This document shows positions 1-64,000 of a stretch of 64,000 bases of DNA, piece after piece. Numbering within the stretch: position 1 is the stretch's first letter; each line of letters opens with the position of its first letter. The stretch is from an uncultured Ruminococcus sp. (GTDB lineage: Bacteria; Bacillota; Clostridia; Oscillospirales; Ruminococcaceae): positions 102,117 to 166,116 of the forward strand of contig CAMBLM010000005.1 of the NCBI GenBank assembly GCA_945868475.1. The letters run 5' to 3'. The translations under genes were made by a program, and so were the position numbers. The notes beneath the pieces are model-generated. The model saw only the letters and a program-made list of their open reading frames with translations. It had not been told where the DNA came from and searched no databases.

Positions 1-683
1 ATAACGGGTATGCCCTGAGCAAGATAATCATACAGAACATCCGGGTCAGACCCCGAGAGGTTTATGACGTCATATCCGCCGCCGTGATCGTCAAGATACT
101 TGTTCGCCGCCTTGACAATAGCATTGGAAAAACAGCCGTAACCGCGCGAGAACGGGTCGCCGATGAAGTAGTCAAAAAAGCTGTCCTTGTATAAAAGATC
201 GTCCTTATACTGCGCATTTCCACCCTTCGGAAGATAGTTTTTCGCAAGGTCAACTTTATCGGCATCAAAGCCGAGATAGCGGAGATAGATGGTCAGCGCG
301 GTTATCTCACAGCCGACGGGAAGTTCGGGATTTTGCAGCACTGATTCCATATCGATATAGACCGAATTCCGGTCATAATCCTTGCGCTTGCGGCTCGTTA
401 TGACCGTTCGGCTCGTTTCCGTTTCACCGTCGGCGTTCGTTTCGATCGGAACGGTCGTGACCTCGGGTGCGTCCGTAACGTCCTCGATATCGAAAACATA
501 AGTGGTTTCTTCGGTGACGGGTTCGGTCGGGGAAGTTATTGTTTCGCAGACCTCCGTCATAGCCTGTACGGGCTGCGGAGTTTCATCGACCTTTTTTGCA
601 TTTCTCACAACGATTATTATGACCGAAGCAATAGCCGCAGCAAGCACAATGCAGACAGCCGCGATTGCAAGCCTTATTATCAT
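1..683 (-). CDS. Membrane-anchored peptidase C39-like domain protein (partial; 3' end runs off the window)
   Basis: Absent from the ORF track because it has no stop in the window. My translation from the ATG at 683-681 gives MIIRLAIAAVCIVLAAAIASVIIIVV (TM anchor), then NPELPVGCEITALTIYLRYLGFD and GCFSNAIVKAANKYL. This resembles C39_2/BtrH-type cysteine peptidase domains. Confidence 0.55.
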   Translation of the reverse strand, partial: MIIRLAIAAVCIVLAAAIASVIIIVVRNAKKVDETPQPVQAMTEVCETITSPTEPVTEETTYVFDIEDVTDAPEVTTVPIETNADGETETSRTVITSRKRKDYDRNSVYIDMESVLQNPELPVGCEITALTIYLRYLGFDADKVDLAKNYLPKGGNAQYKDDLLYKDSFFDYFIGDPFSRGYGCFSNAIVKAANKYLDDHGGGYDVINLSGSDPDVLYDYLAQGIPV

Positions 684-706
684 TTTATCCAAAATAAGAT
701 ACCTCT

Positions 707-3700
707 TTATTTGAAAAACTTGAAACTGTCGAAGTTAAAGTCCGTACCGGGCATAAATACAAAGCTGAGCTGAGTTTTGCCGCTTATTTTATCGATATCA
801 AAGGTCTGAGCGGTGTACTCGGAGGACTGTTTGAAGTTTACGAGCGTTGTTTTCTGAATTCCGTCAGCGTTGTAGCGAAGCTGAACAGCGTTTATTTCGT
901 TGGGAGTGCTGCCGACTATCCCGACCTTTGAAGCACCGTCCGCAAAATCAAGCTCGCCGAAGTCGATAACAACGTTGTTTCCGATGTTTATGACCCTGCT
1001 GCCGCTGACCTCGAATTCATCACCGTAAATATTCTCATAAGAGCCTGCGGAAATGCCGCCGAACGGGTCATTCGCGCCCGAAAATGCGAAACCGCCGAAA
1101 ATATTGTTGTCGCTGAATACGAAGTAAAGGTCGGTCGTGCCGATGACAGGCTTTGAAAGCGTGAATTTATGCGGCGAAGGCTTGTCCCAGCCGTTGTTGT
1201 GGGGAAACATGAGCGTTTCTATATGCTCGCCGCCGTTATCGGGGTCGCCTGAGTAAAGCTCAACGGGAATTTCACGGTTGTTGCAGTTTCCGATGCAAAG
1301 TGTGAGTGAATCCGAGCCGTTTTTGCCGAATTCGACCGAAGCAAAGCCGACAGCAGTTCTGCCGCCGAAGCCGCCGACTGCACCGTGTTCCATAATTGTG
1401 ACAGGCTTGCTTGAATACTTGTAAATGCAGGCAGGAACGTCCTTGTATGGGTCGATAGAAGCCTGTCCAAGTCCGGTTATCTCAAACGGCAGGTCGGAGA
1501 TGACCTGCGGATACTGCGAGCCGTTGTTTCCGTAGATGCGGAGCGTGAATTTGCCGTCACCCTTTGCTGTAACTTTAATAGTGTTGCCGTCCGCAACCTC
1601 CGCCTCGGCGTAGTTCACGGGAACACTGCTCTCGCTGACAGCCTTGCAGCTGATGTCGGAGAAGCTTGCGTTTTCGGGGTAAATTTTATATTTAACGAGT
1701 GCGGTTTTTTTGTTCCCGTCAAGCTTGTTTCCGTCAGCGTATTCGGCTGAAATTTTTCTCATAGGTATAAGTTCACCATTTACATTTTCATCGTGCGTGA
1801 CCTGCGGAACAAGCTTCTCGCAGCGGATATCGGAGCTGCCCTTTACGGCTATCTTCACCTCTGCGCTTTCAAGTCCGTTTGAGGTGACTTTTACCGCGAT
1901 CTCACCCTCGGTGTTGTCCGAAGAAATTATCGCAAGCAGCTTGCCGCTGAAAAGTCGGCGTGTGTCTGTTCTGTACTGCTCATAGTCGGTCGAATCGCCG
2001 TTGTCAAGACCCATGAGTCTGCCGCTTCCGTTCACTTCGACCCTGACATAGTTTCGTGCGTTTGCGGCGAAAGTTCCGTTCCCGTCAACAGCGGATATCT
2101 CGATGAAAGCGAGGTCACGTCCGCCCGAAAGTATCTCCGTTCTGTCAGCGGAAAGTCTTATAGCTGCTGCATTTCCGAAGCTTCGCTGGATATCTTCCGC
2201 GATAACATTTCCGTTTTCGTCATAAGCAACGGCTTTGAGTTCGCCCTTTTCATAAGGAACGCTCCAAGCGAAGTGGAGAGTGTCGCCGTGCCTGTGGTCG
2301 ATAGTCTGTTTTCCGAGCGACTTTCCGTTGAGGAAAAGCTCTGCATTGTCGGCGGTCGAATACGCGATAACGTCGATGATCTGACCGTCATTGAAATCCC
2401 AGTAGGGGAGGAGATGTATCATCGGCTTGTCCGTCCAGACGGACTGATAGAAATAGTATGCGTCCTTTGGGAAGCAGGCGGTGTCGGTCATTCCGAAGAA
2501 GCTGTTCTTGCTGCTGTAAGGCGTGGGTTCGCCTATGTAGTCGATGCCCGTCCATACGAACTGACCTGCGCAGAATTTCCTGTCACGGTCTTCTATCCAA
2601 GCCTTTTCGGCAGGCTTTCCCCATACAACACAGCTGTTTCCGAGCGAGGAACACTGATTGTCATCGTGCGTGAGCAGCGGCTTTGAAGCAGGAAAATGAT
2701 AAATGCCTCGGCTGCGTACCTCGGACGAGGTTTCGCTGCCGTAGATAACGACATTCGGGTATTTTTTATGATGTGCGTCATAGCAGCGTTCGGTGTAGTT
2801 GTAGCCCGAGTTAACGAGAAATTCGCCTATCTTCTGAGCGTTTTCCCATTCAATATAGTTTGAGCCGATGGTGACCTCGGCGTGTTTGTTCGGGTCGAAT
2901 TCACGGACATAGCCTGCGAGCATTTTGGCAATTTCAAGACCATGTTCTGAAGCGTGAGTGTCATAAATTTCATTGCCGATGCTCCACATTATAACGCAGG
3001 GGTGATTGCGGTCACGCTTTACCCAACTTTCAACATCGGCGTGAGCGGTTTCCTTGAAGAAACGTGCGTTGTCGAATTCGGTCTTGGGCAGCTCCCACAT
3101 ATCGAAGCTTTCGCAGTTCACGAGCAGACCTATCCTGTCGCAAATTTCAAGCAGCTCCCTTGCAGGCATATTATGCGAAGTGCGGACAGCGTTCGCACCC
3201 ATTTCTTTCATAAGCATAAGCTGGCGTTCAACAGCACGGCGGTTCACAGCCGCACCGAGCGCACCCAGATCATGATGAAGACAAACGCCTTTTAGCTTCA
3301 TATATTTTCCGTTGAGGAAGAAACCCTCATCGGGGTCAAATTTTATGCTGCGGAAGCCGAAGTCCGTTTCATACGAATCAAGTACCTCGCCGCCCTTGAC
3401 AAGGTTTGCACGGAGAGTATAGACAACCGGAGAATCAAGCTCCCAAAGCCTGAAATTCGGAACGGTAAGATCCGCGCTTTCCGACTTGGCGGCAATGTTT
3501 CCGTCCGTATCATAAACAGTATATGTAACGCCGTCATATTCGCCGACAGCTTCTGTATCAACATGAACAGAGCCGTTTTCGGCGTTTGCGGTAACATAAA
3601 CGCCGTTCCAAAGAATGTGCGTTTTATTTGTTGCGGTGAGGTAAACACTGCGGTAGATCCCTGCGCCCGAATACCACCTCGAATTCGGCGCAGCATAGCG

Positions 3701-4057
3701 AACCTGAACCATTACAGTATTTTTGCCGTCAACGAGCAGGTCGGTGATATCGAACGAGAATGACGAGTAGCCATAGTGCCGGTCGCCTGCCTTTTTGCCG
3801 TTGACATAGACAGTGCTGTCCATATAAACGCCGTCAAAATCGATGCTGAAGGCTTTGTCGGCTTTGTTTACGGAAAAGGTCTTGCGATACCAGCCCTCGC
3901 CGCTCTTGTAGAGGTTGTTCGTGTCATAGATAAGCCAGTCGTGCGGAATTTCAACGGGCTTGAAGCTGCTGTTTACGGCATTTTCATAGCCTGCGCCGTT
4001 TTCGAGGAGAGCAAACTCCCAACCGTTGTCGAAGTTTGTTGTTCTGTTTATGTTCAT
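707..4057 (-). CDS. Glycoside hydrolase family 2 beta-galactosidase with long C-terminal Ig-like/carbohydrate-binding region; no signal peptide
   Basis: 1116-aa ORF with a GH2 N-terminal sugar-binding pattern (NFDNGWEF, IPHDWLIYD) and the catalytic-region motif NHPCVIMWSIGNEI. Confidence 0.9.
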   Translation of the reverse strand: MNINRTTNFDNGWEFALLENGAGYENAVNSSFKPVEIPHDWLIYDTNNLYKSGEGWYRKTFSVNKADKAFSIDFDGVYMDSTVYVNGKKAGDRHYGYSSFSFDITDLLVDGKNTVMVQVRYAAPNSRWYSGAGIYRSVYLTATNKTHILWNGVYVTANAENGSVHVDTEAVGEYDGVTYTVYDTDGNIAAKSESADLTVPNFRLWELDSPVVYTLRANLVKGGEVLDSYETDFGFRSIKFDPDEGFFLNGKYMKLKGVCLHHDLGALGAAVNRRAVERQLMLMKEMGANAVRTSHNMPARELLEICDRIGLLVNCESFDMWELPKTEFDNARFFKETAHADVESWVKRDRNHPCVIMWSIGNEIYDTHASEHGLEIAKMLAGYVREFDPNKHAEVTIGSNYIEWENAQKIGEFLVNSGYNYTERCYDAHHKKYPNVVIYGSETSSEVRSRGIYHFPASKPLLTHDDNQCSSLGNSCVVWGKPAEKAWIEDRDRKFCAGQFVWTGIDYIGEPTPYSSKNSFFGMTDTACFPKDAYYFYQSVWTDKPMIHLLPYWDFNDGQIIDVIAYSTADNAELFLNGKSLGKQTIDHRHGDTLHFAWSVPYEKGELKAVAYDENGNVIAEDIQRSFGNAAAIRLSADRTEILSGGRDLAFIEISAVDGNGTFAANARNYVRVEVNGSGRLMGLDNGDSTDYEQYRTDTRRLFSGKLLAIISSDNTEGEIAVKVTSNGLESAEVKIAVKGSSDIRCEKLVPQVTHDENVNGELIPMRKISAEYADGNKLDGNKKTALVKYKIYPENASFSDISCKAVSESSVPVNYAEAEVADGNTIKVTAKGDGKFTLRIYGNNGSQYPQVISDLPFEITGLGQASIDPYKDVPACIYKYSSKPVTIMEHGAVGGFGGRTAVGFASVEFGKNGSDSLTLCIGNCNNREIPVELYSGDPDNGGEHIETLMFPHNNGWDKPSPHKFTLSKPVIGTTDLYFVFSDNNIFGGFAFSGANDPFGGISAGSYENIYGDEFEVSGSRVINIGNNVVIDFGELDFADGASKVGIVGSTPNEINAVQLRYNADGIQKTTLVNFKQSSEYTAQTFDIDKISGKTQLSFVFMPGTDFNFDSFKFFK

Positions 4058-4085
4058 GTAACGATCCCTTTCGCAAAATTCAATA

Positions 4086-4282
4086 GGGAACCTCTAAAAA
4101 CCTCCCTCACGGCAAATTTTCTACGACTTTGCGCATCTTCCGCGTTAGCGAAACTTGAAATACATTCGGAATGTATTCCGTAGTATTATACTGCGTTTCG
4201 CTGCCTTGAAGCTGCGCAAAGTCCTAACGAAAATTTGCGAATAATACGAAGTATTATTTTGTTTCGGCTTTTAGAGAACCCC
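4086..4282. mobile_element. Family-B MITE-like hairpin element, copy B1
   Basis: About 90% identical to the copy at 9609-9787. Ends are GGGAACCTCTAAAAACC ... GGCTTTTAGAGAACCCC, and the interior is a long imperfect palindrome. It lies in the divergent lacZ-like/spoIIAA intergenic region. Confidence 0.75.
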
Positions 4283-4297
4283 AATTATTATAATTAT

Positions 4298-4331
4298 AAT
4301 ACATTTATGGCTTTCATAAATGTATTTTTTG
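4298..4331 (+). promoter_or_regulatory. Perfect 12-bp-stem palindrome followed by a T-run; operator or terminator-like, function unknown
   Basis: AATACATTTATG-gcttt-CATAAATGTATT followed by TTTTT, located between element B1 and spoIIAA. Confidence 0.35.
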
Positions 4332-4439
4332 TTAAAAGTGACAACTTTTTGGCGTTGTAACCACTATTGACAAATTTTTACAGATAAAAAGGTTAAAATA
4401 ACATAGAGATTTAAATATTATGCAAGGAGGATAAAATTT

Positions 4440-4751
4440 ATGCCTGTAAAAATTGAAATAGATGAGGGCGAGAGGAAGCTGACAGCTCATATAATGGGCG
4501 ATATCGACCACCACAGTGCCTCGGAGATACGCGAGGAGATCGATTTTGAAGCAGAACGGCTTCGTCCCGAACTGATGATACTTGATTTTTCCGAGGTCAC
4601 GTTTATGGACAGCTCGGGGATAGGTCTTGTTATGGGAAGATACAAAGCGGCGAAAGCCTACGGCGGAAAAATAACCGTTTCCGGTGCTTCTTCGCAGATA
4701 AAAAAGGTAATGAAGCTTGCGGGTCTTGAACGGCTCGCATCGATAGAATGA
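4440..4751 (+). CDS. spoIIAA: Anti-sigma F factor antagonist SpoIIAA (STAS domain)
   Basis: 103 aa with the STAS pattern FMDSSGIGLVMG. It is the first gene of a spoIIAA-spoIIAB-sigF arrangement and has an AGGAGG RBS. Confidence 0.9.
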   Translation: MPVKIEIDEGERKLTAHIMGDIDHHSASEIREEIDFEAERLRPELMILDFSEVTFMDSSGIGLVMGRYKAAKAYGGKITVSGASSQIKKVMKLAGLERLASIE

Positions 4752-4768
4752 GAAAGGAATGAGAAAAA

Positions 4769-5212
4769 ATGTCGGTAGTTAATGAACTTAAAATATCTTT
4801 TCCGTCAAAAAGCTGTAACGAGAGCATCGCAAGAATGTGCGTTGCCGCCTTTGTCGCAAGCGAAGACCCTACCGTGAGCGAGCTTGCCGAGATAAAGACA
4901 GCTGTTTCCGAAGCTGTCACCAACAGTATTGTCCACGGTTACAGGGGAACGCTCGGAACGGTCAGTATTCACGCGCGTTTTTTTGATGATGGTTTGCTCA
5001 CGATAAAGGTTTCGGACAAAGGCTGCGGTATCCCTGATGTTGAAAAGGCGAGAGAGCCGCTCTATACCTCTGCGCCCGAAGAGGAACGCTCGGGACTCGG
5101 TTTTTCGGTAATGGAAAGCTTTACGGACAAGCTGAAGGTCAGAAGCACCGTCGGAAAGGGAACGACCGTAACGCTCCAGCGCAGGCTCGGTGTACATAAT
5201 ACTAATTTTTAA
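4769..5212 (+). CDS. spoIIAB: Anti-sigma F factor / serine kinase SpoIIAB
   Basis: 147 aa with GHKL-type motifs (EAVTNSIVHGY, DKGCGI, GLGFSVM). Position in the operon fits. The last 4 codons and the stop lie inside the family-A repeat. Confidence 0.9.
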   Translation: MSVVNELKISFPSKSCNESIARMCVAAFVASEDPTVSELAEIKTAVSEAVTNSIVHGYRGTLGTVSIHARFFDDGLLTIKVSDKGCGIPDVEKAREPLYTSAPEEERSGLGFSVMESFTDKLKVRSTVGKGTTVTLQRRLGVHNTNF

Positions 5213-5513
5213 TCAAAGTGTAGACAAAAAATCGGCGCAAAATCCATATAAAGGTCACCTCTAAAAACCACCGGCTAAAGCCTTAGCACCTCATCTGCTT
5301 GCAGATTTTCCGTCATCTTGCACATAAATTTCTTGACATACGACATGTATGCAAATTCTTGCTTTGCAATAACTGCGAAATTTCTATACAATCTGACGAA
5401 AAATCTGACTGCGCATCTGAGGCACTATGGTTTTTAGGTGACCTAAAGCTATTTTCAATAGCTGCAAGATTTTGCTTGATTTTTTGTACACTTTCAGTTT
5501 AAAAATTAGAATA
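5197..5513. mobile_element. Family-A palindromic element (A2 subtype) interrupted by a nested family-B element
   Basis: The left arm (5197-5252) and the outer ~45 nt of the right arm (about 5470-5513) match the copy at 48957-49060 almost base for base. The loop-proximal segment 5448-5469 instead resembles the central mini-hairpin of the copy at 37093-37214. The central loop is split by 5253-5443. Confidence 0.8.
5253..5443. mobile_element. Family-B MITE-like element, copy B3, nested in family A
   Basis: Terminal inverted repeats GGTCACCTCTAAAAACC / GGTTTTTAGGTGACC. It is flanked by a direct TAAA duplication (5249-5252 and 5444-5447). Confidence 0.75.
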
Positions 5514-5542
5514 ACGAAAACTGATCGCCGAAAGGACAGAAT

Positions 5543-6208
5543 ATGAACGGGACTGAAACCGATAAGTTTACAGAAGAAAACCTCGGACTGGTGCGGCTCT
5601 GCGCAAACCGATTCCGAGGAAAAGGGATAGAATATGACGACCTCTACAGTACGGGCTGTATAGGTCTGATAAAGGCTGTCAACGGCTTCGACAGCAGCAG
5701 GGGAGTGAAGTTCTCGACCTATGCCGTCCCCGTTATACTCGGCGAGATAAAACGGCTTTTCCGTGACGGCGGAACAGTCAAGGTCAGCCGAGGCGTAAAA
5801 GAGCTTTCGCTGAAAATAACACGCATCAAGGAGGACTTCGGGCAGAAATACGGCAGAGAACCGCAGATATCCGAGCTTGCCGAGCTTACGGGCGAAAGCG
5901 AGGAAAACATCATCGAAGCCGTCTGCGCCGCCCGTCCCGTGCTTTCGCTGACAGCGGACGACGATGGATCCGACGGCGGACAGATCGATATCGCCGTTGA
6001 AGCGCACGATGAGGAAATGGCTGAAACACTCTCGCTCCACGCCGCTCTGCGGACACTGCCCGAAAAGGATCAGCTGCTTATCTATTACCGCTATTATAAA
6101 GATCTTACGCAAACGCAGACCGCCGAAAAGCTTGGTATGACGCAGGTGCAGGTTTCACGGCGTGAAAAGAAGCTGCTGCTCTCACTGAGAAGCTTTCTGG
6201 ACGGATAA
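5543..6208 (+). CDS. sigF: Sporulation sigma factor SigF
   Basis: 221 aa with sigma-70 region 2 (YDDLYSTGCIGLIKAVNGFD, FSTYAVPVILGEIKR) and a region 4 HTH (TQTQTAEKLGMTQVQVSRREKK). It is the third gene of the spoIIA operon. Confidence 0.9.
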   Translation: MNGTETDKFTEENLGLVRLCANRFRGKGIEYDDLYSTGCIGLIKAVNGFDSSRGVKFSTYAVPVILGEIKRLFRDGGTVKVSRGVKELSLKITRIKEDFGQKYGREPQISELAELTGESEENIIEAVCAARPVLSLTADDDGSDGGQIDIAVEAHDEEMAETLSLHAALRTLPEKDQLLIYYRYYKDLTQTQTAEKLGMTQVQVSRREKKLLLSLRSFLDG

Positions 6209-6388
6209 ATAACATTTGTCTGACCGTTGCGAAGCTGAACTAAGTTTAAGTTGATTCTGCAAGAATGTCACTTCAACGCTGTATGAACAGCTTTGTGATA
6301 TGTCAGCAAAAAAGCGGTCTTCGGTAGGCGATCCTATATCCGCCCGTTTTCGTACAACGCAGCTATGATAGTCTGCACACCAAAAGGG

Positions 6389-6979
6389 TTACACATTTTT
6401 CGCTGTAGATAAAATAATTTCCCCACCCGAGATTTTCAGCATAATATCATTGCCGCTTTGGTAAGCTTCGGTCATACACCCCTTTGAGCAGGCTGCAAGA
6501 TGTTCGGCACGGACGATGAGAACCTCGTTTTCAGCAAGGGTACGCTTTATAATGCCGCCCCGAAGCTGAACGAAAACAGTTCCCGAGCCTGACGCTTCGC
6601 AAAGTTCAAAGCGTTTTTCGCCGAATGTTTTGGACATATACGAAGTCAGCTTTGCACCGCCCGAGGCTGCGAAAAATGCTATCGGAGCGAGCAGGATAGG
6701 AGTGTTATCCGAAACCTCAACGGGATATATCGTGCAGGGGGAAACATCGGGAATGAGAGTTATCTCCGCATTGTCGGCGCAGGAGGTGTATTTCCGTGAG
6801 AAAAGTCTGTCTGCGGAAAGACCGTTCTTCAGCGCATCGATGATGTTGTCCGCCGAGCTTATCTCGCAGATATTCTGTGAGAACCAGCTGTCCGTGCCGA
6901 CTTTGGCACTGAGAAGTTCATTTTTATTAAGGAAAACTGTGAGGATGGGAGAATTATCTCCCTCAATCTTATAGTTCAT
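6389..6979 (-). CDS. AIM24/TIGR00266-like protein (divergent paralog)
   Basis: 196 aa with the same N-terminal pattern (M.YKI.G...P......L) and overall layout as the upstream 225-aa gene. Confidence 0.65.
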   Translation of the reverse strand: MNYKIEGDNSPILTVFLNKNELLSAKVGTDSWFSQNICEISSADNIIDALKNGLSADRLFSRKYTSCADNAEITLIPDVSPCTIYPVEVSDNTPILLAPIAFFAASGGAKLTSYMSKTFGEKRFELCEASGSGTVFVQLRGGIIKRTLAENEVLIVRAEHLAACSKGCMTEAYQSGNDIMLKISGGEIILSTAKNV

Positions 6980-7054
6980 TTTAAGATGTTTCCTTTCCTA
7001 TAAATGCAAAAAGAGCCGCCGAAAAAGCAGCTCTTTTGAAGTGATCTATGTACC

Positions 7055-7732
7055 TTAGTTCTTTGAAGCAAGAAGCGGCTGGAGCGAACTTGCGAGTGAT
7101 GTCAAAGGCATTGTCTGGAGCCAGATCTTGCCCGGACCCGTTACCTTTGTGTTGAAAAGTCCCTCGCCGCCGAAGAGCGCGTTTCCGATGCCGCCTGTGG
7201 ACTGGATATCCATTGAGCAGGAAGAATCCATTGCAACAAGGTAGCCCGTGTCGATAAGAAGCGACTGACCTGCGGCAAGCTCATATTCAACGGCTGTGCC
7301 GTCAACTTCGATGAAAACCGTGCCTGTACCCTCATACTTCTGCATGATGAAGCCTTCGCCGCCGAAGAAGCCTGCACCGAGCTTTTTCTGGAAAAATACG
7401 CTCACATTGATGCCAAGTGTGGAAGCGAGGTAAGCGGACTTCTGCGCAACAACAGCCTTGCCGGGCTGAACTTCCATTGCAATGATGTTTCCGGGGACGG
7501 AAGCTGCGAGTGAGATCTCACCTGCGCCGCCCTCTGCGGTGTACTTGTTCTTGAAAAGTGCTTCGCCGCTGACTGCTCTGGAAAGAAGCTGGCCCATGCC
7601 GCCTGTTTTGGTTTCCATTTTCATTGTTGGTGTCATCCAGGACATTGCGCCTTTCTGACATTCAATGCTCTCACCGTTTTCGAGAGAAAATGTTACATAA
7701 GGGAATGGTGCTCCGTCGATCTTGTACTGCAT
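7055..7732 (-). CDS. AIM24 family (TIGR00266/DUF124) protein
   Basis: 225 aa with the characteristic GFFGGEGFIMQK and LFGGEGLF glycine-rich motifs. Confidence 0.8.
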   Translation of the reverse strand: MQYKIDGAPFPYVTFSLENGESIECQKGAMSWMTPTMKMETKTGGMGQLLSRAVSGEALFKNKYTAEGGAGEISLAASVPGNIIAMEVQPGKAVVAQKSAYLASTLGINVSVFFQKKLGAGFFGGEGFIMQKYEGTGTVFIEVDGTAVEYELAAGQSLLIDTGYLVAMDSSCSMDIQSTGGIGNALFGGEGLFNTKVTGPGKIWLQTMPLTSLASSLQPLLASKN

Positions 7733-8033
7733 TTTTCTTTCTCCTCCAATAATAAAATAATTTGAAATACTAATAGTAAATAAAAAGCGTAATATCTTTT
7801 AAATTTCTGTTAAAAAAATATTGTATTTTTATTATACACATTACTGATTTAAATGTCAATACATTTTTGAATTTTTTCGACATTTTTTTGTGTAAATATC
7901 CATAAATGATTGAAAGACATTGATTTTTCCGAACAAAAGTAGTATCATAATAATATGAGATTAAGGAAAAAGAAGGTTTTCGGAGTTTTGACCGCAGACC
8001 TTCAATAATGTATATTAGGAAAGGATAATAATT

Positions 8034-8453
8034 ATGACATACGAACAGATCGTTGCAAAGGCAAAGGAAATCATGGCTGCAAAGTCCGCTGACGGCGTTA
8101 AGGATCATCTTGCTGCCGAAATACATATCACAGGCGAGGGCGAAGGTGCTTTCTACGTTGAAGTAAACGAAGGAAAGATCGCTGTTGAACCCTATGAATA
8201 CTACGACAGAGATTTCATTCTCACAGCGACCGCCGATGACCTCCTTGCAGTAGTTGAAGGCAAGCTTGACGCTGTTCTTGCTTACACAACAGGCAAGATC
8301 AAGATCGATGGAAGTGTTGATAAGGCTCTTGAATTCCAGAAAGTCTGCAAGAGCAAAAAGGCTGCTCCGAAGGCAGCTGAAAAGCCTGCAGCTAAGCCTG
8401 CTGCCAAGCCTGAATCCAACCATGCAGTACGCAAAAAGGGCAAGAGAAAGTAA
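8034..8453 (+). CDS. SCP2 sterol-binding-domain protein with Lys/Ala/Pro-rich C-terminal tail
   Basis: 139 aa with an SCP2-like core (GAFYVEV..GKI.VEPYEY.D.D, AYTTGKIKIDGSVDKALEF). The tail reads KKAAPKAAEKPAAKPAAKPES...KKGKRK. Confidence 0.7.
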   Translation: MTYEQIVAKAKEIMAAKSADGVKDHLAAEIHITGEGEGAFYVEVNEGKIAVEPYEYYDRDFILTATADDLLAVVEGKLDAVLAYTTGKIKIDGSVDKALEFQKVCKSKKAAPKAAEKPAAKPAAKPESNHAVRKKGKRK

Positions 8454-8475
8454 TTTTTGCATGATATTTTTTAAC

Positions 8476-8516
8476 AAAAAGCAGCTTTGCAAGATTTCCT
8501 GCAAAGCTGCTTTTTC
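8476..8516 (+). terminator. Intrinsic terminator after the SCP2 gene
   Basis: AAAAAGCAGCTTTGCA-loop-TGCAAAGCTGCTTTTT. Confidence 0.75.
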
Positions 8517-8624
8517 ATTGTTTATATACTTTGTGTTATTAAATTCGACATAAAATTATGCTATTATTCTCATTGTATAGAACGCCGTTAAGCGTTAAAA
8601 AATAATCGAAAGGACGATCAAAAA

Positions 8625-9047
8625 GTGGCAGACAAAAAGGGTTTTATCCAGGAATTCAAGGAATTTATCAGCAGAGGAAACGTTGTTGACCTTGCAGTCG
8701 GCGTTATCGTCGGCGGAGCGTTTACATCTATCGTAAATTCGCTCGTAAATGATATTTTTACTCCGATAATCGGTATGATACTTGCCGGTATCAACTTCAA
8801 TGACCTCGGAATAACTATTCCTTGGGGAAACAGACCTTATATCAATATAGGTTCGTTTATTCAGGCGGTAGTTTCGTTCCTTATCACAGCATTCTGCATT
8901 TTCATCATCGTTAAGTTCATAAATGCATTCAAGAAAAAGGAAGAAGAAAAGCCTGCCGAGCCGCCGAAAGCTCCTGAGCCGACCAAGGAAGAGGTCCTTC
9001 TCACCGAAATTCGCGATCTGCTCAAAGCACAGCAGGATAAGGAGTAA
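8625..9047 (+). CDS. mscL: Large-conductance mechanosensitive channel MscL
   Basis: 140 aa, GTG start. Motifs: EFKEFISRGNVVDLAVGVIVGGAF and DIFTPIIG. Confidence 0.9.
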   Translation: MADKKGFIQEFKEFISRGNVVDLAVGVIVGGAFTSIVNSLVNDIFTPIIGMILAGINFNDLGITIPWGNRPYINIGSFIQAVVSFLITAFCIFIIVKFINAFKKKEEEKPAEPPKAPEPTKEEVLLTEIRDLLKAQQDKE

Positions 9048-9049
9048 TC

Positions 9050-9469
9050 ATGGCAGAAAAAAACAAAGCACTGCTTATTGAAGTTATCGGTCAGGACGCA
9101 GTTATCGAGGGTATAGATTTTGACTTTGAAGCTTCTACATATCTCAATGTTTTCGGCGGAACAACGCTCACCGTCACCGAGGCGGAGCGTCTTGCGGCAA
9201 ATTCGTTCAAGTTTGCAAACTGCGTTGTTACAGCCTGCACAGATGAGAAAATTGTCCGTCAGTGTGATGAAAACGTGCTTGCTTCGATACTCATAAACCC
9301 CGATGATGATTCCAAGATCATTCACGGCAAGGCTCTCGTCTACCGCAAAAGGGCAGGGGAGAATATGGGGTATGAGCTTTTCACCGATGATGAAGTCACC
9401 GAACTTATTGACCTTTGCGACAAAATGGTCAGGGATTTCATAGAGCAGACGGAAACTGCCGAAAAATAA
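9050..9469 (+). CDS. Hypothetical acidic protein, translationally coupled to mscL
   Basis: 139-aa ORF whose start lies 2 nt after the mscL stop (TAATCATG). Amino-acid composition is balanced. I recognise no family with confidence. Confidence 0.55.
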   Translation: MAEKNKALLIEVIGQDAVIEGIDFDFEASTYLNVFGGTTLTVTEAERLAANSFKFANCVVTACTDEKIVRQCDENVLASILINPDDDSKIIHGKALVYRKRAGENMGYELFTDDEVTELIDLCDKMVRDFIEQTETAEK

Positions 9470-9535
9470 GCTGAAGCAAACTTTTTGCCGAGCTTTTTTC
9501 GGGCAAAATATCACATAAAAATCACATAAAAGGTC

Positions 9536-9564
9536 TTGACTTAAAACGACTAATATTGTATAAT
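9536..9564 (+). promoter_or_regulatory. Sigma-A-type promoter for pckA
   Basis: TTGACT, 17-nt spacer, TATAAT with an extended TG. It lies upstream of element B2. Confidence 0.6.
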
Positions 9565-9608
9565 GTAACATGGAATAATAAGTATCGTTTTATACGCTGC
9601 TTATTAAA

Positions 9609-9787
9609 GGGAACCTCTAAAAACCTCCCTCACGACAAATTTTCTGCGACTTTGCGCATCTTCTGCGTTAACGAAACTTGGAATACATTCGGAAAATATT
9701 CCGTAGTATTACACTGCGTTTCGCTGCCTTGAAGCTGCACAAAGTCCTAACGAAAATTTGCTCGTGTTCCGGTTTTTAGAGAACCCC
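9609..9787. mobile_element. Family-B MITE-like hairpin element, copy B2, inside the pckA 5' UTR
   Basis: Ends are GGGAACCTCTAAAAACC ... GGTTTTTAGAGAACCCC. It is flanked by direct TAAA (9605-9608 and 9788-9791). Confidence 0.8.
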
Positions 9788-9814
9788 TAAATTATATTAG
9801 GAGGTCTATGTAAA

Positions 9815-11515
9815 ATGTCAACAAAAGCCAATTACCCTATTAGCGAAATCGGAGCTGGAAAAGTCGGTTTCTCCAGAACCCGTTCTATCATCGAGGCTGC
9901 TTTCTATGGCAATAACGTAGTAAAAGTAAACACTCTCAAGGAGGCTTATAACCTCGCTAAGAACTCTCCGGGAACAATTGTTACCGATATGCCTGTTTAC
10001 CGCGGCGAAGAATTCGGACTTGACGCTGATGCTAAGGTTCTTCTCTTCAACGACGGTGCTGTTACAGGCCGTTACGCTGCTGCACGCCGCATCAAGGGCG
10101 AGCCGGGCGTTGACGAAGTTAAGCTCGACAAGGTAGTTATGGACGCTATCTACAAGACACGTTTCAAGAAACTCTATCACGCTACCTGCTTCGTTGGTCT
10201 TGATAAGGAATTCATCGCTAAGGCTCATCTCCTCATTCCTGAGGGCGAAGAGAACCTTCTCTACAACTGGATGCTCAACTTCCAGTATATGTCCGATGAA
10301 TATGTAAAAATGTACAAGGATTCCAAGCCTATCGGTGACGGCAAGGAACCTGATATCTACATCTTCTCCGATCCTCAGTGGAAGCCAACAGAGAGCCCTG
10401 ACGTTGATTACAGCTGTCTCTCCGATCCTCTTACACTCTGCTACTTCGATACAAACCAGAACTGCGCTGCAATTCTCGGTATGAAGTATTTCGGCGAGCA
10501 CAAGAAGGGCACACTTACAATGGCTTGGGCACTTGCTAACAGAAACGGCTATGCTTCCTGCCACGGCGGTCAGAAGGAATACACACTTGCTGACGGTTCT
10601 AAGTTCGTTGCTTCCGTTTACGGTCTTTCCGGCTCCGGTAAGTCCACTCTTACACACGCTAAGCACAACGGCAAGTATCCTGCAATCAAGGTTCTCCACG
10701 ATGACGCATTCATCATCAACACAGATACATGTGCTTCTATCGCACTTGAACCTACTTACTTCGATAAGACAGCCGATTATCCTACAGGCTGCCCTGACAA
10801 CAAGTACCTCCTCTCCTGCCAGAACTGCTCCGCTACAATGGACGAAGACGGCAAGATCCAGCTCGTAACAGAGGATATCAGAAACGGCAACGGACGTGCT
10901 CTCAAGTCCAAGCTCTGGTCTCCTAACCGTGTTGACAAGATCGAATCTCCTGTTAACGCTATCTTCTGGATCATGAAGGATCCTACGATTCCTCCTGTTA
11001 TCAAGCTCAAGGGTTCATCTCTTGCTGCTGTAATGGGTGCAACACTCGCTACAAAGACATCTACAGCTGAGCGTGTAAAGGCCGGTACAGACCTTAACGC
11101 ACTCCGTATCGTTCCTTACGCTAACCCATTCAGAACATATCCTCTTGCTAACGACTATGAGAAGTTCAAGAAGCTCGTTGAAGAAAAGAACGTTGCTTGC
11201 TACATCATCAACACAGGCGACTTCATGGGCAAGAAGGTAAAGCCTGCTGATACTCTCGGAATCCTCGAGACTATCGTTGAAGGCAAGGCTAAGTTCGAGA
11301 AGTGGGGTCCTTTCGAGGATATGGAGATCATGCCTTGGGGCGACTTCGAAGTAAACCTCAACGACAAGGACTACACTGCACAGCTTAAGAATGCTATGCA
11401 GAACCGTCTTACAAGCGTTGAAAAGTTTGCAACAGACAAGGGCGGCTATGATAAGCTTCCTGACGATGCGGTTGCAGCTATCAAGAAGGTTGTTGACGAA
11501 GCAGCAGCACTTTAA
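9815..11515 (+). CDS. pckA: Phosphoenolpyruvate carboxykinase (ATP)
   Basis: 566 aa with the kinase-1a motif GLSGSGKSTLTH, and a strong AGGAGG RBS. Confidence 0.95.
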   Translation: MSTKANYPISEIGAGKVGFSRTRSIIEAAFYGNNVVKVNTLKEAYNLAKNSPGTIVTDMPVYRGEEFGLDADAKVLLFNDGAVTGRYAAARRIKGEPGVDEVKLDKVVMDAIYKTRFKKLYHATCFVGLDKEFIAKAHLLIPEGEENLLYNWMLNFQYMSDEYVKMYKDSKPIGDGKEPDIYIFSDPQWKPTESPDVDYSCLSDPLTLCYFDTNQNCAAILGMKYFGEHKKGTLTMAWALANRNGYASCHGGQKEYTLADGSKFVASVYGLSGSGKSTLTHAKHNGKYPAIKVLHDDAFIINTDTCASIALEPTYFDKTADYPTGCPDNKYLLSCQNCSATMDEDGKIQLVTEDIRNGNGRALKSKLWSPNRVDKIESPVNAIFWIMKDPTIPPVIKLKGSSLAAVMGATLATKTSTAERVKAGTDLNALRIVPYANPFRTYPLANDYEKFKKLVEEKNVACYIINTGDFMGKKVKPADTLGILETIVEGKAKFEKWGPFEDMEIMPWGDFEVNLNDKDYTAQLKNAMQNRLTSVEKFATDKGGYDKLPDDAVAAIKKVVDEAAAL

Positions 11516-11556
11516 TGCGTAATGCTTAATGCATAATGCGTAATTAAAAAATCAAA

Positions 11557-11599
11557 CCGCAATTCACTCCCGAAAAGGTGTGGGTTGCGGTTTTTGTTT
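11557..11599 (+). terminator. Intrinsic terminator of pckA
   Basis: CCGCAATTCAC-loop-GTGGGTTGCGG (with G-U pairs) followed by TTTTTGTTT. Confidence 0.75.
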
Positions 11600-11607
11600 A
11601 GTATAAA

Positions 11608-11658
11608 ATTTCAAGAAAACAGCCGTAATCAACGTTGAAACAACGTAAATTACGGCTG
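11608..11658 (-). terminator. Intrinsic terminator of the manA-glcK-ilvD operon (minus strand)
   Basis: CAGCCGTAAT...ATTACGGCTG hairpin followed on the minus strand by TTTTCTTG. Confidence 0.6.
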
Positions 11659-11727
11659 AAAATTTTTATCGTAGTGAAAAAGCTGCATTTGGGGAAGAGA
11701 TAATAATTACGCATTACGCATTAAGCA

Positions 11728-12132
11728 TTACGCATTGATTATAAGCCATTTCCCCTTTGATTTGGTCATAAAGAGCGTTTTCTGTTCGGTTTCGTGGTCT
11801 TTTTCATTGTAGACCGTGACCTTTACATTGACATTGTAGCCGTTTTCTGTCTTTTCGCGCGAAACAAAATCGGCGGAAACGGTGAAATCCTCGCCCCACT
11901 CGGCGATATACTGCTCACGGAGAGAATCAAACTCCTTTTCGGAGATCGATTTTTCACCGAAGCACTGCTGATACTCCTTGTAAATGCCATGGGTGAACGA
12001 AGAATACGCTTTGTCAATGGTTTTCATCTGTCCGCTTGTCACAGACTTGATGATTATGAGTACCACAAGTGCTGCGACCGTCAGCGCACAGAAGATAATG
12101 CTGATAATTTTTGCTGTTGAATGTTTGCTCAT
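11728..12132 (-). CDS. Hypothetical membrane-anchored protein
   Basis: 134 aa with an N-terminal TM helix (IISIIFCALTVAALVVLIII) and a soluble beta-rich domain. It is the last gene of the operon. Confidence 0.6.
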   Translation of the reverse strand: MSKHSTAKIISIIFCALTVAALVVLIIIKSVTSGQMKTIDKAYSSFTHGIYKEYQQCFGEKSISEKEFDSLREQYIAEWGEDFTVSADFVSREKTENGYNVNVKVTVYNEKDHETEQKTLFMTKSKGKWLIINA

Positions 12133-12144
12133 CGGCAGTTACCC

Positions 12145-13824
12145 TTAGTCAAGGATAGCGCCCTTCGCAGCGGAAGAAACATTCTTTGCGTAACGCTTCA
12201 AGTAGCCTTTAAGCTCCTTGGTCTTAGGCTTGAATGAAGCCATACGTCTGTCAATCTCCTCCTGCGGAACGTTGAGGGCGAGTGTGCAGTTCGGGATATC
12301 GATAGTAATGGAGTCGCCGTTCTCAACGATACCGATCATGCCGCCCTCGGCTGCTTCAGGGGAAACGTGACCGATGGATGCGCCTCTTGATGCGCCGCTG
12401 AAACGTCCGTCTGTGATAAGAGCAACGGAAGAACCGAGTCCCATACCCTGAATTGCAGAGGTAGGATTGAGCATTTCTCTCATTCCGGGACCGCCCTTTG
12501 GACCTTCGTAACGGATAACGACAACGTCACCCTCAACGATCTTGCCGCCGAGGATAGCAGCCTGAGCGTCTTCTTCGCAGTCATAAACCTTTGCAGGGCC
12601 TGTATGAGTGAGCATTTCGGGAACAACTGCACTTCTCTTTACAACACAGCCGTCAAGTGCAAGGTTGCCCTTGAGGACAGCGATGCCGCCTGTTGTGCTG
12701 TATGGATCGTCGATAGGACGAATGATGTTTGTATCCTTGTTTACGCAGCCTGCGATGTTTTCGCCGACTGTTTTGCCCGTAACGGTCATGATGTCAGTCG
12801 CAAGAAGTCCCTTTTTGTTGAGTTCGTTCATAACCGCGTAAACGCCGCCTGCTTCGTTGAGATCCTCCATATAAGCATGACCTGCAGGTGCAAGGTGGCA
12901 GAGGTTTGGTGTCTTTGCGCTGATCCCGTTTGCAATGTCAAGGTCGAGCTTGACGCCGCATTCGTGTGCGATCGCAGGAAGGTGGAGCATGCTGTTTGTC
13001 GAGCAGCCGAGAGCCATATCAACAGTAACAGCATTGTGGAAAGCCTTTTCGGTCATAATGTCGAGCGGACGGATATTCTTTCTGTAAAGCTCCATTACCT
13101 GCATACCTGCCTGCTTTGCAAGGCGGAGTCTTGCGGAGTAAACAGCAGGGATAGTGCCGTTGCCTTTAAGACCCATACCGAGAGCTTCTGTGAGGCAGTT
13201 CATGGAGTTTGCGGTGTACATACCCGAGCAGCTTCCGCAGGTCGGGCAAGCCTTGTTTTCATATTCTTCAAATTCTTCTTCGGTGATCTTGCCTGCGGTG
13301 TATGCGCCAACGGCTTCAAACATACTTGAAAGTGATGTCTTGCTGCCCTTGACGTGACCTGCGAGCATTGGACCGCCCGAAACGAAGATAGTAGGCACGT
13401 TTATTCTTGCTGCCGCCATAAGAAGTCCGGGGACATTCTTGTCGCAGTTAGGTATCATAACAAGAGCGTCAAAGTGATGAGCAAGAGCCATACATTCGGT
13501 CGAATCTGCGATAAGTCCTCTTGTTACGAGGGAATACTTCATACCCTCATGACCCATTGCGATACCATCGCAAACTGCGATAGCAGGGAAAACGACAGGT
13601 GTGCCGCCGGCCATTGCAACGCCCATTTTAACGGCTTCAACGATCTTGTCGATGTTCATATGACCCGGAACGATCTCATTGTATGAAGAAACGATACCAA
13701 CGAGCGGACGTTCCATTTCTTCTTTTGTAAATCCGAGTGCATTGAAAAGTGAACGCTGCGGAGCTTTGTCCGTACCTTCACAGAAGAAGTTTTTGCAGTC
13801 ATTGCATTCATTGTTGCAACCCAT
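12145..13824 (-). CDS. ilvD: Dihydroxy-acid dehydratase with unusual Cys-rich N-terminal extension
   Basis: 559 aa with [15 protein letters not shown] and TDGRFSG motifs. The N-terminus is [17 protein letters not shown]. Confidence 0.95.
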
Positions 13825-13854
13825 TTTTTATATACTTCCTTTCGGTCGGAAGCG

Positions 13855-14403
13855 TTATGCGTTTCCGAAATATTTGCTGTAGTTCAAAATATATTGTTTT
13901 GCCAGCCGGTCGAATTTTGCCTGCTCGAAGCATCGGCGAAAGTCCTTGTCCTGCGCGGAAAAGCTTACATTTTCGCTGAATTCAAGAAAATCGACAAAAC
14001 TTCGTCCCGATGGGCGTTTGTCTGCACCGGCTTTGACCGCCGAATCAACGATCTCTGCAAGTTTTTCATAGCCGATAGCACGGAAACCGTTAGCCGCGAT
14101 GCCGAGAAAATCGTTCGAGAGATTGAAAACCGCCTCGGAGAAACCGCTGTCTGTTACTTGCTTTAAGGTTATCTCTGCGCAGTAGATGTTAAGGCAGGGT
14201 GTGGGCAGGTTGTTGAGCTTTTCACCCATATCCGACCAGTCTTCCCTGAAGCTTGTTTCTATCCAAGCTGTAACTGCGCCGACGATCTCTTTTTCGGACA
14301 TATCGGCAAGCTCGCTCCGTTTTAAATCCTTATAGCGGAGCTGACCTTTCATAAAAGAATCGGCGTCCTTTATATCCGATGCAAAAAAATCAAATTTGCT
14401 CAT
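13855..14403 (-). CDS. DUF4375 (DMP19-like) domain protein, tentative
   Basis: The start is set at MSKFDFF, with the ATG 1 nt after the glcK stop (TGATATG). Resemblance to DUF4375 is weak (GFSEAVFNLSNDF). Confidence 0.45.
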   Translation of the reverse strand: MSKFDFFASDIKDADSFMKGQLRYKDLKRSELADMSEKEIVGAVTAWIETSFREDWSDMGEKLNNLPTPCLNIYCAEITLKQVTDSGFSEAVFNLSNDFLGIAANGFRAIGYEKLAEIVDSAVKAGADKRPSGRSFVDFLEFSENVSFSAQDKDFRRCFEQAKFDRLAKQYILNYSKYFGNA

Positions 14404-14404
14404 A

Positions 14405-15355
14405 TCATGAATTGCCGAGGAAAGCCGCACCTATGATGCCTGCATCGTTTCCGAGCTTTGCAACGGTTATCTCGGTGTTGCAGTCGAGCATTCTTGTGTA
14501 AACTTCCTTTTTAACGAGTTCCTTCATCGGAACGAGGAGAGGATCACCCTCGTTGCAAACGCCGCCGCCGATACAGAGAATGTCAGGCTGGAAGATGTTG
14601 ATAACGTTTGTGATTCCTGCTGCGAGGTATTTTATGTACTTGTCAACGACAGCCTTGCCTGCTGCATCACCTGCACGCATTGCATTGAAAGCGTGACGGG
14701 CGGAAACCTTGCCGTCCTGCTTTTCATATTCAGCAAGAATGCTTGAAGTGTTTTCTGCGATTGCGGCTTTTGTCATATTGATAAGACCCGTTGCGGAGGA
14801 GTAAACTTCAAAGCAGCCTTTTCTTCCGCAGGTACACTGAGGGCCGTCAACGGAGATGACCATGTGTCCGATCTCTGTTCCGGCGAGGTTTCTTCCCGTG
14901 AAGATCTTGCCGTCAATGATAACGCCTGCGCCAACGCCTGTTCCGAGAGTTATGCAAACTGCATCGGTAGCACCCTTTGCTGCGCCTGCAACGAATTCGC
15001 CGTAAGCGGCAGCGTTCGCGTCATTTGCAACGTAAACAGGCTTGTTGATGTGTTCCTGAATATACTTTCTTATAGGAACGTTGCTGAAGCCGAGGTTGTT
15101 GGAGTAGGGGATAGTTCCGTTGATGTTGTCTGCGATGCCCGGAGTACCAATACCTATCCATTCAACATCGTCAATTGAGATCCCTGCGTTCTGTGCGGCT
15201 TCGATGCTGACCTTAGCCATATCGTCTGCGATCTCCTTTGCAGGACGGGGGCAGTTGGTCTTGGTCGTAGCCTTTGCGATGATCTCATAATTTTCGTTGA
15301 CAACGCCTGCTTTGATATTTGTTCCGCCGAGGTCGATACCTATAAAGTATTTCAT
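14405..15355 (-). CDS. glcK: ROK family glucokinase
   Basis: 316 aa with GIDLGGTNIK and the ROK zinc motif CTCGRKGCFE. Confidence 0.9.
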   Translation of the reverse strand: MKYFIGIDLGGTNIKAGVVNENYEIIAKATTKTNCPRPAKEIADDMAKVSIEAAQNAGISIDDVEWIGIGTPGIADNINGTIPYSNNLGFSNVPIRKYIQEHINKPVYVANDANAAAYGEFVAGAAKGATDAVCITLGTGVGAGVIIDGKIFTGRNLAGTEIGHMVISVDGPQCTCGRKGCFEVYSSATGLINMTKAAIAENTSSILAEYEKQDGKVSARHAFNAMRAGDAAGKAVVDKYIKYLAAGITNVINIFQPDILCIGGGVCNEGDPLLVPMKELVKKEVYTRMLDCNTEITVAKLGNDAGIIGAAFLGNS

Positions 15356-15370
15356 TTTTCAGTTCTCCTT

Positions 15371-16330
15371 TTAGTCGATCCTTGTAAGAATTGCCTGAGA
15401 TTTGCCTTCGATGGTGTATTTGCCGAGTCCTGCAGGGAGAAATGCCGTTTCGCCCTTTTTGAGTGTTATATCGCCGTCAGCCGACTTGAGTGTTACATCG
15501 CCCTCGAGGACGAGGATAGATTCAAACGATGTTTCGTCAGCGTTGAATTCAGCGGAATTTTCGATATCGATCTTATAAACAGTGAAATATTCGCACTTGG
15601 AAAGAAGCTTCTTTGTGCAGCCGTTTTCGGTAACAGCTTCTGTTGCGGGATAAGGCTCAGCAGGGCAAAGATTTGTTACGTCAAGTGCCTTTTCAATGTG
15701 GAGAGGTCTTGTCTTGCCGTCTGCGCCGACTCTGCCGTAGTCGTAAACACGGTATGTAGTGTTGGAGTTCTGCTGGATCTCAGCGATGAGGATACCTTTG
15801 CCGATAGCGTGGAGAGTTCCCGAGCGGATAAAGAAAACATCGCCCTTTTTAACGGGAACGGAGTTGGTTATTTCGAGCAGGGTGTTGTTCTTGATGCGCT
15901 CTGCGAATTCTTCCTTTGTAACATTTCTCTTGAAGCCGTAAATAAGCTTTGCACCTTCGTCGCAGTCAACGATGTACCACATCTCGGTCTTGCCGTATTC
16001 GCCCTCAACACGCATAGCATATTCATTGTCGGGGTGGACCTGGACTGAAAGGTTGTCCTTTGCATCGATGAGCTTTATAAGAACGGGGAAGTTCTCAAAG
16101 CGTTCGCAGTTTTTGCCGAGGATAGCTTTGCCCTCTTTTTCAATATATGCAGCAAGCGTCATTCCCTTTGCTTTGCCGTTGTCGATGACCGAGTTGCCGT
16201 CCTTGTGGCAGGAAAGCTCCCAGCTCTCAGCGACCTTATCGAAATCGCAGTCCTTGCCGTAAACATCACGAAGTTTTGTGCCGCCCCAAAGGTAATCCTT
16301 GAAAGCAGGCTTTAATTTCAGCGGATACAT
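15371..16330 (-). CDS. manA: Mannose-6-phosphate isomerase, class I
   Basis: 319 aa with YLWGG, LSVQVHPD and the cupin fold pattern. Confidence 0.85.
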   Translation of the reverse strand: MYPLKLKPAFKDYLWGGTKLRDVYGKDCDFDKVAESWELSCHKDGNSVIDNGKAKGMTLAAYIEKEGKAILGKNCERFENFPVLIKLIDAKDNLSVQVHPDNEYAMRVEGEYGKTEMWYIVDCDEGAKLIYGFKRNVTKEEFAERIKNNTLLEITNSVPVKKGDVFFIRSGTLHAIGKGILIAEIQQNSNTTYRVYDYGRVGADGKTRPLHIEKALDVTNLCPAEPYPATEAVTENGCTKKLLSKCEYFTVYKIDIENSAEFNADETSFESILVLEGDVTLKSADGDITLKKGETAFLPAGLGKYTIEGKSQAILTRID

Positions 16331-16364
16331 TATAACATTCCTCCAAAAATAATTTATCAGTATA

Positions 16365-16393
16365 ATTATACAACACTTTTATTATAAAGTCAA
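16365..16393 (-). promoter_or_regulatory. Sigma-A-type promoter of the manA operon
   Basis: Minus strand: TTGACT, 17-nt spacer, TATAAT. Confidence 0.55.
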
Positions 16394-16674
16394 CAAAAAG
16401 TATGATTTTGCACAGTTTATCTGCGAAGAACGGACGGTTAAGATGTTATGCTGTATACTATATAAATGTTAGTTAGGATTAAATATATATTTTGCAGGAT
16501 ATAAAACTAAAACTTGCAAATAAATATAAACTGTTTATGAACCGAAATGCTTAAAATATGAAGTAAAAATATAAGATTGTTTCATAATATAGGCATATAA
16601 GGCTATAAAATCACAAATAATCAATTAAAATGCAGGAATAAATAATAAAAGTTGCATAAATTTCAAAAAAGTGC

Positions 16675-16703
16675 TTGACAAACGTATTTTTATGATATAT
16701 AAT
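16675..16703 (+). promoter_or_regulatory. Consensus sigma-A promoter of amt
   Basis: TTGACA, 17-nt spacer, TATAAT. Confidence 0.65.
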
Positions 16704-16716
16704 AAGACCATAGAAA

Positions 16717-16780
16717 ACAGCAAGGACGCTGTGAATGGACTGCAAAGGCGGAGTCCGGTTCACAGCGTCCTTGCTATTTT
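16717..16780 (+). promoter_or_regulatory. Leader with ANTAR-like dual hexaloop hairpins overlapping a 17-bp terminator stem
   Basis: P1 (16717-16732) is ACAGC[AAGGAC]GCTGT. P2 (16737-16756) is GGACTGC[AAAGGC]GGAGTCC. The terminator stem pairs 16719-16735 with 16759-16775 perfectly and is followed by ATTTT. Confidence 0.55.
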
Positions 16781-16840
16781 GCCAATGGGGAGATCAAAGG
16801 AAATCAATATTTCCCAATTAATGAAAGTGGAGGAATTATT

Positions 16841-18604
16841 ATGGAAAGCACAAACATCTTGGAGATGGTCTCCGAGAACACCTCGTCGCTGGTATTCGGC
16901 GTCTGGTTTCTTATCGGCGCAGCTCTCGTATTCTTTATGCAGGCAGGCTTCGCAATGGTCGAAACAGGCTTAACAAGAGCGAAGAACGCAGGCAACATCA
17001 TTATGAAAAACCTTATGGACTTCTGTATCGGTACAGTAATGTTCATTCTCATCGGTTTCGGACTTCTCTTCGGCGAAGACCTTGTAGGACTTATCGGCAA
17101 GCCCGGCTTCGACATTATGACACAGTATGAAAACTTCGACTGGTCAAGCTTTGTATTTAACCTTGTATTCTGTGCGACAGCCGCAACTATCGTTTCGGGT
17201 GCTATGGCAGAGAGAACAAAGTTTATTTCCTACTGCATCTATTCGGGTGTTATCAGCGCACTTGTTTACCCGATCGAAGCACATTGGATCTGGGGCGGCG
17301 GCTGGCTCTCACAGATGGGCTTCCACGATTTCGCAGGTTCTACCTGTATCCACATGGTCGGCGGTATCGCAGCATTCATCGGCGCAAAGATCCTCGGACC
17401 CCGTATCGGCAAGTTCAGCACTGACAAGGACGGCAAGGTAACAAAGGTAAACGCTATCCCCGGTCACTCACTTACGATCGGCGCACTCGGCGTATTTATC
17501 CTCTGGTTCGGCTGGTACGGCTTTAACGGTGCAGCAGCAACAAGCATCGATCAGCTCGGTTCTATCTTCCTTACAACAACAGTTGCTCCTGCAGTTGCAA
17601 CAGTTACCTGCATGATCTTTACTTGGGTAAAATACGGCAAGCCTGATGTTTCTATGTGCCTTAACGCATCACTCGCAGGTCTTGTAGGTATCACAGCTCC
17701 CTGTGATACAACGGACTGCATCGGTTCTATCGTAGTTGGTATCGTTTCGGGTCTTCTCGTAGTATTCGGCGTATGGCTCCTTGATAACAAGCTTCACATC
17801 GATGACCCAGTTGGTGCAGTTGCAGTTCACATGATGAACGGTATCTGGGGTACTATCGCAGTTGGACTTTTCTCAAATCCAAAGGTTCCCGGCTATTCCC
17901 TCGCTGACCCTGACGGCAACACACTTGCAGGTCTTTTCTACGGCGGCGGCTTCAAGCTTCTCGGAATCCAGTTCGTTGGACTTTTCGCAGTTGCAGCTTG
18001 GGCAACAGTTACAATGATAATCACATTCTTCATCATCAAGAAAACGATCGGTCTCCGTGCTTCCGTTGAGGAAGAAACAAGAGGTCTTGATATCACAGAA
18101 CACGGTCTTGCTTCCGCTTATGCAGACTTTATGCCTGCTTCAAACTCCGTATTCACAGGCGCAGTTTCCGAAGAAGAACCTGTTGCAGCAGTTCCCGTTA
18201 CTGTTGTTGACCGTCCTCATATCGAGCGCAGCGCAGACAGCAAGAACAAGTACACAAGAATTGCTATCATCTGCAAGCAGAACAAGTTTGAAACGCTCAA
18301 AAATGCTCTCAGTGAGATCGGCGTAACAGGCTTCACAGTAACTCAGGTCCTCGGTTGCGGCACCCAGAAGGGTGCAGGTGAAATGTACCGTGGTGTTCCC
18401 GTTGAAGCAACACTTCTTCCAAAGGTAAAGGTCGAAGTCGTAGTTTCCAAAGTACCTGTTGAAACCGTTGTTGAAACGGCTCGCAAGGCTCTTTACACAG
18501 GTCACATCGGTGACGGTAAGATCTTCGTTTACGATGTTGAGGACGTTATCAGAGTTCGTACAGGCGAAAACGGTTATGACGCTCTTCAGGATTCCGAAGA
18601 CTGA
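16841..18604 (+). CDS. amt: Ammonium transporter (Amt) fused to a C-terminal P-II (GlnB/GlnK) domain
   Basis: 587 aa. The Amt core carries FFMQAGFAMVETG and about 11 TM helices. The last ~115 aa (from about nt 18248) read KYTRIAIICKQNKFETLKNAL..TGFTVTQVLGCGTQKG..EMYRG..GDGKIFVYDVE, which is a P-II fold signature. Confidence 0.9.
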   Translation: MESTNILEMVSENTSSLVFGVWFLIGAALVFFMQAGFAMVETGLTRAKNAGNIIMKNLMDFCIGTVMFILIGFGLLFGEDLVGLIGKPGFDIMTQYENFDWSSFVFNLVFCATAATIVSGAMAERTKFISYCIYSGVISALVYPIEAHWIWGGGWLSQMGFHDFAGSTCIHMVGGIAAFIGAKILGPRIGKFSTDKDGKVTKVNAIPGHSLTIGALGVFILWFGWYGFNGAAATSIDQLGSIFLTTTVAPAVATVTCMIFTWVKYGKPDVSMCLNASLAGLVGITAPCDTTDCIGSIVVGIVSGLLVVFGVWLLDNKLHIDDPVGAVAVHMMNGIWGTIAVGLFSNPKVPGYSLADPDGNTLAGLFYGGGFKLLGIQFVGLFAVAAWATVTMIITFFIIKKTIGLRASVEEETRGLDITEHGLASAYADFMPASNSVFTGAVSEEEPVAAVPVTVVDRPHIERSADSKNKYTRIAIICKQNKFETLKNALSEIGVTGFTVTQVLGCGTQKGAGEMYRGVPVEATLLPKVKVEVVVSKVPVETVVETARKALYTGHIGDGKIFVYDVEDVIRVRTGENGYDALQDSED

Positions 18605-18678
18605 GAAAACAGTACATAATTTTAAAATTTTTCAATTATACACTCCTAAAGTATTATAAATGAACCAAGTGAAAACAG

Positions 18679-18723
18679 CAGCACCGCAGCTTTGGTCGGA
18701 AGATCAAAGCTGCGGTGCTGTTT
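18679..18723 (+). terminator. Intrinsic terminator of amt
   Basis: CAGCACCGCAGCTTTG-loop-CAAAGCTGCGGTGCTG followed by TTT. Confidence 0.7.
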
Positions 18724-18827
18724 AATACTAAACACCAATAAAACTATAGACAAAAAATCGGCGCAAAACCCATATATCAGAGTTTTTGCTTGATTTTTTG
18801 TATAGTTTTTAATTGGTGTTTAGTATA
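18724..18827. mobile_element. Family-A palindromic element (A1 subtype)
   Basis: AATACTAAACACCAATAAAACTATAGACAAAAAATCGGCGCAAAACCCATA ... TTTTTGCTTGATTTTTTGTATAGTTTTTAATTGGTGTTTAGTATA. Confidence 0.8.
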
Positions 18828-18937
18828 ATGCCAAACATCAATAAAACTATGGACAAAAAATCATTGCATGATCGATTTGTGCAAGATCATACTCGATTTT
18901 TTGTTAGTGTATGGTTTTTAATTGGTGTTTGGAATAA
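18828..18937. mobile_element. Family-A palindromic element (divergent A1 copy), in tandem with the previous copy
   Basis: AATGCCAAACATCAATAAAACTATGGACAAAAAATC ... CGATTTTTTGTTAGTGTATGGTTTTTAATTGGTGTTTGGAATA. Confidence 0.7.
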
Positions 18938-18945
18938 TTGTAATT

Positions 18946-19779
18946 TTATTTTTTCTCGTAAATAAGTATCTCAAATGCGATCTCGGTTTCAAGCTGCGAA
19001 AGAGCCTCAACTCGGCGGTGACCCTCTTCGCTCGTCTTATAATAGTAAGGCGTCATCGAGAAAAGATTTTGGATATCTTCGTTGTTGTCAAGCCGTATCT
19101 TCGAGCTTACGGGGATTTTTTCAAGCAGGGTGAAGCCCTCGGGTTCGCTTTCCTTTGGTTCGTTCAGGTAAGGATCATCATAGACAGCCGCTTTGAGCTG
19201 CCAGAGGTGGCGTTCCGCGGGAATTACCATTATAAGAGTGCCGTTTGGTTTGAGTACACGCAGGAATTCCTCGCCGCACCAAGGCGCGAAAAGCGTTGTG
19301 AGCATATCGCACGAACCGCTTTTTACGGGTAAATGAAACACGCTGCTGACCGAGAAAAGCACGTTTGAAATGCCCTCGGCTTTTGCTCTCTTTGCTGCAG
19401 CGTCCGCCGCCGTTTTGGATATGTCCGTTCCCATAAAGAACATTTCGGGAGCTTTTTTTGCGGCTGAAACGGTGTAGATGCCCTCGCCGCAGCCTGCGTC
19501 AAGCACGACGCCTTTTGTGACGGAATATTTTTTCACGAAGTCGGAAAAGGCATTTATAAGAACATCGTAATAGCCTTTGCTGAGAAAATTTTTGCGCGCA
19601 TTTACCATAAGCTTGTTGTCGCCCGGGAGCTTTGTGTTCATCTGCCGGACGAGGAGCAGGTTCACATAGCCGCTTCGGGCGCAGTCATAAACGTGGTTTG
19701 CCGTGCAGCGGAAGCTGCCGCCGTCATGGTGAAGAGGTTCGCCGCATTTCGGGCAGATATATGAGTGAGATTCGTTCAT
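18946..19779 (-). CDS. rlmA: 23S rRNA (guanine745-N1)-methyltransferase RlmA
   Basis: 277 aa with an N-terminal zinc ribbon (CPKCGEPL...CTANHVYDCARSGYVNLL) and the SAM motif LDAGCGEG. Confidence 0.85.
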   Translation of the reverse strand: MNESHSYICPKCGEPLHHDGGSFRCTANHVYDCARSGYVNLLLVRQMNTKLPGDNKLMVNARKNFLSKGYYDVLINAFSDFVKKYSVTKGVVLDAGCGEGIYTVSAAKKAPEMFFMGTDISKTAADAAAKRAKAEGISNVLFSVSSVFHLPVKSGSCDMLTTLFAPWCGEEFLRVLKPNGTLIMVIPAERHLWQLKAAVYDDPYLNEPKESEPEGFTLLEKIPVSSKIRLDNNEDIQNLFSMTPYYYKTSEEGHRRVEALSQLETEIAFEILIYEKK

Positions 19780-19783
19780 TTTC

Positions 19784-21061
19784 TTAGTGTTTTCCTTTCC
19801 GTTCTTCGTGTTTTATCGGCAGTGAAGCCGTAAATATGATCTTGCTGCCGTTTTTGTATTCGGCGGAAATTTTTCCGCCATGTGCTTCGGCAATGGCTTT
19901 CGCAGCGGAAAGACCTATGCCGCTGCCGCCGCTTTTCTGATTGTGCGCGCTGTCGCCCCGATAGAAACGCTCAAAAAGCTGCTCGGGTTTACATTCGGGC
20001 AGGTTTTCACACATGTTTTCCGTCGAAAGCACAGCGTTTTTCCCATTTCTGAAAAGTGAGATCAATATCTCGCTCTCCGAAGCGGAATATTTTACCGCAT
20101 TATCAAGCAATATTGAAACAAGCTGCGAAAAAGTATCACGGTTCACATCGGCAGAGATGCCGCTTTCGATGTTGGTTTCGATAAGCACTGCTTTCTGCGC
20201 GGCGGATTCCATAAAATGCTCAGCTGTATGCGAAACGATATCCGAGATATTTTCCTTTGAAACGGCAAGCTTGAAGCCACTTTCGTCCGCACGGGAAAGT
20301 ATCAGCAGATTTTGCATAAGCTCGCCGAGCCGAAGTGTTTGCTGTTTGATATTCCATGTATATTTTGAGCCGCCGTCGGCGCAGGTGAGTTCGAGTGCTT
20401 CGGTATTGGAAAGGATTATCGCAAGCGGAGTTTTCAGCTCGTGGCCTGCATTCGTGACGAACTGCTTCTGCTTTTCGATGTTCTCCGCAATGGGGCGTAT
20501 CGCTGCTTTTGACAAAAGTACAACTATAAGAAGCATGACCGCCCAGCAGATCAGGCCTATCAGAAGCGAGATAATAAGAACATTTGTAATATTGCGGTTT
20601 TCACGCGAAATATCGAGGAAAAAAGCTGTAGTTTCGCCGTTCTGCGTGTCAACACGGTAGAGGAACGACTTGAATCGTCCCGTATCTTTATTTTTAGCGA
20701 TAACAGTGTCTGCAAAAAGCTTTGCTTCGTCGGAAGTGACGGAGGAGATCCTGTCGACGTCAGTGAAAAGCACATTGCCGTCACTGTCGAGCTTCACCGA
20801 AAAGAATCTTGCCGAAAGTGCGTTGTCCTCGGTTATCGGCGCGGAGAAAAATCTCGGCTTTTCGTTATTTTGCGGAAGAAATGGGGGAGGATCGCCGTCT
20901 TTTCGGCTTGCATCCGTAAAACAGCGTTCAAGCATACGCTCCGATTCGCCGTGCGTGATGAAAATGTTGAATCCGTTGAGCGCACCGAGCAGAACGGCAA
21001 GAAGTATCGTTATCGCCGTCATTGAAGTGAGGATAAAACGTTTTTGGATCGACTTTATCAT
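19784..21061 (-). CDS. Two-component sensor histidine kinase
   Basis: 425 aa with two TM helices, the H-box AGHELKTPLA and the G-box GGSGIGLSAAKAIAEAHGG. Confidence 0.85.
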   Translation of the reverse strand: MIKSIQKRFILTSMTAITILLAVLLGALNGFNIFITHGESERMLERCFTDASRKDGDPPPFLPQNNEKPRFFSAPITEDNALSARFFSVKLDSDGNVLFTDVDRISSVTSDEAKLFADTVIAKNKDTGRFKSFLYRVDTQNGETTAFFLDISRENRNITNVLIISLLIGLICWAVMLLIVVLLSKAAIRPIAENIEKQKQFVTNAGHELKTPLAIILSNTEALELTCADGGSKYTWNIKQQTLRLGELMQNLLILSRADESGFKLAVSKENISDIVSHTAEHFMESAAQKAVLIETNIESGISADVNRDTFSQLVSILLDNAVKYSASESEILISLFRNGKNAVLSTENMCENLPECKPEQLFERFYRGDSAHNQKSGGSGIGLSAAKAIAEAHGGKISAEYKNGSKIIFTASLPIKHEERKGKH

Positions 21062-21732
21062 TTTATCTCCTCCAGCGTATAGCCTGTTCCGCGTTTGATC
21101 TTTATTTCAGCATTCGCTCTGAGGGCGGTAAGCCTTTTGCGCAGGTAGGAAATATAGACCCAGACAGCACCTATCTCCGCATCGGAATCATAGCCCCATA
21201 CCTTTGCCATAAGTTCATCGGACGAAAGATATATGCCCTGATTGAGCATAAGCTGTTCCATAAGGCGGTATTCAAGACGGGGGAGGGTGAACGACTGATC
21301 TCCGCAGGAAAGCTGCGATGACTGCATGTTGAGCGAAAGGTTTCCGCAGGTTAGGATATCGGGTGTAAATTCCTCACGGCGGCGAAGCATAGCGCGGATA
21401 CGTGCAAGCAGTTCGCCCATTTCAAACGGCTTCGGGACGTAATCGTCCGCACCTGCGTCAAGTCCCTCGATCTTGTCCTCGACCTGAGATTTTGCGGTGA
21501 GAAGAAGTATCGGCGTTCGGCAGCCTTTTTTTCTAAGCTCGCGCAGGGCGTCAATACCGCTCATTTCGGGCATCATTATATCGAGTATGATCCCGTCATA
21601 GTTGTCTGCAAGGGCATAGTCGAGCGCATCTTTTCCGTTGTAGACGGCATCGACAATGTATTTGTGATAGGTGAGTATATCGGTAACAGCTTCGGACATA
21701 GCCTGCTCGTCTTCGGCGTATAGAAGCTTCAT
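21058..21732 (-). CDS. OmpR-family response regulator
   Basis: 224 aa with a receiver domain (ILDIMMPEMSG) and a winged-helix output domain (YISYLRKRL). It overlaps the kinase gene by 4 nt. Confidence 0.9.
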   Translation of the reverse strand: MKLLYAEDEQAMSEAVTDILTYHKYIVDAVYNGKDALDYALADNYDGIILDIMMPEMSGIDALRELRKKGCRTPILLLTAKSQVEDKIEGLDAGADDYVPKPFEMGELLARIRAMLRRREEFTPDILTCGNLSLNMQSSQLSCGDQSFTLPRLEYRLMEQLMLNQGIYLSSDELMAKVWGYDSDAEIGAVWVYISYLRKRLTALRANAEIKIKRGTGYTLEEIK

Positions 21733-21876
21733 TTTTCATCATCTCCCAAAAACAATTATAAGCGCATTTCCTTAATTATACCTTAAAATTGGGATTTTTT
21801 CAAGGTTTAAACAGTAAAAAAGGGTATAGAATATATACAGCAAAAAGAGGTATAAAATAAATCTTCGCATATCGCC

Positions 21877-21905
21877 TTGACATTTGAATATATCCTATGT
21901 ACAAT
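21877..21905 (+). promoter_or_regulatory. Sigma-A-type promoter of the 63-aa ORF
   Basis: TTGACA, 17-nt spacer, TACAAT. Confidence 0.55.
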
Positions 21906-21925
21906 AATAAAGGAGGTCGGTGTAA

Positions 21926-22117
21926 ATGACAAATGAGGAAATGCTGTTGAAAATACTTGAAGGTCAAGAAGAAATACATAAACTCCTTTATGATATGGAA
22001 AAACGTCTTGATAGAATGGAAATTAATATTGACGAAATAGAAAGTAAAGTCAAGATAACACGAAATGCTGTTAATTATATTGGTGATATATCGAAACAAG
22101 CGTTGTCAAAGCAATAA
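21926..22117 (+). CDS. Small coiled-coil protein of unknown function
   Basis: 63-aa ORF with its own promoter, an AAAGGAGG RBS and a terminator. Heptad-like sequence: LLKILEGQEEIHKLLYDMEKRLDRMEINIDEIESKV. Confidence 0.5.
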   Translation: MTNEEMLLKILEGQEEIHKLLYDMEKRLDRMEINIDEIESKVKITRNAVNYIGDISKQALSKQ

Positions 22118-22120
22118 AAT

Positions 22121-22158
22121 AAAGCCTGTCAATGAAGTGTGTCACTGACAGGCTTTTT
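22121..22158. terminator. Bidirectional terminator between the small ORF and rubrerythrin
   Basis: AAAGCCTGTCA-loop-TGACAGGCTTTTT. Confidence 0.7.
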
Positions 22159-22171
22159 GCTACTCAAATTT

Positions 22172-22717
22172 TTAATAATTCTCGTTTCTGACTTCAAAGT
22201 AGGACTGTGGGTGATTGCATACGGGGCATACTGTCGGTGCGGAAGTGCCGATAACGATATGTCCGCAGTTGCGGCATTCCCATACCGTTACGCCGCTCTT
22301 TTCAAATACTGCCTTTTCTTCGACATTTTTGAGGAGTGCTCTGTAGCGTTCTTCGTGTGCCTTTTCGATAGCACCTACGCCTCTGAACTTTTCTGCGAGG
22401 TCGTGGAAGCCCTCTTCATCGGCTTCCTTAGCCATACGGTCGTACATATCCGTCCACTCGAAATTTTCGCCCTCTGCTGCGCTCCTGAGGTTCTCCTCAG
22501 TCGTGCCGAGTTCGCCGAGAGCCTTGAACCACATCTTTGCGTGTTCCTTTTCGTTTTCCGCTGTCTTTAAGAAAAGTGCTGCTATCTGCTCATAGCCTGC
22601 TTTCTTTGCAACAGATGCGAAGTATGTATATTTGTTTCTTGCCTGAGATTCACCTGCGAATGCTTCACGGAGATTCTGTTCGGTCTTTGTGCCTGCGTAT
22701 GGATTTTTCGTACTCAT
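22172..22717 (-). CDS. rbr: Rubrerythrin
   Basis: 181 aa with a ferritin-like diiron domain ([17 protein letters not shown]) and a C-terminal rubredoxin (CRNCGH...CPVC). Confidence 0.95.
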
Positions 22718-22832
22718 GATATTTTCCTCCCATTATTGCGCAAAATTTTGGAAAGCAAAACTCTTTCCGAACTTTTGAATTTCATTTATTATAGCACTGT
22801 GGGCAGGTAATGTCAATTACTTAAAAAAAATT

Positions 22833-24716
22833 TTACAGTTTTGAAACTCTTAACGCACGAATAGCATTGAGGACTGCAATTATCATTACACCAACATCGG
22901 CGAAGATGGCAAGCCACATATTTGCGATACCGACAGCAGTGAGTGCAAGGCAGGCAAACTTTATAACGAGTGAGAAAATAATATTCTGATATACGATGCC
23001 GATGCATTTTCTCGAGATCTTGATAGCCTTTGCGATCTTGAGCGGATCATCGTCCATAAGTACGATGTCAGCGGCTTCGATAGCTGCGTCCGAACCCATT
23101 GCGCCCATTGCGATTCCGATATCTGCTCTCATAAGAACGGGTGCATCGTTGATGCCGTCACCGACAAACGCAAGCTTTTCTTTTTCGCCCTTTTGTTTGA
23201 GAAGCTCTTCTACCTTTGAAACCTTATCGGCAGGGAGAAGATCGCTGTGGAATTCGTCAACGCCGAGCGATTTTGCAGCCTTTTCAGCAGCATTTTTGCG
23301 GTCGCCTGTGAGCATAATGGTTTTCTTTATGCCGAGCTTTTTAAGAGCGGCGATGGCTTCGGCAGAGTGCGGTTTTTCACGGTCGGAAATGACGATATGA
23401 CCTGCATATTTGTCATTCACCGCAACGTGAAGTATCGTTCCGACGCTGTGACATTCCATATATTCAATGCCAAGCTTTTTCATAAGCTTGATGTTGCCGA
23501 CAGCGACTTTATCGCCGTCAACTACAGCAGTGATACCACAGCCGCTTATTTCTTCGATGTCGGTAACTCTGTTTCTGTCAAGTTCTTTTCCATAAGCTTT
23601 CTGGAGGCTCTTGCTGATAGGGTGCGAAGAAGAACATTCCGCAAGTGCCGCATATTCGAGAAGCTTTGCTTTGTCGATAGTGTTATGGTGATAATCGGTC
23701 ACTTCAAAAACGCCCTCAGTAAGAGTACCCGTTTTATCGAAAACAAGGTATTTTGTCTGTGAGAGTGCTTCAAGGTAGTTTGAACCCTTGATAAGTATGC
23801 CCTCGTGGCTTGAACCGCCTATTCCTGCGAAGAAGCTCAAAGGAATACAGATAACGAGTGCGCACGGGCAGCTTACAACGAGGAATGTGAGCGCTCTGTA
23901 GAGCCATTCCGACCAGTTTGAGCCGCTGCCTGAGATAAGTCCGATCACCGGAGGTATCACTGCGAGCGCGAGTGCGCCGAAGCATACCGCAGGAGTGTAT
24001 ATCTTTGCAAAACGGGAGATGAATTCTTCTGATCTTGACTTGTTGGAGCTTGAATTTTCCACGAGGTCAAGTATCTTTGAAACGGTGGATTCGCCGAATT
24101 CCTTTGTCGTCTGTATTTTCAGAACGCCCGAAAGGTTGATGCAGCCGCTGACTACCTCATCGCCCTCGTGAACGTCACGCGGAACGCTTTCGCCCGTGAG
24201 CGCACTTGTGTTGAGGCTGGAGCTGCCCTCGTGTACAACGCCGTCTATCGGGACTTTTTCACCCGGCTGAACAACGATGATGCTTCCGACAGCTACTTCA
24301 TCGGGGGAAACCTGTTCAAGCTTTCCGTCCTGCTCGATGTTCGCATAGTCGGGACGGATATCCATAAGTTCGGAGATATTTTTGCGGCTCTTGCCGACAG
24401 CAATGCTCTGGAAAAGTTCGCCCGTCTGGTAAAAGACCATTACGGAGAGTGCTTCGGCATAGTCGCCGCTCTTTGTGTAGATGGCAAGTGCAAATGCGCC
24501 GACAGTCGCTACCGCCATAAGGAAATTTTCATCGAACGGTCTGCCGTTTTTTATTCCGAGAAAAGCTTTGCGCAGGATATCATATCCGATAAGTATATAC
24601 GCTGCGAAGTACAGCAGAAATCTGACAACGCCCTGGACGGGGAGAAAATGATAAATGACCAGCAATGCTGCGCATATGATTATTCTGGCGAGCATTATCT
24701 TTTGTTTCTTTTTCAT
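22833..24716 (-). CDS. cadA: Heavy-metal (Cd/Zn/Co-type) translocating P1B-ATPase lacking a fused HMA domain
   Basis: 627 aa with the CPC transmembrane motif (VSCPCALV), DKTGTLT and GDGINDAP. Confidence 0.9.
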   Translation of the reverse strand: MKKKQKIMLARIIICAALLVIYHFLPVQGVVRFLLYFAAYILIGYDILRKAFLGIKNGRPFDENFLMAVATVGAFALAIYTKSGDYAEALSVMVFYQTGELFQSIAVGKSRKNISELMDIRPDYANIEQDGKLEQVSPDEVAVGSIIVVQPGEKVPIDGVVHEGSSSLNTSALTGESVPRDVHEGDEVVSGCINLSGVLKIQTTKEFGESTVSKILDLVENSSSNKSRSEEFISRFAKIYTPAVCFGALALAVIPPVIGLISGSGSNWSEWLYRALTFLVVSCPCALVICIPLSFFAGIGGSSHEGILIKGSNYLEALSQTKYLVFDKTGTLTEGVFEVTDYHHNTIDKAKLLEYAALAECSSSHPISKSLQKAYGKELDRNRVTDIEEISGCGITAVVDGDKVAVGNIKLMKKLGIEYMECHSVGTILHVAVNDKYAGHIVISDREKPHSAEAIAALKKLGIKKTIMLTGDRKNAAEKAAKSLGVDEFHSDLLPADKVSKVEELLKQKGEKEKLAFVGDGINDAPVLMRADIGIAMGAMGSDAAIEAADIVLMDDDPLKIAKAIKISRKCIGIVYQNIIFSLVIKFACLALTAVGIANMWLAIFADVGVMIIAVLNAIRALRVSKL

Positions 24717-24762
24717 AGCAAGCTCCGCGCTTCAAAGTAAAGCGGAATTCCTCCCTTTTTTA

Positions 24763-24981
24763 TCATATTTCTATCTCGCAGTCGGGTTCAACCTTTTTGC
24801 AAGCCTTGAGTACAGCCTTCATAACAGTCTTGGGGTCGCTGCCCTCAGCAAAATCAACGGTCATCTTCTGTGTCATAAAATTAACGGCAGCCTTTGCAAC
24901 GCCCTCAACTTTGTTTGCAGCTTCTTCCATAAGGTTTGCACAGTTAGCGCAGTCAACTTCGATCTCGTATGTTTTTTTCAT
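24763..24981 (-). CDS. Stand-alone heavy-metal-associated (HMA) domain protein
   Basis: 72 aa counted from the second ATG, which has an AAAGGA RBS. Motifs: EVDCANCA and a ferredoxin-like fold pattern. It lies upstream of cadA. Confidence 0.75.
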   Translation of the reverse strand: MKKTYEIEVDCANCANLMEEAANKVEGVAKAAVNFMTQKMTVDFAEGSDPKTVMKAVLKACKKVEPDCEIEI

Positions 24982-25031
24982 AAAATTATATCCTTTCAAA
25001 ATATTCTCTTAACGTTCGCTCGATTAAGTAA

Positions 25032-25081
25032 TTGACGAATCGTTCTGTTTGTAGTATAATATATTCGGAAAGTATAGTCAA
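25032..25081. promoter_or_regulatory. Divergent face-to-face promoters with overlapping -10 boxes (regulator on +, HMA-cadA on -)
   Basis: Plus strand: TTGACG-17-TATAAT (25032-25060). Minus strand: TTGACT-17-TATACT (25081-25053). Confidence 0.45.
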
Positions 25082-25179
25082 CCGAAAAGGTGTGTTTATT
25101 ACTTCTCGGGCGAAATTAATTTCCATTCGGAACAAAGAAAACAATGCCGTTTTGACGAATAAAAAAGGAGGAAAGCTTT

Positions 25180-25914
25180 ATGTCGGAATTTGAACTGCCG
25201 CATTTTCACGATGAAAACGAATCTGCCGAAAGGCTGTGTTCGCATATCGGAGTAACTGAGGGCTTCAGCGAAGTTGCAGACGTTTTTTCGCAGCTTTCCG
25301 ATATAACGAGAGTGAGGATATTCTGGCTTTTGTGCCACTGCGAGGAGTGTGTGATGAACATTTCGGCAATGGTCGGAATGTCAAGCCCTGCCGTTTCGCA
25401 TCATTTGAAATGCCTGAAGCAGAGCGGACTGCTTGTCTGCCGCCGAAGCAACAAAGAGGTCTACTACAAAGCAGCTGACAGCGAAGAATGTCGGCTTCTT
25501 CACATAATGATAGAAAAAATGCTCGAGATGAAATGTCCCGATGAGCTGTCCGATGATGGGTGTGCGCACAACGAAGAGTGCGGAGGCTTCACCGAGGAGC
25601 AGGTCGAGATAGCACACAAGGTACATGAATATCTGACGGCGCACATAAACGAACGTCACACGATCGAGTCGCTTTCACGCAAATTCCTTATCAATCAGAC
25701 AACGCTCAAAAATGTGTTCCGTGCGGTTTACGGGAACTCGGTTGCTTCGCACATAAAGGAGCATCGGATGGAGGCGGCGGCAAAGCTTCTTTCTGAGGGA
25801 AAACTCTCCATTGCGGAGGTTTCGGGGCGCGTTGGCTACGAGAGTCAGAGCAAGTTCACTGCGGCGTTCAAGGCGGCTTACGGTGTTTTGCCTACCGAAT
25901 ACAAGAACAAATGA
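25180..25914 (+). CDS. ArsR/SmtB-type metal sensor HTH fused to an AraC-type HTH domain
   Basis: 244 aa. The N-terminus reads LSDITRVRIFWLLCHCEECVMNISAMVGMSSPAVSHHLKCLKQSGLL (ArsR). A Cys-rich linker follows. The C-terminus reads HTIESLSRKFLINQTTLKNVFR...IAEVSGRVGYESQSKFTAAFK (AraC HTH_18). Confidence 0.8.
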   Translation: MSEFELPHFHDENESAERLCSHIGVTEGFSEVADVFSQLSDITRVRIFWLLCHCEECVMNISAMVGMSSPAVSHHLKCLKQSGLLVCRRSNKEVYYKAADSEECRLLHIMIEKMLEMKCPDELSDDGCAHNEECGGFTEEQVEIAHKVHEYLTAHINERHTIESLSRKFLINQTTLKNVFRAVYGNSVASHIKEHRMEAAAKLLSEGKLSIAEVSGRVGYESQSKFTAAFKAAYGVLPTEYKNK

Positions 25915-25933
25915 TGGGCTTTGTGCCAAACAA

Positions 25934-25983
25934 AAAAGCATCTGAACAGGTTACGTTATTGTGCCTGTTCAGATGCTTTTATT
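25934..25983 (+). terminator. Intrinsic terminator
   Basis: AAAAGCATCTGAACAGG-loop-CCTGTTCAGATGCTTTT. Confidence 0.75.
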
Positions 25984-26087
25984 ATTATACCAAACACTAT
26001 TTAAAATTTGGAAAAATCAAGCCGATGATCTCGCATATATAGGGTTTCGGCGCAGATTTTTTCTGTATTTTATTGGTTTTTAGTATT
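25984..26087. mobile_element. Family-A palindromic element (hybrid arms, inverted orientation)
   Basis: The reverse complement reads AATACTAAAAACCAATAAAATACAGAAAAAATCTGCGCCGAAACCCTATA ... GGCTTGATTTTTCCAAATTTTAAATAGTGTTTGGTATAAT. It overlaps the last 5 codons and stop of the 26070 gene. Confidence 0.7.
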
Positions 26088-29000
26088 AGCAGCTTTTGCT
26101 TTTTTCTTCTTTCTGACCGCTCTTGCCGAGAAAATTATCACAAGGACTATGATAATGATCACAACTGCTGTTACTGCGATGAGGAAGATATTCAATGTTT
26201 TGTATACTGCAAGTATTTCGGGTGAATTTCCGCTTGCTTCAAAGCTGAGGTAGCTGCCGATATGACGTGTTTCGGCTTTTTTCCACTCGCCGCTGCTGCT
26301 CTTGACGTATATCTCGGGGTCACGCTTGCTTTCTGCGTTGACGAGATAGCGGAGGTTATGTGTTTCGCTGTTATCGTTAGGAACAGTGAGCATCCAGCTT
26401 TCGCAAAGCTCAGTCTTATCCATAAGGAAGATGGTCGGCGGAGTCTGGTTCACATACTCGTTCTGCTGAACGGGGAGAGTATCATCTTCGGTGAAGATGC
26501 CCTCTGCGAGCCATATCGGTTTGCCGCCGTCACGGCAGTCGTTCGAGCGGACGTTCTTGATGACAGTGAAATATTCGGCTTCGATCTCCTTATCGATATG
26601 GAGATCTTCGAGTGAATCATAGTTCCACTTTGCGTAGCAGTCGTCCTTTGCGGGAATAGCGGGAAGCTCGCTTTCGTCAATGGTGTCGCCGTAGGAGAAT
26701 TCGATCTTATCGACAACGTTGTCATCTGCGATGAACTTCAATGTGAACGTGCGGAATTCCTCGGGGATATTTGGTATTGAGATGAGCTGCTGATAGGGGA
26801 TAGGCTCTGCCGCACCCTTATAGCTTGCACCGTTAAGTCCGCTGAGTTCGTCCGAAACGAAGTAGTTGCCTTCAAATTCGCCGTCGGCCGTGCCGCTTAT
26901 AGCGCCGAAGTAGGACTGGCTGTCGGTGATATCAATGAGTGAATAGCAGTTCATGACTGTATCTGCGCTTCCTGCAATGCCGCCGATGTAGTTTCTGCCC
27001 GAGAGCAGAGCTTTAGCATAGCAGCTGATGATCTTTGCGGAGGATTTGCCCGAGATGCCGCCTACATAGTCGCCGCTTTCGGAGGTGACTTTGCCGAATG
27101 CTGAGCAGTTTTTTACAACGCCGAGGCTCATCTGACCTGCGATGCCGCCTGCGCAGTTCTTCTTAGCGATAACTTCGCCGTAGTTGGTGTTCTTGATAGC
27201 GGCAGCTTTTGTTTCAAGCTTCTGATTGAGCGGCGAGTCGGTCTTGCCCGAAATATCATCTTCGGGGTCGAAGTCATATTCGATAGCCATCTGACCTGCG
27301 ATGCCGCCTATATTGAGGTCGCCGCTGATAGTGCCGTAGTTTGTGCATTTGTAGACCTTGCCGTTTTTGATCTTGTCGGTATCGACATCGGAGGTATCCT
27401 TGATATAATCCTCTTCGTCGTCGATATCGAGCATATCTGTGATGATATCACTGACAACGTAGGTCTGGTCGTTTATCTTCACGAGGTTGTCGGAAAGTGT
27501 CACGCCTGCGTTTGAAGCCTGAACATTGAGCGTATTCATGGCATCGATGAACGAAGTGAGCGAGGAGAAGAGGTTCTCCGTATCGTCCTTTATGCTGTCA
27601 TCGGGAGTGCCTATCTCGACTGTTTCAACTTCGTTGAGAAAATCGAAAAGCTCACTTGTCTGATTGGAAATATCGGTGAAAATATCAGTAGTGTTGGTGA
27701 ATGCCGTAAAAGCGTCAGAGAACAGTCCGAACGAGGAGTTCACGTCTTTTCCTGTATCGGCGGTGTTGTCAAGGATAGTATTGATGTTCTCTGTGGATTC
27801 ATCAGTGCCGTTGATAGCTTCACCGAGGGCTTTGATGCCGTCCGATGCGTCTATAAGACCGTTGTAGATCGTGTCTGAGTCGATATCAACACTGTCGGCG
27901 ATTATTTCTGCACCCGATGAGATAGTACCCATAGCGTCGGAGGCTTTGGAAATGCTGTCGGCGAGGTCGGATAATTCATTGGAGATATCCGGAGGAATAT
28001 CACCGCCGCCCGAAAGTATATCGGATATCGCATGTACAGCATCCGCAATGCCCTGAGTTGCATCGGAAAGCTCATTCAAGCCGGCCTTTATAAGCTCAAA
28101 ACCCGCAGTTGCGCCTGTAGAACCGTCCGAAGCGGAGCTGTTGAGGGAGTCGGCGACCTTTTTCAGTCCGTCACCTATCTTGGTGGAAGCATCGTTAGCT
28201 TTTTCCGAGGCTTCCTTTATTGAATCGGAGAGCTTTTTCAGCTTATCGACGGAATCATCGGTGTATTTCTGTGTTCCCGAAAGGCCGTCGAAAGCTTCGG
28301 AAAGTCTGTCAGAGCCTGTGGAAAGGCTGTTTGTGGCATCAGGTATAAGTCCTGTTATTTTGTCAAGACGTTCGATAGCATCGGAGATGACTGCGCTCGT
28401 GCGGTCGATTTCCGATGTTACATGATCGCCGTAATCGGTGAGCTTCTGCTGAATATTGTCGGCACTGTCTGTTGCGCTCTGCAAATAGCCCGATGCGCTC
28501 TCAACAGTTGAATTTATGGAGAGTGAATCATCGTTTGTTTCGTTTATTGCTGTGTCGATGAGGTTTGTGAGCTTTTCAAGCTCATCTTTCAGCTCATCCA
28601 TATTGTCGGGGTTGATGTTAACAACGAGATAAGGTTCCATCTGACCTGCAATGCCGCCGATGTCTTTCCTGCCGTTGAGTCGTCCATAGTTGCTGCAGTT
28701 TATGATAAGTCCCGAGCTTCTGCCTGCAATACCGCCGATGTTGTAGCCAACGTGGGGATAGCCGATGCTTCCGCTGTTTTCACAGCTGAATATCGTACCC
28801 GTTGAATAGCCTGCAATTCCGCCTGTATCGGTCGCAGATGAAGTTTCATCCGAGGACGATGATTTTTTTGTGTAGCTGTCAACGTCCGTGAGTGTTGAAA
28901 GGTCGATGTCTTCAAGGCTGTGCTTCTTTTCCTCGTTCGTGGTGTTGACCGAGGCTGCATTTATGCTCTGGACGATATTGCCGCTGTTGTTTCCGACAAC

Positions 29001-29573
29001 GCCGCCCGTGAATTTTTCGCCGTCAACAGTTCCTGCGGCTGTGCATTTGAGGACGGAGCCTGTTGAAGTGTTTTCGCCGACGATGCCGCCGACAGTGTTG
29101 GTCGCAGCGACTTTTCCGCTGAATTTGCAGTTGTAGATAACGCCCTTGTTCGTGCCTGCAATGCCGCCGATGGAGCTTTCGCTGCCCGACGGGCGTACAA
29201 TGCCGACAACATTAAGGTTTTTTACAGTAGCATTTTCGCTGATTATGCTGAATAGTCCGCGTCCCGTTACTCCTGTGACGGAAACGCCCTTTATGCTGTG
29301 TCCCTGACCATCGAATGTTCCGCTGAATATCGGGATAGAGGAGAAATCCTTACCGGTGAGGATTATATCCGTTGTGAGGAGGAATTCCTTGCCCTTTGAC
29401 CAGCTGTCAAGGCGGCAAAGCTTGGAAAATTCAATAAGCTCCTCCGCTGTGCTGATCTTGTATGTCTTGCTGCTTTCAGCTGCGCTCAGAGGGAGGGCGG
29501 CGACAGATGAAACAGCCAATGCAGCAGAGATGATGACCGAGAGAAAACGGCTTAATTTTCCTGTTTTTTTCAT
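26070..29573 (-). CDS. Giant membrane-anchored surface protein with two GLUG-repeat blocks flanking a long Ser/Asp/Thr-rich helical region
   Basis: The start is set at MKKTGKLSRFLSVIISAALAVSSVAALPLSA (signal peptide), with a GGAAAGGAGAG RBS. There are many GG(I/V)(A/V)G..N.G.I.NC repeats and a C-terminal TM helix with a KKKKAK tail. Confidence 0.8.
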   Translation of the reverse strand: MKKTGKLSRFLSVIISAALAVSSVAALPLSAAESSKTYKISTAEELIEFSKLCRLDSWSKGKEFLLTTDIILTGKDFSSIPIFSGTFDGQGHSIKGVSVTGVTGRGLFSIISENATVKNLNVVGIVRPSGSESSIGGIAGTNKGVIYNCKFSGKVAATNTVGGIVGENTSTGSVLKCTAAGTVDGEKFTGGVVGNNSGNIVQSINAASVNTTNEEKKHSLEDIDLSTLTDVDSYTKKSSSSDETSSATDTGGIAGYSTGTIFSCENSGSIGYPHVGYNIGGIAGRSSGLIINCSNYGRLNGRKDIGGIAGQMEPYLVVNINPDNMDELKDELEKLTNLIDTAINETNDDSLSINSTVESASGYLQSATDSADNIQQKLTDYGDHVTSEIDRTSAVISDAIERLDKITGLIPDATNSLSTGSDRLSEAFDGLSGTQKYTDDSVDKLKKLSDSIKEASEKANDASTKIGDGLKKVADSLNSSASDGSTGATAGFELIKAGLNELSDATQGIADAVHAISDILSGGGDIPPDISNELSDLADSISKASDAMGTISSGAEIIADSVDIDSDTIYNGLIDASDGIKALGEAINGTDESTENINTILDNTADTGKDVNSSFGLFSDAFTAFTNTTDIFTDISNQTSELFDFLNEVETVEIGTPDDSIKDDTENLFSSLTSFIDAMNTLNVQASNAGVTLSDNLVKINDQTYVVSDIITDMLDIDDEEDYIKDTSDVDTDKIKNGKVYKCTNYGTISGDLNIGGIAGQMAIEYDFDPEDDISGKTDSPLNQKLETKAAAIKNTNYGEVIAKKNCAGGIAGQMSLGVVKNCSAFGKVTSESGDYVGGISGKSSAKIISCYAKALLSGRNYIGGIAGSADTVMNCYSLIDITDSQSYFGAISGTADGEFEGNYFVSDELSGLNGASYKGAAEPIPYQQLISIPNIPEEFRTFTLKFIADDNVVDKIEFSYGDTIDESELPAIPAKDDCYAKWNYDSLEDLHIDKEIEAEYFTVIKNVRSNDCRDGGKPIWLAEGIFTEDDTLPVQQNEYVNQTPPTIFLMDKTELCESWMLTVPNDNSETHNLRYLVNAESKRDPEIYVKSSSGEWKKAETRHIGSYLSFEASGNSPEILAVYKTLNIFLIAVTAVVIIIIVLVIIFSARAVRKKKKAKAANTKNQ

Positions 29574-29574
29574 T

Positions 29575-32064
29575 TTAGCAGCTCTCCTTTCCGCTGTTGT
29601 CTTCCGCAAGGTTTTCTTCAAGTGCAAGTACAGCCTGTTCGTCGGCTTCGTTCCTTGCGCTGCCTGAGATCACGCTAAGATCGGCATCGCCGTCGATTGT
29701 ACCCTTGAAGATACCGTTTACCGTACCGCTGATATTGCCGCGTACAAGACCGTCAACGATGATCTTTCCGCTCGAAGAATAACGTCTGAGCTTAGTCTTG
29801 ACGGAGAACGAGGTCTTTTCGATAATGCCGCCGCCGAGAAGAAGTATCTGCGGAAGAACGAACATTACGATGATAAGTGAGATAACAGTACCTCTGCCGA
29901 GTGCCTGACCGATACCAACGATCGTAGCTTCGGAAGAAAGCTGACCGATAAGTCCGCCTGCGATAGCAAGGATACTGCCCGAGGTGATGATGGTCGGGAA
30001 GCTCAGATTCATCGTCTGAATGATAGCGTCACGGTGGGACATCTTGTTTTTAAGTTCCATATATCTTCCCGAGATAACGATAGCATAGTCGATGTTAGCA
30101 CCCATCTGAATGGAGCTTACGATAAGGTACGCCATAAAGAAGATATCCTTGTGTTCAACGGTCGGGAAAATGAAGTTGATCCAGATAACGCCCTGAATAA
30201 CGAGAATAAGGAGAAGCGGCATACCGACCGATGTAAATGTAAAGAGAAGAACAACGAGAACTACGAGGATAGAAAGAACGCTTACGACGATGTTATCAGT
30301 CTGGAACGATGTGCAGAAGTCGTAGTTCGCAGTCGAGTCACCGACGAGGTAAACATCACCGTCGGGGTAATATTTCTTTGCAATGGCACGAACTTCGTCA
30401 ATAGCACTGAATGTCGAATCACCGCTGAGAGGAAGGTCAAAGTAGATAAGCATACGGGAGAAATTTTCGCCCTGAAGCTGAAGCTTTGCATTGTTTATCT
30501 GAACATAAGCGTCATTGAGCGTATCGGTGAGGTCATCATCGAGTGTAACATAGCCTTCGTCGATCTCTTTATGTACGAAGATGAACATATCCATAAGCGG
30601 AACGCTGTAGGAAGAAATGCCGCCGACGATCTTGCCGTAATTTTCGTCATTTGCGGCGTAAGCGGCATAAGCAAGCTCCGCAACTTCAAAGTCAACATCG
30701 GAAAGCTCGGAGAACTGGCGCGGTGTGAGCCTGTCGGTGAGCATATATCCGTCGAGCGCTTCGGTGTTGGAAAGTCCGACTGCGCTGTTTACATAATCCT
30801 TGGAGGTTATCTCGTTGAGGAGAGCCTTTTCGGTTTCGTAATCACCCGTAGGAACGATGAGAGCCATCATATTCTTTGTGCCGAAGTTTTCTTTTATGAG
30901 GTTATCGGTTTCCTGCGAAATATTCGTGATAGGCGTTTCGATAGTATCATAGCTGTAAACATAAGGCGTCTTTGTTGAAAGATAACCTGCAACAGCAATG
31001 ACTCCGACGAAGATGAACGGAACGATGCCTCTTGTTGCATAAGCAAACTTTCCGACAAAATCGATCTTCGGGATAAAGCTCTTGTGGTGAGTCTTGTCGA
31101 TAAGGTTTCCGAAAAGTACAAGTATGCCCGGCATAAGTGTGAATACGGAAAGCAAGCTCAAAAGGATAGCTTTGATAAGGTTTATACCCATATCAGGACC
31201 GATCTTGAACTGCATGAAGAGAAGTGCGGCAAGACCGCCGACGGTCGTCAGCGAGCTGGAGAAAATTTCGGGTATAGATTTTGAGAGCGCGGAGATAACG
31301 GCTTCGCGTATAGGAAGCGTTTCATGCTCCTCCTTGAATCGGTTGCAGAGAATGATAGCATAGTCGATGGAAAGCGCAAGCTGGAGAACGATAGTTACCG
31401 AGTTTGAAACGAACGAGATCGTTCCGAGCAGGAAGTTAGTACCCATATTGATTATCGCGGAAGCGAGGAATGTTATGATAAGTACAGGCACTTCCGCGTA
31501 AGTCTGCGAGGTCGCAAAAAGCACAACGAGAACGACGATGCAGACAAGCACGATAACAACGTTCATTTCGCTCGCGATAAGCTCTGAGCTTTGGTCGCCC
31601 ATTGAAGTCTGAACGTAAAGATCATAGTCCGAAAGGCTTTCTTTCAGTTCGTCGAGTGCTTCAAGCGCGCGGTCGTCATCCTCGGGATAGACGAATGTTA
31701 CATCGAAAAGAGCAGTCGAGTTTACGAAATGTTCGTTTGAATCATCGAATGTGTAGGTCGAAATATCATCGTCCTTTTTGATGATCTCCTCGATCTTTTC
31801 CGCATCTTCCATAGTGACGTTTGCGGCGACTATCTTTGCCGAACCGAACGTTGTGAATTCATCCGCCATAAGGTCAAGGCCGGCTTTTGTTTCCGTTCCG
31901 TCGGGCAGGTAAGCCGTAAGGTCATTTTCGACATTTACCCAGTTCCGTGCAAAAGCCGAAAAGATGATAAGTATCGCAAAAATGAGAAAAAACAGATTGC
32001 GCTTATCAACGATAAATGTCGCAAGCTTTGTCATAAAGCTATCAGATTTAGTGTTTTCTGCCAT
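29575..32064 (-). CDS. MMPL/RND-superfamily transporter with C-terminal soluble tail
   Basis: About 829 aa counted from MAENTKS. Two 6-TM halves each carry a DYAI(I/V) motif (SIDYAIILCNRFKEE and NIDYAIVISGRYME). Confidence 0.9.
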   Translation of the reverse strand: MAENTKSDSFMTKLATFIVDKRNLFFLIFAILIIFSAFARNWVNVENDLTAYLPDGTETKAGLDLMADEFTTFGSAKIVAANVTMEDAEKIEEIIKKDDDISTYTFDDSNEHFVNSTALFDVTFVYPEDDDRALEALDELKESLSDYDLYVQTSMGDQSSELIASEMNVVIVLVCIVVLVVLFATSQTYAEVPVLIITFLASAIINMGTNFLLGTISFVSNSVTIVLQLALSIDYAIILCNRFKEEHETLPIREAVISALSKSIPEIFSSSLTTVGGLAALLFMQFKIGPDMGINLIKAILLSLLSVFTLMPGILVLFGNLIDKTHHKSFIPKIDFVGKFAYATRGIVPFIFVGVIAVAGYLSTKTPYVYSYDTIETPITNISQETDNLIKENFGTKNMMALIVPTGDYETEKALLNEITSKDYVNSAVGLSNTEALDGYMLTDRLTPRQFSELSDVDFEVAELAYAAYAANDENYGKIVGGISSYSVPLMDMFIFVHKEIDEGYVTLDDDLTDTLNDAYVQINNAKLQLQGENFSRMLIYFDLPLSGDSTFSAIDEVRAIAKKYYPDGDVYLVGDSTANYDFCTSFQTDNIVVSVLSILVVLVVLLFTFTSVGMPLLLILVIQGVIWINFIFPTVEHKDIFFMAYLIVSSIQMGANIDYAIVISGRYMELKNKMSHRDAIIQTMNLSFPTIITSGSILAIAGGLIGQLSSEATIVGIGQALGRGTVISLIIVMFVLPQILLLGGGIIEKTSFSVKTKLRRYSSSGKIIVDGLVRGNISGTVNGIFKGTIDGDADLSVISGSARNEADEQAVLALEENLAEDNSGKESC

Positions 32065-32134
32065 ACATTTTCCTTCCTTATTCAAAAAATTCTGTCATTT
32101 ATAAAAATATTTACAACTTTCCGCTTTTAGACAG

Positions 32135-32163
32135 TTGCAAAATCATTGACTATATGATATAAT
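32135..32163 (+). promoter_or_regulatory. Sigma-A-type promoter of the TetR gene
   Basis: TTGCAA, 17-nt spacer, TATAAT. Confidence 0.5.
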
Positions 32164-32260
32164 AAAAACAGAGATACATCAAGATACATATATCAAAAAT
32201 TGTCATAATGTGGACGATTTGATGATTATGTAAAATTTTATACAGAAAGGGACTGACTAT

Positions 32261-32839
32261 ATGAAATATGATCTTTCACAGAAGCTTTCAAGGGGAGCAG
32301 TCCGCACTATCAATGCTTTTACGGGAAGTATGTTTTCGCTCCTTTCCGAAAAATCGTTCGAGAGCGTTTCGGTAAACGAAATATGCCTGCGGAGCGGCTA
32401 CCCGAGGGCAACATTCTACAACTATTTCGATGATAAATACGATCTGCTGACCTGCTGCTGGATAAAACTCGCGCAGACTATAGGCTTTGACGAGTTCAAA
32501 TCATTGAGCGACAGCGGCAGAAAGGTAGATGCGCTCTATCTTTTCGCCGACAGAGTTTATGACCTTGGCTCGGCAAATCTTCCGCTTGTCCAGAAGATCG
32601 TCAGCTTCAATAACGAAACGGGGTATATGTTCACGAGTCTTAAATTCTTTATGGGCAATAAGATACGTGAAATGCTCGAAAGCGGCGCGCGTCCCGATAT
32701 CCCCGTCCCGAAAGAGATACTTGCGGCGCACCACAGCAACACGCTCATACTGGTTATGGAATATGCTTTTTCAAACCTCGAAAAATGCACAAAGGAAGAT
32801 GTCAAAAAGTATCTTGGCTATTTCCTCGGTTCGATGTGA
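32261..32839 (+). CDS. TetR/AcrR family transcriptional regulator
   Basis: 192 aa with an N-terminal HTH (VSVNEICLRSGYPRATFYNYFDDKYDLL). It is divergent from the MMPL gene. Confidence 0.85.
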   Translation: MKYDLSQKLSRGAVRTINAFTGSMFSLLSEKSFESVSVNEICLRSGYPRATFYNYFDDKYDLLTCCWIKLAQTIGFDEFKSLSDSGRKVDALYLFADRVYDLGSANLPLVQKIVSFNNETGYMFTSLKFFMGNKIREMLESGARPDIPVPKEILAAHHSNTLILVMEYAFSNLEKCTKEDVKKYLGYFLGSM

Positions 32840-33028
32840 TATACTATAATATAAATAGTTCACCGCAAATAACTTTGCTTTGTGTCGAAAAAAGGTTGCA
32901 ATTCCACGATTAAATTATACCGCCGAGAGGTGATGTTGTCAATTGACGGCATTGCAAAATCAAATGGATAAATACGGACATAATTTGGATAAAAAAGCAG
33001 ACATTTTATTATGAAAGGAAAGACGGAT

Positions 33029-33218
33029 ATGAACAAAAGGATAGTTATATCGGCACTGGCGGTTTTGTGTGCGGCAATGACAGCCTGCACAGCCACAAAT
33101 GACGGCGAAAACAACGCTTGCAGCAACTGCTGAAACGAGTGAAACTGCCTATAATAATGGTATTCTGTCCGAAAGCGGCAGGCTGATGCTTGAGTCTGCG
33201 ATCGATAATGCGAAATGA
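33029..33218 (+). pseudogene. Possible frameshifted small lipoprotein gene (or a 34-aa lipopeptide ORF)
   Basis: 33029-33133 encodes MNKRIVISALAVLCAAMTAC.TATNDGENNACSNC* (signal peptide plus lipobox). The +1 frame continues as ..AATAETSETAYNNGILSESGRLMLESAIDNAK* to 33218. Confidence 0.3.
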
Positions 33219-33241
33219 TTATAAAAATTTTATAAAAATTG

Positions 33242-33270
33242 TTGCATTTGAACGCGAATTATGGTAAAAT
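33242..33270 (+). promoter_or_regulatory. Sigma-A-type promoter of galT
   Basis: TTGCAT, 17-nt spacer, TAAAAT. Confidence 0.5.
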
Positions 33271-33305
33271 ATAAATAACTATTTCCGTCAATGGAGGACT
33301 GCACT

Positions 33306-34817
33306 ATGTCAGATAATATCCATACCGCTGTCCGCAAGCTTATATGCTATGGACTTGAAAATAACCTTATCACAGCCGAGGACAGGATCTACACAGCGAA
33401 TATGCTTATCCACAAGCTCGGCTTGGACGAGTATGACCCACCCGATGAAAACTTCTGCAATGTTGAGCTTGAACCCGTGCTTGCGGATATCCTTGATTAC
33501 GCCGTAGAAAAGGGCATCATCGAGGACAGCATCGTTTACCGCGACCTTTTCGATACAGAAATTATGGGCTGTCTTACACCACGCCCGTCCGAAGTTATCG
33601 AGAAGTTCCGCAGAACTTACCGTGAAAAGTCACCGCAGGCTGCGACCGATTTTTACTATAAATTCAGCTGCGATACCGACTATATCCGTCGCTACCGCAT
33701 CAAAAAGGACGTAAAGTGGACTACCGAAACCGAGTACGGCACACTTGACGTTACCATTAACCTTTCAAAGCCTGAAAAAGACCCGAAAGCTATTGCCGCC
33801 GCACTCAATGCAAAGCAAAGCTCCTACCCGAAGTGCCAGCTCTGCGAGGAAAATGTCGGCTATGCAGGCAGAGTAAATCACCCTGCACGTGAAAACCACC
33901 GCATTATCCCGATAAAGATAAACGGCGACCGTTGGGCACTCCAGTATTCGCCTTATGTTTATTATAATGAGCATTGCATAGTTCTTAATTGTATGCACAC
34001 TCCGATGAAGATAGACCGTGACGCTTTTGCGAAGCTTTTCGACTTCGTTGAGCAGTTCCCACACTATTTTGTCGGTTCAAATGCCGATCTCCCGATAGTC
34101 GGCGGTTCGATACTTACTCACGAGCATTTCCAGGGCGGACATTATACTTTTGCAATGGAGAAAGCACCTATCGAGGAAGAACTCCACTTCAAAGGCTTTG
34201 AGGACGTCAAGGCAGGCAGGGTAAAGTGGCCGATGTCCGTTATCAGGATTTCCTGCCGCGACTATGAGCGTCTTGTAGAGCTTGGCGATAAAATTCTCAC
34301 CGCTTGGAGAGGCTATACAGATGAAGCTTCGTTCATCTTCGCCGAAACGGACGGAGTTCCGCACAACACTATCACGCCTATCGCAAGAAAGAGGGGCAAC
34401 GACTTTGAGCTTGACCTCGTTCTCCGCAACAACATCACAACGGACGAGTGTCCGCTCGGCGTTTACCACCCACATGCAGAGCTTCACCACATCAAAAAGG
34501 AGAATATCGGTCTTATCGAAGTAATGGGACTTGCAGTTCTTCCGGCACGTCTTAAAGGCGAAATGGAAAAGCTCGCAGATACGCTCATCAATAAGGGCGT
34601 AAGCGCAGTACGCGAAGACCCTGTTCTTGAAAAACACGCAGATTGGGCAGAGGAGTTCGTTCCGAAGTATGATATCACTCCCGAAAATGTCGATGATATC
34701 ATCAAGCAGGAGATAGGTAAGGTATTTGCGAAAGTCCTCGAACACGCAGGCGTTTATAAGCGTGATGAAAAGGGCATTGCAGGCTTCAACAGATTCGTTG
34801 AGTATGTTAATAATTGA
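33306..34817 (+). CDS. galT: UDP-glucose--hexose-1-phosphate uridylyltransferase (long Firmicute type)
   Basis: About 503 aa from the ATG preceded by GGAGGA; the ORF opens at 33291. The His-x-His-x-Gln region reads ILTHEHFQGG. Confidence 0.9.
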   Translation: MSDNIHTAVRKLICYGLENNLITAEDRIYTANMLIHKLGLDEYDPPDENFCNVELEPVLADILDYAVEKGIIEDSIVYRDLFDTEIMGCLTPRPSEVIEKFRRTYREKSPQAATDFYYKFSCDTDYIRRYRIKKDVKWTTETEYGTLDVTINLSKPEKDPKAIAAALNAKQSSYPKCQLCEENVGYAGRVNHPARENHRIIPIKINGDRWALQYSPYVYYNEHCIVLNCMHTPMKIDRDAFAKLFDFVEQFPHYFVGSNADLPIVGGSILTHEHFQGGHYTFAMEKAPIEEELHFKGFEDVKAGRVKWPMSVIRISCRDYERLVELGDKILTAWRGYTDEASFIFAETDGVPHNTITPIARKRGNDFELDLVLRNNITTDECPLGVYHPHAELHHIKKENIGLIEVMGLAVLPARLKGEMEKLADTLINKGVSAVREDPVLEKHADWAEEFVPKYDITPENVDDIIKQEIGKVFAKVLEHAGVYKRDEKGIAGFNRFVEYVNN

Positions 34818-34833
34818 TTTGGAGGAAAATAAA

Positions 34834-35307
34834 ATGGTAGTAATCGAAATGGAAAACGGCAAAAAGATGAAGATTGAGCTTTATCCCGACAAAGCACCTA
34901 TCACAGTTGCAAACTTTGAAAAGCTCGTAAAAGAGGGATTCTATAACGGACTCACATTCCACAGAGTTATCCCCGGCTTTATGATACAGGGCGGCGATCC
35001 CGAGGGTACGGGAATGGGCGGCTCAAAGAATAAGATCAAGGGCGAGTTCGCTTCAAACGGCGTGAAGAACGACCTCAAGCATACAAGAGGCGTTATCTCA
35101 ATGGCACGTTCAATGATGAAGGACAGTGCAAGCTCACAGTTCTTTATCATGCATAAGGATGCACCGCACCTTGACGGTGAATATGCAGCATTCGGCAAGG
35201 TTATCGAGGGACTTGACGTTATCGATGAGATCGCAGGAGTAGAAACAGATTTCCGCGATAAGCCAACAACACCGCAGGTAATGGCTAAGGTTTATATCGA
35301 GGAATAA
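34834..35307 (+). CDS. Peptidyl-prolyl cis-trans isomerase (cyclophilin type)
   Basis: The start is set at MVVIEMENGK after a GGAGGA RBS. Motif: FHRVIPGFMIQGGDP. Confidence 0.9.
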   Translation: MVVIEMENGKKMKIELYPDKAPITVANFEKLVKEGFYNGLTFHRVIPGFMIQGGDPEGTGMGGSKNKIKGEFASNGVKNDLKHTRGVISMARSMMKDSASSQFFIMHKDAPHLDGEYAAFGKVIEGLDVIDEIAGVETDFRDKPTTPQVMAKVYIEE

Positions 35308-35312
35308 TGACA

Positions 35313-35347
35313 AACGCCGCACAATGAAAAGTTGTGCGGCGTTTTTG
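35313..35347 (+). terminator. Intrinsic terminator
   Basis: AACGCCGCACAA-loop-TTGTGCGGCGTTTTT. Confidence 0.8.
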
Positions 35348-35394
35348 CATAAAAATACCGCCGAATCAACCCGACGGTATATTTTTTACTTAAA

Positions 35395-36753
35395 TTAAAA
35401 TGCAAGCACTCTCGATGCAATAAGGAAATATACAAGAAGTGCAAGCGCATCAACAATTGTTGTAATGAAAGGCGAAGCCATTACGGCAGGGTCAAATCCA
35501 AGCTTCTTTGCAAGCATAGGAAGCGAACAGCCGACAAGCTTTGCAACGATGATAACAAAGAAAATCGTCAGTGCAACTATCATCGCAATTGTTGCACCCT
35601 TTTGGTCGATGAGCATTACTTTTGCGAACACGACAACTGCCATTGTTGCGGCACAGAGTACACCGACGCGTAGTTCTTTCCACATTACTTTGAGAATATC
35701 GGAAAATTCGATTTCCTGAAGCGAGATACCTCTGATTATCGTAACGGACGACTGCGAACCCGAGTTTCCGCCCGTATCCATAAGCATCGGGATAAAAGCT
35801 GTCAGTGCAGGAACAACAGCAAGTGCGCTTTCAAAGTGCGTGAGTATCATTCCCGTAAATGTTGCCGATATCATAAGGAGCATCAGCCACGGGATACGCT
35901 GTTTCCAGAGTGAGAACACGCTCGTTTTGAGGTAGGTTTTGCTTGACGAGGACGGGAGCATAGCACCCATGATCTCCATGTCCTCCATATCCTCGTCACG
36001 GATAACGTCCATAGCGTCGTCGAATGTGAGGATTCCGACTATTCTTCCGTCGCTGTCAACAACGGGGATAGCGGCAAGGTCATATTTTGAAAGCATTTGC
36101 GCGGCTGTTTCACGGTCATCGTGAGTGTTCACGCATATAAAGTTAGTTTCCATTATGTCGGAAACCGGGGTTTCATAGTCCGAAACAAGCATATCGAGCA
36201 GTGAAACAACGCCGAGAAGCTTTCGGTTCTGCGTTACATAGCAGGTATAAACGGTTTCCTTTGCAAGACCGATCTTTCGTATCTGGTCGAAGCCCTCCTT
36301 AACGGTGAGGTCTGCGCGGAAGTAAACAAACTCGGTCGTCATTACCGAACCTGCGCTGTCCTTCGGGTATTTTAACAGCTCGTTGATCTGATTTCGTGTT
36401 GCGGGATCGGTATTTTTGAGAATACGGGAAACAACGTTCGCAGGCATCTCTTCGATAAGGTCAACGGTATCGTCCATGTAGAGTTCATCGATGACATCGT
36501 GGAGTTCCTTATCGGAAAGGGCATTGATAAGCACACGCTGGAGGTCGCTGTTCATATAGGTGAAAACCTCGGCGGCGATCTCTTTCGGTAAAATTCGGTA
36601 TAAAAGTGTAAGTTCACGATCGCCGAACTCGTCAAACTCGTCCATTTCTTCAACGAGAGTAGCGATATCGGCAGGGTTCATCTCGGAAAGTTCTGATTTG
36701 AGCTTTGCGAAGTTGCGTTCGGTCAAAAGCTGTACAGCGGTATCTTTTTCCAT
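35395..36753 (-). CDS. mgtE: Magnesium transporter MgtE
   Basis: 452 aa with an N-domain, a CBS pair and a TM domain carrying PMLMDTGGNSGSQS. Confidence 0.95.
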   Translation of the reverse strand: MEKDTAVQLLTERNFAKLKSELSEMNPADIATLVEEMDEFDEFGDRELTLLYRILPKEIAAEVFTYMNSDLQRVLINALSDKELHDVIDELYMDDTVDLIEEMPANVVSRILKNTDPATRNQINELLKYPKDSAGSVMTTEFVYFRADLTVKEGFDQIRKIGLAKETVYTCYVTQNRKLLGVVSLLDMLVSDYETPVSDIMETNFICVNTHDDRETAAQMLSKYDLAAIPVVDSDGRIVGILTFDDAMDVIRDEDMEDMEIMGAMLPSSSSKTYLKTSVFSLWKQRIPWLMLLMISATFTGMILTHFESALAVVPALTAFIPMLMDTGGNSGSQSSVTIIRGISLQEIEFSDILKVMWKELRVGVLCAATMAVVVFAKVMLIDQKGATIAMIVALTIFFVIIVAKLVGCSLPMLAKKLGFDPAVMASPFITTIVDALALLVYFLIASRVLAF

Positions 36754-36984
36754 AAAAATTCCTCCTCATCTTTCGGAACACGGCAAAGCGTTGTTTCGCC
36801 CTGTCAGCTCCATAATAAAAAAGCGGGAGGCATAAAACATTAAAGTGAAATTACGAAACGAACGGGGACACTTCCGAAACCGCCGCTTCGCACTTGCTAC
36901 CTCGAGGTTTTATACCTGTACTTCCCACGTCCATTAAATCTCACTCCTCTGTAATTTATTAAATTCGGGTAAAGCCAAAATTAC
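36754..36984 (-). promoter_or_regulatory. About 230-nt structured 5' leader of mgtE (unclassified)
   Basis: The promoter TTGACA-17-TATAAT sits at 37019-36991 (minus strand). The leader contains a 9-bp closing helix AGTGAGATT...AATTTCACT and a CCTCCCGCTTTTTT tract. Confidence 0.35.
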
Positions 36985-37092
36985 TTTTTAATTATACATT
37001 AGTGCATTTTAAATGTCAAGAATTTTTATGTTAATTTAAGTTAAAAAGCAAAAATTACCGCCGCATAAGAACGGTAAGAATTTATGCGACGG

Positions 37093-37214
37093 TAATGCTA
37101 AACACCAATAAAACTATAGACAAAAAATCTGTGCAAAATCCATATCAAGCTGTTTTTAACAGCTGCGAGTTTTTGCTTGATTTTTTGTATAGTTTTTAAT
37201 TGGTGTTTAGCATA
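37093..37214. mobile_element. Family-A palindromic element (A1 subtype with extra central mini-hairpin)
   Basis: AATGCTAAACACCAATAAAACTATAGACAAAAAATCTGTGCAAAATCCATA..AGCTGTTTTTAACAGCT..TTTTTGCTTGATTTTTTGTATAGTTTTTAATTGGTGTTTAGCATA. Confidence 0.8.
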
Positions 37215-37217
37215 ATA

Positions 37218-38027
37218 TCAGCTTCCCTTTATTGCGAGCGGCTTGACAGAGGAACGTCTTGTGATAAGGCAGGATATGAGCAGCAGTATCAGCGAAGCAC
37301 CGATGAATACCGCAGCACCCTGTGAGGCATTTCCTATAAACGGAGCATCTGAACTCGGATCAACAAGATCTGCAAGTCCGACCAATTTCACAACACTGCA
37401 CCAGAATGATGCCAATGCGTCTTCGCCCAGTGCGAAATAAATTCCTCCAGTTGGGATGAAAATTAACAAAAGTGTGATTATCAAAGCTGCCCAGTTAGAA
37501 AGTTTGTATGAAATTGAAGCGATCAGTATAACAACTGCACATAATGCAATGTAGCTGAATATTGCTATGCCCAAAAAACGAAGCCTTACTGCAAAATCAC
37601 TCCAACCCTCGTCATACAGAACGTAGTTTACACCGTAAAGCGATGCACCCCACATTTCGTCATCTCCCGTTATCAATGACATGATCGGAAAAATTACAGA
37701 AACCTCAAGAGCCGAAATTATGGAAAATATTACAGAGGATATGTATGCGGAAACGCAGGCTGTTGTCCTTGAAGTTCCGTTTGCGGCAGCTGTGTTGAAA
37801 AAGTCTGTGATGTTTGCACACATAAATGCGAATATGAATATGCCGATCAAAGCATCAAATCCGTTCTGTCCCGTTTCGCGAAGACTGAACGGAACTTTTT
37901 CTGTAAGAGATCTGATCGTTGCGGAAATCAGCATAGAGCCGATCACCCAAATAAGGTAAAATAACGGAACTGATCTTAATCTGTAAAGCTGATATTTGCA
38001 GTTTGCGATAATACTGTTTGCTGACAT
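37218..38027 (-). CDS. Polytopic membrane protein; probable permease partner of the adjacent ABC ATPase
   Basis: 269 aa with about 6 TM helices. It is the third gene of a GntR-ABC-membrane operon. Confidence 0.6.
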   Translation of the reverse strand: MSANSIIANCKYQLYRLRSVPLFYLIWVIGSMLISATIRSLTEKVPFSLRETGQNGFDALIGIFIFAFMCANITDFFNTAAANGTSRTTACVSAYISSVIFSIISALEVSVIFPIMSLITGDDEMWGASLYGVNYVLYDEGWSDFAVRLRFLGIAIFSYIALCAVVILIASISYKLSNWAALIITLLLIFIPTGGIYFALGEDALASFWCSVVKLVGLADLVDPSSDAPFIGNASQGAAVFIGASLILLLISCLITRRSSVKPLAIKGS

Positions 38028-38041
38028 AAAATTTTCCCCCT

Positions 38042-38902
38042 TTATGAATTCGTAAGTTGTATGAAAATGTTTTGCAGGTTCATCGGCTCGGCGGAAAGTC
38101 CCTCGGGAATATCCGCATTTTCAAGGCTTCCCTTGACGTAAAGCGTCTTTAAGCCGCCGAGAGCGTCCCCGCCCATAAGCTCTTTTCCTTTGGCAAATTC
38201 ATCAACGTCCGCAGCCTTGCCCGAAACGCTGTAACCCATAGAACGTATTTCGTCCGTGTCCTTGTCGAAGAGGACTTCGCCCTTTTTGATGATAACGGCA
38301 CGTTCGATAATTCCTGCGGTTTCTTCGATAAGATGAGTTGAAATAACATAGGTCGCAGGACGTTCGCTGTAGCGGTTCACAACGTGCTTGTAGAAAAGGT
38401 CACGGTGGTTTGCGTCAAGTCCGAGAACGGGTTCATCGAAAAGTACTATAGGCGCACCGCAGGCAAGCGCATTCACAGCCTTTGCAATGGTTCTGTATCC
38501 CGTTGAAAGCTTAGAAAGCTTTCTGTTTGTGTCAAGCTCATATTCCGAGCAAAGCTTCATCGCATATTCCATGTCAAAATCGGGATAGTAAAACGATGCG
38601 GTCTTGAACATATCCTTGACTTTGAGCGATGGATTGTAAAGAAGCTGTTCGCTCATCAGATGCACTTTGCAAAGTGCGCTGTCATTGCCGGTCGCGTTCA
38701 CTCCGTCGATGATGACCTCGCCCGAGTCGGCGAAAGTTCTGCCCGAAATAATGTTGAGCAGGGTGGATTTTCCTGCGCCGTTTCTGCCGAGCAGACCGTA
38801 AATGCAGTTTTCTTTGAATGTTACACTGACATTGCTCAGTGCGGTGGTTTTGCCGTAGTTTTTTGTAAGATCTCTGATCTCAATTGTGCTCATTTCCGTC
38901 AC
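38042..38902 (-). CDS. ABC transporter ATP-binding protein
   Basis: 286 aa with Walker A GRNGAGKST, the signature LSTGY and Walker B VLFDEP. Confidence 0.9.
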   Translation of the reverse strand: MTEMSTIEIRDLTKNYGKTTALSNVSVTFKENCIYGLLGRNGAGKSTLLNIISGRTFADSGEVIIDGVNATGNDSALCKVHLMSEQLLYNPSLKVKDMFKTASFYYPDFDMEYAMKLCSEYELDTNRKLSKLSTGYRTIAKAVNALACGAPIVLFDEPVLGLDANHRDLFYKHVVNRYSERPATYVISTHLIEETAGIIERAVIIKKGEVLFDKDTDEIRSMGYSVSGKAADVDEFAKGKELMGGDALGGLKTLYVKGSLENADIPEGLSAEPMNLQNIFIQLTNS

Positions 38903-39257
38903 AGCCTTTCTCTATCATATTGATGATCTCATTTTTTGTGATGCCGAGTTTTGTTGCTTCGCTGATGAGCGACTTGATGTACTTGTCGCAGAATTCCTGC
39001 TTGCGCTCGCTGCGGATTTTCTGTTCAGCACCGCTGCATACGAACATACCAAGACCCCTTTTCTTATAGATTATTTCTTTGTCAACTAAAATGTTTACCC
39101 CTTTGAGGGCTGTCGCAGGATTTATCCTGTACATCGCCGATATTTCCGTCGTGGACGGTATCTGCGTTTCTTCGGGAAAAACTCCCGTAAGGATATTTTC
39201 CTCGATCCATTCAGCCATTTGAATGTAGATAGGCTTTTCGCCGTCAAAGTTTGCCAA
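38880..39257 (-). CDS. GntR family (YtrA-like) transcriptional regulator
   Basis: 125 aa, TTG start. The winged HTH reads IPSTTEISAMYRINPATALKGVNILVDKEIIYKKRGLGMFV. Confidence 0.85.
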   Translation of the reverse strand: MANFDGEKPIYIQMAEWIEENILTGVFPEETQIPSTTEISAMYRINPATALKGVNILVDKEIIYKKRGLGMFVCSGAEQKIRSERKQEFCDKYIKSLISEATKLGITKNEIINMIEKGCDGNEHN

Positions 39258-39295
39258 TATATCATCTCCTTGTTTATTGGTTAATTACTTGTGTA

Positions 39296-39328
39296 ACTAA
39301 CTATATCACTAACTATCTATACTGTCAA
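39296..39328 (-). promoter_or_regulatory. Promoter plus direct-repeat operator candidate for the GntR operon
   Basis: Minus strand: TTGACA-17-TATAGT (39328-39300). Two ATAGTTAGT repeats (plus-strand ACTAACTAT at 39296-39304 and 39308-39316) overlap the -10. Confidence 0.45.
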
Positions 39329-39431
39329 TACAAGAGTAATATTTTTGTGAAATGTTACAAAACACGGCTTGTAATTATAGTAAAAACAGCCATATCCGAG
39401 AATTACCCGAATATGGCTGTTGTGATCCTAT

Positions 39432-39520
39432 ATAATGCTAAACACCAATATAAACCTGTTAAAAACAGCTACGAGATTATCGGCTTGATTTTTTCCAAAT
39501 TTTAAATGATGTTTAGTATA
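39432..39520. mobile_element. Family-A palindromic element (short hybrid copy)
   Basis: ATAATGCTAAACACCAATATAAACCTGTTAAAAACAGCTACGAGATTATCGGCTTGATTTTTTCCAAATTTTAAATGATGTTTAGTATA. Confidence 0.65.
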
Positions 39521-39525
39521 AAGTT

Positions 39526-41931
39526 TTATTTTACGGAAAAAGGAATGTTTCCACCAGTGAATTGAACGCTGTCAGCTGAGAATATTCCCGAAACAACTTC
39601 AATTTCGACTGTATGAACATCGTCAGCAAGTCCGTCAATGCCGTAAGCAATGTCACGGACTTCACATTCGGGAACGGAATAGCTTTCAGCGACGGTTTTG
39701 CCGTCAATTTTTACGTTTATGACCGCGTTCTGCTTGTTTTCGCCGACAACAGCAAAGCCGTTTCCGCTGAAATTCAGCGTCATGACCGCGCCTGCACTTC
39801 CGTTTGAAAGCGTCCGCTTGTAATTTGCAAAGCTGCCCGTTGTGATATGCTCCCAATCGCCCGAATAATCGCAGCAAAGGTCGGTATTATCATAACGTGT
39901 GATGTAACAATTTTCGTTCGGCTCAATTAGAAGATGAGCAAACATATTTCTGTTAAAAGAGCTGTAAAATGCTGCTCTGCCTGCGCTTTGAACGCATTTG
40001 TCGGTGAAGTCGATGACTTTTTCGCCGCTGATAAAGCATTGGATATTATCGTACCGAACGGAAATTTTCAGCGGTGTGGATCCGTGAACGTTTACCTTGG
40101 ACGACCCGCTTTCAAGCACGGTTTTATTCTTCATGAGCGAGTAAGTTCCGTCCTCGGAGAGCTTCAGCCAGTAGCCGCTTTCGCCCTTGTGACCCTCGCT
40201 GTAGCGAAGTCCGATGCCCGCGTAGTTTTTGTCGGGTTCGGCACTATCGCAAAGCTTTACCTCGGCGGAAACGCTGTAATTGTACCAGCGGTCGTCACCG
40301 AAATTCGTTGTCGGGTTTGGCGTGAAACCCCATTCCTCGGCTTTCGTTTCAGGCGTTATCTGCTGAACAAGAATATTTCTGCCGTTGATATTCTCAACTT
40401 CAAAAGCTCCGCCCTCGTCCGTGGTGAACATCGGCGCACCGCCCCTTGCACGAATAAATTCTTCGCCGTAATCAAAATCATCGGAGTAGGGGAGAGCGAG
40501 AACAGTACGTTCGCTTTCAGGCATATTTACATAGTCGTTCACAGCTTTGACCGTGGATAAAGTTATTATTGAGAAAGGCTTTACAGTCACGCTGTAGGAA
40601 TATTTTCCATCGGCTTCGGTTGGTGTTATCGTGTCTGTCTTCTTGAAATAATTCTCATCATAGCTGCCATTGTCAGGACCTCTTGTTTCCCGGACATCGA
40701 CTTCGGACGAAGCTTTTTCAAGGTTGGAAACGGTGATATCGTAAATAATGGGTTCGGATGTCGAGTTTGTGATAACTGTGCTGTAGTCGCCGCTGTCGGG
40801 GTCGCAGGCTGTGATATAGCTGAAAACAGAATCGACAAGTGCATGACCGTCGCCGCCCGTTTTGGCGTCAGCGTGACAAGCACTGTCAATGTATGTCCAA
40901 CCCTTTTTGATGAACTGCGAAAAATGAAGCGACATAAAAAATCCGCTGTCGAGATAATAATATCCGCTCCAAGGGTCGCAGGCGGAGATGAACTGCTTCT
41001 GGCAGTAGCAAACACCGTCATAATAAGCCGCAATGACAGGCTGCAATTCACACATCGTCATTTTGCCGCTCGCATACATCATTATAAGTCGGTTTGCGAT
41101 GTCGAGAACACCGTTGAGGTCGCCCAGTCCCGAGCCATTCCCGTCAAAACGGTAAATTCCCTGTGCGTAGCTCATGGACGAACTGCCCTCGCTGAACCAA
41201 AGCTCCTTGCCGTGTTCTTCCGCAAGCTTTTTGGCCGCATCGGTGGACATACTCGTGTAGTGACTGCCGACAACATCGACCGCCGACATAAGCTTTTCGT
41301 CCTCAAACATTCGGTCGGCAAAGCCCCAGGTGCAGACCTCTTCACCGCCGACTATCTTAATTTTTGAATAATCATAAGGGCAGTCTGTTTCGCTCTTCAA
41401 ATGCTTCGAAAGATACTTCACCCATTCGAGATCAGCACCGCGCTCATTGCGCACAACGCTCACATAATCGAACTTCAAGCCGTAAGTTTCATACGCCGCA
41501 TCAAGCGTTTCTTTGTACCATTTGTAGCGTGCAGCGTGAACATTGTCAGCCTTTGTCACCCACAGCGGTTCGCTCCACCAGAGCATATCAAGCTCCAGAT
41601 CGGGGTTGATCTTTTTCGCGTCGGCGGCGAGCTGATAGCCCGCACCGCGCGTAACATCGGCTTTTTCGTCCTCATAACGCTTTACGCAGGGTTCAGTTCC
41701 CGATGAAGAATTCACGTCAGAACCCATTTCAAGCTTTAGAAAATTCACACCGATGCCGTGCTTTCCAAATGTGTATTCAAGTATTTCATTGTATCTGTCG
41801 GGATGTTCCGATTTGTAGTCGAGCAAAAGCCGTGAAGAATTGTTTCCCGATACCATTCCTGCGCCGCGGAATCGCATATTTAAAGCCGTATTTGCATTTT
41901 TACCGTCGATAGTGAAGCTTTTTTTTCTCAT
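39526..41931 (-). CDS. Glycoside hydrolase family 59-like (galactosylceramidase-type beta-galactosidase) with C-terminal beta-sandwich domains
   Basis: 801 aa. The N-terminus (RFRGAGMVSGNNSSRLLLDYKSEHPDRYNEILEYTFGKHGIGVNFLKLEMGSDVNSSSGTEP) parallels the GALC/GH59 N-terminal pattern. Confidence 0.7.
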   Translation of the reverse strand: MRKKSFTIDGKNANTALNMRFRGAGMVSGNNSSRLLLDYKSEHPDRYNEILEYTFGKHGIGVNFLKLEMGSDVNSSSGTEPCVKRYEDEKADVTRGAGYQLAADAKKINPDLELDMLWWSEPLWVTKADNVHAARYKWYKETLDAAYETYGLKFDYVSVVRNERGADLEWVKYLSKHLKSETDCPYDYSKIKIVGGEEVCTWGFADRMFEDEKLMSAVDVVGSHYTSMSTDAAKKLAEEHGKELWFSEGSSSMSYAQGIYRFDGNGSGLGDLNGVLDIANRLIMMYASGKMTMCELQPVIAAYYDGVCYCQKQFISACDPWSGYYYLDSGFFMSLHFSQFIKKGWTYIDSACHADAKTGGDGHALVDSVFSYITACDPDSGDYSTVITNSTSEPIIYDITVSNLEKASSEVDVRETRGPDNGSYDENYFKKTDTITPTEADGKYSYSVTVKPFSIITLSTVKAVNDYVNMPESERTVLALPYSDDFDYGEEFIRARGGAPMFTTDEGGAFEVENINGRNILVQQITPETKAEEWGFTPNPTTNFGDDRWYNYSVSAEVKLCDSAEPDKNYAGIGLRYSEGHKGESGYWLKLSEDGTYSLMKNKTVLESGSSKVNVHGSTPLKISVRYDNIQCFISGEKVIDFTDKCVQSAGRAAFYSSFNRNMFAHLLIEPNENCYITRYDNTDLCCDYSGDWEHITTGSFANYKRTLSNGSAGAVMTLNFSGNGFAVVGENKQNAVINVKIDGKTVAESYSVPECEVRDIAYGIDGLADDVHTVEIEVVSGIFSADSVQFTGGNIPFSVK

Positions 41932-42056
41932 ATTTACGACCCTTTCTTTCCATATATTTATCAGCCGTGAAAAATCTTATTTCTGTAAGAAGATAATACC
42001 ATAAATATCGTGAACTTTCAATCGTAAATATTTATTTTACTCTTAAAATTTGAACA

Positions 42057-42875
42057 TCACCTGATGCCGTGCATATTTCTGTAAACGCTTGGCGAAACGC
42101 TCTCATAGCGGCGGAAAACTATCCCGAAATAGTTCGGATCGTGGTATCCCGAAAGCTCACCTATTCGGGCAATGCTTTCATTCGTGGTTTCAAGCAGTGA
42201 TTTGGCGTGTGTAATTCGTTTGAGCGCAACATATTCCATAGGACGAAGTCCGAAACGTGCCTTGAAAAGTCGGCAGAAATGCTGTTCCGAAATATTCGTC
42301 AGCGCAGCGAGCGCACCGAGCGTTATATCCTCATAAAAATGCTCATTAATGTACCGTACAGCGGCTTCGGTCACACTGTCGGCGGACGGATCGCTGCCGT
42401 GTTTGGTGCAGAATATCCTGCGCATTTCGAGTATGTATTCATAAAGGAGCCGAGAGCATTTTTCGGGGTCACAGTAGGGTTCTTTTGCAGCCGAAAGCAG
42501 GATATTGAACAGTGAACGCACGGTTTCATTCGCCGAATTTTCCGCAATGCCGTATTCGCCGAAGCCGAGTGTTTTCATAAGCCCGGAAAGATGTTCACCG
42601 CGGAAAACCACCCAATTCGTCGTAAAAACTTCGCCGTTCGGGTAATATTCGTGCGGAACTCCCTTTGCAGCATAAAGAATACTGCCCGTGTTCAGCGGAA
42701 AGCTTTTGCCGTCAATACCGAACGTTCCCGAACCCTCGCTGACGAAAAGAAACTGGTGCGAAGCAAGTCCGTTTTCACGGACAATGTGATATTCGGGCTC
42801 TGAAATGCCTATTCCCGAAACATAGAACGGCAGTTCGGTCTGTCTGCCGATGACGGGATAAATCGAGCAATACAT
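42057..42875 (-). CDS. AraC family transcriptional regulator (cupin sensor plus HTH)
   Basis: 272 aa. The C-terminal HTH_18 region reads LAALTNISEQHFCRLFKARFG...IGELSGYHDPNYFGIVFRR. Confidence 0.9.
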   Translation of the reverse strand: MYCSIYPVIGRQTELPFYVSGIGISEPEYHIVRENGLASHQFLFVSEGSGTFGIDGKSFPLNTGSILYAAKGVPHEYYPNGEVFTTNWVVFRGEHLSGLMKTLGFGEYGIAENSANETVRSLFNILLSAAKEPYCDPEKCSRLLYEYILEMRRIFCTKHGSDPSADSVTEAAVRYINEHFYEDITLGALAALTNISEQHFCRLFKARFGLRPMEYVALKRITHAKSLLETTNESIARIGELSGYHDPNYFGIVFRRYESVSPSVYRNMHGIR

Positions 42876-43297
42876 TAGTTGACCTCCCCGATGTTCAAAA
42901 TATTGTCAAGCCAAATTTCTGTGCGGTCGGTGAATATCATCTTCCGCTCAACTTCGTCTATTCGCCTGACCGAGCCTCTGAAAAGCGTTATCGCGCCGCC
43001 CTCTTTAAGTTCGTCGGGAATGAAAAAGGTCACGGTCACTTCGGGGCGTTCGTCTATCCGTTCCGTAATGATGCGAAGCTTTTCGTTCAGCTCATTCTGC
43101 ATCGTTTCGGTAAGTTCGGGCTTCTCGGAGGTAAGTCGTGCCGCTTCGTCCGTGCAGTCCTCAAACCCTGTCAGAGCTGCAAAAGGGGCAAACTGTGCCG
43201 CACGGCTTATCCTTGACATTGGCTGACGCGTTGCCGAGGTGTGATGCGGCAAGTTGATTATATCGTCATATTTATGAGTTGCTTTTAGCGCAGACAA
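42875..43297 (-). CDS. YolD-like protein (accessory to Y-family polymerase)
   Basis: TTG start at 43297 after an AAAGGAGGA RBS. Motif: RAAQFAPFAALTGFE. Its stop overlaps the AraC start (TAATG). Confidence 0.7.
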   Translation of the reverse strand: MSALKATHKYDDIINLPHHTSATRQPMSRISRAAQFAPFAALTGFEDCTDEAARLTSEKPELTETMQNELNEKLRIITERIDERPEVTVTFFIPDELKEGGAITLFRGSVRRIDEVERKMIFTDRTEIWLDNILNIGEVN

Positions 43298-43319
43298 GAC
43301 CTTTCCTCCTTTGAAAAAT

Positions 43320-44819
43320 TTACGCCTTGTGACCGCCGACCTGACCGTTCCGCTCGCGCGCAGTCGCTCCGTCCTCAAAATTCATACCGCGCAGGACGGC
43401 GTTTTTTCCGTATTTTTTCTTTATTTCAAGCATTGATAGCTGCATAGCTTTTTCACGGCGCAGGCGTTCCTTTTCGGCGGCTTTTTCACGTTCAAGCTTT
43501 TCAATATCGGTGAAAAAATCAAGCTGAACGGCTTCTTCTGTTTCGGCTGAAGCCTGCTTCTCGCTGACGATGTGATTCGCTGCAACATACATTCGCCGAA
43601 CAGAGAGCGACGGGTCGGTTATGCGGTCGTAAAGCTCCGCAACAGCATCCGTTATGATCCGTGATGAAGCCGTTCTGAACGGGAGATTTATCGTTCCGTG
43701 CGCAGGCTTTGGTATCTTCCTGCCGTAACGGTCAACAGTGCTTTCGCCATTGTAGCCGCTGTTTTCTTTGTCGTAGCCGATAGTGAGAACTATCTGATCG
43801 GTGACGAGCCGCTTGTCAACAAGGTCGAGCGAGAGCATATCAGCCATTTCACGGATAACGATGCGCGCCTTTGCAACGGTATAAGCGCATTGAAGCACCT
43901 GCCCCGTGCTTAAACTGTTCGATTCGGGTCGGTAGGATTTTATATCCGCGATGGTGCAGGGTTCGTAACCCCAGGCGTGGTCAATGAGAAGCTCCGCATT
44001 CACGCCGAAAAGCTTGTAAAGAAATTTTTCCTCGTTCGGGTCAAGCGAAGCACGGGCAATATCACCCATTGTGTGAAGTCCGTTTTTTTCAAGCTTGTCG
44101 GCATAGCCTTTTCCTACGCGCCAGAAATCCGTGAGCGGTGTATGCGCCCACAAGAACCGCCGATAGTTCATCTCATCAAGCGCGGCAATACGAACGCCGT
44201 TTTGGTCGGCAGGGATATGCTTCGCAACAATGTCCATTGCGATCTTGCAAAGGTAAAGATTCGTCCCGATGCCTGCGGTGGCGGTTATGCCCGTTTCGTT
44301 CATAACATCGTTGATAAGCATTGCCGCAAATTCGCGCGGAGAAAGCTTGTAGGTGTCAAGATAAGCGGTAGCGTCGATGAAAACCTCGTCCACGGAATAA
44401 ATATGAATGTCCTCGGGCGCGACGTATTTCAGATATATTTCGTATATGTGAGTGCTGACCTCCATATATTTTACCATTCGCGGCGGTGCAACGATAAAGT
44501 CAAGTTCGAGTGACGGGTCTTTGGCAAGCTCTTCGGCATAGTAGGACTTGCCGCTGAATTTTCGGTCAGGTGTTTTGTAACGGCGTTCATTGTTGACCTG
44601 CTTAACGCGCTCAATGACCTCGAAAAGACGCGCTCTGCCTGATATCCCGTGTGCTTTGAGCGAGGGCGAAACGGCAAGGCAGATAGTTTTCTCCGTTCGC
44701 GACAGATCGGCAACAACAAGGTTCACGCCGAGTGGGTCAAGTCCGCGCTCCACACATTCGACCGAGGCATAAAATGATTTCAGATCTATTGCAATATATA
44801 TCCGCGTATGCTGTTCCAT
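43320..44819 (-). CDS. Y-family DNA polymerase (UmuC/UvrX-like)
   Basis: 499 aa. N-terminus: IYIAIDLKSFYASVECVERGLDP. Also contains SVDEVFID. Confidence 0.9.
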   Translation of the reverse strand: MEQHTRIYIAIDLKSFYASVECVERGLDPLGVNLVVADLSRTEKTICLAVSPSLKAHGISGRARLFEVIERVKQVNNERRYKTPDRKFSGKSYYAEELAKDPSLELDFIVAPPRMVKYMEVSTHIYEIYLKYVAPEDIHIYSVDEVFIDATAYLDTYKLSPREFAAMLINDVMNETGITATAGIGTNLYLCKIAMDIVAKHIPADQNGVRIAALDEMNYRRFLWAHTPLTDFWRVGKGYADKLEKNGLHTMGDIARASLDPNEEKFLYKLFGVNAELLIDHAWGYEPCTIADIKSYRPESNSLSTGQVLQCAYTVAKARIVIREMADMLSLDLVDKRLVTDQIVLTIGYDKENSGYNGESTVDRYGRKIPKPAHGTINLPFRTASSRIITDAVAELYDRITDPSLSVRRMYVAANHIVSEKQASAETEEAVQLDFFTDIEKLEREKAAEKERLRREKAMQLSMLEIKKKYGKNAVLRGMNFEDGATARERNGQVGGHKA

Positions 44820-44841
44820 CTTCTCACTTCCTTTGTTCTAT

Positions 44842-44883
44842 ATTATAGCATATATGTTCGATTTTTGCAAGAACTTTTGTTCG
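44842..44883 (-). promoter_or_regulatory. Promoter with abutting LexA (Cheo/SOS) box
   Basis: Minus strand: TTGCAA-17-TATAAT (44870-44842). The box CGAACAAAAGTTCT (plus-strand AGAACTTTTGTTCG, 44870-44883) matches GAAC-N4-GTTC. Confidence 0.65.
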
Positions 44884-45004
44884 ATTTTTAAAAATATTTT
44901 TTGTCACGGCTTATATTTTTTGAAGAAATGCTTGATTTTTTGACGAAAATTTACTATAATTATGAAAACAATATTTCGACATTTATTTTTTGTGGGGTAA
45001 CAAA

Positions 45005-46957
45005 ATGAAAATACATAAAGTAAGTTCGTTCCTGCTTGCTGTTTCGGTTTTATTTGCTTCGGGCTGTTCAAAGGTCGAAGAAGCGATTCCTGCCGAAGCT
45101 ACGATTCGTACCGATATAGTATCGGAAGAAACTTCGGCTGAAACGACTGCCGAAACAACGACCGCCGAAACCGTGCATGAACCTCAGCTCACCTCGCATA
45201 TACACATCGCGGCGGCAGGGGACAACCTTATCCACAGCAGTCTTTACGAGCAGGCGGCGCGCCGCGCAAACGGCAATGGCTACGACTTTGCTTATGAATA
45301 TGACAACGTTGATGATTATATTGAAAGCGCCGATATCGCGATACTCAATCAGGAAACGCTCATCTGCAATGATACGGTCAAGCCGTCCACCTATCCGCGA
45401 TTCAACAGCCCGAAAGCACTCGGCGACTATATGATAGAAATTGGCTTCGATGTTTTCACGATGGCGAACAATCATGTTCTCGACAAGGATGCAAGCGGAC
45501 TCGCGGCGTGTCTTGACTACTGGGACTCGCACCCTGAAGCTGTTGTTCTTGGCGCATACCGCAACGCTGAGGACAAAGAGAATATCCGAACGCTGACCGA
45601 GCAGGGCGTGACATTCTCGTTCCTTTCCTATACGGAGAGTACGAACGGTCTGAAACTGCCTGCGGATTCGGAGCTTGTCATAGGCAATGCAAACGATGTT
45701 GACGGCATGGTGAGCGACATAAAAAAAGCGAAAGAAATATCTGACCTATGCATAGTTTCGCTCCATTGGGGCGTTGAGGATTCGAGCGTTATCTCCGATA
45801 TCCAGCGAAGCACGGCGAAAAAGCTTGCCGATGCAGGCGCAGATGTTATCATCGGAACTCATCCGCACGTTCTCCGTGATATCGAGTGGATAGAGCGTGA
45901 GGACGGCGGAAAAATGCTCTGCGCATATTCGCTCGGCAACTTCGTTTCGGCGCAGTCAAAGCCGAGAAATCTCATCGGCGGTGTGCTTGACTTCTACGTT
46001 GACCGATACGATGACGGCGAGCCGTACATAACCGATGTTTCGCTTCTTCCGACAATACAGCATTACGGTGCGAACTTTTCCGATAACCGAGTCTATTTTT
46101 ATTCGCAGTACAGCGATGAGCTTGCAAAAAGCCACGGTATAAACTCTTCGTATCGTTTCGATATGGACTATATCGACAGTGTTATCAATGAAACCGTTTC
46201 GCCCGAATTTTTAGGTGAAAACAAAACTTCCGATACCAAATTGAACAGTGCCGACTATGTTCTTGATGAAAGCTTTACGCCGATATATGATAATGTGAAA
46301 TTTGCGGACAGCCACTCGGGAAGTGCAGGCTCGTATGAGGAGCTTCGGCAGTATGTGAACGCCTATGAGGATGTAAGCTTTGTCGGCTATGAGATAATTT
46401 CACAGTATTCGCCCGAAGAAGCGGTCAAAAAAACCGGCGATGATATCTTCAAATACAGCACGACTTTGTACAAAGCGCATATTTATTATGACTATCTGAA
46501 CGATACGCCGATAGATATGACGATAGACCTTGCAAAAGCAGGATTGCCAAATGAGCAGGTCAAAGACGACCCTCCCTATGCAGTCGGTCAGAGGATAGTT
46601 TCCGCTGTTTCGGGTTATAACGGAACGAGCTGTGTTGCTATACCTGAACTTGTGTATTATGTTTTCGATGTGAACGGCACTGATATGGCTTATCACGTCG
46701 TAAACGGCGGAATTATCGTCCGGAATGCTTCATTCCCGAATTTGGATATGGATATCATCGGCGAAGAAGCCTCGCTCATAACCACAACGAAAAACAATCC
46801 CGTAAAATTCACGCAGAAGTCACTGCTTTCCGAGCTTACAGAGTTTATAAAGCAGGACTGGACAGCGCAGGGGTTCGATTTCTTTGATTTAAAGAATTTT
46901 GACTACGATCAACGTCAAATAAATGATAAAAGTGAAGATGAAATTCCCGTTGATTAA
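45005..46957 (+). CDS. CapA-family (PGA_cap metallophosphatase-like) lipoprotein with about 250-aa uncharacterised C-terminal domain
   Basis: Starts MKIHKVSSFLLAVSVLFASGC (lipobox). CapA motifs: IAAAGDNLIH, MANNHVLD and HWGVE. Confidence 0.75.
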   Translation: MKIHKVSSFLLAVSVLFASGCSKVEEAIPAEATIRTDIVSEETSAETTAETTTAETVHEPQLTSHIHIAAAGDNLIHSSLYEQAARRANGNGYDFAYEYDNVDDYIESADIAILNQETLICNDTVKPSTYPRFNSPKALGDYMIEIGFDVFTMANNHVLDKDASGLAACLDYWDSHPEAVVLGAYRNAEDKENIRTLTEQGVTFSFLSYTESTNGLKLPADSELVIGNANDVDGMVSDIKKAKEISDLCIVSLHWGVEDSSVISDIQRSTAKKLADAGADVIIGTHPHVLRDIEWIEREDGGKMLCAYSLGNFVSAQSKPRNLIGGVLDFYVDRYDDGEPYITDVSLLPTIQHYGANFSDNRVYFYSQYSDELAKSHGINSSYRFDMDYIDSVINETVSPEFLGENKTSDTKLNSADYVLDESFTPIYDNVKFADSHSGSAGSYEELRQYVNAYEDVSFVGYEIISQYSPEEAVKKTGDDIFKYSTTLYKAHIYYDYLNDTPIDMTIDLAKAGLPNEQVKDDPPYAVGQRIVSAVSGYNGTSCVAIPELVYYVFDVNGTDMAYHVVNGGIIVRNASFPNLDMDIIGEEASLITTTKNNPVKFTQKSLLSELTEFIKQDWTAQGFDFFDLKNFDYDQRQINDKSEDEIPVD

Positions 46958-46962
46958 AACAA

Positions 46963-46995
46963 ACAGCCGCAGACAAAAACGCCTGCGGCTGTTGC
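46963..46995. terminator. Bidirectional terminator hairpin
   Basis: ACAGCCGCAG-loop-CTGCGGCTGT. Confidence 0.65.
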
Positions 46996-47011
46996 TGTTC
47001 ATTTGGAAAGA

Positions 47012-47638
47012 TCAGAATAACTGACCCGGAAGTTTAAGCTTTTCCTTTGGCGGAAAAAGCTTGTCGAATTCTTCCGTTTCGGTTTCGCCAACGAAGTAAC
47101 CCTGCGGCGGAGAGTAAACGCCCGTTATGCCGTCAAGATATCCAGTTTTAAGCTCCTTGCAGAGGAAGAACGAATCGTCCGCACCATCGGGCAGACCGTG
47201 ATAGCGGATACCGAACTCTCTTGCATAAGTGAAGCCGCTCTTGCCGTAAAAGTCAATGTTTCCCTCAAAGCAGAGCGCACCTGCGCCGAGTTCAGCCGCC
47301 TTTTCAAGCGAATAGTCGAGCAGTTTTTTGCCGTTGCCCTTACGCTTGAATTCGGGCGAAATGCATATCGGTCCCATCGTCATTATCGGGATATCTCTGC
47401 CATCATCGGCGGCGATGAACGCCCTCATGAACATATTCTGACCGATGAGCTTCCCGTCCTTTTCCATAACAAAGTCAAGTTCGGGGACGAAAGCAGGGTC
47501 GTTTCGCAGCTGATGAAGCACATAATGCTCCATACAGCCGGGGCGGTAGACGTTCCAGAATGATTCTCTTACAAGGTTTTCGACCTCACGGTGTTCGTTG
47601 TTGTTTTCCAAGCGAATGATATAGTCATTTTTATTCAT
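47012..47638 (-). CDS. GNAT family N-acetyltransferase
   Basis: 208 aa. The acetyl-CoA pocket pattern reads ISPEFKRKGNGKKLLDYSLEKAAELG. Confidence 0.8.
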   Translation of the reverse strand: MNKNDYIIRLENNNEHREVENLVRESFWNVYRPGCMEHYVLHQLRNDPAFVPELDFVMEKDGKLIGQNMFMRAFIAADDGRDIPIMTMGPICISPEFKRKGNGKKLLDYSLEKAAELGAGALCFEGNIDFYGKSGFTYAREFGIRYHGLPDGADDSFFLCKELKTGYLDGITGVYSPPQGYFVGETETEEFDKLFPPKEKLKLPGQLF

Positions 47639-47818
47639 TATTTAATCCTCCTGATGATCGTTGACTGCGGTTCCGGGAGGTTTTGCGGAAAATGTATTGG
47701 TCAAACCTCCGTCAGCCTAATACAATCTCCAAGGTGTTGTTTTTCTTCAAACAGCTTTCTCCTTTAATGTAAAATGTGAATATATAGATTAAGCTTTTCG
47801 GCAGGATCGGCGATAGAA

Positions 47819-48385
47819 TTATGGTTGTTTTTCGGCTTCACTTCTTTTATAAAGCCTTACCATTCTCGGGCGGTTGTATCTTTGCAGGATAACGAAAAAG
47901 GTATCACAAAGTCCTGCGAAAAATGCGGTTATTACAAAGATAAAGATATATCTTTTAGGGTCGGGCGTGAAAAAGCTGAACAACAGCGAAGCATATCCGA
48001 GCAGGATTATCAGTTCGTGAATTATCTCCGCTGCACACATATTTTCTATGATCTTTTTCATATCGTTGTGTTCGAGCGAAAATTTCTGCGGCTCCCAAGT
48101 CGGAATAAAGTGCTTCCACTTTTTCACTCGCAGAAGTTTGTACAGCTTCTTTTCAAGTTTTGTTTCGCAGAACCACCTGCTTTGCGTGTTTATCCCGTCT
48201 TTGGTAAAGTGATCGACAGCTGTGCCTACAGCGAGCCGCATTGCGAAATGGTAGAACATCGTTGCGAATGTTATTGTCAGCGAGAACCAAAGCGTTGTAA
48301 GATACGTTTTGTAAAGGATAAAAAATATCAGCGCAAGCACCGCCGTGACAACGGTAATGATTTTAAAAAGCTTACTGAACTGCAT
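47819..48385 (-). CDS. Small integral membrane protein (possibly glycosyl-diaponeurosporenoate acyltransferase-like family)
   Basis: The start is set at MQFSKLF after a GGAG RBS. It has 4 TM helices and a C-terminal QRYNRPR motif. Confidence 0.5.
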   Translation of the reverse strand: MQFSKLFKIITVVTAVLALIFFILYKTYLTTLWFSLTITFATMFYHFAMRLAVGTAVDHFTKDGINTQSRWFCETKLEKKLYKLLRVKKWKHFIPTWEPQKFSLEHNDMKKIIENMCAAEIIHELIILLGYASLLFSFFTPDPKRYIFIFVITAFFAGLCDTFFVILQRYNRPRMVRLYKRSEAEKQP

Positions 48386-48402
48386 AAAGTTCTCCGTTTC
48401 TG

Positions 48403-48939
48403 TCAGCCGCAAAGCTCCGCGATTTTCCTCACCGTGTTAGCGGTTCGTATAGTGAGAAATTCGCCGATGCCTGCGCTTGCGGTCTTTTTCCACCAGTTTG
48501 CCTTTGCGTAATTTTTTCTGTCGAACGACCAGAAGATAACGTTCTTGTATATGAATATCTTTTCAAGCTTTTCGGACGGCTCGCCGATCTTTTTGCTGAT
48601 TTCTTCCGCTGTTGCGGTTGGCATTACGAAGATAAGGTTGTCGTAAATGTCTTTGTCAGCCGTTCCCCACCATTCGGGAGCGTTTTGCAGTATGTCGGCG
48701 ATCTTTTCGCTGTCGGTAACGTAAACTTCTGTCAGAACGCCGAAGCTTTCGCTTATTATCTCTTTTATATCGTCCGAGGTGAAGCTTTTTTCTGCGGAGA
48801 AAATGACATTTCCGCTGTTGAAATGCGTTTTTACGTCGGTGAAGCCGAGCTTTTCAAAGGCTGTTTTCAGTTCAGCCATAACGATTTTATTCTTGCCGCT
48901 GATGTTTATTCCTCGGAGCAAAGCAATGTATCTTTTCAT
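48403..48939 (-). CDS. DUF1697 domain protein
   Basis: 178 aa. The N-terminus MKRYIALLRGINISGKNKIVMAELK is typical of DUF1697. Confidence 0.8.
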   Translation of the reverse strand: MKRYIALLRGINISGKNKIVMAELKTAFEKLGFTDVKTHFNSGNVIFSAEKSFTSDDIKEIISESFGVLTEVYVTDSEKIADILQNAPEWWGTADKDIYDNLIFVMPTATAEEISKKIGEPSEKLEKIFIYKNVIFWSFDRKNYAKANWWKKTASAGIGEFLTIRTANTVRKIAELCG

Positions 48940-48956
48940 TTTGTCACCTATCGTTG

Positions 48957-49060
48957 TAATACTAATTTTTAATCAAAGTGTAGACAAAAAATCGGCGCAA
49001 AATCCATTTATTCGAGCTTTTGCTTGATTTTTTGTACACTTTCAGTTTAAAAATTAGTAT
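48957..49060. mobile_element. Family-A palindromic element (A2 subtype, intact)
   Basis: TAATACTAATTTTTAATCAAAGTGTAGACAAAAAATCGGCGCAAAATCCAT ... TTTTGCTTGATTTTTTGTACACTTTCAGTTTAAAAATTAGTAT. Its right end supplies the last codons and stop of the 49047 gene. Confidence 0.85.
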
Positions 49061-50123
49061 ATGTTTTTTCAAGCAGTTTCAGACCCTCATGCATATCCTG
49101 TCCGAGGATTTCCTGCGTTTTGGAGAAATTATATTTTTCGTGAAGCTTGTCGTGAACTTTGAGAAAGGATTTTTTGCCGTATTTATGTATGAACATAGCC
49201 TGCGCTTTTGCGGAGTTCGCGCCGTCATTGCCCTCAATATAGAAGCCTTTGTGACAGCTTTCGATGTCGGCACATTCGTAACAGCCGTCAATGCCTTTTT
49301 CGGTACAGCAGGTCACGTTCGGGCATTTTTTATCGGGTGAGCAGGTCGCAAACGAGCAAACGTTATATTCCGTCCGACAGCCGCCGCACCATTCACTCAG
49401 GAAGCAATGATTGCAGGAAAATCCACAGTAGGCAACGGGGGCAACGCCTTTCCGTGCAAGTTTGCAAAGCTTGTTTTTTATGCGGAGCATTGCTTCAATG
49501 TGCATTATCCAATGTCGGCTGAACGGCATTTTTATCAATCCGCGGATATCCTTTCCGCACCAATAGTCGATAAGCCAAACTGCATTTTCATCATCGCTCA
49601 CGCAACCCGAATCGGCAACTCTTTTTCTGTCTTCTTCGGTAAATTTCCGCTTCGTCTGCGAAAATTTCATATTCAAAAGTATATCGTTCGTTGAAAGCAT
49701 AACAGCCTTTGCATATTCATAAAGCTTCGCAATATCAAGCTTTCGGGAAAAATCCGCAATAGCTTCGCCCTGAAGCTCGTTTCCCGTGGTGATGATAGGG
49801 GAGTGGTTGCTTTTGTCAAAGCCGTTCGCAAAAAGTATCTGTTCATCATTCACGATAAGCGTGTGCATAACGATATCTTCAATGCGAAAAATATGCCATA
49901 TCGAGTAGGCGAGGGTCTTGCTGTGATAGCCGTCTGCGCCTGCGAACGGCATTTCGGAAAAAGCCTTTTCGGGATAGCCGTTCACGATTTGAGTTATCTG
50001 TTCAAAAAGGCTGCTCCGCAGTTCGATAAGCTTGCTGATGCCGCCCTTAAATGTGCTTTCCTTTTTGATAAGTCCCTGCATTTCGGCGTTCATTTCCGAC
50101 CATTCTTTGTTCATATATGTCAC
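49047..50123 (-). CDS. DinB-like domain fused to a Cys-rich DUF3795-like domain
   Basis: 358 aa. The C-terminal half reads YCGFSCNHCFLSEWCGGCRTEYNVCSFATCSPDKKCPNVTCCTEKGIDGCYECADIESC. Confidence 0.6.
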   Translation of the reverse strand: MTYMNKEWSEMNAEMQGLIKKESTFKGGISKLIELRSSLFEQITQIVNGYPEKAFSEMPFAGADGYHSKTLAYSIWHIFRIEDIVMHTLIVNDEQILFANGFDKSNHSPIITTGNELQGEAIADFSRKLDIAKLYEYAKAVMLSTNDILLNMKFSQTKRKFTEEDRKRVADSGCVSDDENAVWLIDYWCGKDIRGLIKMPFSRHWIMHIEAMLRIKNKLCKLARKGVAPVAYCGFSCNHCFLSEWCGGCRTEYNVCSFATCSPDKKCPNVTCCTEKGIDGCYECADIESCHKGFYIEGNDGANSAKAQAMFIHKYGKKSFLKVHDKLHEKYNFSKTQEILGQDMHEGLKLLEKTYTNF

Positions 50124-50171
50124 CCCTAATGTATGTTTTGCCTTAAATTATACACTTGCGTTTATATTTTG

Positions 50172-50378
50172 TCAATGATTTTTTCGGAACAAAACTGTTC
50201 GTTCTTTCATTGAGATTTTGGCAACAGAAAAACCGTAGCCCAAAAGTTCCTTTTTATATGTAAGAAATGAGTGGTCGATAGGCAAGCCTGCAATGCTTTC
50301 TATCTCGGCAAAGGTCAGAGTGAAATCAGTGGTTTTGTTCGCAGTTATCCATTTCCACAGCGGTTCGTATTTGCTCAT
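50172..50378 (-). CDS. Small hypothetical protein
   Basis: 68 aa counted from MSKYEPLWKWI. It overlaps the 3' end of the upstream membrane-protein gene by about 50 nt. Confidence 0.45.
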   Translation of the reverse strand: MSKYEPLWKWITANKTTDFTLTFAEIESIAGLPIDHSFLTYKKELLGYGFSVAKISMKERTVLFRKNH

Positions 50379-51042
50379 TTTCAATTCTCCTGTCCTCAAG
50401 TATTTTTGTAACGAACGGACGGATAAGCTTTGTTATAAACTTTATGACAAGACCCGTGCAAAGTGCCGAGATGACCGTTCCCTCTCTCGTTCCGACTATC
50501 TTTCCGTCAAAGAATATCAGCGAGATAATTACCGCCATAATAACGTAAAAAACGTCAAGAGCGATCTTAACATAACCGAATTCAAAGTGTGTTTTGTCCG
50601 AAACTGCCTTTACCAAAGCCTCACCCGAGTTCATTATAACGTTCGCAATAACTGTAAGGGAGATGCCGAATGCGAGGATAACAGTGCCTATAACGATCAT
50701 AAGCAGCTTAGTCGGGTGGTTATTTACCGGTATGAACGAAACTATCTTCATTCCGATATCCGTGAACCAGCCAAACAGAAACGAAAGCGGTATCTGCAAG
50801 AGCTGATAAAGCTTGAAATCTTTGCGCAAAATAAGAACCTGCGCCGCAATAAGAACGCAGTTCCAGATAATGAGCCAGTTTCCGAGGCTCAAAGCCGAAA
50901 ATTTAAGGCTCATAACATTTGCGACCGATGAGATAGGGGAAACGCCCAGATCACCATGCTTTGTGAATGCAACGCCTATTCCCGAAAAGAACAGACCCAA
51001 AATAAAAACTATATACCTTTTGATTAATTCCTTTTTGCTCAT
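50326..51042 (-). CDS. YczE/YitT-like (DUF6198-type) membrane protein
   Basis: 238 aa, polytopic. N-terminus: RYIVFILGLFFSGIGVAFTKHGDLGVSPISSV. Confidence 0.6.
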   Translation of the reverse strand: MSKKELIKRYIVFILGLFFSGIGVAFTKHGDLGVSPISSVANVMSLKFSALSLGNWLIIWNCVLIAAQVLILRKDFKLYQLLQIPLSFLFGWFTDIGMKIVSFIPVNNHPTKLLMIVIGTVILAFGISLTVIANVIMNSGEALVKAVSDKTHFEFGYVKIALDVFYVIMAVIISLIFFDGKIVGTREGTVISALCTGLVIKFITKLIRPFVTKILEDRRIENEQIRTAVEMDNCEQNH

Positions 51043-51063
51043 TTTTCTCCCTTATTTCTCCTC

Positions 51064-51486
51064 TTAAATTTGTATATTTTCATCGTCCATGACCCAGCCT
51101 TTTATGGTGTAGTCCTTAGCAATTTGGTTCACCCATTTTCTGAACTGCACAGCTCGTTCGGAATTGACTTTGAAGCCCACGGCGATTATCATTTCCAATG
51201 AATAATGATTGGTGCTGTAGGACTTTCCGTCTTCGGCAGTTATCCGAATTTTTCGGATAACTGAATCCTCCTGTAATTCGCTGTCACTGAAAATTTTCTT
51301 GATATGATAATTAATTGTGCGAACGTCAACATCATACAAAACCGCCAACATTTTCTGCGTCAGCCAGATGTTCTCATCTTCATATCGAATTTCGATGCTG
51401 TCTTTTTGATCGCCGACGGAGGCGATATATGTCAGATATTCCGCCGCACTTGAACGGATAGTTGCTTCATTACTTTTCTTATTCAA
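51064..51486 (-). pseudogene. Truncated RhuM-family protein (N-terminal ~140 aa only)
   Basis: IWLTQKMLAVLYDVDVRTINYHIKKIF ... AVGFKVNSERAVQFRKWVNQ matches the RhuM N-terminal half. Full-length family members are roughly twice as long. Confidence 0.6.
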
Positions 51487-51632
51487 AATAAATCCTCCAT
51501 ATATTTTAATTCTATACCTTTTTTGAGTTCTGTCAATAGTGAATTAATGCACTGTGCTAAAGTGAGTTTGTGAGCATTGTTTAAAGCAATGATAAACTTT
51601 TTCCGCATTATGCCGAAGCGTGTGCTATTTTG

Positions 51633-51662
51633 TTGACTAACGGCGCGATAATGATGTATAAT
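51633..51662 (+). promoter_or_regulatory. Sigma-A-type promoter of the purine permease-apt operon
   Basis: TTGACT, 18-nt spacer, TATAAT. Confidence 0.5.
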
Positions 51663-51715
51663 TATATCATAAAAACGGCAGGATCAGAGGGAGAGTTTCT
51701 GCCGAAAAATAAGGA

Positions 51716-53083
51716 GTGAAAAAAATGTTTGAAAAACTTTTCAAACTAAAAGAAAACAACACCACGGTCAAAACTGAGATCGCGGCAGGTGTTACGACTT
51801 TCGTTACGATGGCGTATATCCTTGCGGTCAACCCGAACATTCTGTCAGCGGCAGGCATGGACAGCACGGCTGTACTGCTTGCGACCTGCCTTGCCTCGTT
51901 CCTCGGAACGCTTATCATGGCATTCGCGGCAAATCTGCCGTTTGCGCTTTCGGCAGGAATGGGTCTTAACGCTTACTTTGCTTACACGGTCTGCGGAATA
52001 ATGGGCTATCCGTGGCAGGTCGCATTGCTCGCAGTATTTATAGAGGGCGTTATCTTCATCGTTCTTTCGCTTACGAAAGTCCGCGAGAGCATTTTCAATT
52101 GTATACCGCTCCAGCTCAAACGTGCGGTATCGGTCGGAATAGGTCTTTTTATCGCATTCATCGGTTTGCAGAATGCAGGACTTGCCGTGGATTCGGCAAC
52201 GCTCGTGTCGCTCGTTGATTTCCGCGAGAACTTTACGACTTCGGGCATCTGCGCACTGCTCTCCGTTATAGGCCTGATGATAACGGCTGTGCTTTATATC
52301 AAGAAAGTCAGGGGTTCAATACTTATCGGCGTTTTCGGAACATGGATCCTCGGAATGATATGTCAGCTTATCGGTATCTACGTTCCCGACGGAGTGAGCT
52401 ATTTCTCGCTGTTCCCGACATTCGCAATGACTGATTTCTCCAAGCTCGGCGAAACATTCGGACAGTGCTTCAATGTTGATTTCAGCTCAGTCGGTATCTT
52501 TAACTTCATCGCAGTTGTATTCTCGTTCCTTTTTGTTGATCTTTTCGATACGCTCGGAACGATAATCGGCGTAAGCACAAAGGCAAATATGCTCGACAAG
52601 GACGGCAAGCTTCCTGCAATAAAGCCTGCACTTATGGCGGACGCAGTTGCAACATCGGCAGGCGCAGTCCTTGGTACTTCCACAACTACCACTTTCGTTG
52701 AATCCTCGGCAGGCGTTGCGGCAGGCGGCAGAACGGGTCTTACAGCACTCACAACATCGGTGCTTTTCCTGCTTTCAATGTTCCTCGCACCTATTTTTAT
52801 TGCTATCCCGTCCTTTGCGACCGCTCCTGCACTTATCGTTGTAGGCTTCCTTATGTTCTCTACAATTACAGAACTTAAAATGGACGAAACCAACTACACA
52901 ACGGCTATCCCAGCATATCTCTGTATCCTTGCAATGCCGCTTTTCTACAGCATTTCCGAGGGTATCGCTATCGGCATCATCTCTTATGTTGTTATCAACC
53001 TCGTCTGCGGAAAAGCAAAGCAGATAAATCCGCTTATGTATGTGCTTGCGGTAATGTTTGTGCTGAAATATGTATTCCTTTAA
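51716..53083 (+). CDS. NCS2/AzgA-family purine (adenine/guanine/hypoxanthine) permease
   Basis: 455 aa. N-terminus FKLKENNTTVKTEIAAGVTTFVTMAYILAVNP. It is followed by apt. Confidence 0.85.
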   Translation: MKKMFEKLFKLKENNTTVKTEIAAGVTTFVTMAYILAVNPNILSAAGMDSTAVLLATCLASFLGTLIMAFAANLPFALSAGMGLNAYFAYTVCGIMGYPWQVALLAVFIEGVIFIVLSLTKVRESIFNCIPLQLKRAVSVGIGLFIAFIGLQNAGLAVDSATLVSLVDFRENFTTSGICALLSVIGLMITAVLYIKKVRGSILIGVFGTWILGMICQLIGIYVPDGVSYFSLFPTFAMTDFSKLGETFGQCFNVDFSSVGIFNFIAVVFSFLFVDLFDTLGTIIGVSTKANMLDKDGKLPAIKPALMADAVATSAGAVLGTSTTTTFVESSAGVAAGGRTGLTALTTSVLFLLSMFLAPIFIAIPSFATAPALIVVGFLMFSTITELKMDETNYTTAIPAYLCILAMPLFYSISEGIAIGIISYVVINLVCGKAKQINPLMYVLAVMFVLKYVFL

Positions 53084-53101
53084 TATATGGGAGGGTCTGA
53101 A

Positions 53102-53626
53102 TTGGAAGAACTAAAAAAATATATAACGAATATCCCCGATTTTCCTGCAAAGGGTATAATTTTCCGCGATGTAACATCACTTTTGCAGAGCGGAGAGGGC
53201 TTTTCGGCGGCTGTAGATGAAATGCTGAAACAGCTTGACGATATCGAGTTTGATGCTGTTCTCGGACTGGAAGCGAGAGGATTTCTGTTCGGCGCACCCG
53301 TTGCCTATGCGAAGAAAAAAAGCTTTGTTCCCGTCCGCAAAAAGGGAAAACTGCCAAGAGCGACGGTATCCGCGGAGTATGAACTTGAATACGGAAAAGC
53401 CGAGGTCGAGATCCATACCGACTCGCTGAAAAAAGGCGATAAAGTCGTTATCATCGATGATCTTATCGCAACGGGCGGAACTCTTGAAGCTGCGGCGAAG
53501 CTTGTTGAACAGCTCGGCGCAGAGGTAGTGAGAATCGTTTGCCTTATCGAGCTTACTGACTTAAAGGGCAGAGAAAAGCTCAAAAAATACGATGTTCGTT
53601 CTATTGTTAATTACGAGGGAAAATAA
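53102..53626 (+). CDS. apt: Adenine phosphoribosyltransferase
   Basis: A TTG start after GGGAGG is likely; the ORF opens at 53087. Motifs: IPDFPAKGIIFRD and the PRPP motif VVIIDDLIATGGT. Confidence 0.9.
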   Translation: MEELKKYITNIPDFPAKGIIFRDVTSLLQSGEGFSAAVDEMLKQLDDIEFDAVLGLEARGFLFGAPVAYAKKKSFVPVRKKGKLPRATVSAEYELEYGKAEVEIHTDSLKKGDKVVIIDDLIATGGTLEAAAKLVEQLGAEVVRIVCLIELTDLKGREKLKKYDVRSIVNYEGK

Positions 53627-53632
53627 TTAAAG

Positions 53633-53672
53633 AAAAGTGTTTCCGAGGTCAATTCTTCGGAAACACTTTTTT
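53633..53672. terminator. Bidirectional terminator
   Basis: AAAAGTGTTTCCGA-loop-TCGGAAACACTTTTTT. Confidence 0.75.
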
Positions 53673-53675
53673 ATT

Positions 53676-54473
53676 TTATCTGTAAAATTCCGTTCTTCTG
53701 AGCTGTGTGTAATGTCGGCTGTTTCTGATCTCGGCCGAGCGTTTCATATCGATGTCGGCATAAAGAATTTCTTCCTTATCGGAAGCTTTTGCGATGACTT
53801 CGCCGTTGGCACCGACAACTATCGATTCGCCCGAGAAGTCCATTTCGCCCTCAGTTCCAACACGGTTGCACATCGCTGTTGCAATGCTGTTCTGGAACGC
53901 CTGCACCCGAAGCTCCCACTCGAACATTTCGGACGGCTCTGCTTTTGTGTTCACTGTCGGGATAAGTATAAGGTCAGCACCCATCAAAGCCTCGGTGCGA
54001 ATACTTTCGGGATAGTGCCTGTCGAAGCAGACAACAATACCTATCCTGCCGAATTCCGTATCAAACACTTTGAACCCGTCATCGGATGGAGTGTAATAAT
54101 CCTGCTCGAAAAATTTGTCGGCCTGCGCAATATGCACCATTTTCTGTACACCCTTGACCGTGCCGTCCTTTCCGATAAGGATACTTGCATCGTAAGCCAT
54201 GCCGTTTTCGTTAAGATAAATATTCGGCACTGCCATAACGCCGTTCTCGCGGCAGGCATCGCAGAATGACTTTACTATTCCCGAATCAAGTGAGATCTCA
54301 TACTTTTTTACGTCCTGCTTCGGATATTGCGGAAAAAATTCCGTCAGCTGAACTTCGGGGAACAAAACAAGCTCCGCACCGTGTTCAGCCGCAGTTTTTA
54401 TTGAGCGTATGCTCTTTTCAAGGTTTGAAGCAATATCTCCCGAGTTTGACATTTGTACCAGAGCTATGCGCAT
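53676..54473 (-). CDS. Carbon-nitrogen hydrolase (nitrilase superfamily) protein
   Basis: The start is set at MRIALVQM. Motifs: LVLFPE and the catalytic Cys region GIVVCFDRHYPE. Confidence 0.85.
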   Translation of the reverse strand: MRIALVQMSNSGDIASNLEKSIRSIKTAAEHGAELVLFPEVQLTEFFPQYPKQDVKKYEISLDSGIVKSFCDACRENGVMAVPNIYLNENGMAYDASILIGKDGTVKGVQKMVHIAQADKFFEQDYYTPSDDGFKVFDTEFGRIGIVVCFDRHYPESIRTEALMGADLILIPTVNTKAEPSEMFEWELRVQAFQNSIATAMCNRVGTEGEMDFSGESIVVGANGEVIAKASDKEEILYADIDMKRSAEIRNSRHYTQLRRTEFYR

Positions 54474-54530
54474 AGTGCTGTGCCGCCTTTCATAAGTATG
54501 GATATATTTTAGCACATTTCCGCCGGGATT

Positions 54531-56603
54531 TCAAGTTCCGCTGTCTGCCTTGAATTGTTCAGCACTGAGAACAAACTGGTCTGCGCCGTAATAGCGGTAG
54601 CTGAGATTGTGCGGAACATCGACCAGTGCCGCCACTTCATATTCAATTTCCCTGTATTTCTTGGGACGATACGAAAACGGCGCATTATCGGGGATTTCAC
54701 CCGTGTAGATCTCACCCGTTTCGGTGTCGTAATATTCAAGCTCGGAAACATAGCGGAGTTTTATCTTGTCGCCGACCTTTGCCCAATGGCTGCTTTCGTT
54801 TATTTTTCCGTAATCATCGGCTGAATAGACCGCCGCAATATAATTGCCCTTGCCGAGTTTGGAAATATCACCCTCGAAAACGTTCAGCCTGTCAAGACAG
54901 AACTGCTCCATTCCGTAAATATTAGCGTCGCTCTGCAAAAGTCCGTTGACCTTTTCGGTGCGTTCGGCCAAGCTGTTCAAGGTTTCCTCATCGTTCCAGC
55001 GCCCAATCTGCTGCCTGTACCATTCCTCCGTCACATATTCATAAACGACGTTGGTCGGGCGGTATGTTCTGCCGCCGTCAGTTATATCGATGTTTGACGC
55101 AATATATCCTATAGTGTCTTCCGAAAGTGCCGCTCCCGACGGGTCAAAACGGAAATACGATGCGTCTGCGATGATATAATCGGCAAGCGCCCTGTCGGAA
55201 ATATATTTGTCCATATCAAAGCCGTTAGTGAAAATAAACGTCACGCAGAGAAGTACGACCGACAATGACATCGACGCTATCGTTACAGCGGTTTTGCTCC
55301 TGCTCCTGCCGAGATTTGCGGCAGCCATTCCAAGCAGAGATGCACCCTTTTTTGATCTTCGTACAGCTCTTTTTATGCCGCCGCCCTCGGTGTATCTTAT
55401 CGCTTCGATAGGGGAAACCTTTGAAGCTGTTTTGGCAGGCTTCATGCAGGAGATAAACACCGTTGCAAGCGAGAAAATAGCCGCACCTGCAAAAATTACG
55501 GGACTTGCCGATACCGTTTTGCTAACGCCGTTGAGCTGTTCCATAACAACGGGCGTTAGCACAGAACCGCACAGCCGGCCGAGAATAATTCCCGACGGTA
55601 TGCCGACAGCCGAAAGAGTCAAAGCTTCAATGTACACCATACGCTTTATCTGCCGCCCCGTTGTGCCTATTGTTTTCAGCAGACCATATCGATGGATATC
55701 GTTTGAAACGGAGATGTTGAATACGTTGTAGATTATGAGATACCCCGTGAAAATTATCAGCACAAGAGCCGCCGCTATTGCAAGCACAGCAGAGGTATCT
55801 ATATTTTGAGAAAGCTGAGCCGAAACATATCCCCAGTTTACGCCTGTCGCAATATAGTTGTCACCATAGGTTTGGCTCTGATAGCCGTGCCTTGCAAGAA
55901 TGTCATTTATATCCTCCTCGATATGAGCCTTGCTTTTCAGCATAACGTCCATATTGTAGCTGCCCGTCATACCGTCCTCGCCAGTTGTGCCAAGCTTTGC
56001 GAATATTTCCTCCGCACGGCTCTCGGGGATAAGGATATTGCTTGCCACAGCCGCATCATCGTGCTTCCAGCGGCCGCAAAGGATGAAGCTTTCCGTGGTT
56101 TCCTTGCCGTCAACCATGAATGTGACGGTGAATTCCGTGCCTATCTTCGGCTCGACTCCGAGCAGCGAAAGCACCTTGTCATCAGCGGCGGCTTCGTTCG
56201 TGTTTTCAGCAGGCAGACGGCCCTCCTCGGGTGTGCAGAACAGCCAATTTGCGGCATTTTTATCACAGTAGCTTATCTCGACCTGATCCTTGTTGAAAGG
56301 CACGTCCTTGGGCATACCCACAAAGCGGCGCATGGCATATTCCTTGATGAGCGGATCGTCTTTCAGCTCGTTGAACTGCTCTTCCGTAAGGTATTTGAAG
56401 CCGCCGTGAGCATAGCCGCCGATCTGACGGAAATTTGACTGCTCAAAGCCGTTTACTATCGACATTACTATCGTAAAAAGAGCGGTGAACATTATCGTTG
56501 TGAGTGCAATGGAAATGACAGCGATGATGTTCCTCTGCCTTGCCGCTTTAAGGCTTCTCATACTCAGGCGGCGTATGCATTTTCCGTTTGAAACATTCAT
56601 CAT
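54531..56603 (-). CDS. FtsX-family ABC transporter permease (double FtsX domain, Bce/MacB-like)
   Basis: 690 aa with multiple TM helices and large extracytoplasmic loops. It overlaps the ATPase gene by 4 nt. Confidence 0.85.
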   Translation of the reverse strand: MMNVSNGKCIRRLSMRSLKAARQRNIIAVISIALTTIMFTALFTIVMSIVNGFEQSNFRQIGGYAHGGFKYLTEEQFNELKDDPLIKEYAMRRFVGMPKDVPFNKDQVEISYCDKNAANWLFCTPEEGRLPAENTNEAAADDKVLSLLGVEPKIGTEFTVTFMVDGKETTESFILCGRWKHDDAAVASNILIPESRAEEIFAKLGTTGEDGMTGSYNMDVMLKSKAHIEEDINDILARHGYQSQTYGDNYIATGVNWGYVSAQLSQNIDTSAVLAIAAALVLIIFTGYLIIYNVFNISVSNDIHRYGLLKTIGTTGRQIKRMVYIEALTLSAVGIPSGIILGRLCGSVLTPVVMEQLNGVSKTVSASPVIFAGAAIFSLATVFISCMKPAKTASKVSPIEAIRYTEGGGIKRAVRRSKKGASLLGMAAANLGRSRSKTAVTIASMSLSVVLLCVTFIFTNGFDMDKYISDRALADYIIADASYFRFDPSGAALSEDTIGYIASNIDITDGGRTYRPTNVVYEYVTEEWYRQQIGRWNDEETLNSLAERTEKVNGLLQSDANIYGMEQFCLDRLNVFEGDISKLGKGNYIAAVYSADDYGKINESSHWAKVGDKIKLRYVSELEYYDTETGEIYTGEIPDNAPFSYRPKKYREIEYEVAALVDVPHNLSYRYYGADQFVLSAEQFKADSGT

Positions 56604-57277
56604 TCTCCGCTCCTTGTCACTATCTTGCCGTCCTCAATGCGAATTATCCTGTCCGCAAGCTGAGCTATTTCCTCGTTATGGGTTATCATTACCATTGTCT
56701 GCGAAAACTTCTGACTCGTTATTTTCAGAAGTCCGAGAACGTCCTGTGAGGTCTTGCTGTCAAGGTTTCCCGTAGGCTCGTCAGCGAGGATTATAGCAGG
56801 CTTTGAAGCAAGCGCACGGGCGATCGCAACTCTCTGCTGCTGACCGCCCGAAAGGTTGTTGGGGAGATTTTGCAGCTTGTTTGCAAGCCCGAGAGTTTCG
56901 ATAACACCGCTGATGTATTTTTCATCGGGCGTTCCGCCGTCAAGCTGAACGGGGAGAACGATGTTCTCATAAACATTCAGCACGGGAACAAGGTTGTAAT
57001 TCTGAAAAACAAAGCCTATCTTTCTTCTGCGGAATATGGTGAGTTCTTCGTCCGAGAGTGAGAAAATGTCCTTGCCGTCAACTTCGACCTTGCCCGATGT
57101 CGGTCTGTCCAGACCGCCGAGCATGTGGAGCAGAGTGGATTTGCCGCTGCCCGATGTGCCGACAGCAGCGGCAAATTCTCCGCGCTCGATCGAAAGTTCT
57201 ATCCCGTCAAGTGCATGGACTGTATTTTCGTCGCTGCCATAAGTCTTGCGCAGATCGGTCGTTGATAATACTGTCAT
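56600..57277 (-). CDS. ABC transporter ATP-binding protein (MacB/LolD type)
   Basis: The start is set at MTVLSTTDLRKTYG after GGAGG. Motifs: GTSGSGKST, LSGGQQQR and ILADEPTG. Confidence 0.9.
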   Translation of the reverse strand: MTVLSTTDLRKTYGSDENTVHALDGIELSIERGEFAAAVGTSGSGKSTLLHMLGGLDRPTSGKVEVDGKDIFSLSDEELTIFRRRKIGFVFQNYNLVPVLNVYENIVLPVQLDGGTPDEKYISGVIETLGLANKLQNLPNNLSGGQQQRVAIARALASKPAIILADEPTGNLDSKTSQDVLGLLKITSQKFSQTMVMITHNEEIAQLADRIIRIEDGKIVTRSGE

Positions 57278-57393
57278 AAAGTACCTCCAAAAAAATCTGT
57301 ATTGCAGAAATTCTTTCCTGCAATACAGATCATAACACACAAAGCTTTCTCAATTCTTTCCCCGAAAAAACAATTCTAACAGTTTTGAAAGAT

Positions 57394-57570
57394 TTACCGC
57401 TGAAAAAATACGGAAAATGTCGTACCCTTGTTTATCTCGGACGATACCTTGATATATCCGCCGCAGCCGTTCACTATCTTCCGTGCAAGATACAGACCAA
57501 CGCCTATGCCGTCTTTTTGTGACACCGACGGCGAGCGGTAAAATCGTGTGAATATCCTAATTCTCTGGTT
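57394..57570 (-). pseudogene. 3' remnant of a histidine kinase gene (last ~58 codons only)
   Basis: My translation: ..RIRIFTRFYRSPSVSQKDGIGVGLYLARKIVNGCGGYIKVSSEINKGTTFSVFFQR*. An in-frame TGA lies immediately upstream, and there is no H-box or TM region. Confidence 0.7.
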
Positions 57571-57995
57571 TCAAGGGCAACGCTCTCAAAAAACGGTGAA
57601 AAAACATAAAAAAAGCGGCATTCGTCGAAATAATAGAACTTATCAGATGTTTTTTTGTTATAAATGTACAAAGGACAATAATTCTCTTTTTTAGCTGTTG
57701 AATAAACAAAAGCCACCTGACAAATCATCAAGTGGCTTTTGTAATATAATTAACATTAAGAAATGATATATTTTTGGATCTAATCAACGTATTATAGCTG
57801 TTTATTATACATTGAGATAGCCATGTTTAGCGCATATACCATTCATGTGCACCGCAAAACATTGAATATCCTAAGGATGTTAATCTTCTTAACGAATGCC
57901 GTGAAAAGCTCTGGCGGCAATGTTTGTGCGCACAATTTGGATTTTGCTGTTATCTGACCCGGTCTTGGTTTTGTACGATTATTGAGGGAACGCTA

Positions 57996-59627
57996 CTAAA
58001 TCATCTTAAAATACCTCAAAGCCTCCACAATAGCCTCTTCCTTTTCCTTAGTACATTTAGGCTGTCTTGAATCCGCAGTCCTAGCCTTGTTGTAATTCTC
58101 CCTCTCAATAATACCGCACTTCTGCTTAACCTGTGCGATATTAAGCGAAGATACCGTCAAGCCCGTATGCTCCTTGACATAAGCCTTGATCTCATCGTAG
58201 GTAGCCTTGCTCTCCGCAGAGGTCAGATCAAGCTCGTCCGTTTTCAGCTCAACTTCGATATGTTGGTCACTTTTAAGTTTGGACAATAGACATACCGTTT
58301 CAACATGCTTCGTCCTCGGGAACATATCCACGGCCTGCGCAGACTCCGCCTTGTAACCATGTTCGCATAAGTAAGCGCAGTCGCGCGCGGCTGTCGCAGG
58401 GTTGCAGGAGATCATAACTATCCGCTCAGGCGACATTTTAACTATCGAGGAGAGCGTCTGTTCATCGCAGCCTTTTCTCGGAGGGTCGGTCACGATGACG
58501 TCGGGGCGGATCCCCTTTGCCGCAAGTGCAGCTGCTATCTCACCCGAATCTCCGCATATAAATTCTGCGTTCTCAACTCCGTTCGCTGCGGCGTTTTTCT
58601 TTGCGTTTTCTACCGCCTGCGGAATTATCTCGCCGCCGATGAGTTTTTTTATCCCGTCCGACATCGACAGTCCGACCGTTCCAGCACCGCAGAAAAGATC
58701 AAGCAGTGTGTCACCGCCGCTCAATTGCGCATATTTTTTCGCCACGCTGTAAAGCCGCTCCGCCTGTGCAGTGTTTACCTGATAGAACGAGAGGGGAGAG
58801 ATCGATATTTTCTTTCCGCACATTGTATCTTCGATGCAGTCATTTCCTGTGAGCGTTATGCAGCATTCGCCCGTGATGACATTCGTTGCTTTCGGGTTTA
58901 TGTTCAGGATAAAGCTTTTTATCATCGGAAATTTCTTGCAGAGCTTGTCCGCAAGCGGCTTAAAAGCGGCAGTGTCAGCCTTTGTGACGATAAGGCAGAC
59001 CATTACCTCGCCGCTGTGAAAACCTCTTCTCAAATATATATGACGAACAAGTCCTTTACCCGTTTTTTCATCATAAACAGGCAGCTTTCTTTCATCGATA
59101 TATGCGCAAATTTCGTCCGTAAGCTTCTTAAAAAGCTTCGGTTGGAGCAAACAATCGCCGCAGGGGACAACACGATGGCTTCTCGGTGCAAAAAATCCGC
59201 AGACAGCCTTTCCGTTCGCATCATAAGTGAGCGGATACTGCGCCTTGTTGCGGTAGCGTTCCGTTTCCGTGCAGCCGAGTATTGGCTCAAACGGCACATC
59301 TAAGCCGCCGAGCCGTGTAAATGCGTCCTTGACAGCCTGCTCCTTTGCCGCAAGCTCCGCTTCGTATGAGATATGACGGAAAAGACAGCCGCCGCATTTT
59401 TTGTAAACGCCGCAGCTGTTTTCGCATCGTGTTTCGGACGGCTCAAGCAGTTTGTCGATTATTCCGAAAGCGTAAGTTTTGTTGACCTTGACAATTTTGC
59501 AGGAGATCACATCTCCGACAGCGGTGAGCGGCACAAAGACCGCCATGCCCTCATCAGTCCTGCCGACGCCGCTGCCCTCGGAGGTGAGACCCGTTATTTT
59601 CAGAGTGCAGATATCATTTTTTTTCAT
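57996..59627 (-). CDS. rlmD: 23S rRNA (uracil-C5)-methyltransferase RlmD/RumA with about 90-aa C-terminal extension
   Basis: 543 aa with a TRAM domain, an Fe-S cysteine cluster (CGGCLFRH) and the SAM motif LDLFCGAGT. The canonical end ...HVETVCLLSK is followed by extra sequence. Confidence 0.9.
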   Translation of the reverse strand: MKKNDICTLKITGLTSEGSGVGRTDEGMAVFVPLTAVGDVISCKIVKVNKTYAFGIIDKLLEPSETRCENSCGVYKKCGGCLFRHISYEAELAAKEQAVKDAFTRLGGLDVPFEPILGCTETERYRNKAQYPLTYDANGKAVCGFFAPRSHRVVPCGDCLLQPKLFKKLTDEICAYIDERKLPVYDEKTGKGLVRHIYLRRGFHSGEVMVCLIVTKADTAAFKPLADKLCKKFPMIKSFILNINPKATNVITGECCITLTGNDCIEDTMCGKKISISPLSFYQVNTAQAERLYSVAKKYAQLSGGDTLLDLFCGAGTVGLSMSDGIKKLIGGEIIPQAVENAKKNAAANGVENAEFICGDSGEIAAALAAKGIRPDVIVTDPPRKGCDEQTLSSIVKMSPERIVMISCNPATAARDCAYLCEHGYKAESAQAVDMFPRTKHVETVCLLSKLKSDQHIEVELKTDELDLTSAESKATYDEIKAYVKEHTGLTVSSLNIAQVKQKCGIIERENYNKARTADSRQPKCTKEKEEAIVEALRYFKMI

Positions 59628-59645
59628 AAAATTTCCTTGTAAGTT

Positions 59646-60005
59646 TTATTCAAGCTTTTCTCCGCATTTTGCGCAGTAAACAGCATCAGCGTCATTTTCC
59701 GTAAGGCAGAATTTGCAGGTCTTGGGTTTCTTGGATCTTACAGCCTTGTCAGCGTCTTCAAGCTTTGATCTGAGCTTCTTGATGTCGGCAATGACGATCT
59801 TCATTCTGCCCGTTTCGTCAGCGTCGCTCTCGTGCATATTGTAACAAAGCTTTCCAAGTTCGGTGTATTTCTCGTTGATCTTCGCACGAAGCTGCGCACG
59901 GTCGATCTGATTCTTGGAATAATCGATGGCTTCGGCTGTCTTTGATGCAGCCTTGTCAAAAAGATTCATTGCGTCTGCTTTAAGATTGTCAAATGTGTAA
60001 GCCAT
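59646..60005 (-). CDS. Coiled-coil plus zinc-ribbon protein
   Basis: 119 aa. C-terminus: CKFCLTEN...YCAKCGEKL. Confidence 0.6.
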   Translation of the reverse strand: MAYTFDNLKADAMNLFDKAASKTAEAIDYSKNQIDRAQLRAKINEKYTELGKLCYNMHESDADETGRMKIVIADIKKLRSKLEDADKAVRSKKPKTCKFCLTENDADAVYCAKCGEKLE

Positions 60006-60007
60006 AG

Positions 60008-61468
60008 TTAGCCCTCCTGTAAATAGCTCTTGTAAAACTCAAAGATTTTATCCTTTTTCTCGATCATCTTTTCATAGCGTGAAATGTATTCGTAGGGGAA
60101 TTTGTAGTTGAAAAGACGTTCGATCTTTCCTGTTTCGGTGTTGACAAGCTTTGTCGAGCCTGCCGCTCCGACCGCTAAAATAGTCTGCGCTTCTTCCATT
60201 ATATAAATATTGTAAAGGCTCTCGAAACCAGCCTTTGCGAAGCCGACATTTTCGAGGTTGTCAACGGTGTTTTTCTGGCGGTAGAGGTAGTAGGGGAGAT
60301 ACCCCTCGCCGAAAAGCTTCGCCTGACCGTAATCGACCATATCCGAAATGTGCGTGTCAACGCAGCGTTCTTCCTCTCTAAAAAGGTTGGACGAGCGTTT
60401 GAGCGTGAGTGTGTGGATAGTGATGCTCTCGGGATCAAGTCCGCAAAGCTCATCTATCGTGTGAACGAAGCCGTCATAAGTGTCGGTCGGCAGTCCTGCG
60501 ATAGTGTCCATATTGATATTGTCAAAGCCGATATCACGGGCGAGCCTGAACGACTTCACAACATCGGCAGCCGTGTGCCTGCGGCCGATAGCTTTGAGAA
60601 CATCATCGTTCATAGTCTGCGGATTGACAGAAATTCTTGTCGCACCGTTTTCTTTGATAACTTCAAGCTTTTTTGCCGTAATTGTGTCGGAACGTCCTGC
60701 TTCTACAGTATATTCACGAATTTTTGAAATGTCAAAGCTTTTTTTGATCTCGCCCATAACAAGCGAAAGCTGTTCAGCGGAAAGCGTCGTCGGAGTGCCG
60801 CCGCCAATGTAAATAGTGTCAAGCTTCAAGCCAAGTTCGTCTGCGATCTGTGCAGTCTGGCGGATCTCTTCGCAAAGCTTGTTCGCATATTCGGGAAGAA
60901 GCTTCTTCGCGCTTGAACTTTCTATCGAGTGCGAAACGAAAGAACAGTATGAGCATCTTGACGGGCAGAACGGAACGGAAACATACAGCGAAAACGAACG
61001 CTTGTCAAGCGAATCAAAGTATTTTTTCTGCGTAACGGCCGTGTTGTACGCAAGTTCGAGCTTCTTGTCGGAAACATCGTATTCGTCTTTGAGCCGGGTG
61101 AAAATTTCCGCCTTGGAAAGTCCTTCGTCAAGCAGAGCATTGACCTTTTTTACGGGCCTTATTCCCGTCAGACGTCCCCACGGGGGAGTGATGCCCGTGA
61201 GCTTTCGCATAACATCATAAAGAAGCTTGCAAAGCGCAGTTTCAACGTCTTTTTCATCGCTTACAAAAGCTTCCTTGCTGTCAAAACCTCCGCCGAGCGA
61301 AACCTCGCATTTCGCATTGTGGTCAACGTAGGAAAGCACCGCAAAATCACCGCTGCGGTCTTCCTCCCCGAATAAAAAATCAAACGTTTTTATCGGAAGA
61401 AACAGCTTCATTATCGCTTCGATCTCGTATTTGCAGCTGTTTCCCTTAAAACATATCGTCATAGTCAA
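60008..61468 (-). CDS. hemZ: Radical SAM coproporphyrinogen dehydrogenase-like protein HemZ
   Basis: 486 aa with the CPSRCSYCSF radical-SAM motif after a HemZ-type N-terminal domain. Confidence 0.8.
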   Translation of the reverse strand: MTMTICFKGNSCKYEIEAIMKLFLPIKTFDFLFGEEDRSGDFAVLSYVDHNAKCEVSLGGGFDSKEAFVSDEKDVETALCKLLYDVMRKLTGITPPWGRLTGIRPVKKVNALLDEGLSKAEIFTRLKDEYDVSDKKLELAYNTAVTQKKYFDSLDKRSFSLYVSVPFCPSRCSYCSFVSHSIESSSAKKLLPEYANKLCEEIRQTAQIADELGLKLDTIYIGGGTPTTLSAEQLSLVMGEIKKSFDISKIREYTVEAGRSDTITAKKLEVIKENGATRISVNPQTMNDDVLKAIGRRHTAADVVKSFRLARDIGFDNINMDTIAGLPTDTYDGFVHTIDELCGLDPESITIHTLTLKRSSNLFREEERCVDTHISDMVDYGQAKLFGEGYLPYYLYRQKNTVDNLENVGFAKAGFESLYNIYIMEEAQTILAVGAAGSTKLVNTETGKIERLFNYKFPYEYISRYEKMIEKKDKIFEFYKSYLQEG

Positions 61469-62099
61469 AGCCTTTCATAAAAGGGTTAAATTTTCTTTCG
61501 TTTGAAAGAGTGGAGCGGTCGCCGTGTCCCGATAAAAGGACATAATCTTTGCCAAGATCATCAAGCATTTTAAGGCTCTCATTGAGCTTTATGCTGTTTC
61601 CGTCGGGCATATCGGTCCGACCTGCCGACATCTTGAAAAGCGTGTCGCCGCTGAACATTGCTTCATCGCAGATATAGCATACCGAGCCGCTTGTGTGTCC
61701 GGGTGTGTGCAGAACTTTGAACGAAAGCTCGTCAAGCGTTATGATATCACCGTCCGAAACCTTTTTCGAACCGCTGAAATGTTCAACCGGCTTGTCGTAA
61801 TAATCCGAAAAATACTCGGAAAGGTTGAGGTAATCGTCCGAAAGCTTCTTTTCATCCATTTCGTGAATGTAAACCTCCGCACCCGTTTCCTTTGCAAGAA
61901 AAGCAAGCGATTCTATGTGGTCGCAGTGACCGTGCGTGAGTAGTATCTTCTTTATCGAAGCACCGTTTTTTTCAGCTTCGGCGAGAATTCTCTCACCGCC
62001 TCTCGGCGCATCGATAAGAACTGCATTTCCGCTGTCGGAGATGACAAGGTAGCAGTTAGTTCCGAATATACCGCCCGAATTTATCATTACAGTTTTCAT
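61446..62099 (-). CDS. MBL-fold metallo-hydrolase
   Basis: 217 aa with the THGHCDH motif. Confidence 0.85.
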   Translation of the reverse strand: MKTVMINSGGIFGTNCYLVISDSGNAVLIDAPRGGERILAEAEKNGASIKKILLTHGHCDHIESLAFLAKETGAEVYIHEMDEKKLSDDYLNLSEYFSDYYDKPVEHFSGSKKVSDGDIITLDELSFKVLHTPGHTSGSVCYICDEAMFSGDTLFKMSAGRTDMPDGNSIKLNESLKMLDDLGKDYVLLSGHGDRSTLSNERKFNPFMKGFDYDDMF

Positions 62100-62110
62100 A
62101 TTTTTTATCC

Positions 62111-64000
62111 TTAATTTTTAAAAGTACGGTCAACGCTTATAACATCGGGCAGCTTGCGTATCTTTGCAATGATGTTGTTGAGCTGTGCAACGCCTGCCGC
62201 ATTTATCGTTGCGAGAACGTTCGAGTTGCCGTTTTTGAGCATGCTCACGGAAATGTTCGTGAGCGGAATGTGAAGCTCCGCCATAAGCTTTGTTATGTCG
62301 GCGATGATGAGCATATTCTCCTTTGCAACGATGTCAAGGATAACACGGTAGGTAGTTTCATTGCTCGTTGCGGACGCCCACTTTGCTTCGACCCAGCGTT
62401 CGGGTTCTTTTCCGTCTTTCAAAGCGGCAAGATAGGTCGGGCAGTCCTGCTTGTGAATGGAAACGCCGTGACCTTTAGTGATAAAGCCGACAATATCATC
62501 ACCGGGGAGCGGATTGCAGCACTGCGCAAACTTGACGATGATGTTGTTTTCGCCCTCAACGATAACGCCCGAGCTGCTCTTGGACGGCTTTGTATTGCCC
62601 TTGACTTCGGCAATATCGGGCTGAGCATAATATTTGAGGTATTTATCCTTCAAACGCTGCATTATTCGGGAAAGAATAACGCCGCCGTAGCCGATAGCGG
62701 CATAGAAATCATCGACAGTCGAGCAGTTGTGACGCTTCATATCATCGGCAAGAAATTCGGGGAGCTGCTCGTCCGAAAGGTGGATAAAGTTGCGCTTGAA
62801 CTCCTTTTCAAGTTCATTTCTTCCCTGAACGATGTTTTCCTCGCGGCGTTCTTTTTTGAACCACGAGCGAATTTTCGATTTAGCTTCATTGGTGCGGCAG
62901 ATATCGAGCCATGCTCTGTTCGGAGCGTGATTTTCGTCATTCGAGGTTATGATCTCAACGATCTCACCCGTTTTGAGCTGATAATCGAGCGAAACGAGTT
63001 TTCCGTCAACCTTTGCGCCTTTCATCTTGTTGCCGACCTGCGTGTGGATGGCGTAGGCAAAGTCAACGATAGTCGAGCCGACGGGGAGCGTTATCATATC
63101 GCCCTTTGGAGTGAATGCAAAAATATCTTCGGGGGAAAGGTCATTTTTTATAGTGCGGACGATCTCCTCAACATCATCGGTTTCCTGCTGTGCTTCGATG
63201 ATCTGGCGAATCCAGGCAAGACGACCCTCAAGCTTGTCTTTTCCGCTGATGCCCTCTTTGTATTTCCAGTGTGCAGCGATACCGTATTCAGCAGTGTGGT
63301 GCATTTCCCAGGTCCGTATCTGGACTTCAAACGGGATGCCCTCACGTCCGATAACGGTCGTGTGGAGCGACTGGTACATATTCGCTTTCGGTGTTGCGAT
63401 ATAATCCTTGAATCGGTTCGGGATAGGCCGGAACATATCGTGGATGATTCCGAGCGCATTATAACACTCCGCAACCGTGTTCACGATTATGCGAACGGCG
63501 TATTTATCATAAATTTCATCAAAGCTCTTGCCCTGAATGAAAGCTTTCTTGTAAATGCCGTAGATTGACTTTACACGTCCGTCTATCTGCGGCTCACTGC
63601 CGAAGTTCTCTTCCTTGAAACGTGCGGCGATCTCAGCCTTTATCGATTCGATGAAAGCTTCGCGCTTGTCGCTGCGGATCTCAAGCATACGCTCTATCTC
63701 GCTGTAAGCATAAGGGTCAAGGTAGCGGAACGCGATGTCCTCGATCTCATCTTTGAGTGCTTTCATACCAAGACGGTTGGCGATAGGCGCATAGATATTC
63801 ATCGTTTCAAGAGCGGTGTTGCGCTGCTTTGCGGCAGGACGGTACTGCAGTGTGCGCATATTGTGGAGTCGGTCGCAAAGCTTGATGATGATGACGCGGA
63901 TATCCTGCGACATCGCAAGGAGTATCTTTCGCACATTCTCCGCCTGCTGTTCTTCCTTGGTGAAGAGCGGGATCTTTCCGAGCTTTGTAACGCCGTCAAC
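62111..64000 (-). CDS. relA: Bifunctional (p)ppGpp synthetase/hydrolase RelA/SpoT homolog (5' end off the window)
   Basis: The reading frame stays open to the window edge. Motifs: DRLHNMRTL, RFKDYIATPKANMYQSLHTTV, plus TGS and ACT regions. Confidence 0.95.
   Translation of the reverse strand, partial: VDGVTKLGKIPLFTKEEQQAENVRKILLAMSQDIRVIIIKLCDRLHNMRTLQYRPAAKQRNTALETMNIYAPIANRLGMKALKDEIEDIAFRYLDPYAYSEIERMLEIRSDKREAFIESIKAEIAARFKEENFGSEPQIDGRVKSIYGIYKKAFIQGKSFDEIYDKYAVRIIVNTVAECYNALGIIHDMFRPIPNRFKDYIATPKANMYQSLHTTVIGREGIPFEVQIRTWEMHHTAEYGIAAHWKYKEGISGKDKLEGRLAWIRQIIEAQQETDDVEEIVRTIKNDLSPEDIFAFTPKGDMITLPVGSTIVDFAYAIHTQVGNKMKGAKVDGKLVSLDYQLKTGEIVEIITSNDENHAPNRAWLDICRTNEAKSKIRSWFKKERREENIVQGRNELEKEFKRNFIHLSDEQLPEFLADDMKRHNCSTVDDFYAAIGYGGVILSRIMQRLKDKYLKYYAQPDIAEVKGNTKPSKSSSGVIVEGENNIIVKFAQCCNPLPGDDIVGFITKGHGVSIHKQDCPTYLAALKDGKEPERWVEAKWASATSNETTYRVILDIVAKENMLIIADITKLMAELHIPLTNISVSMLKNGNSNVLATINAAGVAQLNNIIAKIRKLPDVISVDRTFKN

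Follow-up and report, generated by a model that had tools for sequence, protein, structure and literature searches.

Family A, a palindromic repeat of gut Oscillospiraceae, is probably an undescribed non-autonomous transposon with a T-N-A target duplication

The palindromic repeats of the 64-kb window (the whole stretch of DNA that was analysed) form a family, family A, which we regard, with a probability of roughly 0.8, as an undescribed non-autonomous DNA transposon (MITE) of about 105 bp that resides in gut Oscillospiraceae. Its copies are repeated, have the potential to form hairpins, are flanked by a target duplication, are found as filled and empty sites, nest in one another, show covarying arms, lie in random orientation and are biased towards stop codons. 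As selfish DNA, family A is of an ordinary type, though it has a few odd details and some REPIN-like traits.

Results

The seven copies reported by the first-pass annotation are all present, shifted by a few bases at most in BLAST and nhmmer searches, and a relaxed profile search of the whole 64-kb window adds no eighth (Table 1). The internal deletion of c6 was deduced from a comparison with L088:1067-1188. In the sister strains L007 and L008, c1 is present but lacks the 192-bp insert, and an ortholog of c7 is kept at L083:1298-1402, in a genome about 92% identical. The stop codon is inside the element in c1, c4 and c7 and 2-8 nt away from it in c3, c5 and c6, which bears out the description of six copies near a stop codon with c2 lying beyond the amt terminator.

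Table 1. Family A copies, the family B insert and two empty sites in the window (copy limits take in the flanking 3-bp duplications)
Feature	Position	Strand	Type and flanks	Setting
c1	5197-5513	+	TTTTT arm subtype; TAA at 5197-5199 and 5511-5513	between spoIIAB and sigF; spoIIAB stop (5210-5212) inside the copy
Family B insert	5252-5443		unrelated 192-bp MITE; TSD TAAA	in the loop of c1
c2	18723-18828	+	ACACC subtype; TAA/TAA	inside the T-tail of the amt-PII terminator, 119 nt past the amt-PII stop
c3	18826-18937	+	diverged copy; variant inner stem GCATGATC/GATCAT; left TAA is also the right TAA of c2	8-nt gap to the stop codon of an rlmA-like methyltransferase gene (18946-19779, minus strand)
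c4	25985-26088	- (inverted)	'hybrid' subfamily; TTA/TTA on the + strand, TAA/TAA in element orientation	contributes the final six codons and stop (26070-26072) of a 1185-aa GLUG-motif protein
c5	37093-37215	+	ACACC subtype with optional loop-module hairpin AAGCTGTTTTTAACAGCT; TAA/TAA	separates the stop of a gene (37218-38027, minus strand) from the terminator hairpin of the same gene
c6	39433-39521	+	'hybrid' subfamily; left inner arm internally deleted; TAA/TAA	4 nt from the stop of a GH59 gene (39526-39528)
c7	48957-49062	+	TTTTT subtype; TAA/TAT	between two co-directional genes; contributes the terminal codons of gene 49047-50123 (minus strand), including its stop (49047-49049); lies 18 nt upstream of the start of a DUF1697 gene
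Empty site 1	11598-11600		single TTA	T-tail of the PEPCK terminator
Empty site 2	47694-47698

The unit is non-coding and 100-105 bp long, or 120-157 bp with loop modules; it runs from TACTAA to TTAGTA, most subfamilies finishing in ATTAGTA, and its inverted arms of 35 nt are 80-86% complementary. It had been proposed that every copy folds into a near-perfect hairpin. This stands for c1, c2, c3, c5 and c7, which fold far beyond chance (z -6 to -11, with 0 of 100-200 shuffles as good; RNA z -10.1 for c2, -6.1 for c3, -10.8 for c5 and -8.5 for c7; c2 as DNA, -10.4 on the + strand and -9.9 on the - strand), but not for c4 and c6, which fold only weakly (RNA z -3.5 and -3.2, respectively; c4 as DNA, -2.2), in agreement with the remark that hybrid copies pair less well. 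The folding energy of the single-stranded DNA is the same for both strands. Almost every copy retains an AG bulge in GTAGAC, and 78 of 82 retain a G·T pair at columns 40/73.

In a wider search, about 25 Oscillospiraceae genomes yielded at least 107 full-length copies (107 among the matches listed, which form the set used here), with at least 95 real loci in these MAGs. The same 3 bp stand on both flanks in 86 of the 107 copies among the matches listed, as a direct duplication T-N-A in which the outer bases are invariant (T 86/86, A 86/86) and the centre is A in 72, T in 9, C in 3 and G in 2, TAA making up 84% of the duplications. The matched flanks TTA/TTA, TCA/TCA and TGA/TGA show that this is a duplication and not a fixed terminal sequence; departures from TNA number 11 on the left flank and 9 on the right, i.e. 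decay is equal. Comparison with relatives gave two filled/empty pairs. At the PEPCK site, L027 (UMGS1327), a 96%-identical relative, carries a 105-bp copy flanked by TTA...TTA, and the single TTA of the window rules out a TA duplication; at the other empty site, L083:2659-2763 holds a 'hybrid' copy between flanks about 92% identical. In addition, L111 has one family A copy inserted within the loop of a second, and copies of families A and B occur inside one another. The idea of a MITE-like dispersed palindromic family is supported, the duplications, filled and empty sites and nested insertions identifying it as a transposon.

Which base stands at the centre of the duplication depends strongly on the orientation of the element (TAA 72 versus TTA 9), and this bias is reversed to TTA in one genome, a Huintestinicola MAG, across five to six arm subfamilies; target specificity follows the host genome and not the element subfamily. 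The 'hybrid' subfamily is separate, conserved and still mobile, and has kept its non-complementary middle arms in at least seven genomes. Mobility of these poorly pairing copies indicates that a full-length perfect hairpin is not required for movement.

Covariation of the arms, described from the window copies as preserving pairing, holds in a larger alignment of 82 distinct copies and 41 stem pairs, in which 91% of cells are paired, against at most 50% when the partner is slid. Both sides vary in 21 stem pairs, and both-side changes amount to 258 cells against 78 in shuffles, 0 of 500 shuffles attaining the observed values. Six adjacent stem positions near the tips have two to three Watson-Crick pair types each; column pair 12/100 is AU in 26 copies, UA in 26 and CG in 25, and column pair 11/101 is CG in 38, UA in 19 and AU in 14. 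Within subfamilies, unpaired columns change about three times as often as stem columns. The opposition that had been drawn between selection on structure and common descent is nevertheless a false choice, as the arm subtypes are lineages, each derived from a master copy. Covariation sits between lineages, a pattern that indicates a limit on what can transpose, or homogenisation of the arms, rather than selection locus by locus. The co-varying arms would reflect a constraint, at the DNA level, on which copies yield new copies, and they are no evidence that the host uses an RNA function of the repeats.

Copies do favour the vicinity of stop codons, though only moderately. The description of copies as parked at gene 3' ends fits six of the seven in the window but just 38% of the family: 41 of the 107 copies among the matches listed lie within 15 nt of a stop codon, compared with 16% of permitted TAA/TTA sites (p about 4e-8, for copies that are not fully independent). 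Stable hairpins are present in the flanks of 30% of copies versus 15% of control sites. Orientation relative to the upstream gene is random (26 sense versus 24 antisense), 13 of the 107 copies among the matches listed lie between divergent genes, the stem is not followed by a T-tract, and c1 scored no terminator-like site. The stems are A/T-rich and the element end is TTAGTA plus TAA; on direct reading of the sequence, two of the three frames are closed by stop codons whichever end is entered, and about a quarter of the copies give the neighbouring gene a new stop codon and new C-terminal residues.

Searches for a partner enzyme gave negative results. As had been noted, the window contains no transposase domain in the ORFs scanned up to 59.6 kb (four ORFs at 59.6-64 kb fall outside the scan), nor did these ORFs contain an integrase. 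No IS-sized element with family A ends is present in about 800 kb of related loci, and a scan of 241 million metagenome records for the inner left end without the right arm brought up only MITE variants. No gene family recurs beside the copies at about 95 loci among the matches listed, the recurrent clusters being housekeeping genes. Rfam returned 0 matches at gathering thresholds; below them were only eukaryotic miRNA precursors, which are generic long hairpins (18-32 bits, for thresholds of 48-211). We found no plasmid record, phage annotation or paper that matches family A, and, in agreement with the earlier failure to assign it to a named repeat class, no named family matches it.

Discussion

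In the mechanism that we propose, a family A element of about 100 bp consists almost entirely of two terminal inverted repeats of about 45 bp around a short loop, so that either strand folds as one long hairpin. An enzyme supplied in trans, presumably of the DDE type, would insert it at T-N-A by a 3-bp staggered cut that is repaired to a 3-bp duplication, and the element persists and still moves in a gut Oscillospiraceae clade, at roughly one copy per 9-23 kb. Copies accumulate right after genes or in their last few codons, probably in part because TAA and the A/T-rich tails of terminators are the preferred target, because the element brings stop codons in two of three frames on either side, and because selection purges insertions elsewhere; a balance of selection and targeting may lie behind the 3'-end bias. 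The ends might have to remain complementary as a folded single strand or a cruciform, or might be kept alike by template switching within the palindrome.

Some observations fit a DDE-type MITE poorly. The absence of an autonomous partner from the scanned ORFs, the 800 kb of loci and the metagenome scan counts against it, and an orientation-biased central base is not expected from a symmetric DDE complex. If the enzyme of the genome with the flipped bias ignores the sequence of the boxes, it is hard to see why double-stranded ends should be complementary, and a substrate folded from a single strand is favoured; such a substrate is atypical of DDE transposons, and the mobility of the poorly pairing 'hybrid' subfamily speaks against it.

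Covariation could be purely mutational, a possible though doubtful reading in which quasi-palindrome template switching copies short arm patches without any selection for pairing. Long, close and complementary arms are an ideal substrate for quasi-palindrome mutagenesis, and those of family A are long, close together and highly complementary; moreover, three or more compensated changes are each found in one copy alone (columns 45/69 in L024, 5/107 and 17/95 in L033), versus about 0.1 expected from independent hits. However, efficient homogenisation should erase inherited bulges and hybrid mismatches, while subfamilies stably transmit their bulges, mismatches and G·T pairs, also from genome to genome, and the hybrid middle arms have stayed non-complementary, all of which counts against this reading. 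We consider improbable a second reading, in which an enzyme reads the folded hairpin (its shape, the AG bulge and the TACTAA tip), not the sequence of the arms, and inserts it strand-specifically at T-N-A with a 3-bp duplication, the central base being set by the variant of the enzyme in the host (TAA in most genomes, TTA in the Huintestinicola MAG); if true, this would be a Gram-positive REPIN-like system that joins structure-dependent recognition with staggered-cut insertion. It is quite unlikely that family A is a REPIN-like replicator proper, with a single-copy enzyme of the HUH/Y1 type (RAYT or IS200-like), or another that reads structure, acting on the hairpin folded from single-stranded DNA; the flanking TNA would then be a strand-specifically read cleavage and target motif instead of a staggered-cut duplication. 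Like REPINs, in which compensatory changes are documented (PMC3116915), family A has two inverted halves forming a hairpin with such changes, and no autonomous IS of the same sequence turned up in the 800 kb of loci or the metagenome scan. Maintenance of the stem while the sequence of the boxes drifts stepwise, the conserved bulge and G·T pair, the orientation-specific target that tracks the host genome and the retention of an orthologous copy across genomes about 92% identical also favour a REPIN-like nature. Against it, the flanks match for all four central bases and decay equally, as a generated duplication predicts, the poorly folding hybrid subfamily is mobile, and whole 105-bp units are gained and lost precisely, in Gram-positive anaerobes. 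Target duplications are not known from REP/REPIN and IS200/IS605 elements; RAYT genes typically have REPINs on both sides, whereas no RAYT-like gene was seen to recur beside family A at about 95 loci among the matches listed.

Finally, the copies might be RNA elements selected by the host, 3' UTR hairpins that act as transcription terminators, as barriers to 3' exonucleases or as uncouplers of neighbouring genes. The proximity to stop codons in the window and in the family, RNA folds down to -34 to -49 kcal/mol and the position of many copies between a stop codon and the native terminator, where they would be transcribed, are in favour of this. We nevertheless hold it to be very unlikely: an RNA hairpin role, raised in the first-pass annotation, is left without support by the random orientation, the lack of a T-tract, the copies between divergent genes and the equal folding of both strands. 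Furthermore, genomes whose flanks are 92-96% identical differ in whether they have a copy, the copies insert into one another, c2 lies beyond a complete terminator, and no Rfam family corresponds to them. The non-autonomous transposon remains the preferred interpretation.

Among known systems, bacterial MITEs such as Correia/NEMIS of Neisseria and RUP of Streptococcus pneumoniae resemble family A in being non-coding hairpins of about 100-150 bp bounded by terminal inverted repeats, with a short target duplication, many intergenic copies, insertion beside or into one another and mobilisation in trans. Correia/NEMIS and RUP duplicate TA and are linked to IS630-type elements, whereas family A duplicates 3 bp with an orientation bias, has inverted repeats that span almost the whole element, has no partner IS found and shares no sequence similarity with them. 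A 3-bp duplication with outer T and A, as in family A, is the signature of the IS5-family groups IS1031, ISL2 and IS427 and of PIF/Harbinger and Tourist elements (a review reportedly covers the diversity of target duplications in the PHIS superfamily). The IS5/PIF-Harbinger groups start with GG or GAG, in contrast with the TAC...GTA termini of family A; no DDE transposase was found in the window ORFs to 59.6 kb, the 800 kb of loci or the metagenome, and the central base of family A is orientation-specific, which is not expected for TWA targets. Features of MITEs in general (PMC10969869) are present in family A: it is short (under about 500 bp) and non-coding, with terminal inverted repeats, a target duplication of fixed length and multiple copies with insertion polymorphism. 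Its stable stem-loops at gene 3' ends also recall intrinsic terminators and SPRITE, the terminator-like repeats mentioned in the same review, but family A has no T-tract, its stem greatly exceeds that of a terminator in length, and the copies have native terminators beside them.

Integron attC sites are imperfect palindromes after stop codons, with conserved extrahelical bases and conservation of structure rather than sequence, and family A resembles them in these respects only. The attC core sites R''/R' are RYYYAAC...GTTRRRY; family A has no GTTRRRY core sites, most subfamilies lacking a GTT core at their end, no integrase in the scanned ORFs and no cassette array, its target duplication, irregular spacing, mixed orientation and housekeeping neighbours also setting it apart, and it is not a member of this class.

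Family A constitutes a natural data set, with many complementary arm variants, one genome in which target specificity is flipped while the elements are unchanged, and no visible partner; with it one could ask whether recognition of some bacterial MITEs depends on folded DNA and not on sequence. It also rewrites gene 3' ends, one copy lying within the spoIIAB-sigF sporulation operon, and its copies can serve as strain-level presence/absence markers. The present work gives a precise description of a repeat that fragments assemblies of widespread uncultured gut Oscillospiraceae: short-read contigs often end within family A copies.

Family A copies in the window and their gene context

Repeat finding, BLAST of each copy against the window and two profile searches gave seven copies of family A, the hairpin repeat of about 105 bp under study, and none further even at E = 10. 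The first-pass annotation, made from the sequence alone, had placed seven copies at essentially the same positions, and its placing of six of them at stop codons, with the 18724-18827 copy lying past the amt terminator, agrees with the gene context. Its statement that every copy is a long near-perfect hairpin holds for c1, c2, c3, c5 and c7, which each form one long hairpin (z -6 to -11 relative to shuffled sequence), but not for c4 and c6, which fold weakly (z about -3). By Pfam annotation the genes of the window are those of a spore-forming, carbohydrate-degrading Firmicute; in the ORFs scanned, which reach up to 59.6 kb, no transposase, integrase or Y1 domain was found. The coordinates of the features are collected in the following table.

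Family A copies and neighbouring repeats in the window and in related loci (L-numbers)
Feature	Position	Remarks
c1	5197-5513	inside the spoIIAA-spoIIAB-sigF operon
c2	18723-18828	just beyond the amt-PII terminator
c3	18826-18937	2-8 nt from stop codon
c4	25985-26088	inverted; provides last codons and stop of upstream gene
c5	37093-37215	2-8 nt from stop codon
c6	39433-39521	internally deleted; 2-8 nt from stop codon
c7	48957-49062	provides last codons and stop of upstream gene
Family A loop module	L086:5730-5886, L052:2226-2381, L053:3511-3649, window 37146-37165	
Family B MITE	window 5252-5443	192 bp; inverted repeats GGTCACCTCTAAAAACC/GGTTTTTAGGTGACC; TSD TAAA at 5248-5251 and 5444-5447
Family B, other copies	L086:7712-7910	TSD TTAA
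	L088:2805-2973	
	L029:5217-5479	
Family C (third MITE-like family)	window 4085-~4282 and 9608-~9795	94% alike over 154 nt
TAATGCR minisatellite	window 11514-11546 and 11704-11736	33-nt inverted repeats, 97% complementary

Copy c1 lies at the end of spoIIAB, whose frame reads into it and stops at 5210-5212; when c1 is taken out, direct reading of the sequence restores the spoIIAB end ...GVHNEN*, with the sigF ATG 22 nt downstream. The operon (4440-6208) is split by c1 and a nested family B insert. The last two spoIIAB codons are replaced (..HNEN* to ..HNTNF*), and the gap to sigF now holds 330 nt of DNA rich in structure. All recovered strains with identical SigF carry c1, L007 with a 14-bp deletion within it and L001 with a 21-bp deletion within the nested element.

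Family A is a transposon

Several kinds of evidence show that family A transposes. Among 107 full-length copies recovered with their flanks by a profile search of related loci, 86 have the same trinucleotide on both sides (TAA/TAA 72, TTA/TTA 9, TCA/TCA 3 and TGA/TGA 2). Since matched pairs occur with every central base, the trinucleotide is duplicated on insertion and is not a fixed element end; the element proper is TACTAA...TTAGTA. In L027 (UMGS1327), whose flanks are 96% identical to the window, the T-tail of the PEPCK terminator holds a 105-bp copy with TTA on either side, while the same site in the window reads GTTTTTGT-TTA-GTATAAAAT, a precise empty site with a single TTA. A TA duplication of the IS630 type is ruled out, as the empty site is one TTA, not TTA-TA-TTA. 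A second pair is formed by L083:2659-2763 (filled) and window ~47694-47698 (empty). Nesting was also found, one family A copy lying within the TAA of another copy's loop hairpin (L111) and another inside a family B copy (L029), besides the family B element within c1. That copies can be long-lived as well is shown by c7, which has an orthologue in a genome about 92% identical; this orthologue differs at 3 of 106 nt where the flanks are 92-95% identical, a conservation that is not significant. Sister-strain contigs around c2/c3 and c5/c6 keep the copies or stop inside them, and no empty site was obtained there. The GLUG-motif protein gene at c4 has an orthologue in L042 (83% identity), and there too a family A copy (L042:2317-2421) lies just past the 3' end; the two copies differ in subfamily and in position, so the element inserted independently at this gene end in each genome.

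Target preference

Of the independent insertions 84% are at T-A-A, and T is mildly enriched at -2 and A at +1/+2. TAA and TTA are one site on opposite strands, and relative to the asymmetric interior of the element they occur in a 72:9 ratio. An artefact of the orientation that nhmmer assigns to palindromes is ruled out as the source of this bias, because the asymmetric interior sets the two orientations about 67 bits apart. In a Huintestinicola MAG 7 of 9 copies, spread over 5-6 box subfamilies (the box being the variable arm segment near the tips), are flanked by TTA/TTA, while virtually identical elements in other genomes are flanked by TAA/TAA. The bias in the central base of the duplication goes with the host genome rather than with the element.

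The preference for gene ends is real but moderate. In 41 of 107 copies an ORF that is at least 100 aa long has its stop no more than 15 nt away, and at 26 flanks the stop codon falls inside the element. Among TAA/TTA sites that spare all but the last seven codons, 16% are equally close to a stop, which makes a 2.3-fold enrichment over copies that are not fully independent. Part of it can be explained by selection against insertions in promoters. Between divergent genes lie 13 of the 107 copies. Strong hairpins are found in 30% of copy flanks compared with 15% at control sites, an excess that fits insertion around terminators.

The arms covary, and the constraint is most likely on DNA

In alignment A2 (82 distinct copies of about 105 bp, with a hairpin of 41 pairs), 91.3% of cells are paired, a share that falls to 39-50% if the partner columns are offset by 1-3. 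Changes on both sides affect 21 pairs and 258 cells, compared with 78 cells in shuffles, and not one of 500 shuffles attained any of the observed measures. The proposal that the arms change together with pairing preserved is therefore confirmed on a much larger sample. Variation is centred on the box (element positions 7-12): column pair 12/100 is AU 26, UA 26 and CG 25 times, 11/101 is CG 38, UA 19 and AU 14 times, and 13/99 is CG 56 and UA 20 times. Read directly, the box variants (ACACC, AAACC, TAACC, ACCCC, TCCCC, TCCCT, TCTCT, TCTTT, TTTTT and others) are joined by single steps, so the change is stepwise and compensated; three or more compensated changes each occur in one copy only, and inside subfamilies the rate of change per column is about three times lower in the stem than at unpaired positions. 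Hardly any variation is seen in the tip TACTAA, the inner GACAAAAAATC/GATTTTTTGT or the bulged AG of GTAGAC. The hybrid subfamily (c4, c6 and at least 12 further copies, in at least 7 genomes) pairs only over the terminal 12 bp and an inner 8 bp and is nevertheless mobile, so that a full-length perfect hairpin is not required.

The covariation had been ascribed to selection on structure, a view that is right in part, as transposon biology but not as an RNA or host function. Copies within 50 nt of a stop are 26 sense and 24 antisense to the gene concerned, the stem is not followed by a T-tract, terminator scoring gave no such site in c1, and native terminators adjoin family A copies. Copies are gained or lost between genomes 92-96% identical at the flanks, and the two strands fold equally well as single-stranded DNA (-28.2 and -29.5 kcal/mol for c2, -23.5 and -24.9 kcal/mol for c7). 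On the reference strand G·T cells outnumber A·C cells (132 vs 52), a possible sign of a reading as RNA or as a single strand, but just three columns account for this excess. Taken together, these observations lend no support to an RNA function; most likely the constraint acts on the DNA, on the capacity of a copy to be mobilised, or arises by arm-to-arm template switching.

The loop of family A may hold a further small hairpin, an optional module about 17-18 nt long (AAGCTGTTTTCAACAGCT). In some copies a two- to threefold tandem amplification of this module has produced a minisatellite within the MITE, and the TAA of the module's loop serves in turn as a target for insertion, as in L111.

Putative enzyme and relation to known elements

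The simplest reading of these properties is that one trans-acting enzyme per genome would set the target and mobilise many box variants. Such an enzyme would have to ignore the individual bases of the box, and if it does, the complementarity of the box is hard to explain by recognition of double-stranded ends. Pairing of ends 250-4000 bp apart over about 800 kb of loci gave only separate MITE copies and no IS-sized element, and clustering of the ORFs near copies gave recurrent families of housekeeping genes only, with no candidate enzyme. Two scans of viral contigs with terminal patterns returned almost only chance matches and two MITE copies, and a metagenome scan meant to exclude MITEs, by requiring the inner left end with no right arm after it, gave one chance match and otherwise only MITEs that contain a short loop module.

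Family A is a real and previously undescribed MITE family. The Rfam search proposed at first pass matched no family at gathering thresholds, nor at relaxed ones, where only generic long-hairpin miRNA models appeared below threshold; a literature search found no paper that contains the core sequence strings or describes such a family, and no relevant MITEs in Ruminococcaceae. Family A fits the structural definition of a MITE except for an identified partner. A 3-bp TNA duplication is made by some groups of the IS5 family and by PIF/Harbinger-Tourist elements. Family A resembles them in this, but no such transposase was found and its orientation bias is atypical. REPINs are not known to make a target duplication, and in this family A departs from them; it resembles them in its hairpin with compensated changes (PMC3116915) and in having no visible parent IS. 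The likeness to integron attC sites is a functional analogy only. The main interest of family A lies in the combination of arm evolution that preserves structure, a target specific for orientation and host, and a missing partner.

Relatives and copy number

An exact-pattern scan for the core AGACAAAAAATCNGNGCAAAA in one genome per species gave at least 104 stretches. Among the matches listed, about 95 belong to about 25 MAGs of gut Oscillospiraceae, including Huintestinicola, several 'uncultured Ruminococcus' UMGS bins and bins from Hadza, rabbit and water-deer samples; the other nine are single chance occurrences in unrelated phyla. Not counting the seeding copy, related loci have about one copy per 23 kb, and the window has one per 9 kb, which implies a load of about 100-300 copies per genome, an order of magnitude based on local density. 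As the ends of MAG contigs fall repeatedly inside copies, family A is a systematic source of assembly breaks. Short-read contigs often terminate within copies (L359-L369, which are Logan contigs, and L012, L014, L022, L038, L039, L041, L045, L074 and L079), for example a set of 2294-bp contigs with c5 and c6 at their borders.

Plasmid records gave no BLAST match. Among phage records, 21 unannotated 'Bacteriophage sp.' contigs from human faeces carry family A copies. The copies are 82-87% identical to c2, and the contigs (MT835868.1, MT836567.1 and 19 others) may be phage or prophage DNA or bacterial carry-over.

Neighbouring repeats

Family B, which makes a 4-bp A/T duplication, occupies the loop of c1 in the window; sister strains L007 and L008, which have identical SigF, lack this insert. 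The insert holds a predicted sigma-70-like promoter, TTGCAA-17-TACAAT, directed at sigF. The ends of family C, GGGAACCTCTAAAAACC.../...GGTTTTTAGAGAACCCC, are related to those of family B. Its two copies lie upstream of spoIIAA/GH2 and of PEPCK, respectively, and the first is missing in strain L008 (BLAST gap 4085-4283). The minisatellite of 7-nt TAATGCR units surrounds two convergent terminators between PEPCK and the gene at 11728-12132 (minus strand), and L027, a relative with 96% identity, has a different number of units.

Follow-up and report, generated by a model that had tools for sequence, protein, structure and literature searches.

Commitment of the cell to sporulation depends on SpoIIAB and sigma-F, a pair that acts as a stoichiometry-sensitive switch. 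In the 64,000-nucleotide stretch of DNA analyzed here, which we refer to as the window, the genes for the two partners are set apart by 330 nt, from the spoIIAB stop codon (5212) to the sigF ATG (5543), as the original prediction had stated. What fills this junction, how did it arise, and does it alter the operon? We assign a probability of about 80% to the reading that the spacer is the product of two transpositions of nonautonomous elements and that the insert is a tolerated, cotranscribed passenger. The order of insertion, element A and then element B, is established by sequence comparison, and we infer the cotranscription and neutrality of the insert.

The spoIIA operon and the composite spacer

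The locus contains three genes in the order expected of spoIIA, all with family-level matches, and only SpoIIAB scores above an equivalog cutoff. On the plus strand, spoIIAA (4440 to 4751), which encodes an anti-sigma-F antagonist with a STAS domain, has TIGR02886 as its top match (92.7 bits, under the cutoff), and its product exceeds the cutoff of TIGR00377 (anti-sigma factor antagonist) in NCBIfam. The anti-sigma F factor gene spoIIAB (4769 to 5212, plus strand) matches the NCBIfam profile TIGR01925 with 186.5 bits against a cutoff of 135. The gene for the sporulation sigma factor F, sigF (5543 to 6208, plus strand), has TIGR02885 as its top match at 223 bits, under the equivalog cutoff, and its name is supported because the gene is placed after spoIIAA-spoIIAB. 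This gene order is kept in all relatives. The dN/dS of sigF is 0.02 to 0.07 against all relatives, a value that reflects divergence most of which may be older than the insertions and that does not suggest loss of function.

Element A is a palindromic MITE at 5200 to 5511 (plus strand), flanked by a TAA target duplication (5197 to 5199 and 5512 to 5514) and carrying element B in its loop. Empty alleles of relatives have a single TAA at the position of the left copy, and the right copy is TAC in alleles that carry A only. The left arm and left part of the loop (5200 to 5252) end in the TAAA (5249 to 5252) that is the target of B, and the right part of the loop, with the mini-hairpin AGCTATTTTCAATAGCT, and the right arm occupy 5448 to 5511. 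The left arm is identical to that of the A-only alleles L134 and L141 and 98% identical to window positions 48957 to 49010; the right arm is 96% identical to 49015 to 49061. Measured over 5197 to 5250 and 5467 to 5513, the arms are 98% and 96% identical to the window copy at 48957 to 49061 and 86% identical to the copy at 37093 to 37214.

Element B (5253 to 5443, plus strand; 191 nt), a MITE belonging to the long variant, is bounded by the TIRs GGTCACCTCTAAAAACCA and TGGTTTTTAGGTGACC, and the TAAA at 5444 to 5447 pairs with that at 5249 to 5252 as its target duplication; these borders agree with those originally predicted. Excising 5253 to 5447 in silico yields a 112-nt A that is 97 to 98% identical to the copy starting at 48960 and to the A-only alleles, except for a 17-nt loop hairpin that also occurs in the copy at 37096 to 37212. 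Removal of B and one TAAA therefore leaves, as proposed, a sequence resembling an uninterrupted copy. The only open reading frame inside the insert (5299 to 5502) is an unsupported 67-amino-acid frame with a TTG start.

The prediction that the spacer consists entirely of A with B in its loop needs two corrections, although the nesting itself stands. The last 28 nt (5515 to 5542, plus strand) are a native remnant in which spoIIAB formerly ended (cgaaaacTGA) and which contains the sigF RBS AAAGGA, 8 nt 5' of the ATG. Its sequence tcgccgaaaggacagaatATG is shared by the window, the alleles with A only, and the empty alleles at 97%; among these last, one is identical and the rest have tcAcc. L133 and L136 deviate. 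At the other end, A begins at 5200, inside spoIIAB, and thus supplies the final four codons of the gene and its stop: positions 5200 to 5212 comprise the last 2 nt of codon N143, the codons T-N-F, and the stop. Because A entered 13 nt before the original stop, it encodes the three residues that now end SpoIIAB as well as the stop codon, and the sigF RBS was left untouched. The protein now ends in ..GVHNTNF* (147 amino acids) versus ..GVHNDE* or ..GVHNNE* (146 amino acids) in the empty alleles, and the replaced residues lie beyond residue 140, where the SpoIIAB match to TIGR01925 stops.

Two MITE families and a third related element

The window holds several further copies of A on the plus strand. 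The nearest uninterrupted copy (48960 to 49059) belongs to the same subfamily, has a short loop, and is 97% identical to the reconstructed A; a long-loop copy with the mini-hairpin (37096 to 37212) and a shortened copy (39436 to 39518) each have TAA at both ends, and two tandem copies (18726 to 18825 and 18829 to 18934) have one TAA in common. Beyond the window, at least 120 stretches of metagenomic sequence carry family A. Of 98 distinct copies, 79 are bordered by the same triplet on both sides (TAA/TAA in 43, TTA/TTA in 36), and mixed flanks are found in only 7. The 2-bp TA duplication expected of the IS630 family cannot explain these flanks because the middle base of TWA covaries on both sides and is thus duplicated too. 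We also rejected the flanks as part of the TIR, as the inverted TAA-TTA pairing is seen in only 7/98 copies. A candidate parent, L261:8823-9940, encodes an IS630-family transposase (NF033545, 139 bits, cutoff 100), matches A across 30 nt at its left end, and has TAA on either side; A-like ends also surround an IS630-family transposase gene in L214. This transposase match stands, and A is best described as an IS630-related element with an atypical 3-bp TWA duplication. Its copies are short (100 to 119 nt), noncoding, and dispersed, with TIRs in all copies inspected, a duplication of fixed length, empty sites, and ends in common with an IS, as is characteristic of a MITE.

Family B had been predicted as such from the window, where it is single copy: neither a TIR search allowing 3 mismatches nor relaxed blastn found a second B copy there. 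Its family status is therefore taken from outside data only, which bear the prediction out. At least 116 genomic stretches with its 20-mer are found in species-representative MAGs, and 74 full-length copies were extracted, 59 of which have an exact 4-nt flanking repeat, whereas shuffled pairings gave 7.8 on average and never more than 17. TAAA is among the commonest duplications of the family (7 copies). The copies measure 170 to 193 nt, and all those inspected have TIRs.

IS5-group elements are about 1.2 kb long and produce 4-bp duplications according to ISfinder descriptions. A 1,242-nt element, L029:5778-7019, has B-like TIRs, with ends that match the 17- to 18-nt TIR of B, and encodes an IS5-family transposase (NF033581, 269.5 bits, cutoff 140). 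This candidate parent copy has no matching duplication (TTTA versus ACAA) and comes from the MAG of another species. The TIR match to an IS5-family IS and the 4-bp duplication place B among IS5-family MITEs, and B is likewise short, noncoding, and present in many copies, with TIRs, a duplication of fixed length, empty sites, and ends in common with an IS. Nesting in the reverse direction, with A within B at a TAA, occurs in L030 and L064. The plasmid collection gave no match. In the phage collection, there were only four partial B-like matches, all to unannotated fecal "Bacteriophage sp." contigs.

A third MITE, element C, lies 5' of spoIIAA (4082 to 4286, plus strand). Its TIR, GGGAACCTCTAAAAACC and GGCTTTTAGAGAACCCC, is related to that of B, and the core CTCTAAAAACC is common to both elements. 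Element C at this position is found only in the window lineage: in one alignment it is present in L003 and missing from L127, L131, L133, L134, and L141, and it is matched at 99.5 to 100% in L001-L003 and L005-L008. A second copy of C (9609 to 9788) has TAAA on both sides.

Alleles of the junction and the insertion history

A comparison with empty-site alleles had been proposed as a check, and relatives provide them. Empty junctions of 3 to 31 nt are present in L127-L133 and L135-L140, with gaps of 18 to 31 nt in relatives whose SigF is 96 to 97% identical and of 3 nt at 81% identity. Four contigs (L134, L141, L142, and L144), from lineages with SigF 97 to 98% identical, carry A only, at the same TAA and with a 118-nt gap. 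The full A+B allele is found in the window, L001-L003, and L005-L008, and 8/8 contigs with an identical SigF that span the junction carry it. These contigs derive from different samples, and the lineage is 99.1 to 99.8% identical across the window-matching part (10.8 to 16.2 kb) of the fetched 20-kb loci. A spacer of 330 nt conserved across the genus without repeat character, which would have spoken against insertion, is thus not what the relatives contain. Together with the copy sets, the duplications, and the candidate parent IS elements, the alleles support the prediction that successive insertions of one MITE into another split spoIIAB from sigF.

Sequence comparison shows two steps at this junction. 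A palindromic MITE A of about 100 to 120 nt inserted into a TAA located 13 nt before the original spoIIAB stop, exchanging the last two spoIIAB codons for three A-encoded codons and a new stop and moving sigF, with its own RBS, about 100 nt downstream. The 191-nt B then inserted into a TAAA in the A loop, generating a 4-bp AT-rich duplication. Several features complicate this history. The 7 nt 3' of the right TAA read cgaaaac, cgaagac, or cgaagaa in filled alleles versus tgatgag or taatgaa in empty ones, and the empty alleles are therefore not exact preinsertion sites. Over the whole gene, sigF of L134 is 95.9% identical to that of the empty allele L127 and 92.2% identical to that of the window, whereas near the junction L134 is closest to the window (93.5 to 97.5%). 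This sliding-window mosaic leads us to reject a simple tree-like history in favor of one with recombination or repeated events. The TAAA target is missing from the short loop of the A-only alleles, and a long-loop precursor would require a 17-nt deletion and one substitution to yield them. Such a precursor at sigF without B, defined by the k-mer AATCCATATAAAGCTATTTTCAATAGCTG, had 0 matches in the metagenome contig collection, the sole collection scanned, when the 29-mer over the B-empty junction was used.

An artifact in which repeats were wrongly joined into the junction would be in keeping with the way these repeats break or misjoin contigs: L004 has B and the right A arm next to an unrelated left flank and is chimeric through B, whose sequence is also where L009 and L010 break off. 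The entire insert, with identical flanks, is nevertheless spanned by eight assemblies made independently from different samples, and independent A-only assemblies share the site, leaving an artifact with a negligible probability. It is distinctly improbable, too, that the composite arrived in a single event, either as a preformed A::B that transposed via the A ends or as a long-loop A::B that overwrote a short-loop A by gene conversion. In favor of a single event, the composite should still be mobilizable because both A arms are intact, and the A-only alleles here have that different short loop. B is also polymorphic at the junction (170-type centre, GATGCGACC end) in a way that mirrors other B variants and is compatible with conversion, but these polymorphisms may be metagenome assembly artifacts across repeats. 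Against a single event, A arms flank none of the 73 other full-length B copies found in about 2 Mb of related sequence, and the insertion site and the derived 7-nt right flank are common to the window and the A-only alleles, which argues that A was already resident.

Consequences for the operon

In the predicted fold, the composite forms one long hairpin with an MFE of -104.7 kcal/mol and a z score of -7.85, compared with -3 kcal/mol for the empty junction, consistent with the very long hairpin of the original prediction. The spoIIAB stop codon lies within the base of the predicted stem, and the MFE fold keeps the sigF RBS out of the large hairpin. A terminator scan found no intrinsic-terminator-like site in 5197 to 5542 on either strand, and no terminator-like U-run follows any stem; we therefore rejected a classical attenuator. 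A known riboswitch, leader, or sRNA was likewise rejected, as Rfam gave no match at an E value of ≤1 across 4200 to 6400. Lacking a terminator-like signature, the composite is most likely transcribed within the spoIIAA-spoIIAB-sigF mRNA, where it would form one long imperfect hairpin, with sigF probably still translated from its intact RBS. Cotranscription and the intact RBS would therefore make the insert a tolerated passenger. Any effect would be at most modest and at the RNA level, possibly as a target of a double-strand-specific RNase or through slowed termination of spoIIAB translation, with the stop lying within the stem.

Could the insert instead have been put to use? If the hairpin in the operon mRNA were cut by a double-strand-specific RNase, or attenuated or stalled expression, the SpoIIAB:sigma-F ratio would shift, and the insert might be kept because it tunes sporulation. 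We consider such regulatory co-option unlikely. The predicted structure is very stable and embraces the spoIIAB stop, the insert is present in all eight spanning contigs of the lineage, and there are precedents in Correia elements (PMC2649163) and in BIME and ERIC elements within operons (introduction of PMC3049150). Yet the stems lack a terminator-like U-run, fixation in one closely related population is equally expected from hitchhiking or drift, a third MITE upstream of the operon in the same lineage speaks for a general burst and not for selection on the junction, and sister lineages retain junctions of 3 to 31 nt. A further model, in which the double palindrome of roughly 310 nt is a co-opted RNA-level control point whose cleavage, or stalling there, uncouples sigF from spoIIAB and shifts the anti-sigma:sigma ratio, is quite unlikely; if it were true, lineages with the A+B, A-only, and empty alleles would differ in their readiness to commit to sporulation. 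Very unlikely is the donation of a promoter that drives sigF apart from the operon promoter. The predicted TTGCAA-17-TACAAT motif is indeed present in B (5364 to 5392, plus strand), and TGTACA-16-TAGAAT is found in the right arm of A (5485 to 5512). Both point to sigF, and Correia elements are a documented case of promoters carried by MITEs (PMC2649163). Each string has only 9/12 consensus matches, however, and such strings are common in this AT-rich DNA: 9 were found, mostly in AT-rich stretches between genes, versus 2.4 expected from shuffles. In B, the motif marks a minority variant, being present in only 6 of 62 distinct copies, those with a 21-nt central insert on which it depends; 55 of the 62 have no such motif on the plus strand, and none has one on the minus strand. 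L005 and L008 have a short B centre at this very locus and lack the -35 element. Finally, expression of sigF without matching SpoIIAB is expected to be harmful, given the partner switch between the two proteins.

In bacteria common in gut metagenomes, the spoIIA junction thus exists naturally in three successive states: empty, with one MITE, and with nested MITEs. The three alleles are a ready system for the tolerance of operons toward structured junk and for the tuning of cistron expression by MITEs. The analysis also defines two abundant Oscillospiraceae MITE families and a third related one, none described in the literature searched, and names candidate parent IS elements for A and B; one family is IS630 related and yet has a 3-bp TWA duplication rather than the canonical TA. 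Such repeats are also of practical concern, as they break and misjoin metagenome assemblies (L004, L009, and L010).

Relation to known elements

The event is of a known kind, and the families are apparently undescribed: no paper turned up in literature searches for the TIR sequences or for spoIIA MITEs. The closest parallel to A is the 107-bp pneumococcal MITE RUP (Repeat Unit of Pneumococcus), whose ends resemble those of IS630-Spn1 (PMC3049150). A is similarly sized (about 100 to 117 nt), noncoding, and palindromic, has ends matching an IS630-family IS, and occurs in many copies per genome, with clusters or tandems such as that at 18726 to 18934. In contrast to the IS630 family, which duplicates the TA dinucleotide (PMC2170065), A duplicates 3 bp (TAA or TTA); its host clade is the Oscillospiraceae, and the sequences are unrelated to RUP. 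The pneumococcal BOX, RUP, and SPRITE elements insert into one another (PMC3049150), just as A is found both around and within B, but the nesting described here lies between cotranscribed cistrons, a position disfavored in the pneumococcal study (PMC3049150).

The Correia elements (CREE) of Neisseria resemble A and B in being short TIR elements that can sit in transcripts, form hairpins, show presence/absence polymorphism between strains, and carry promoter-like strings near their ends. In transcripts, they are bound or cut by RNase III (PMC2649163). Their promoter activity, IHF binding, and RNase III cleavage are experimental findings (PMC2649163), whereas A and B have promoter-like strings with 9/12 matches and a predicted hairpin, and the promoter-like motif is not a feature of the B family. 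Their targets differ as well: TA for CREE, TWA for A, and 4 bp for B. B shares with IS5-derived MITEs the IS5-family TIR match and the 4-bp duplication, and the common TIR core extends this likeness to element C. It departs from them in that its candidate parent copy, in another species' MAG, lacks a matching duplication, and mobilization by this element is putative. Lastly, BIME and ERIC elements within operons alter the expression or stability of neighboring cistrons (introduction of PMC3049150). Like REP/BIME and ERIC elements, the A/B composite is a stable palindrome between operon cistrons, a setting documented to change the relative expression of upstream and downstream genes (PMC3049150). 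Unlike them, A and B have long TIRs, target duplications, and ends matching those of DDE-transposase IS elements, and they are therefore cut-and-paste derivatives rather than elements of the REP type.

Allelic states of the spoIIAB-sigF junction

The plus-strand spoIIA operon comprises spoIIAA (4440-4751), spoIIAB (4769-5212), and sigF (5543-6208). The spoIIAB product matches NCBIfam TIGR01925 at 186.5 bits against an equivalog cutoff of 135, and SpoIIAA and SigF are the best NCBIfam matches for the other two genes, with scores below the equivalog cutoff. The original prediction held that spoIIAB and sigF are split by two nested MITEs, and our analysis confirms this observation, including the 330-nt spacing between the spoIIAB stop and the sigF start. 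Element A spans 5200-5511 between TAA trinucleotides at 5197-5199 and 5512-5514. Element B lies inside it at 5253-5443, with terminal inverted repeats (TIRs) GGTCACCTCTAAAAACCA / TGGTTTTTAGGTGACC and TAAA on both sides (5249-5252 and 5444-5447).

To place this junction among its relatives, we assembled an allelic series from public assemblies carrying the exact SigF protein, together with the closest relatives. All eight junction-spanning contigs with an identical SigF, which derive from different samples, carry A+B with gaps of 311-332 nt (the window, L001-L003, and L005-L008). Four contigs whose SigF is 97-98% identical to that of the window carry A only, with a 118-nt gap (L134, L141, L142, and L144). 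Empty alleles also exist, with gaps of 18 nt at 97% SigF identity (L127-L132 and L135), 31 nt at 96% (L133), and 3 nt at 81% (L136-L140). The coexistence of empty, A-only, and A+B alleles supports the nested-insertion reading.

In the 97% empty alleles, the junction reads ..gtacaTAAtgatgagTGAtcaccgaaaggacagaatATG and SpoIIAB has 146 aa. When A and one of its flanking TAA copies are deleted in silico, the window sequence reads ..GVHNEN*, 20 nt, and then ATG, which restores the empty-allele architecture, so A entered 13 nt before the original spoIIAB stop. In the A-only alleles, A occupies precisely this TAA site. SpoIIAB in the window ends in ..HNTNF*, its last three residues and stop being encoded by A; these residues fall past the end of the profile match at residue 140. 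The window shares its sigF ribosome-binding site (AAAGGA) and the surrounding sequence with the A-only alleles and the 97% empty alleles; L133 and L136 differ in this stretch. The dN/dS of sigF is 0.02-0.07 in all comparisons, including those with the window, and thus gives no sign of decay, though most of the divergence may predate the insertions.

Several contigs depart from this series. A contig with a 99% identical SigF begins 68 nt upstream of sigF (L143:1-68, ..ggaattagtaTAAaaattagtaTAAcgaagac) with what looks like a right end of A that has been duplicated or rearranged, and thus possibly a further junction allele. In L004:9300-9700 (GCA_045124355.1, JBGVLQ010000049.1), B joins sigF to an unrelated locus, a 233-aa open reading frame with RF-1 upstream, and the left half of this B has three single-nucleotide polymorphisms typical of another B copy; the join reflects either an assembly error at the repeat or genuine recombination between B copies. 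Two contigs (L009 and L010) terminate within B. Downstream of sigF, the intergenic region is 180 nt in the window (6209-6388) versus approximately 500-770 nt in close relatives (L127:2667-3168 and L141:1867-2636); the sequences align poorly, and the length difference is probably a further insertion/deletion polymorphism.

Order and history of the insertions

The A-only alleles have a short loop at the center of the A palindrome (CCATATATGCGAG), and the window loop after removal of B (CCATATAAAGCTATTTTCAATAGCTGCAAG) has an extra 17-nt mini-hairpin that contains the TAAA used by B. This mini-hairpin is a genuine A variant, because the A copy at 37096 also has it, and the immediate precursor of the A+B allele must therefore have carried an A of the long-loop form. 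No long-loop A without B was found in the metagenome contig collection. It is conceivable that a preformed A::B composite arrived in one step, but none of 73 other B copies is flanked by A arms. Reverse nesting occurs at two loci (L030:687-982 and L064:3981-4276), where A lies within B at a duplicated TAA; evidently, members of each family insert into the other.

The 7 nt after the right TAA read cgaaaac, cgaagac, or cgaagaa in filled alleles versus tgatgag or taatgaa in empty ones. The derived flank that the A-only alleles have in common with the window is an argument for A having inserted only once. Across the whole of sigF, the A-only contig L134 is closer to the empty contig L127 (95.9%) than to the window (92.2%), whereas across 5025-5725 it is closest to the window (93.5-97.5%). 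It seems that recombination has carried the junction haplotype from one lineage to another, and we therefore leave the insertion events undated.

MITE families and their candidate parents

The outer parts of the spacer recur in the window by blastn at 48957-49061 (98% and 96% identity), 37093-37214 (86%), 18723-18938 (two tandem copies), 39430-39521, and 25984-26088. These A copies are palindromes of roughly 100-117 nt that start with TACTAA or TGCTAA and end with TTAGTA or TTAGCA. The tandem copies (18726-18934) are in direct orientation with one TAA common to both. A 19-mer from the commoner subfamily matched at least 120 metagenomic stretches. Among 98 distinct short A copies extracted from L011-L264, the 3-nt flanks are identical on both sides in 79 (TAA/TAA in 43 and TTA/TTA in 36) and mixed in just 7, indicating a 3-bp TWA target duplication. 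These counts rule out both a 2-bp TA duplication and flanks that belong to the inverted repeat.

A candidate parent of A (L261:8823-9940, 1,118 nt, TAA on both flanks) has the first 30 nt and last ~19 nt in common with A and encodes an IS630-family transposase (NF033545, 139 bits, cutoff 100); a similar copy lies at L214:642-1755. The normal target duplication of IS630-family elements is TA (PMC2170065), and A therefore lacks a defining IS630 feature, although the transposase match still stands. The 3-bp TWA duplication flanks both the A copies and this end-sharing element, versus the 2-bp TA canonical for IS630/Tc1-mariner.

Element B is single copy in the window, so its status as a family comes from outside data. 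A second copy, 80% identical, lies approximately 10 kb upstream in same-species contigs (L002:75-229). A B 20-mer occurs in at least 116 stretches of species-representative MAGs of Oscillospiraceae and Ruminococcaceae, with no fewer than 19 of the 80 listed loci in a single MAG. Exact 4-nt AT-rich direct repeats lie directly outside the TIRs in 59 of 74 full-length copies, versus 7.8 on average and 17 at most when left and right flanks were paired by shuffling. Most copies are 170-172 nt; that of the window is of a longer type (191-193 nt) with an insert of 21 nt at the center. The candidate parent (L029:5778-7019, 1,242 nt, ends GGGCATCTCTAAAAACC / GGTTATTAGAGGTGCCC) encodes a 329-aa IS5-family transposase (NF033581, 269.5 bits, cutoff 140).

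From sample to sample, the junction B copy is much more variable than its flanks (L005:5914-6080, L008:2732-2898, L001, and L010), with a 21-nt shorter center in some contigs and the ending ..TTTTTAGATGCGACC in others, which points to gene conversion among B copies or to collapse of the repeat in assembly. Partial B-like matches (71-100% identity over 31-153 nt) also occur in four unannotated "Bacteriophage sp." contigs from human feces (MT835572.1, MT835489.1, MT838104.1, and MT835885.1).

A third family, C (~180-205 nt, TIR GGGAACCTCTAAAAACC / GGCTTTTAGAGAACCCC), whose TIR core is common to that of B, occurs at 4082-4286 and 9609-9788, the latter copy with TAAA on both flanks. In the window lineage alone, a copy of C precedes spoIIAA by approximately 150 nt (L127, L131, L133, L134, and L141 lack it); the spoIIA locus of this lineage has thus gained three MITEs.

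Predicted transcript structure and known parallels

The RNA of 5190-5545 is predicted to fold as one long hairpin (minimum free energy, -104.7 kcal/mol; z, -7.85). The same calculation gives -44 once B is removed from A, -36 with the A-only allele, and -3 when the junction is empty. The predicted fold has the spoIIAB stop codon in the stem base and leaves the sigF ribosome-binding site outside. We found no terminator-like site in the insert on either strand and no Rfam match to the insert region. The outward-facing string proposed as a possible promoter for sigF, TTGCAA-17-TACAAT, is present at 5364-5392, but its suggested role is weakened: it matches 9 of 12 positions, exists only through the 21 nt inserted in the long B variant, is seen in 6 of the 62 distinct copies of B, and is absent from the spoIIA junction itself in L005 and L008. 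A second string facing sigF, TGTACA-16-TAGAAT (5485-5512), also matches 9 of 12 positions. We infer that the composite would be cotranscribed with the spoIIA operon and tolerated, any effect being modest and at the RNA level.

Families A and B appear to be previously undescribed, since neither their TIR strings nor a MITE in spoIIA was found in the literature searched. This case stands out for lying between two cistrons of a developmental switch, for a natural allelic series that is complete at one junction, and for the 3-bp duplication made by the IS630-related family A, which is atypical. Most similar among known systems are the small repeats of pneumococcus. Correia elements of Neisseria can supply promoters, and RNase III binds or cuts them once they are transcribed (PMC2649163). 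The nested MITEs in spoIIA represent the same kind of event as these repeats and Correia elements, in a different clade.
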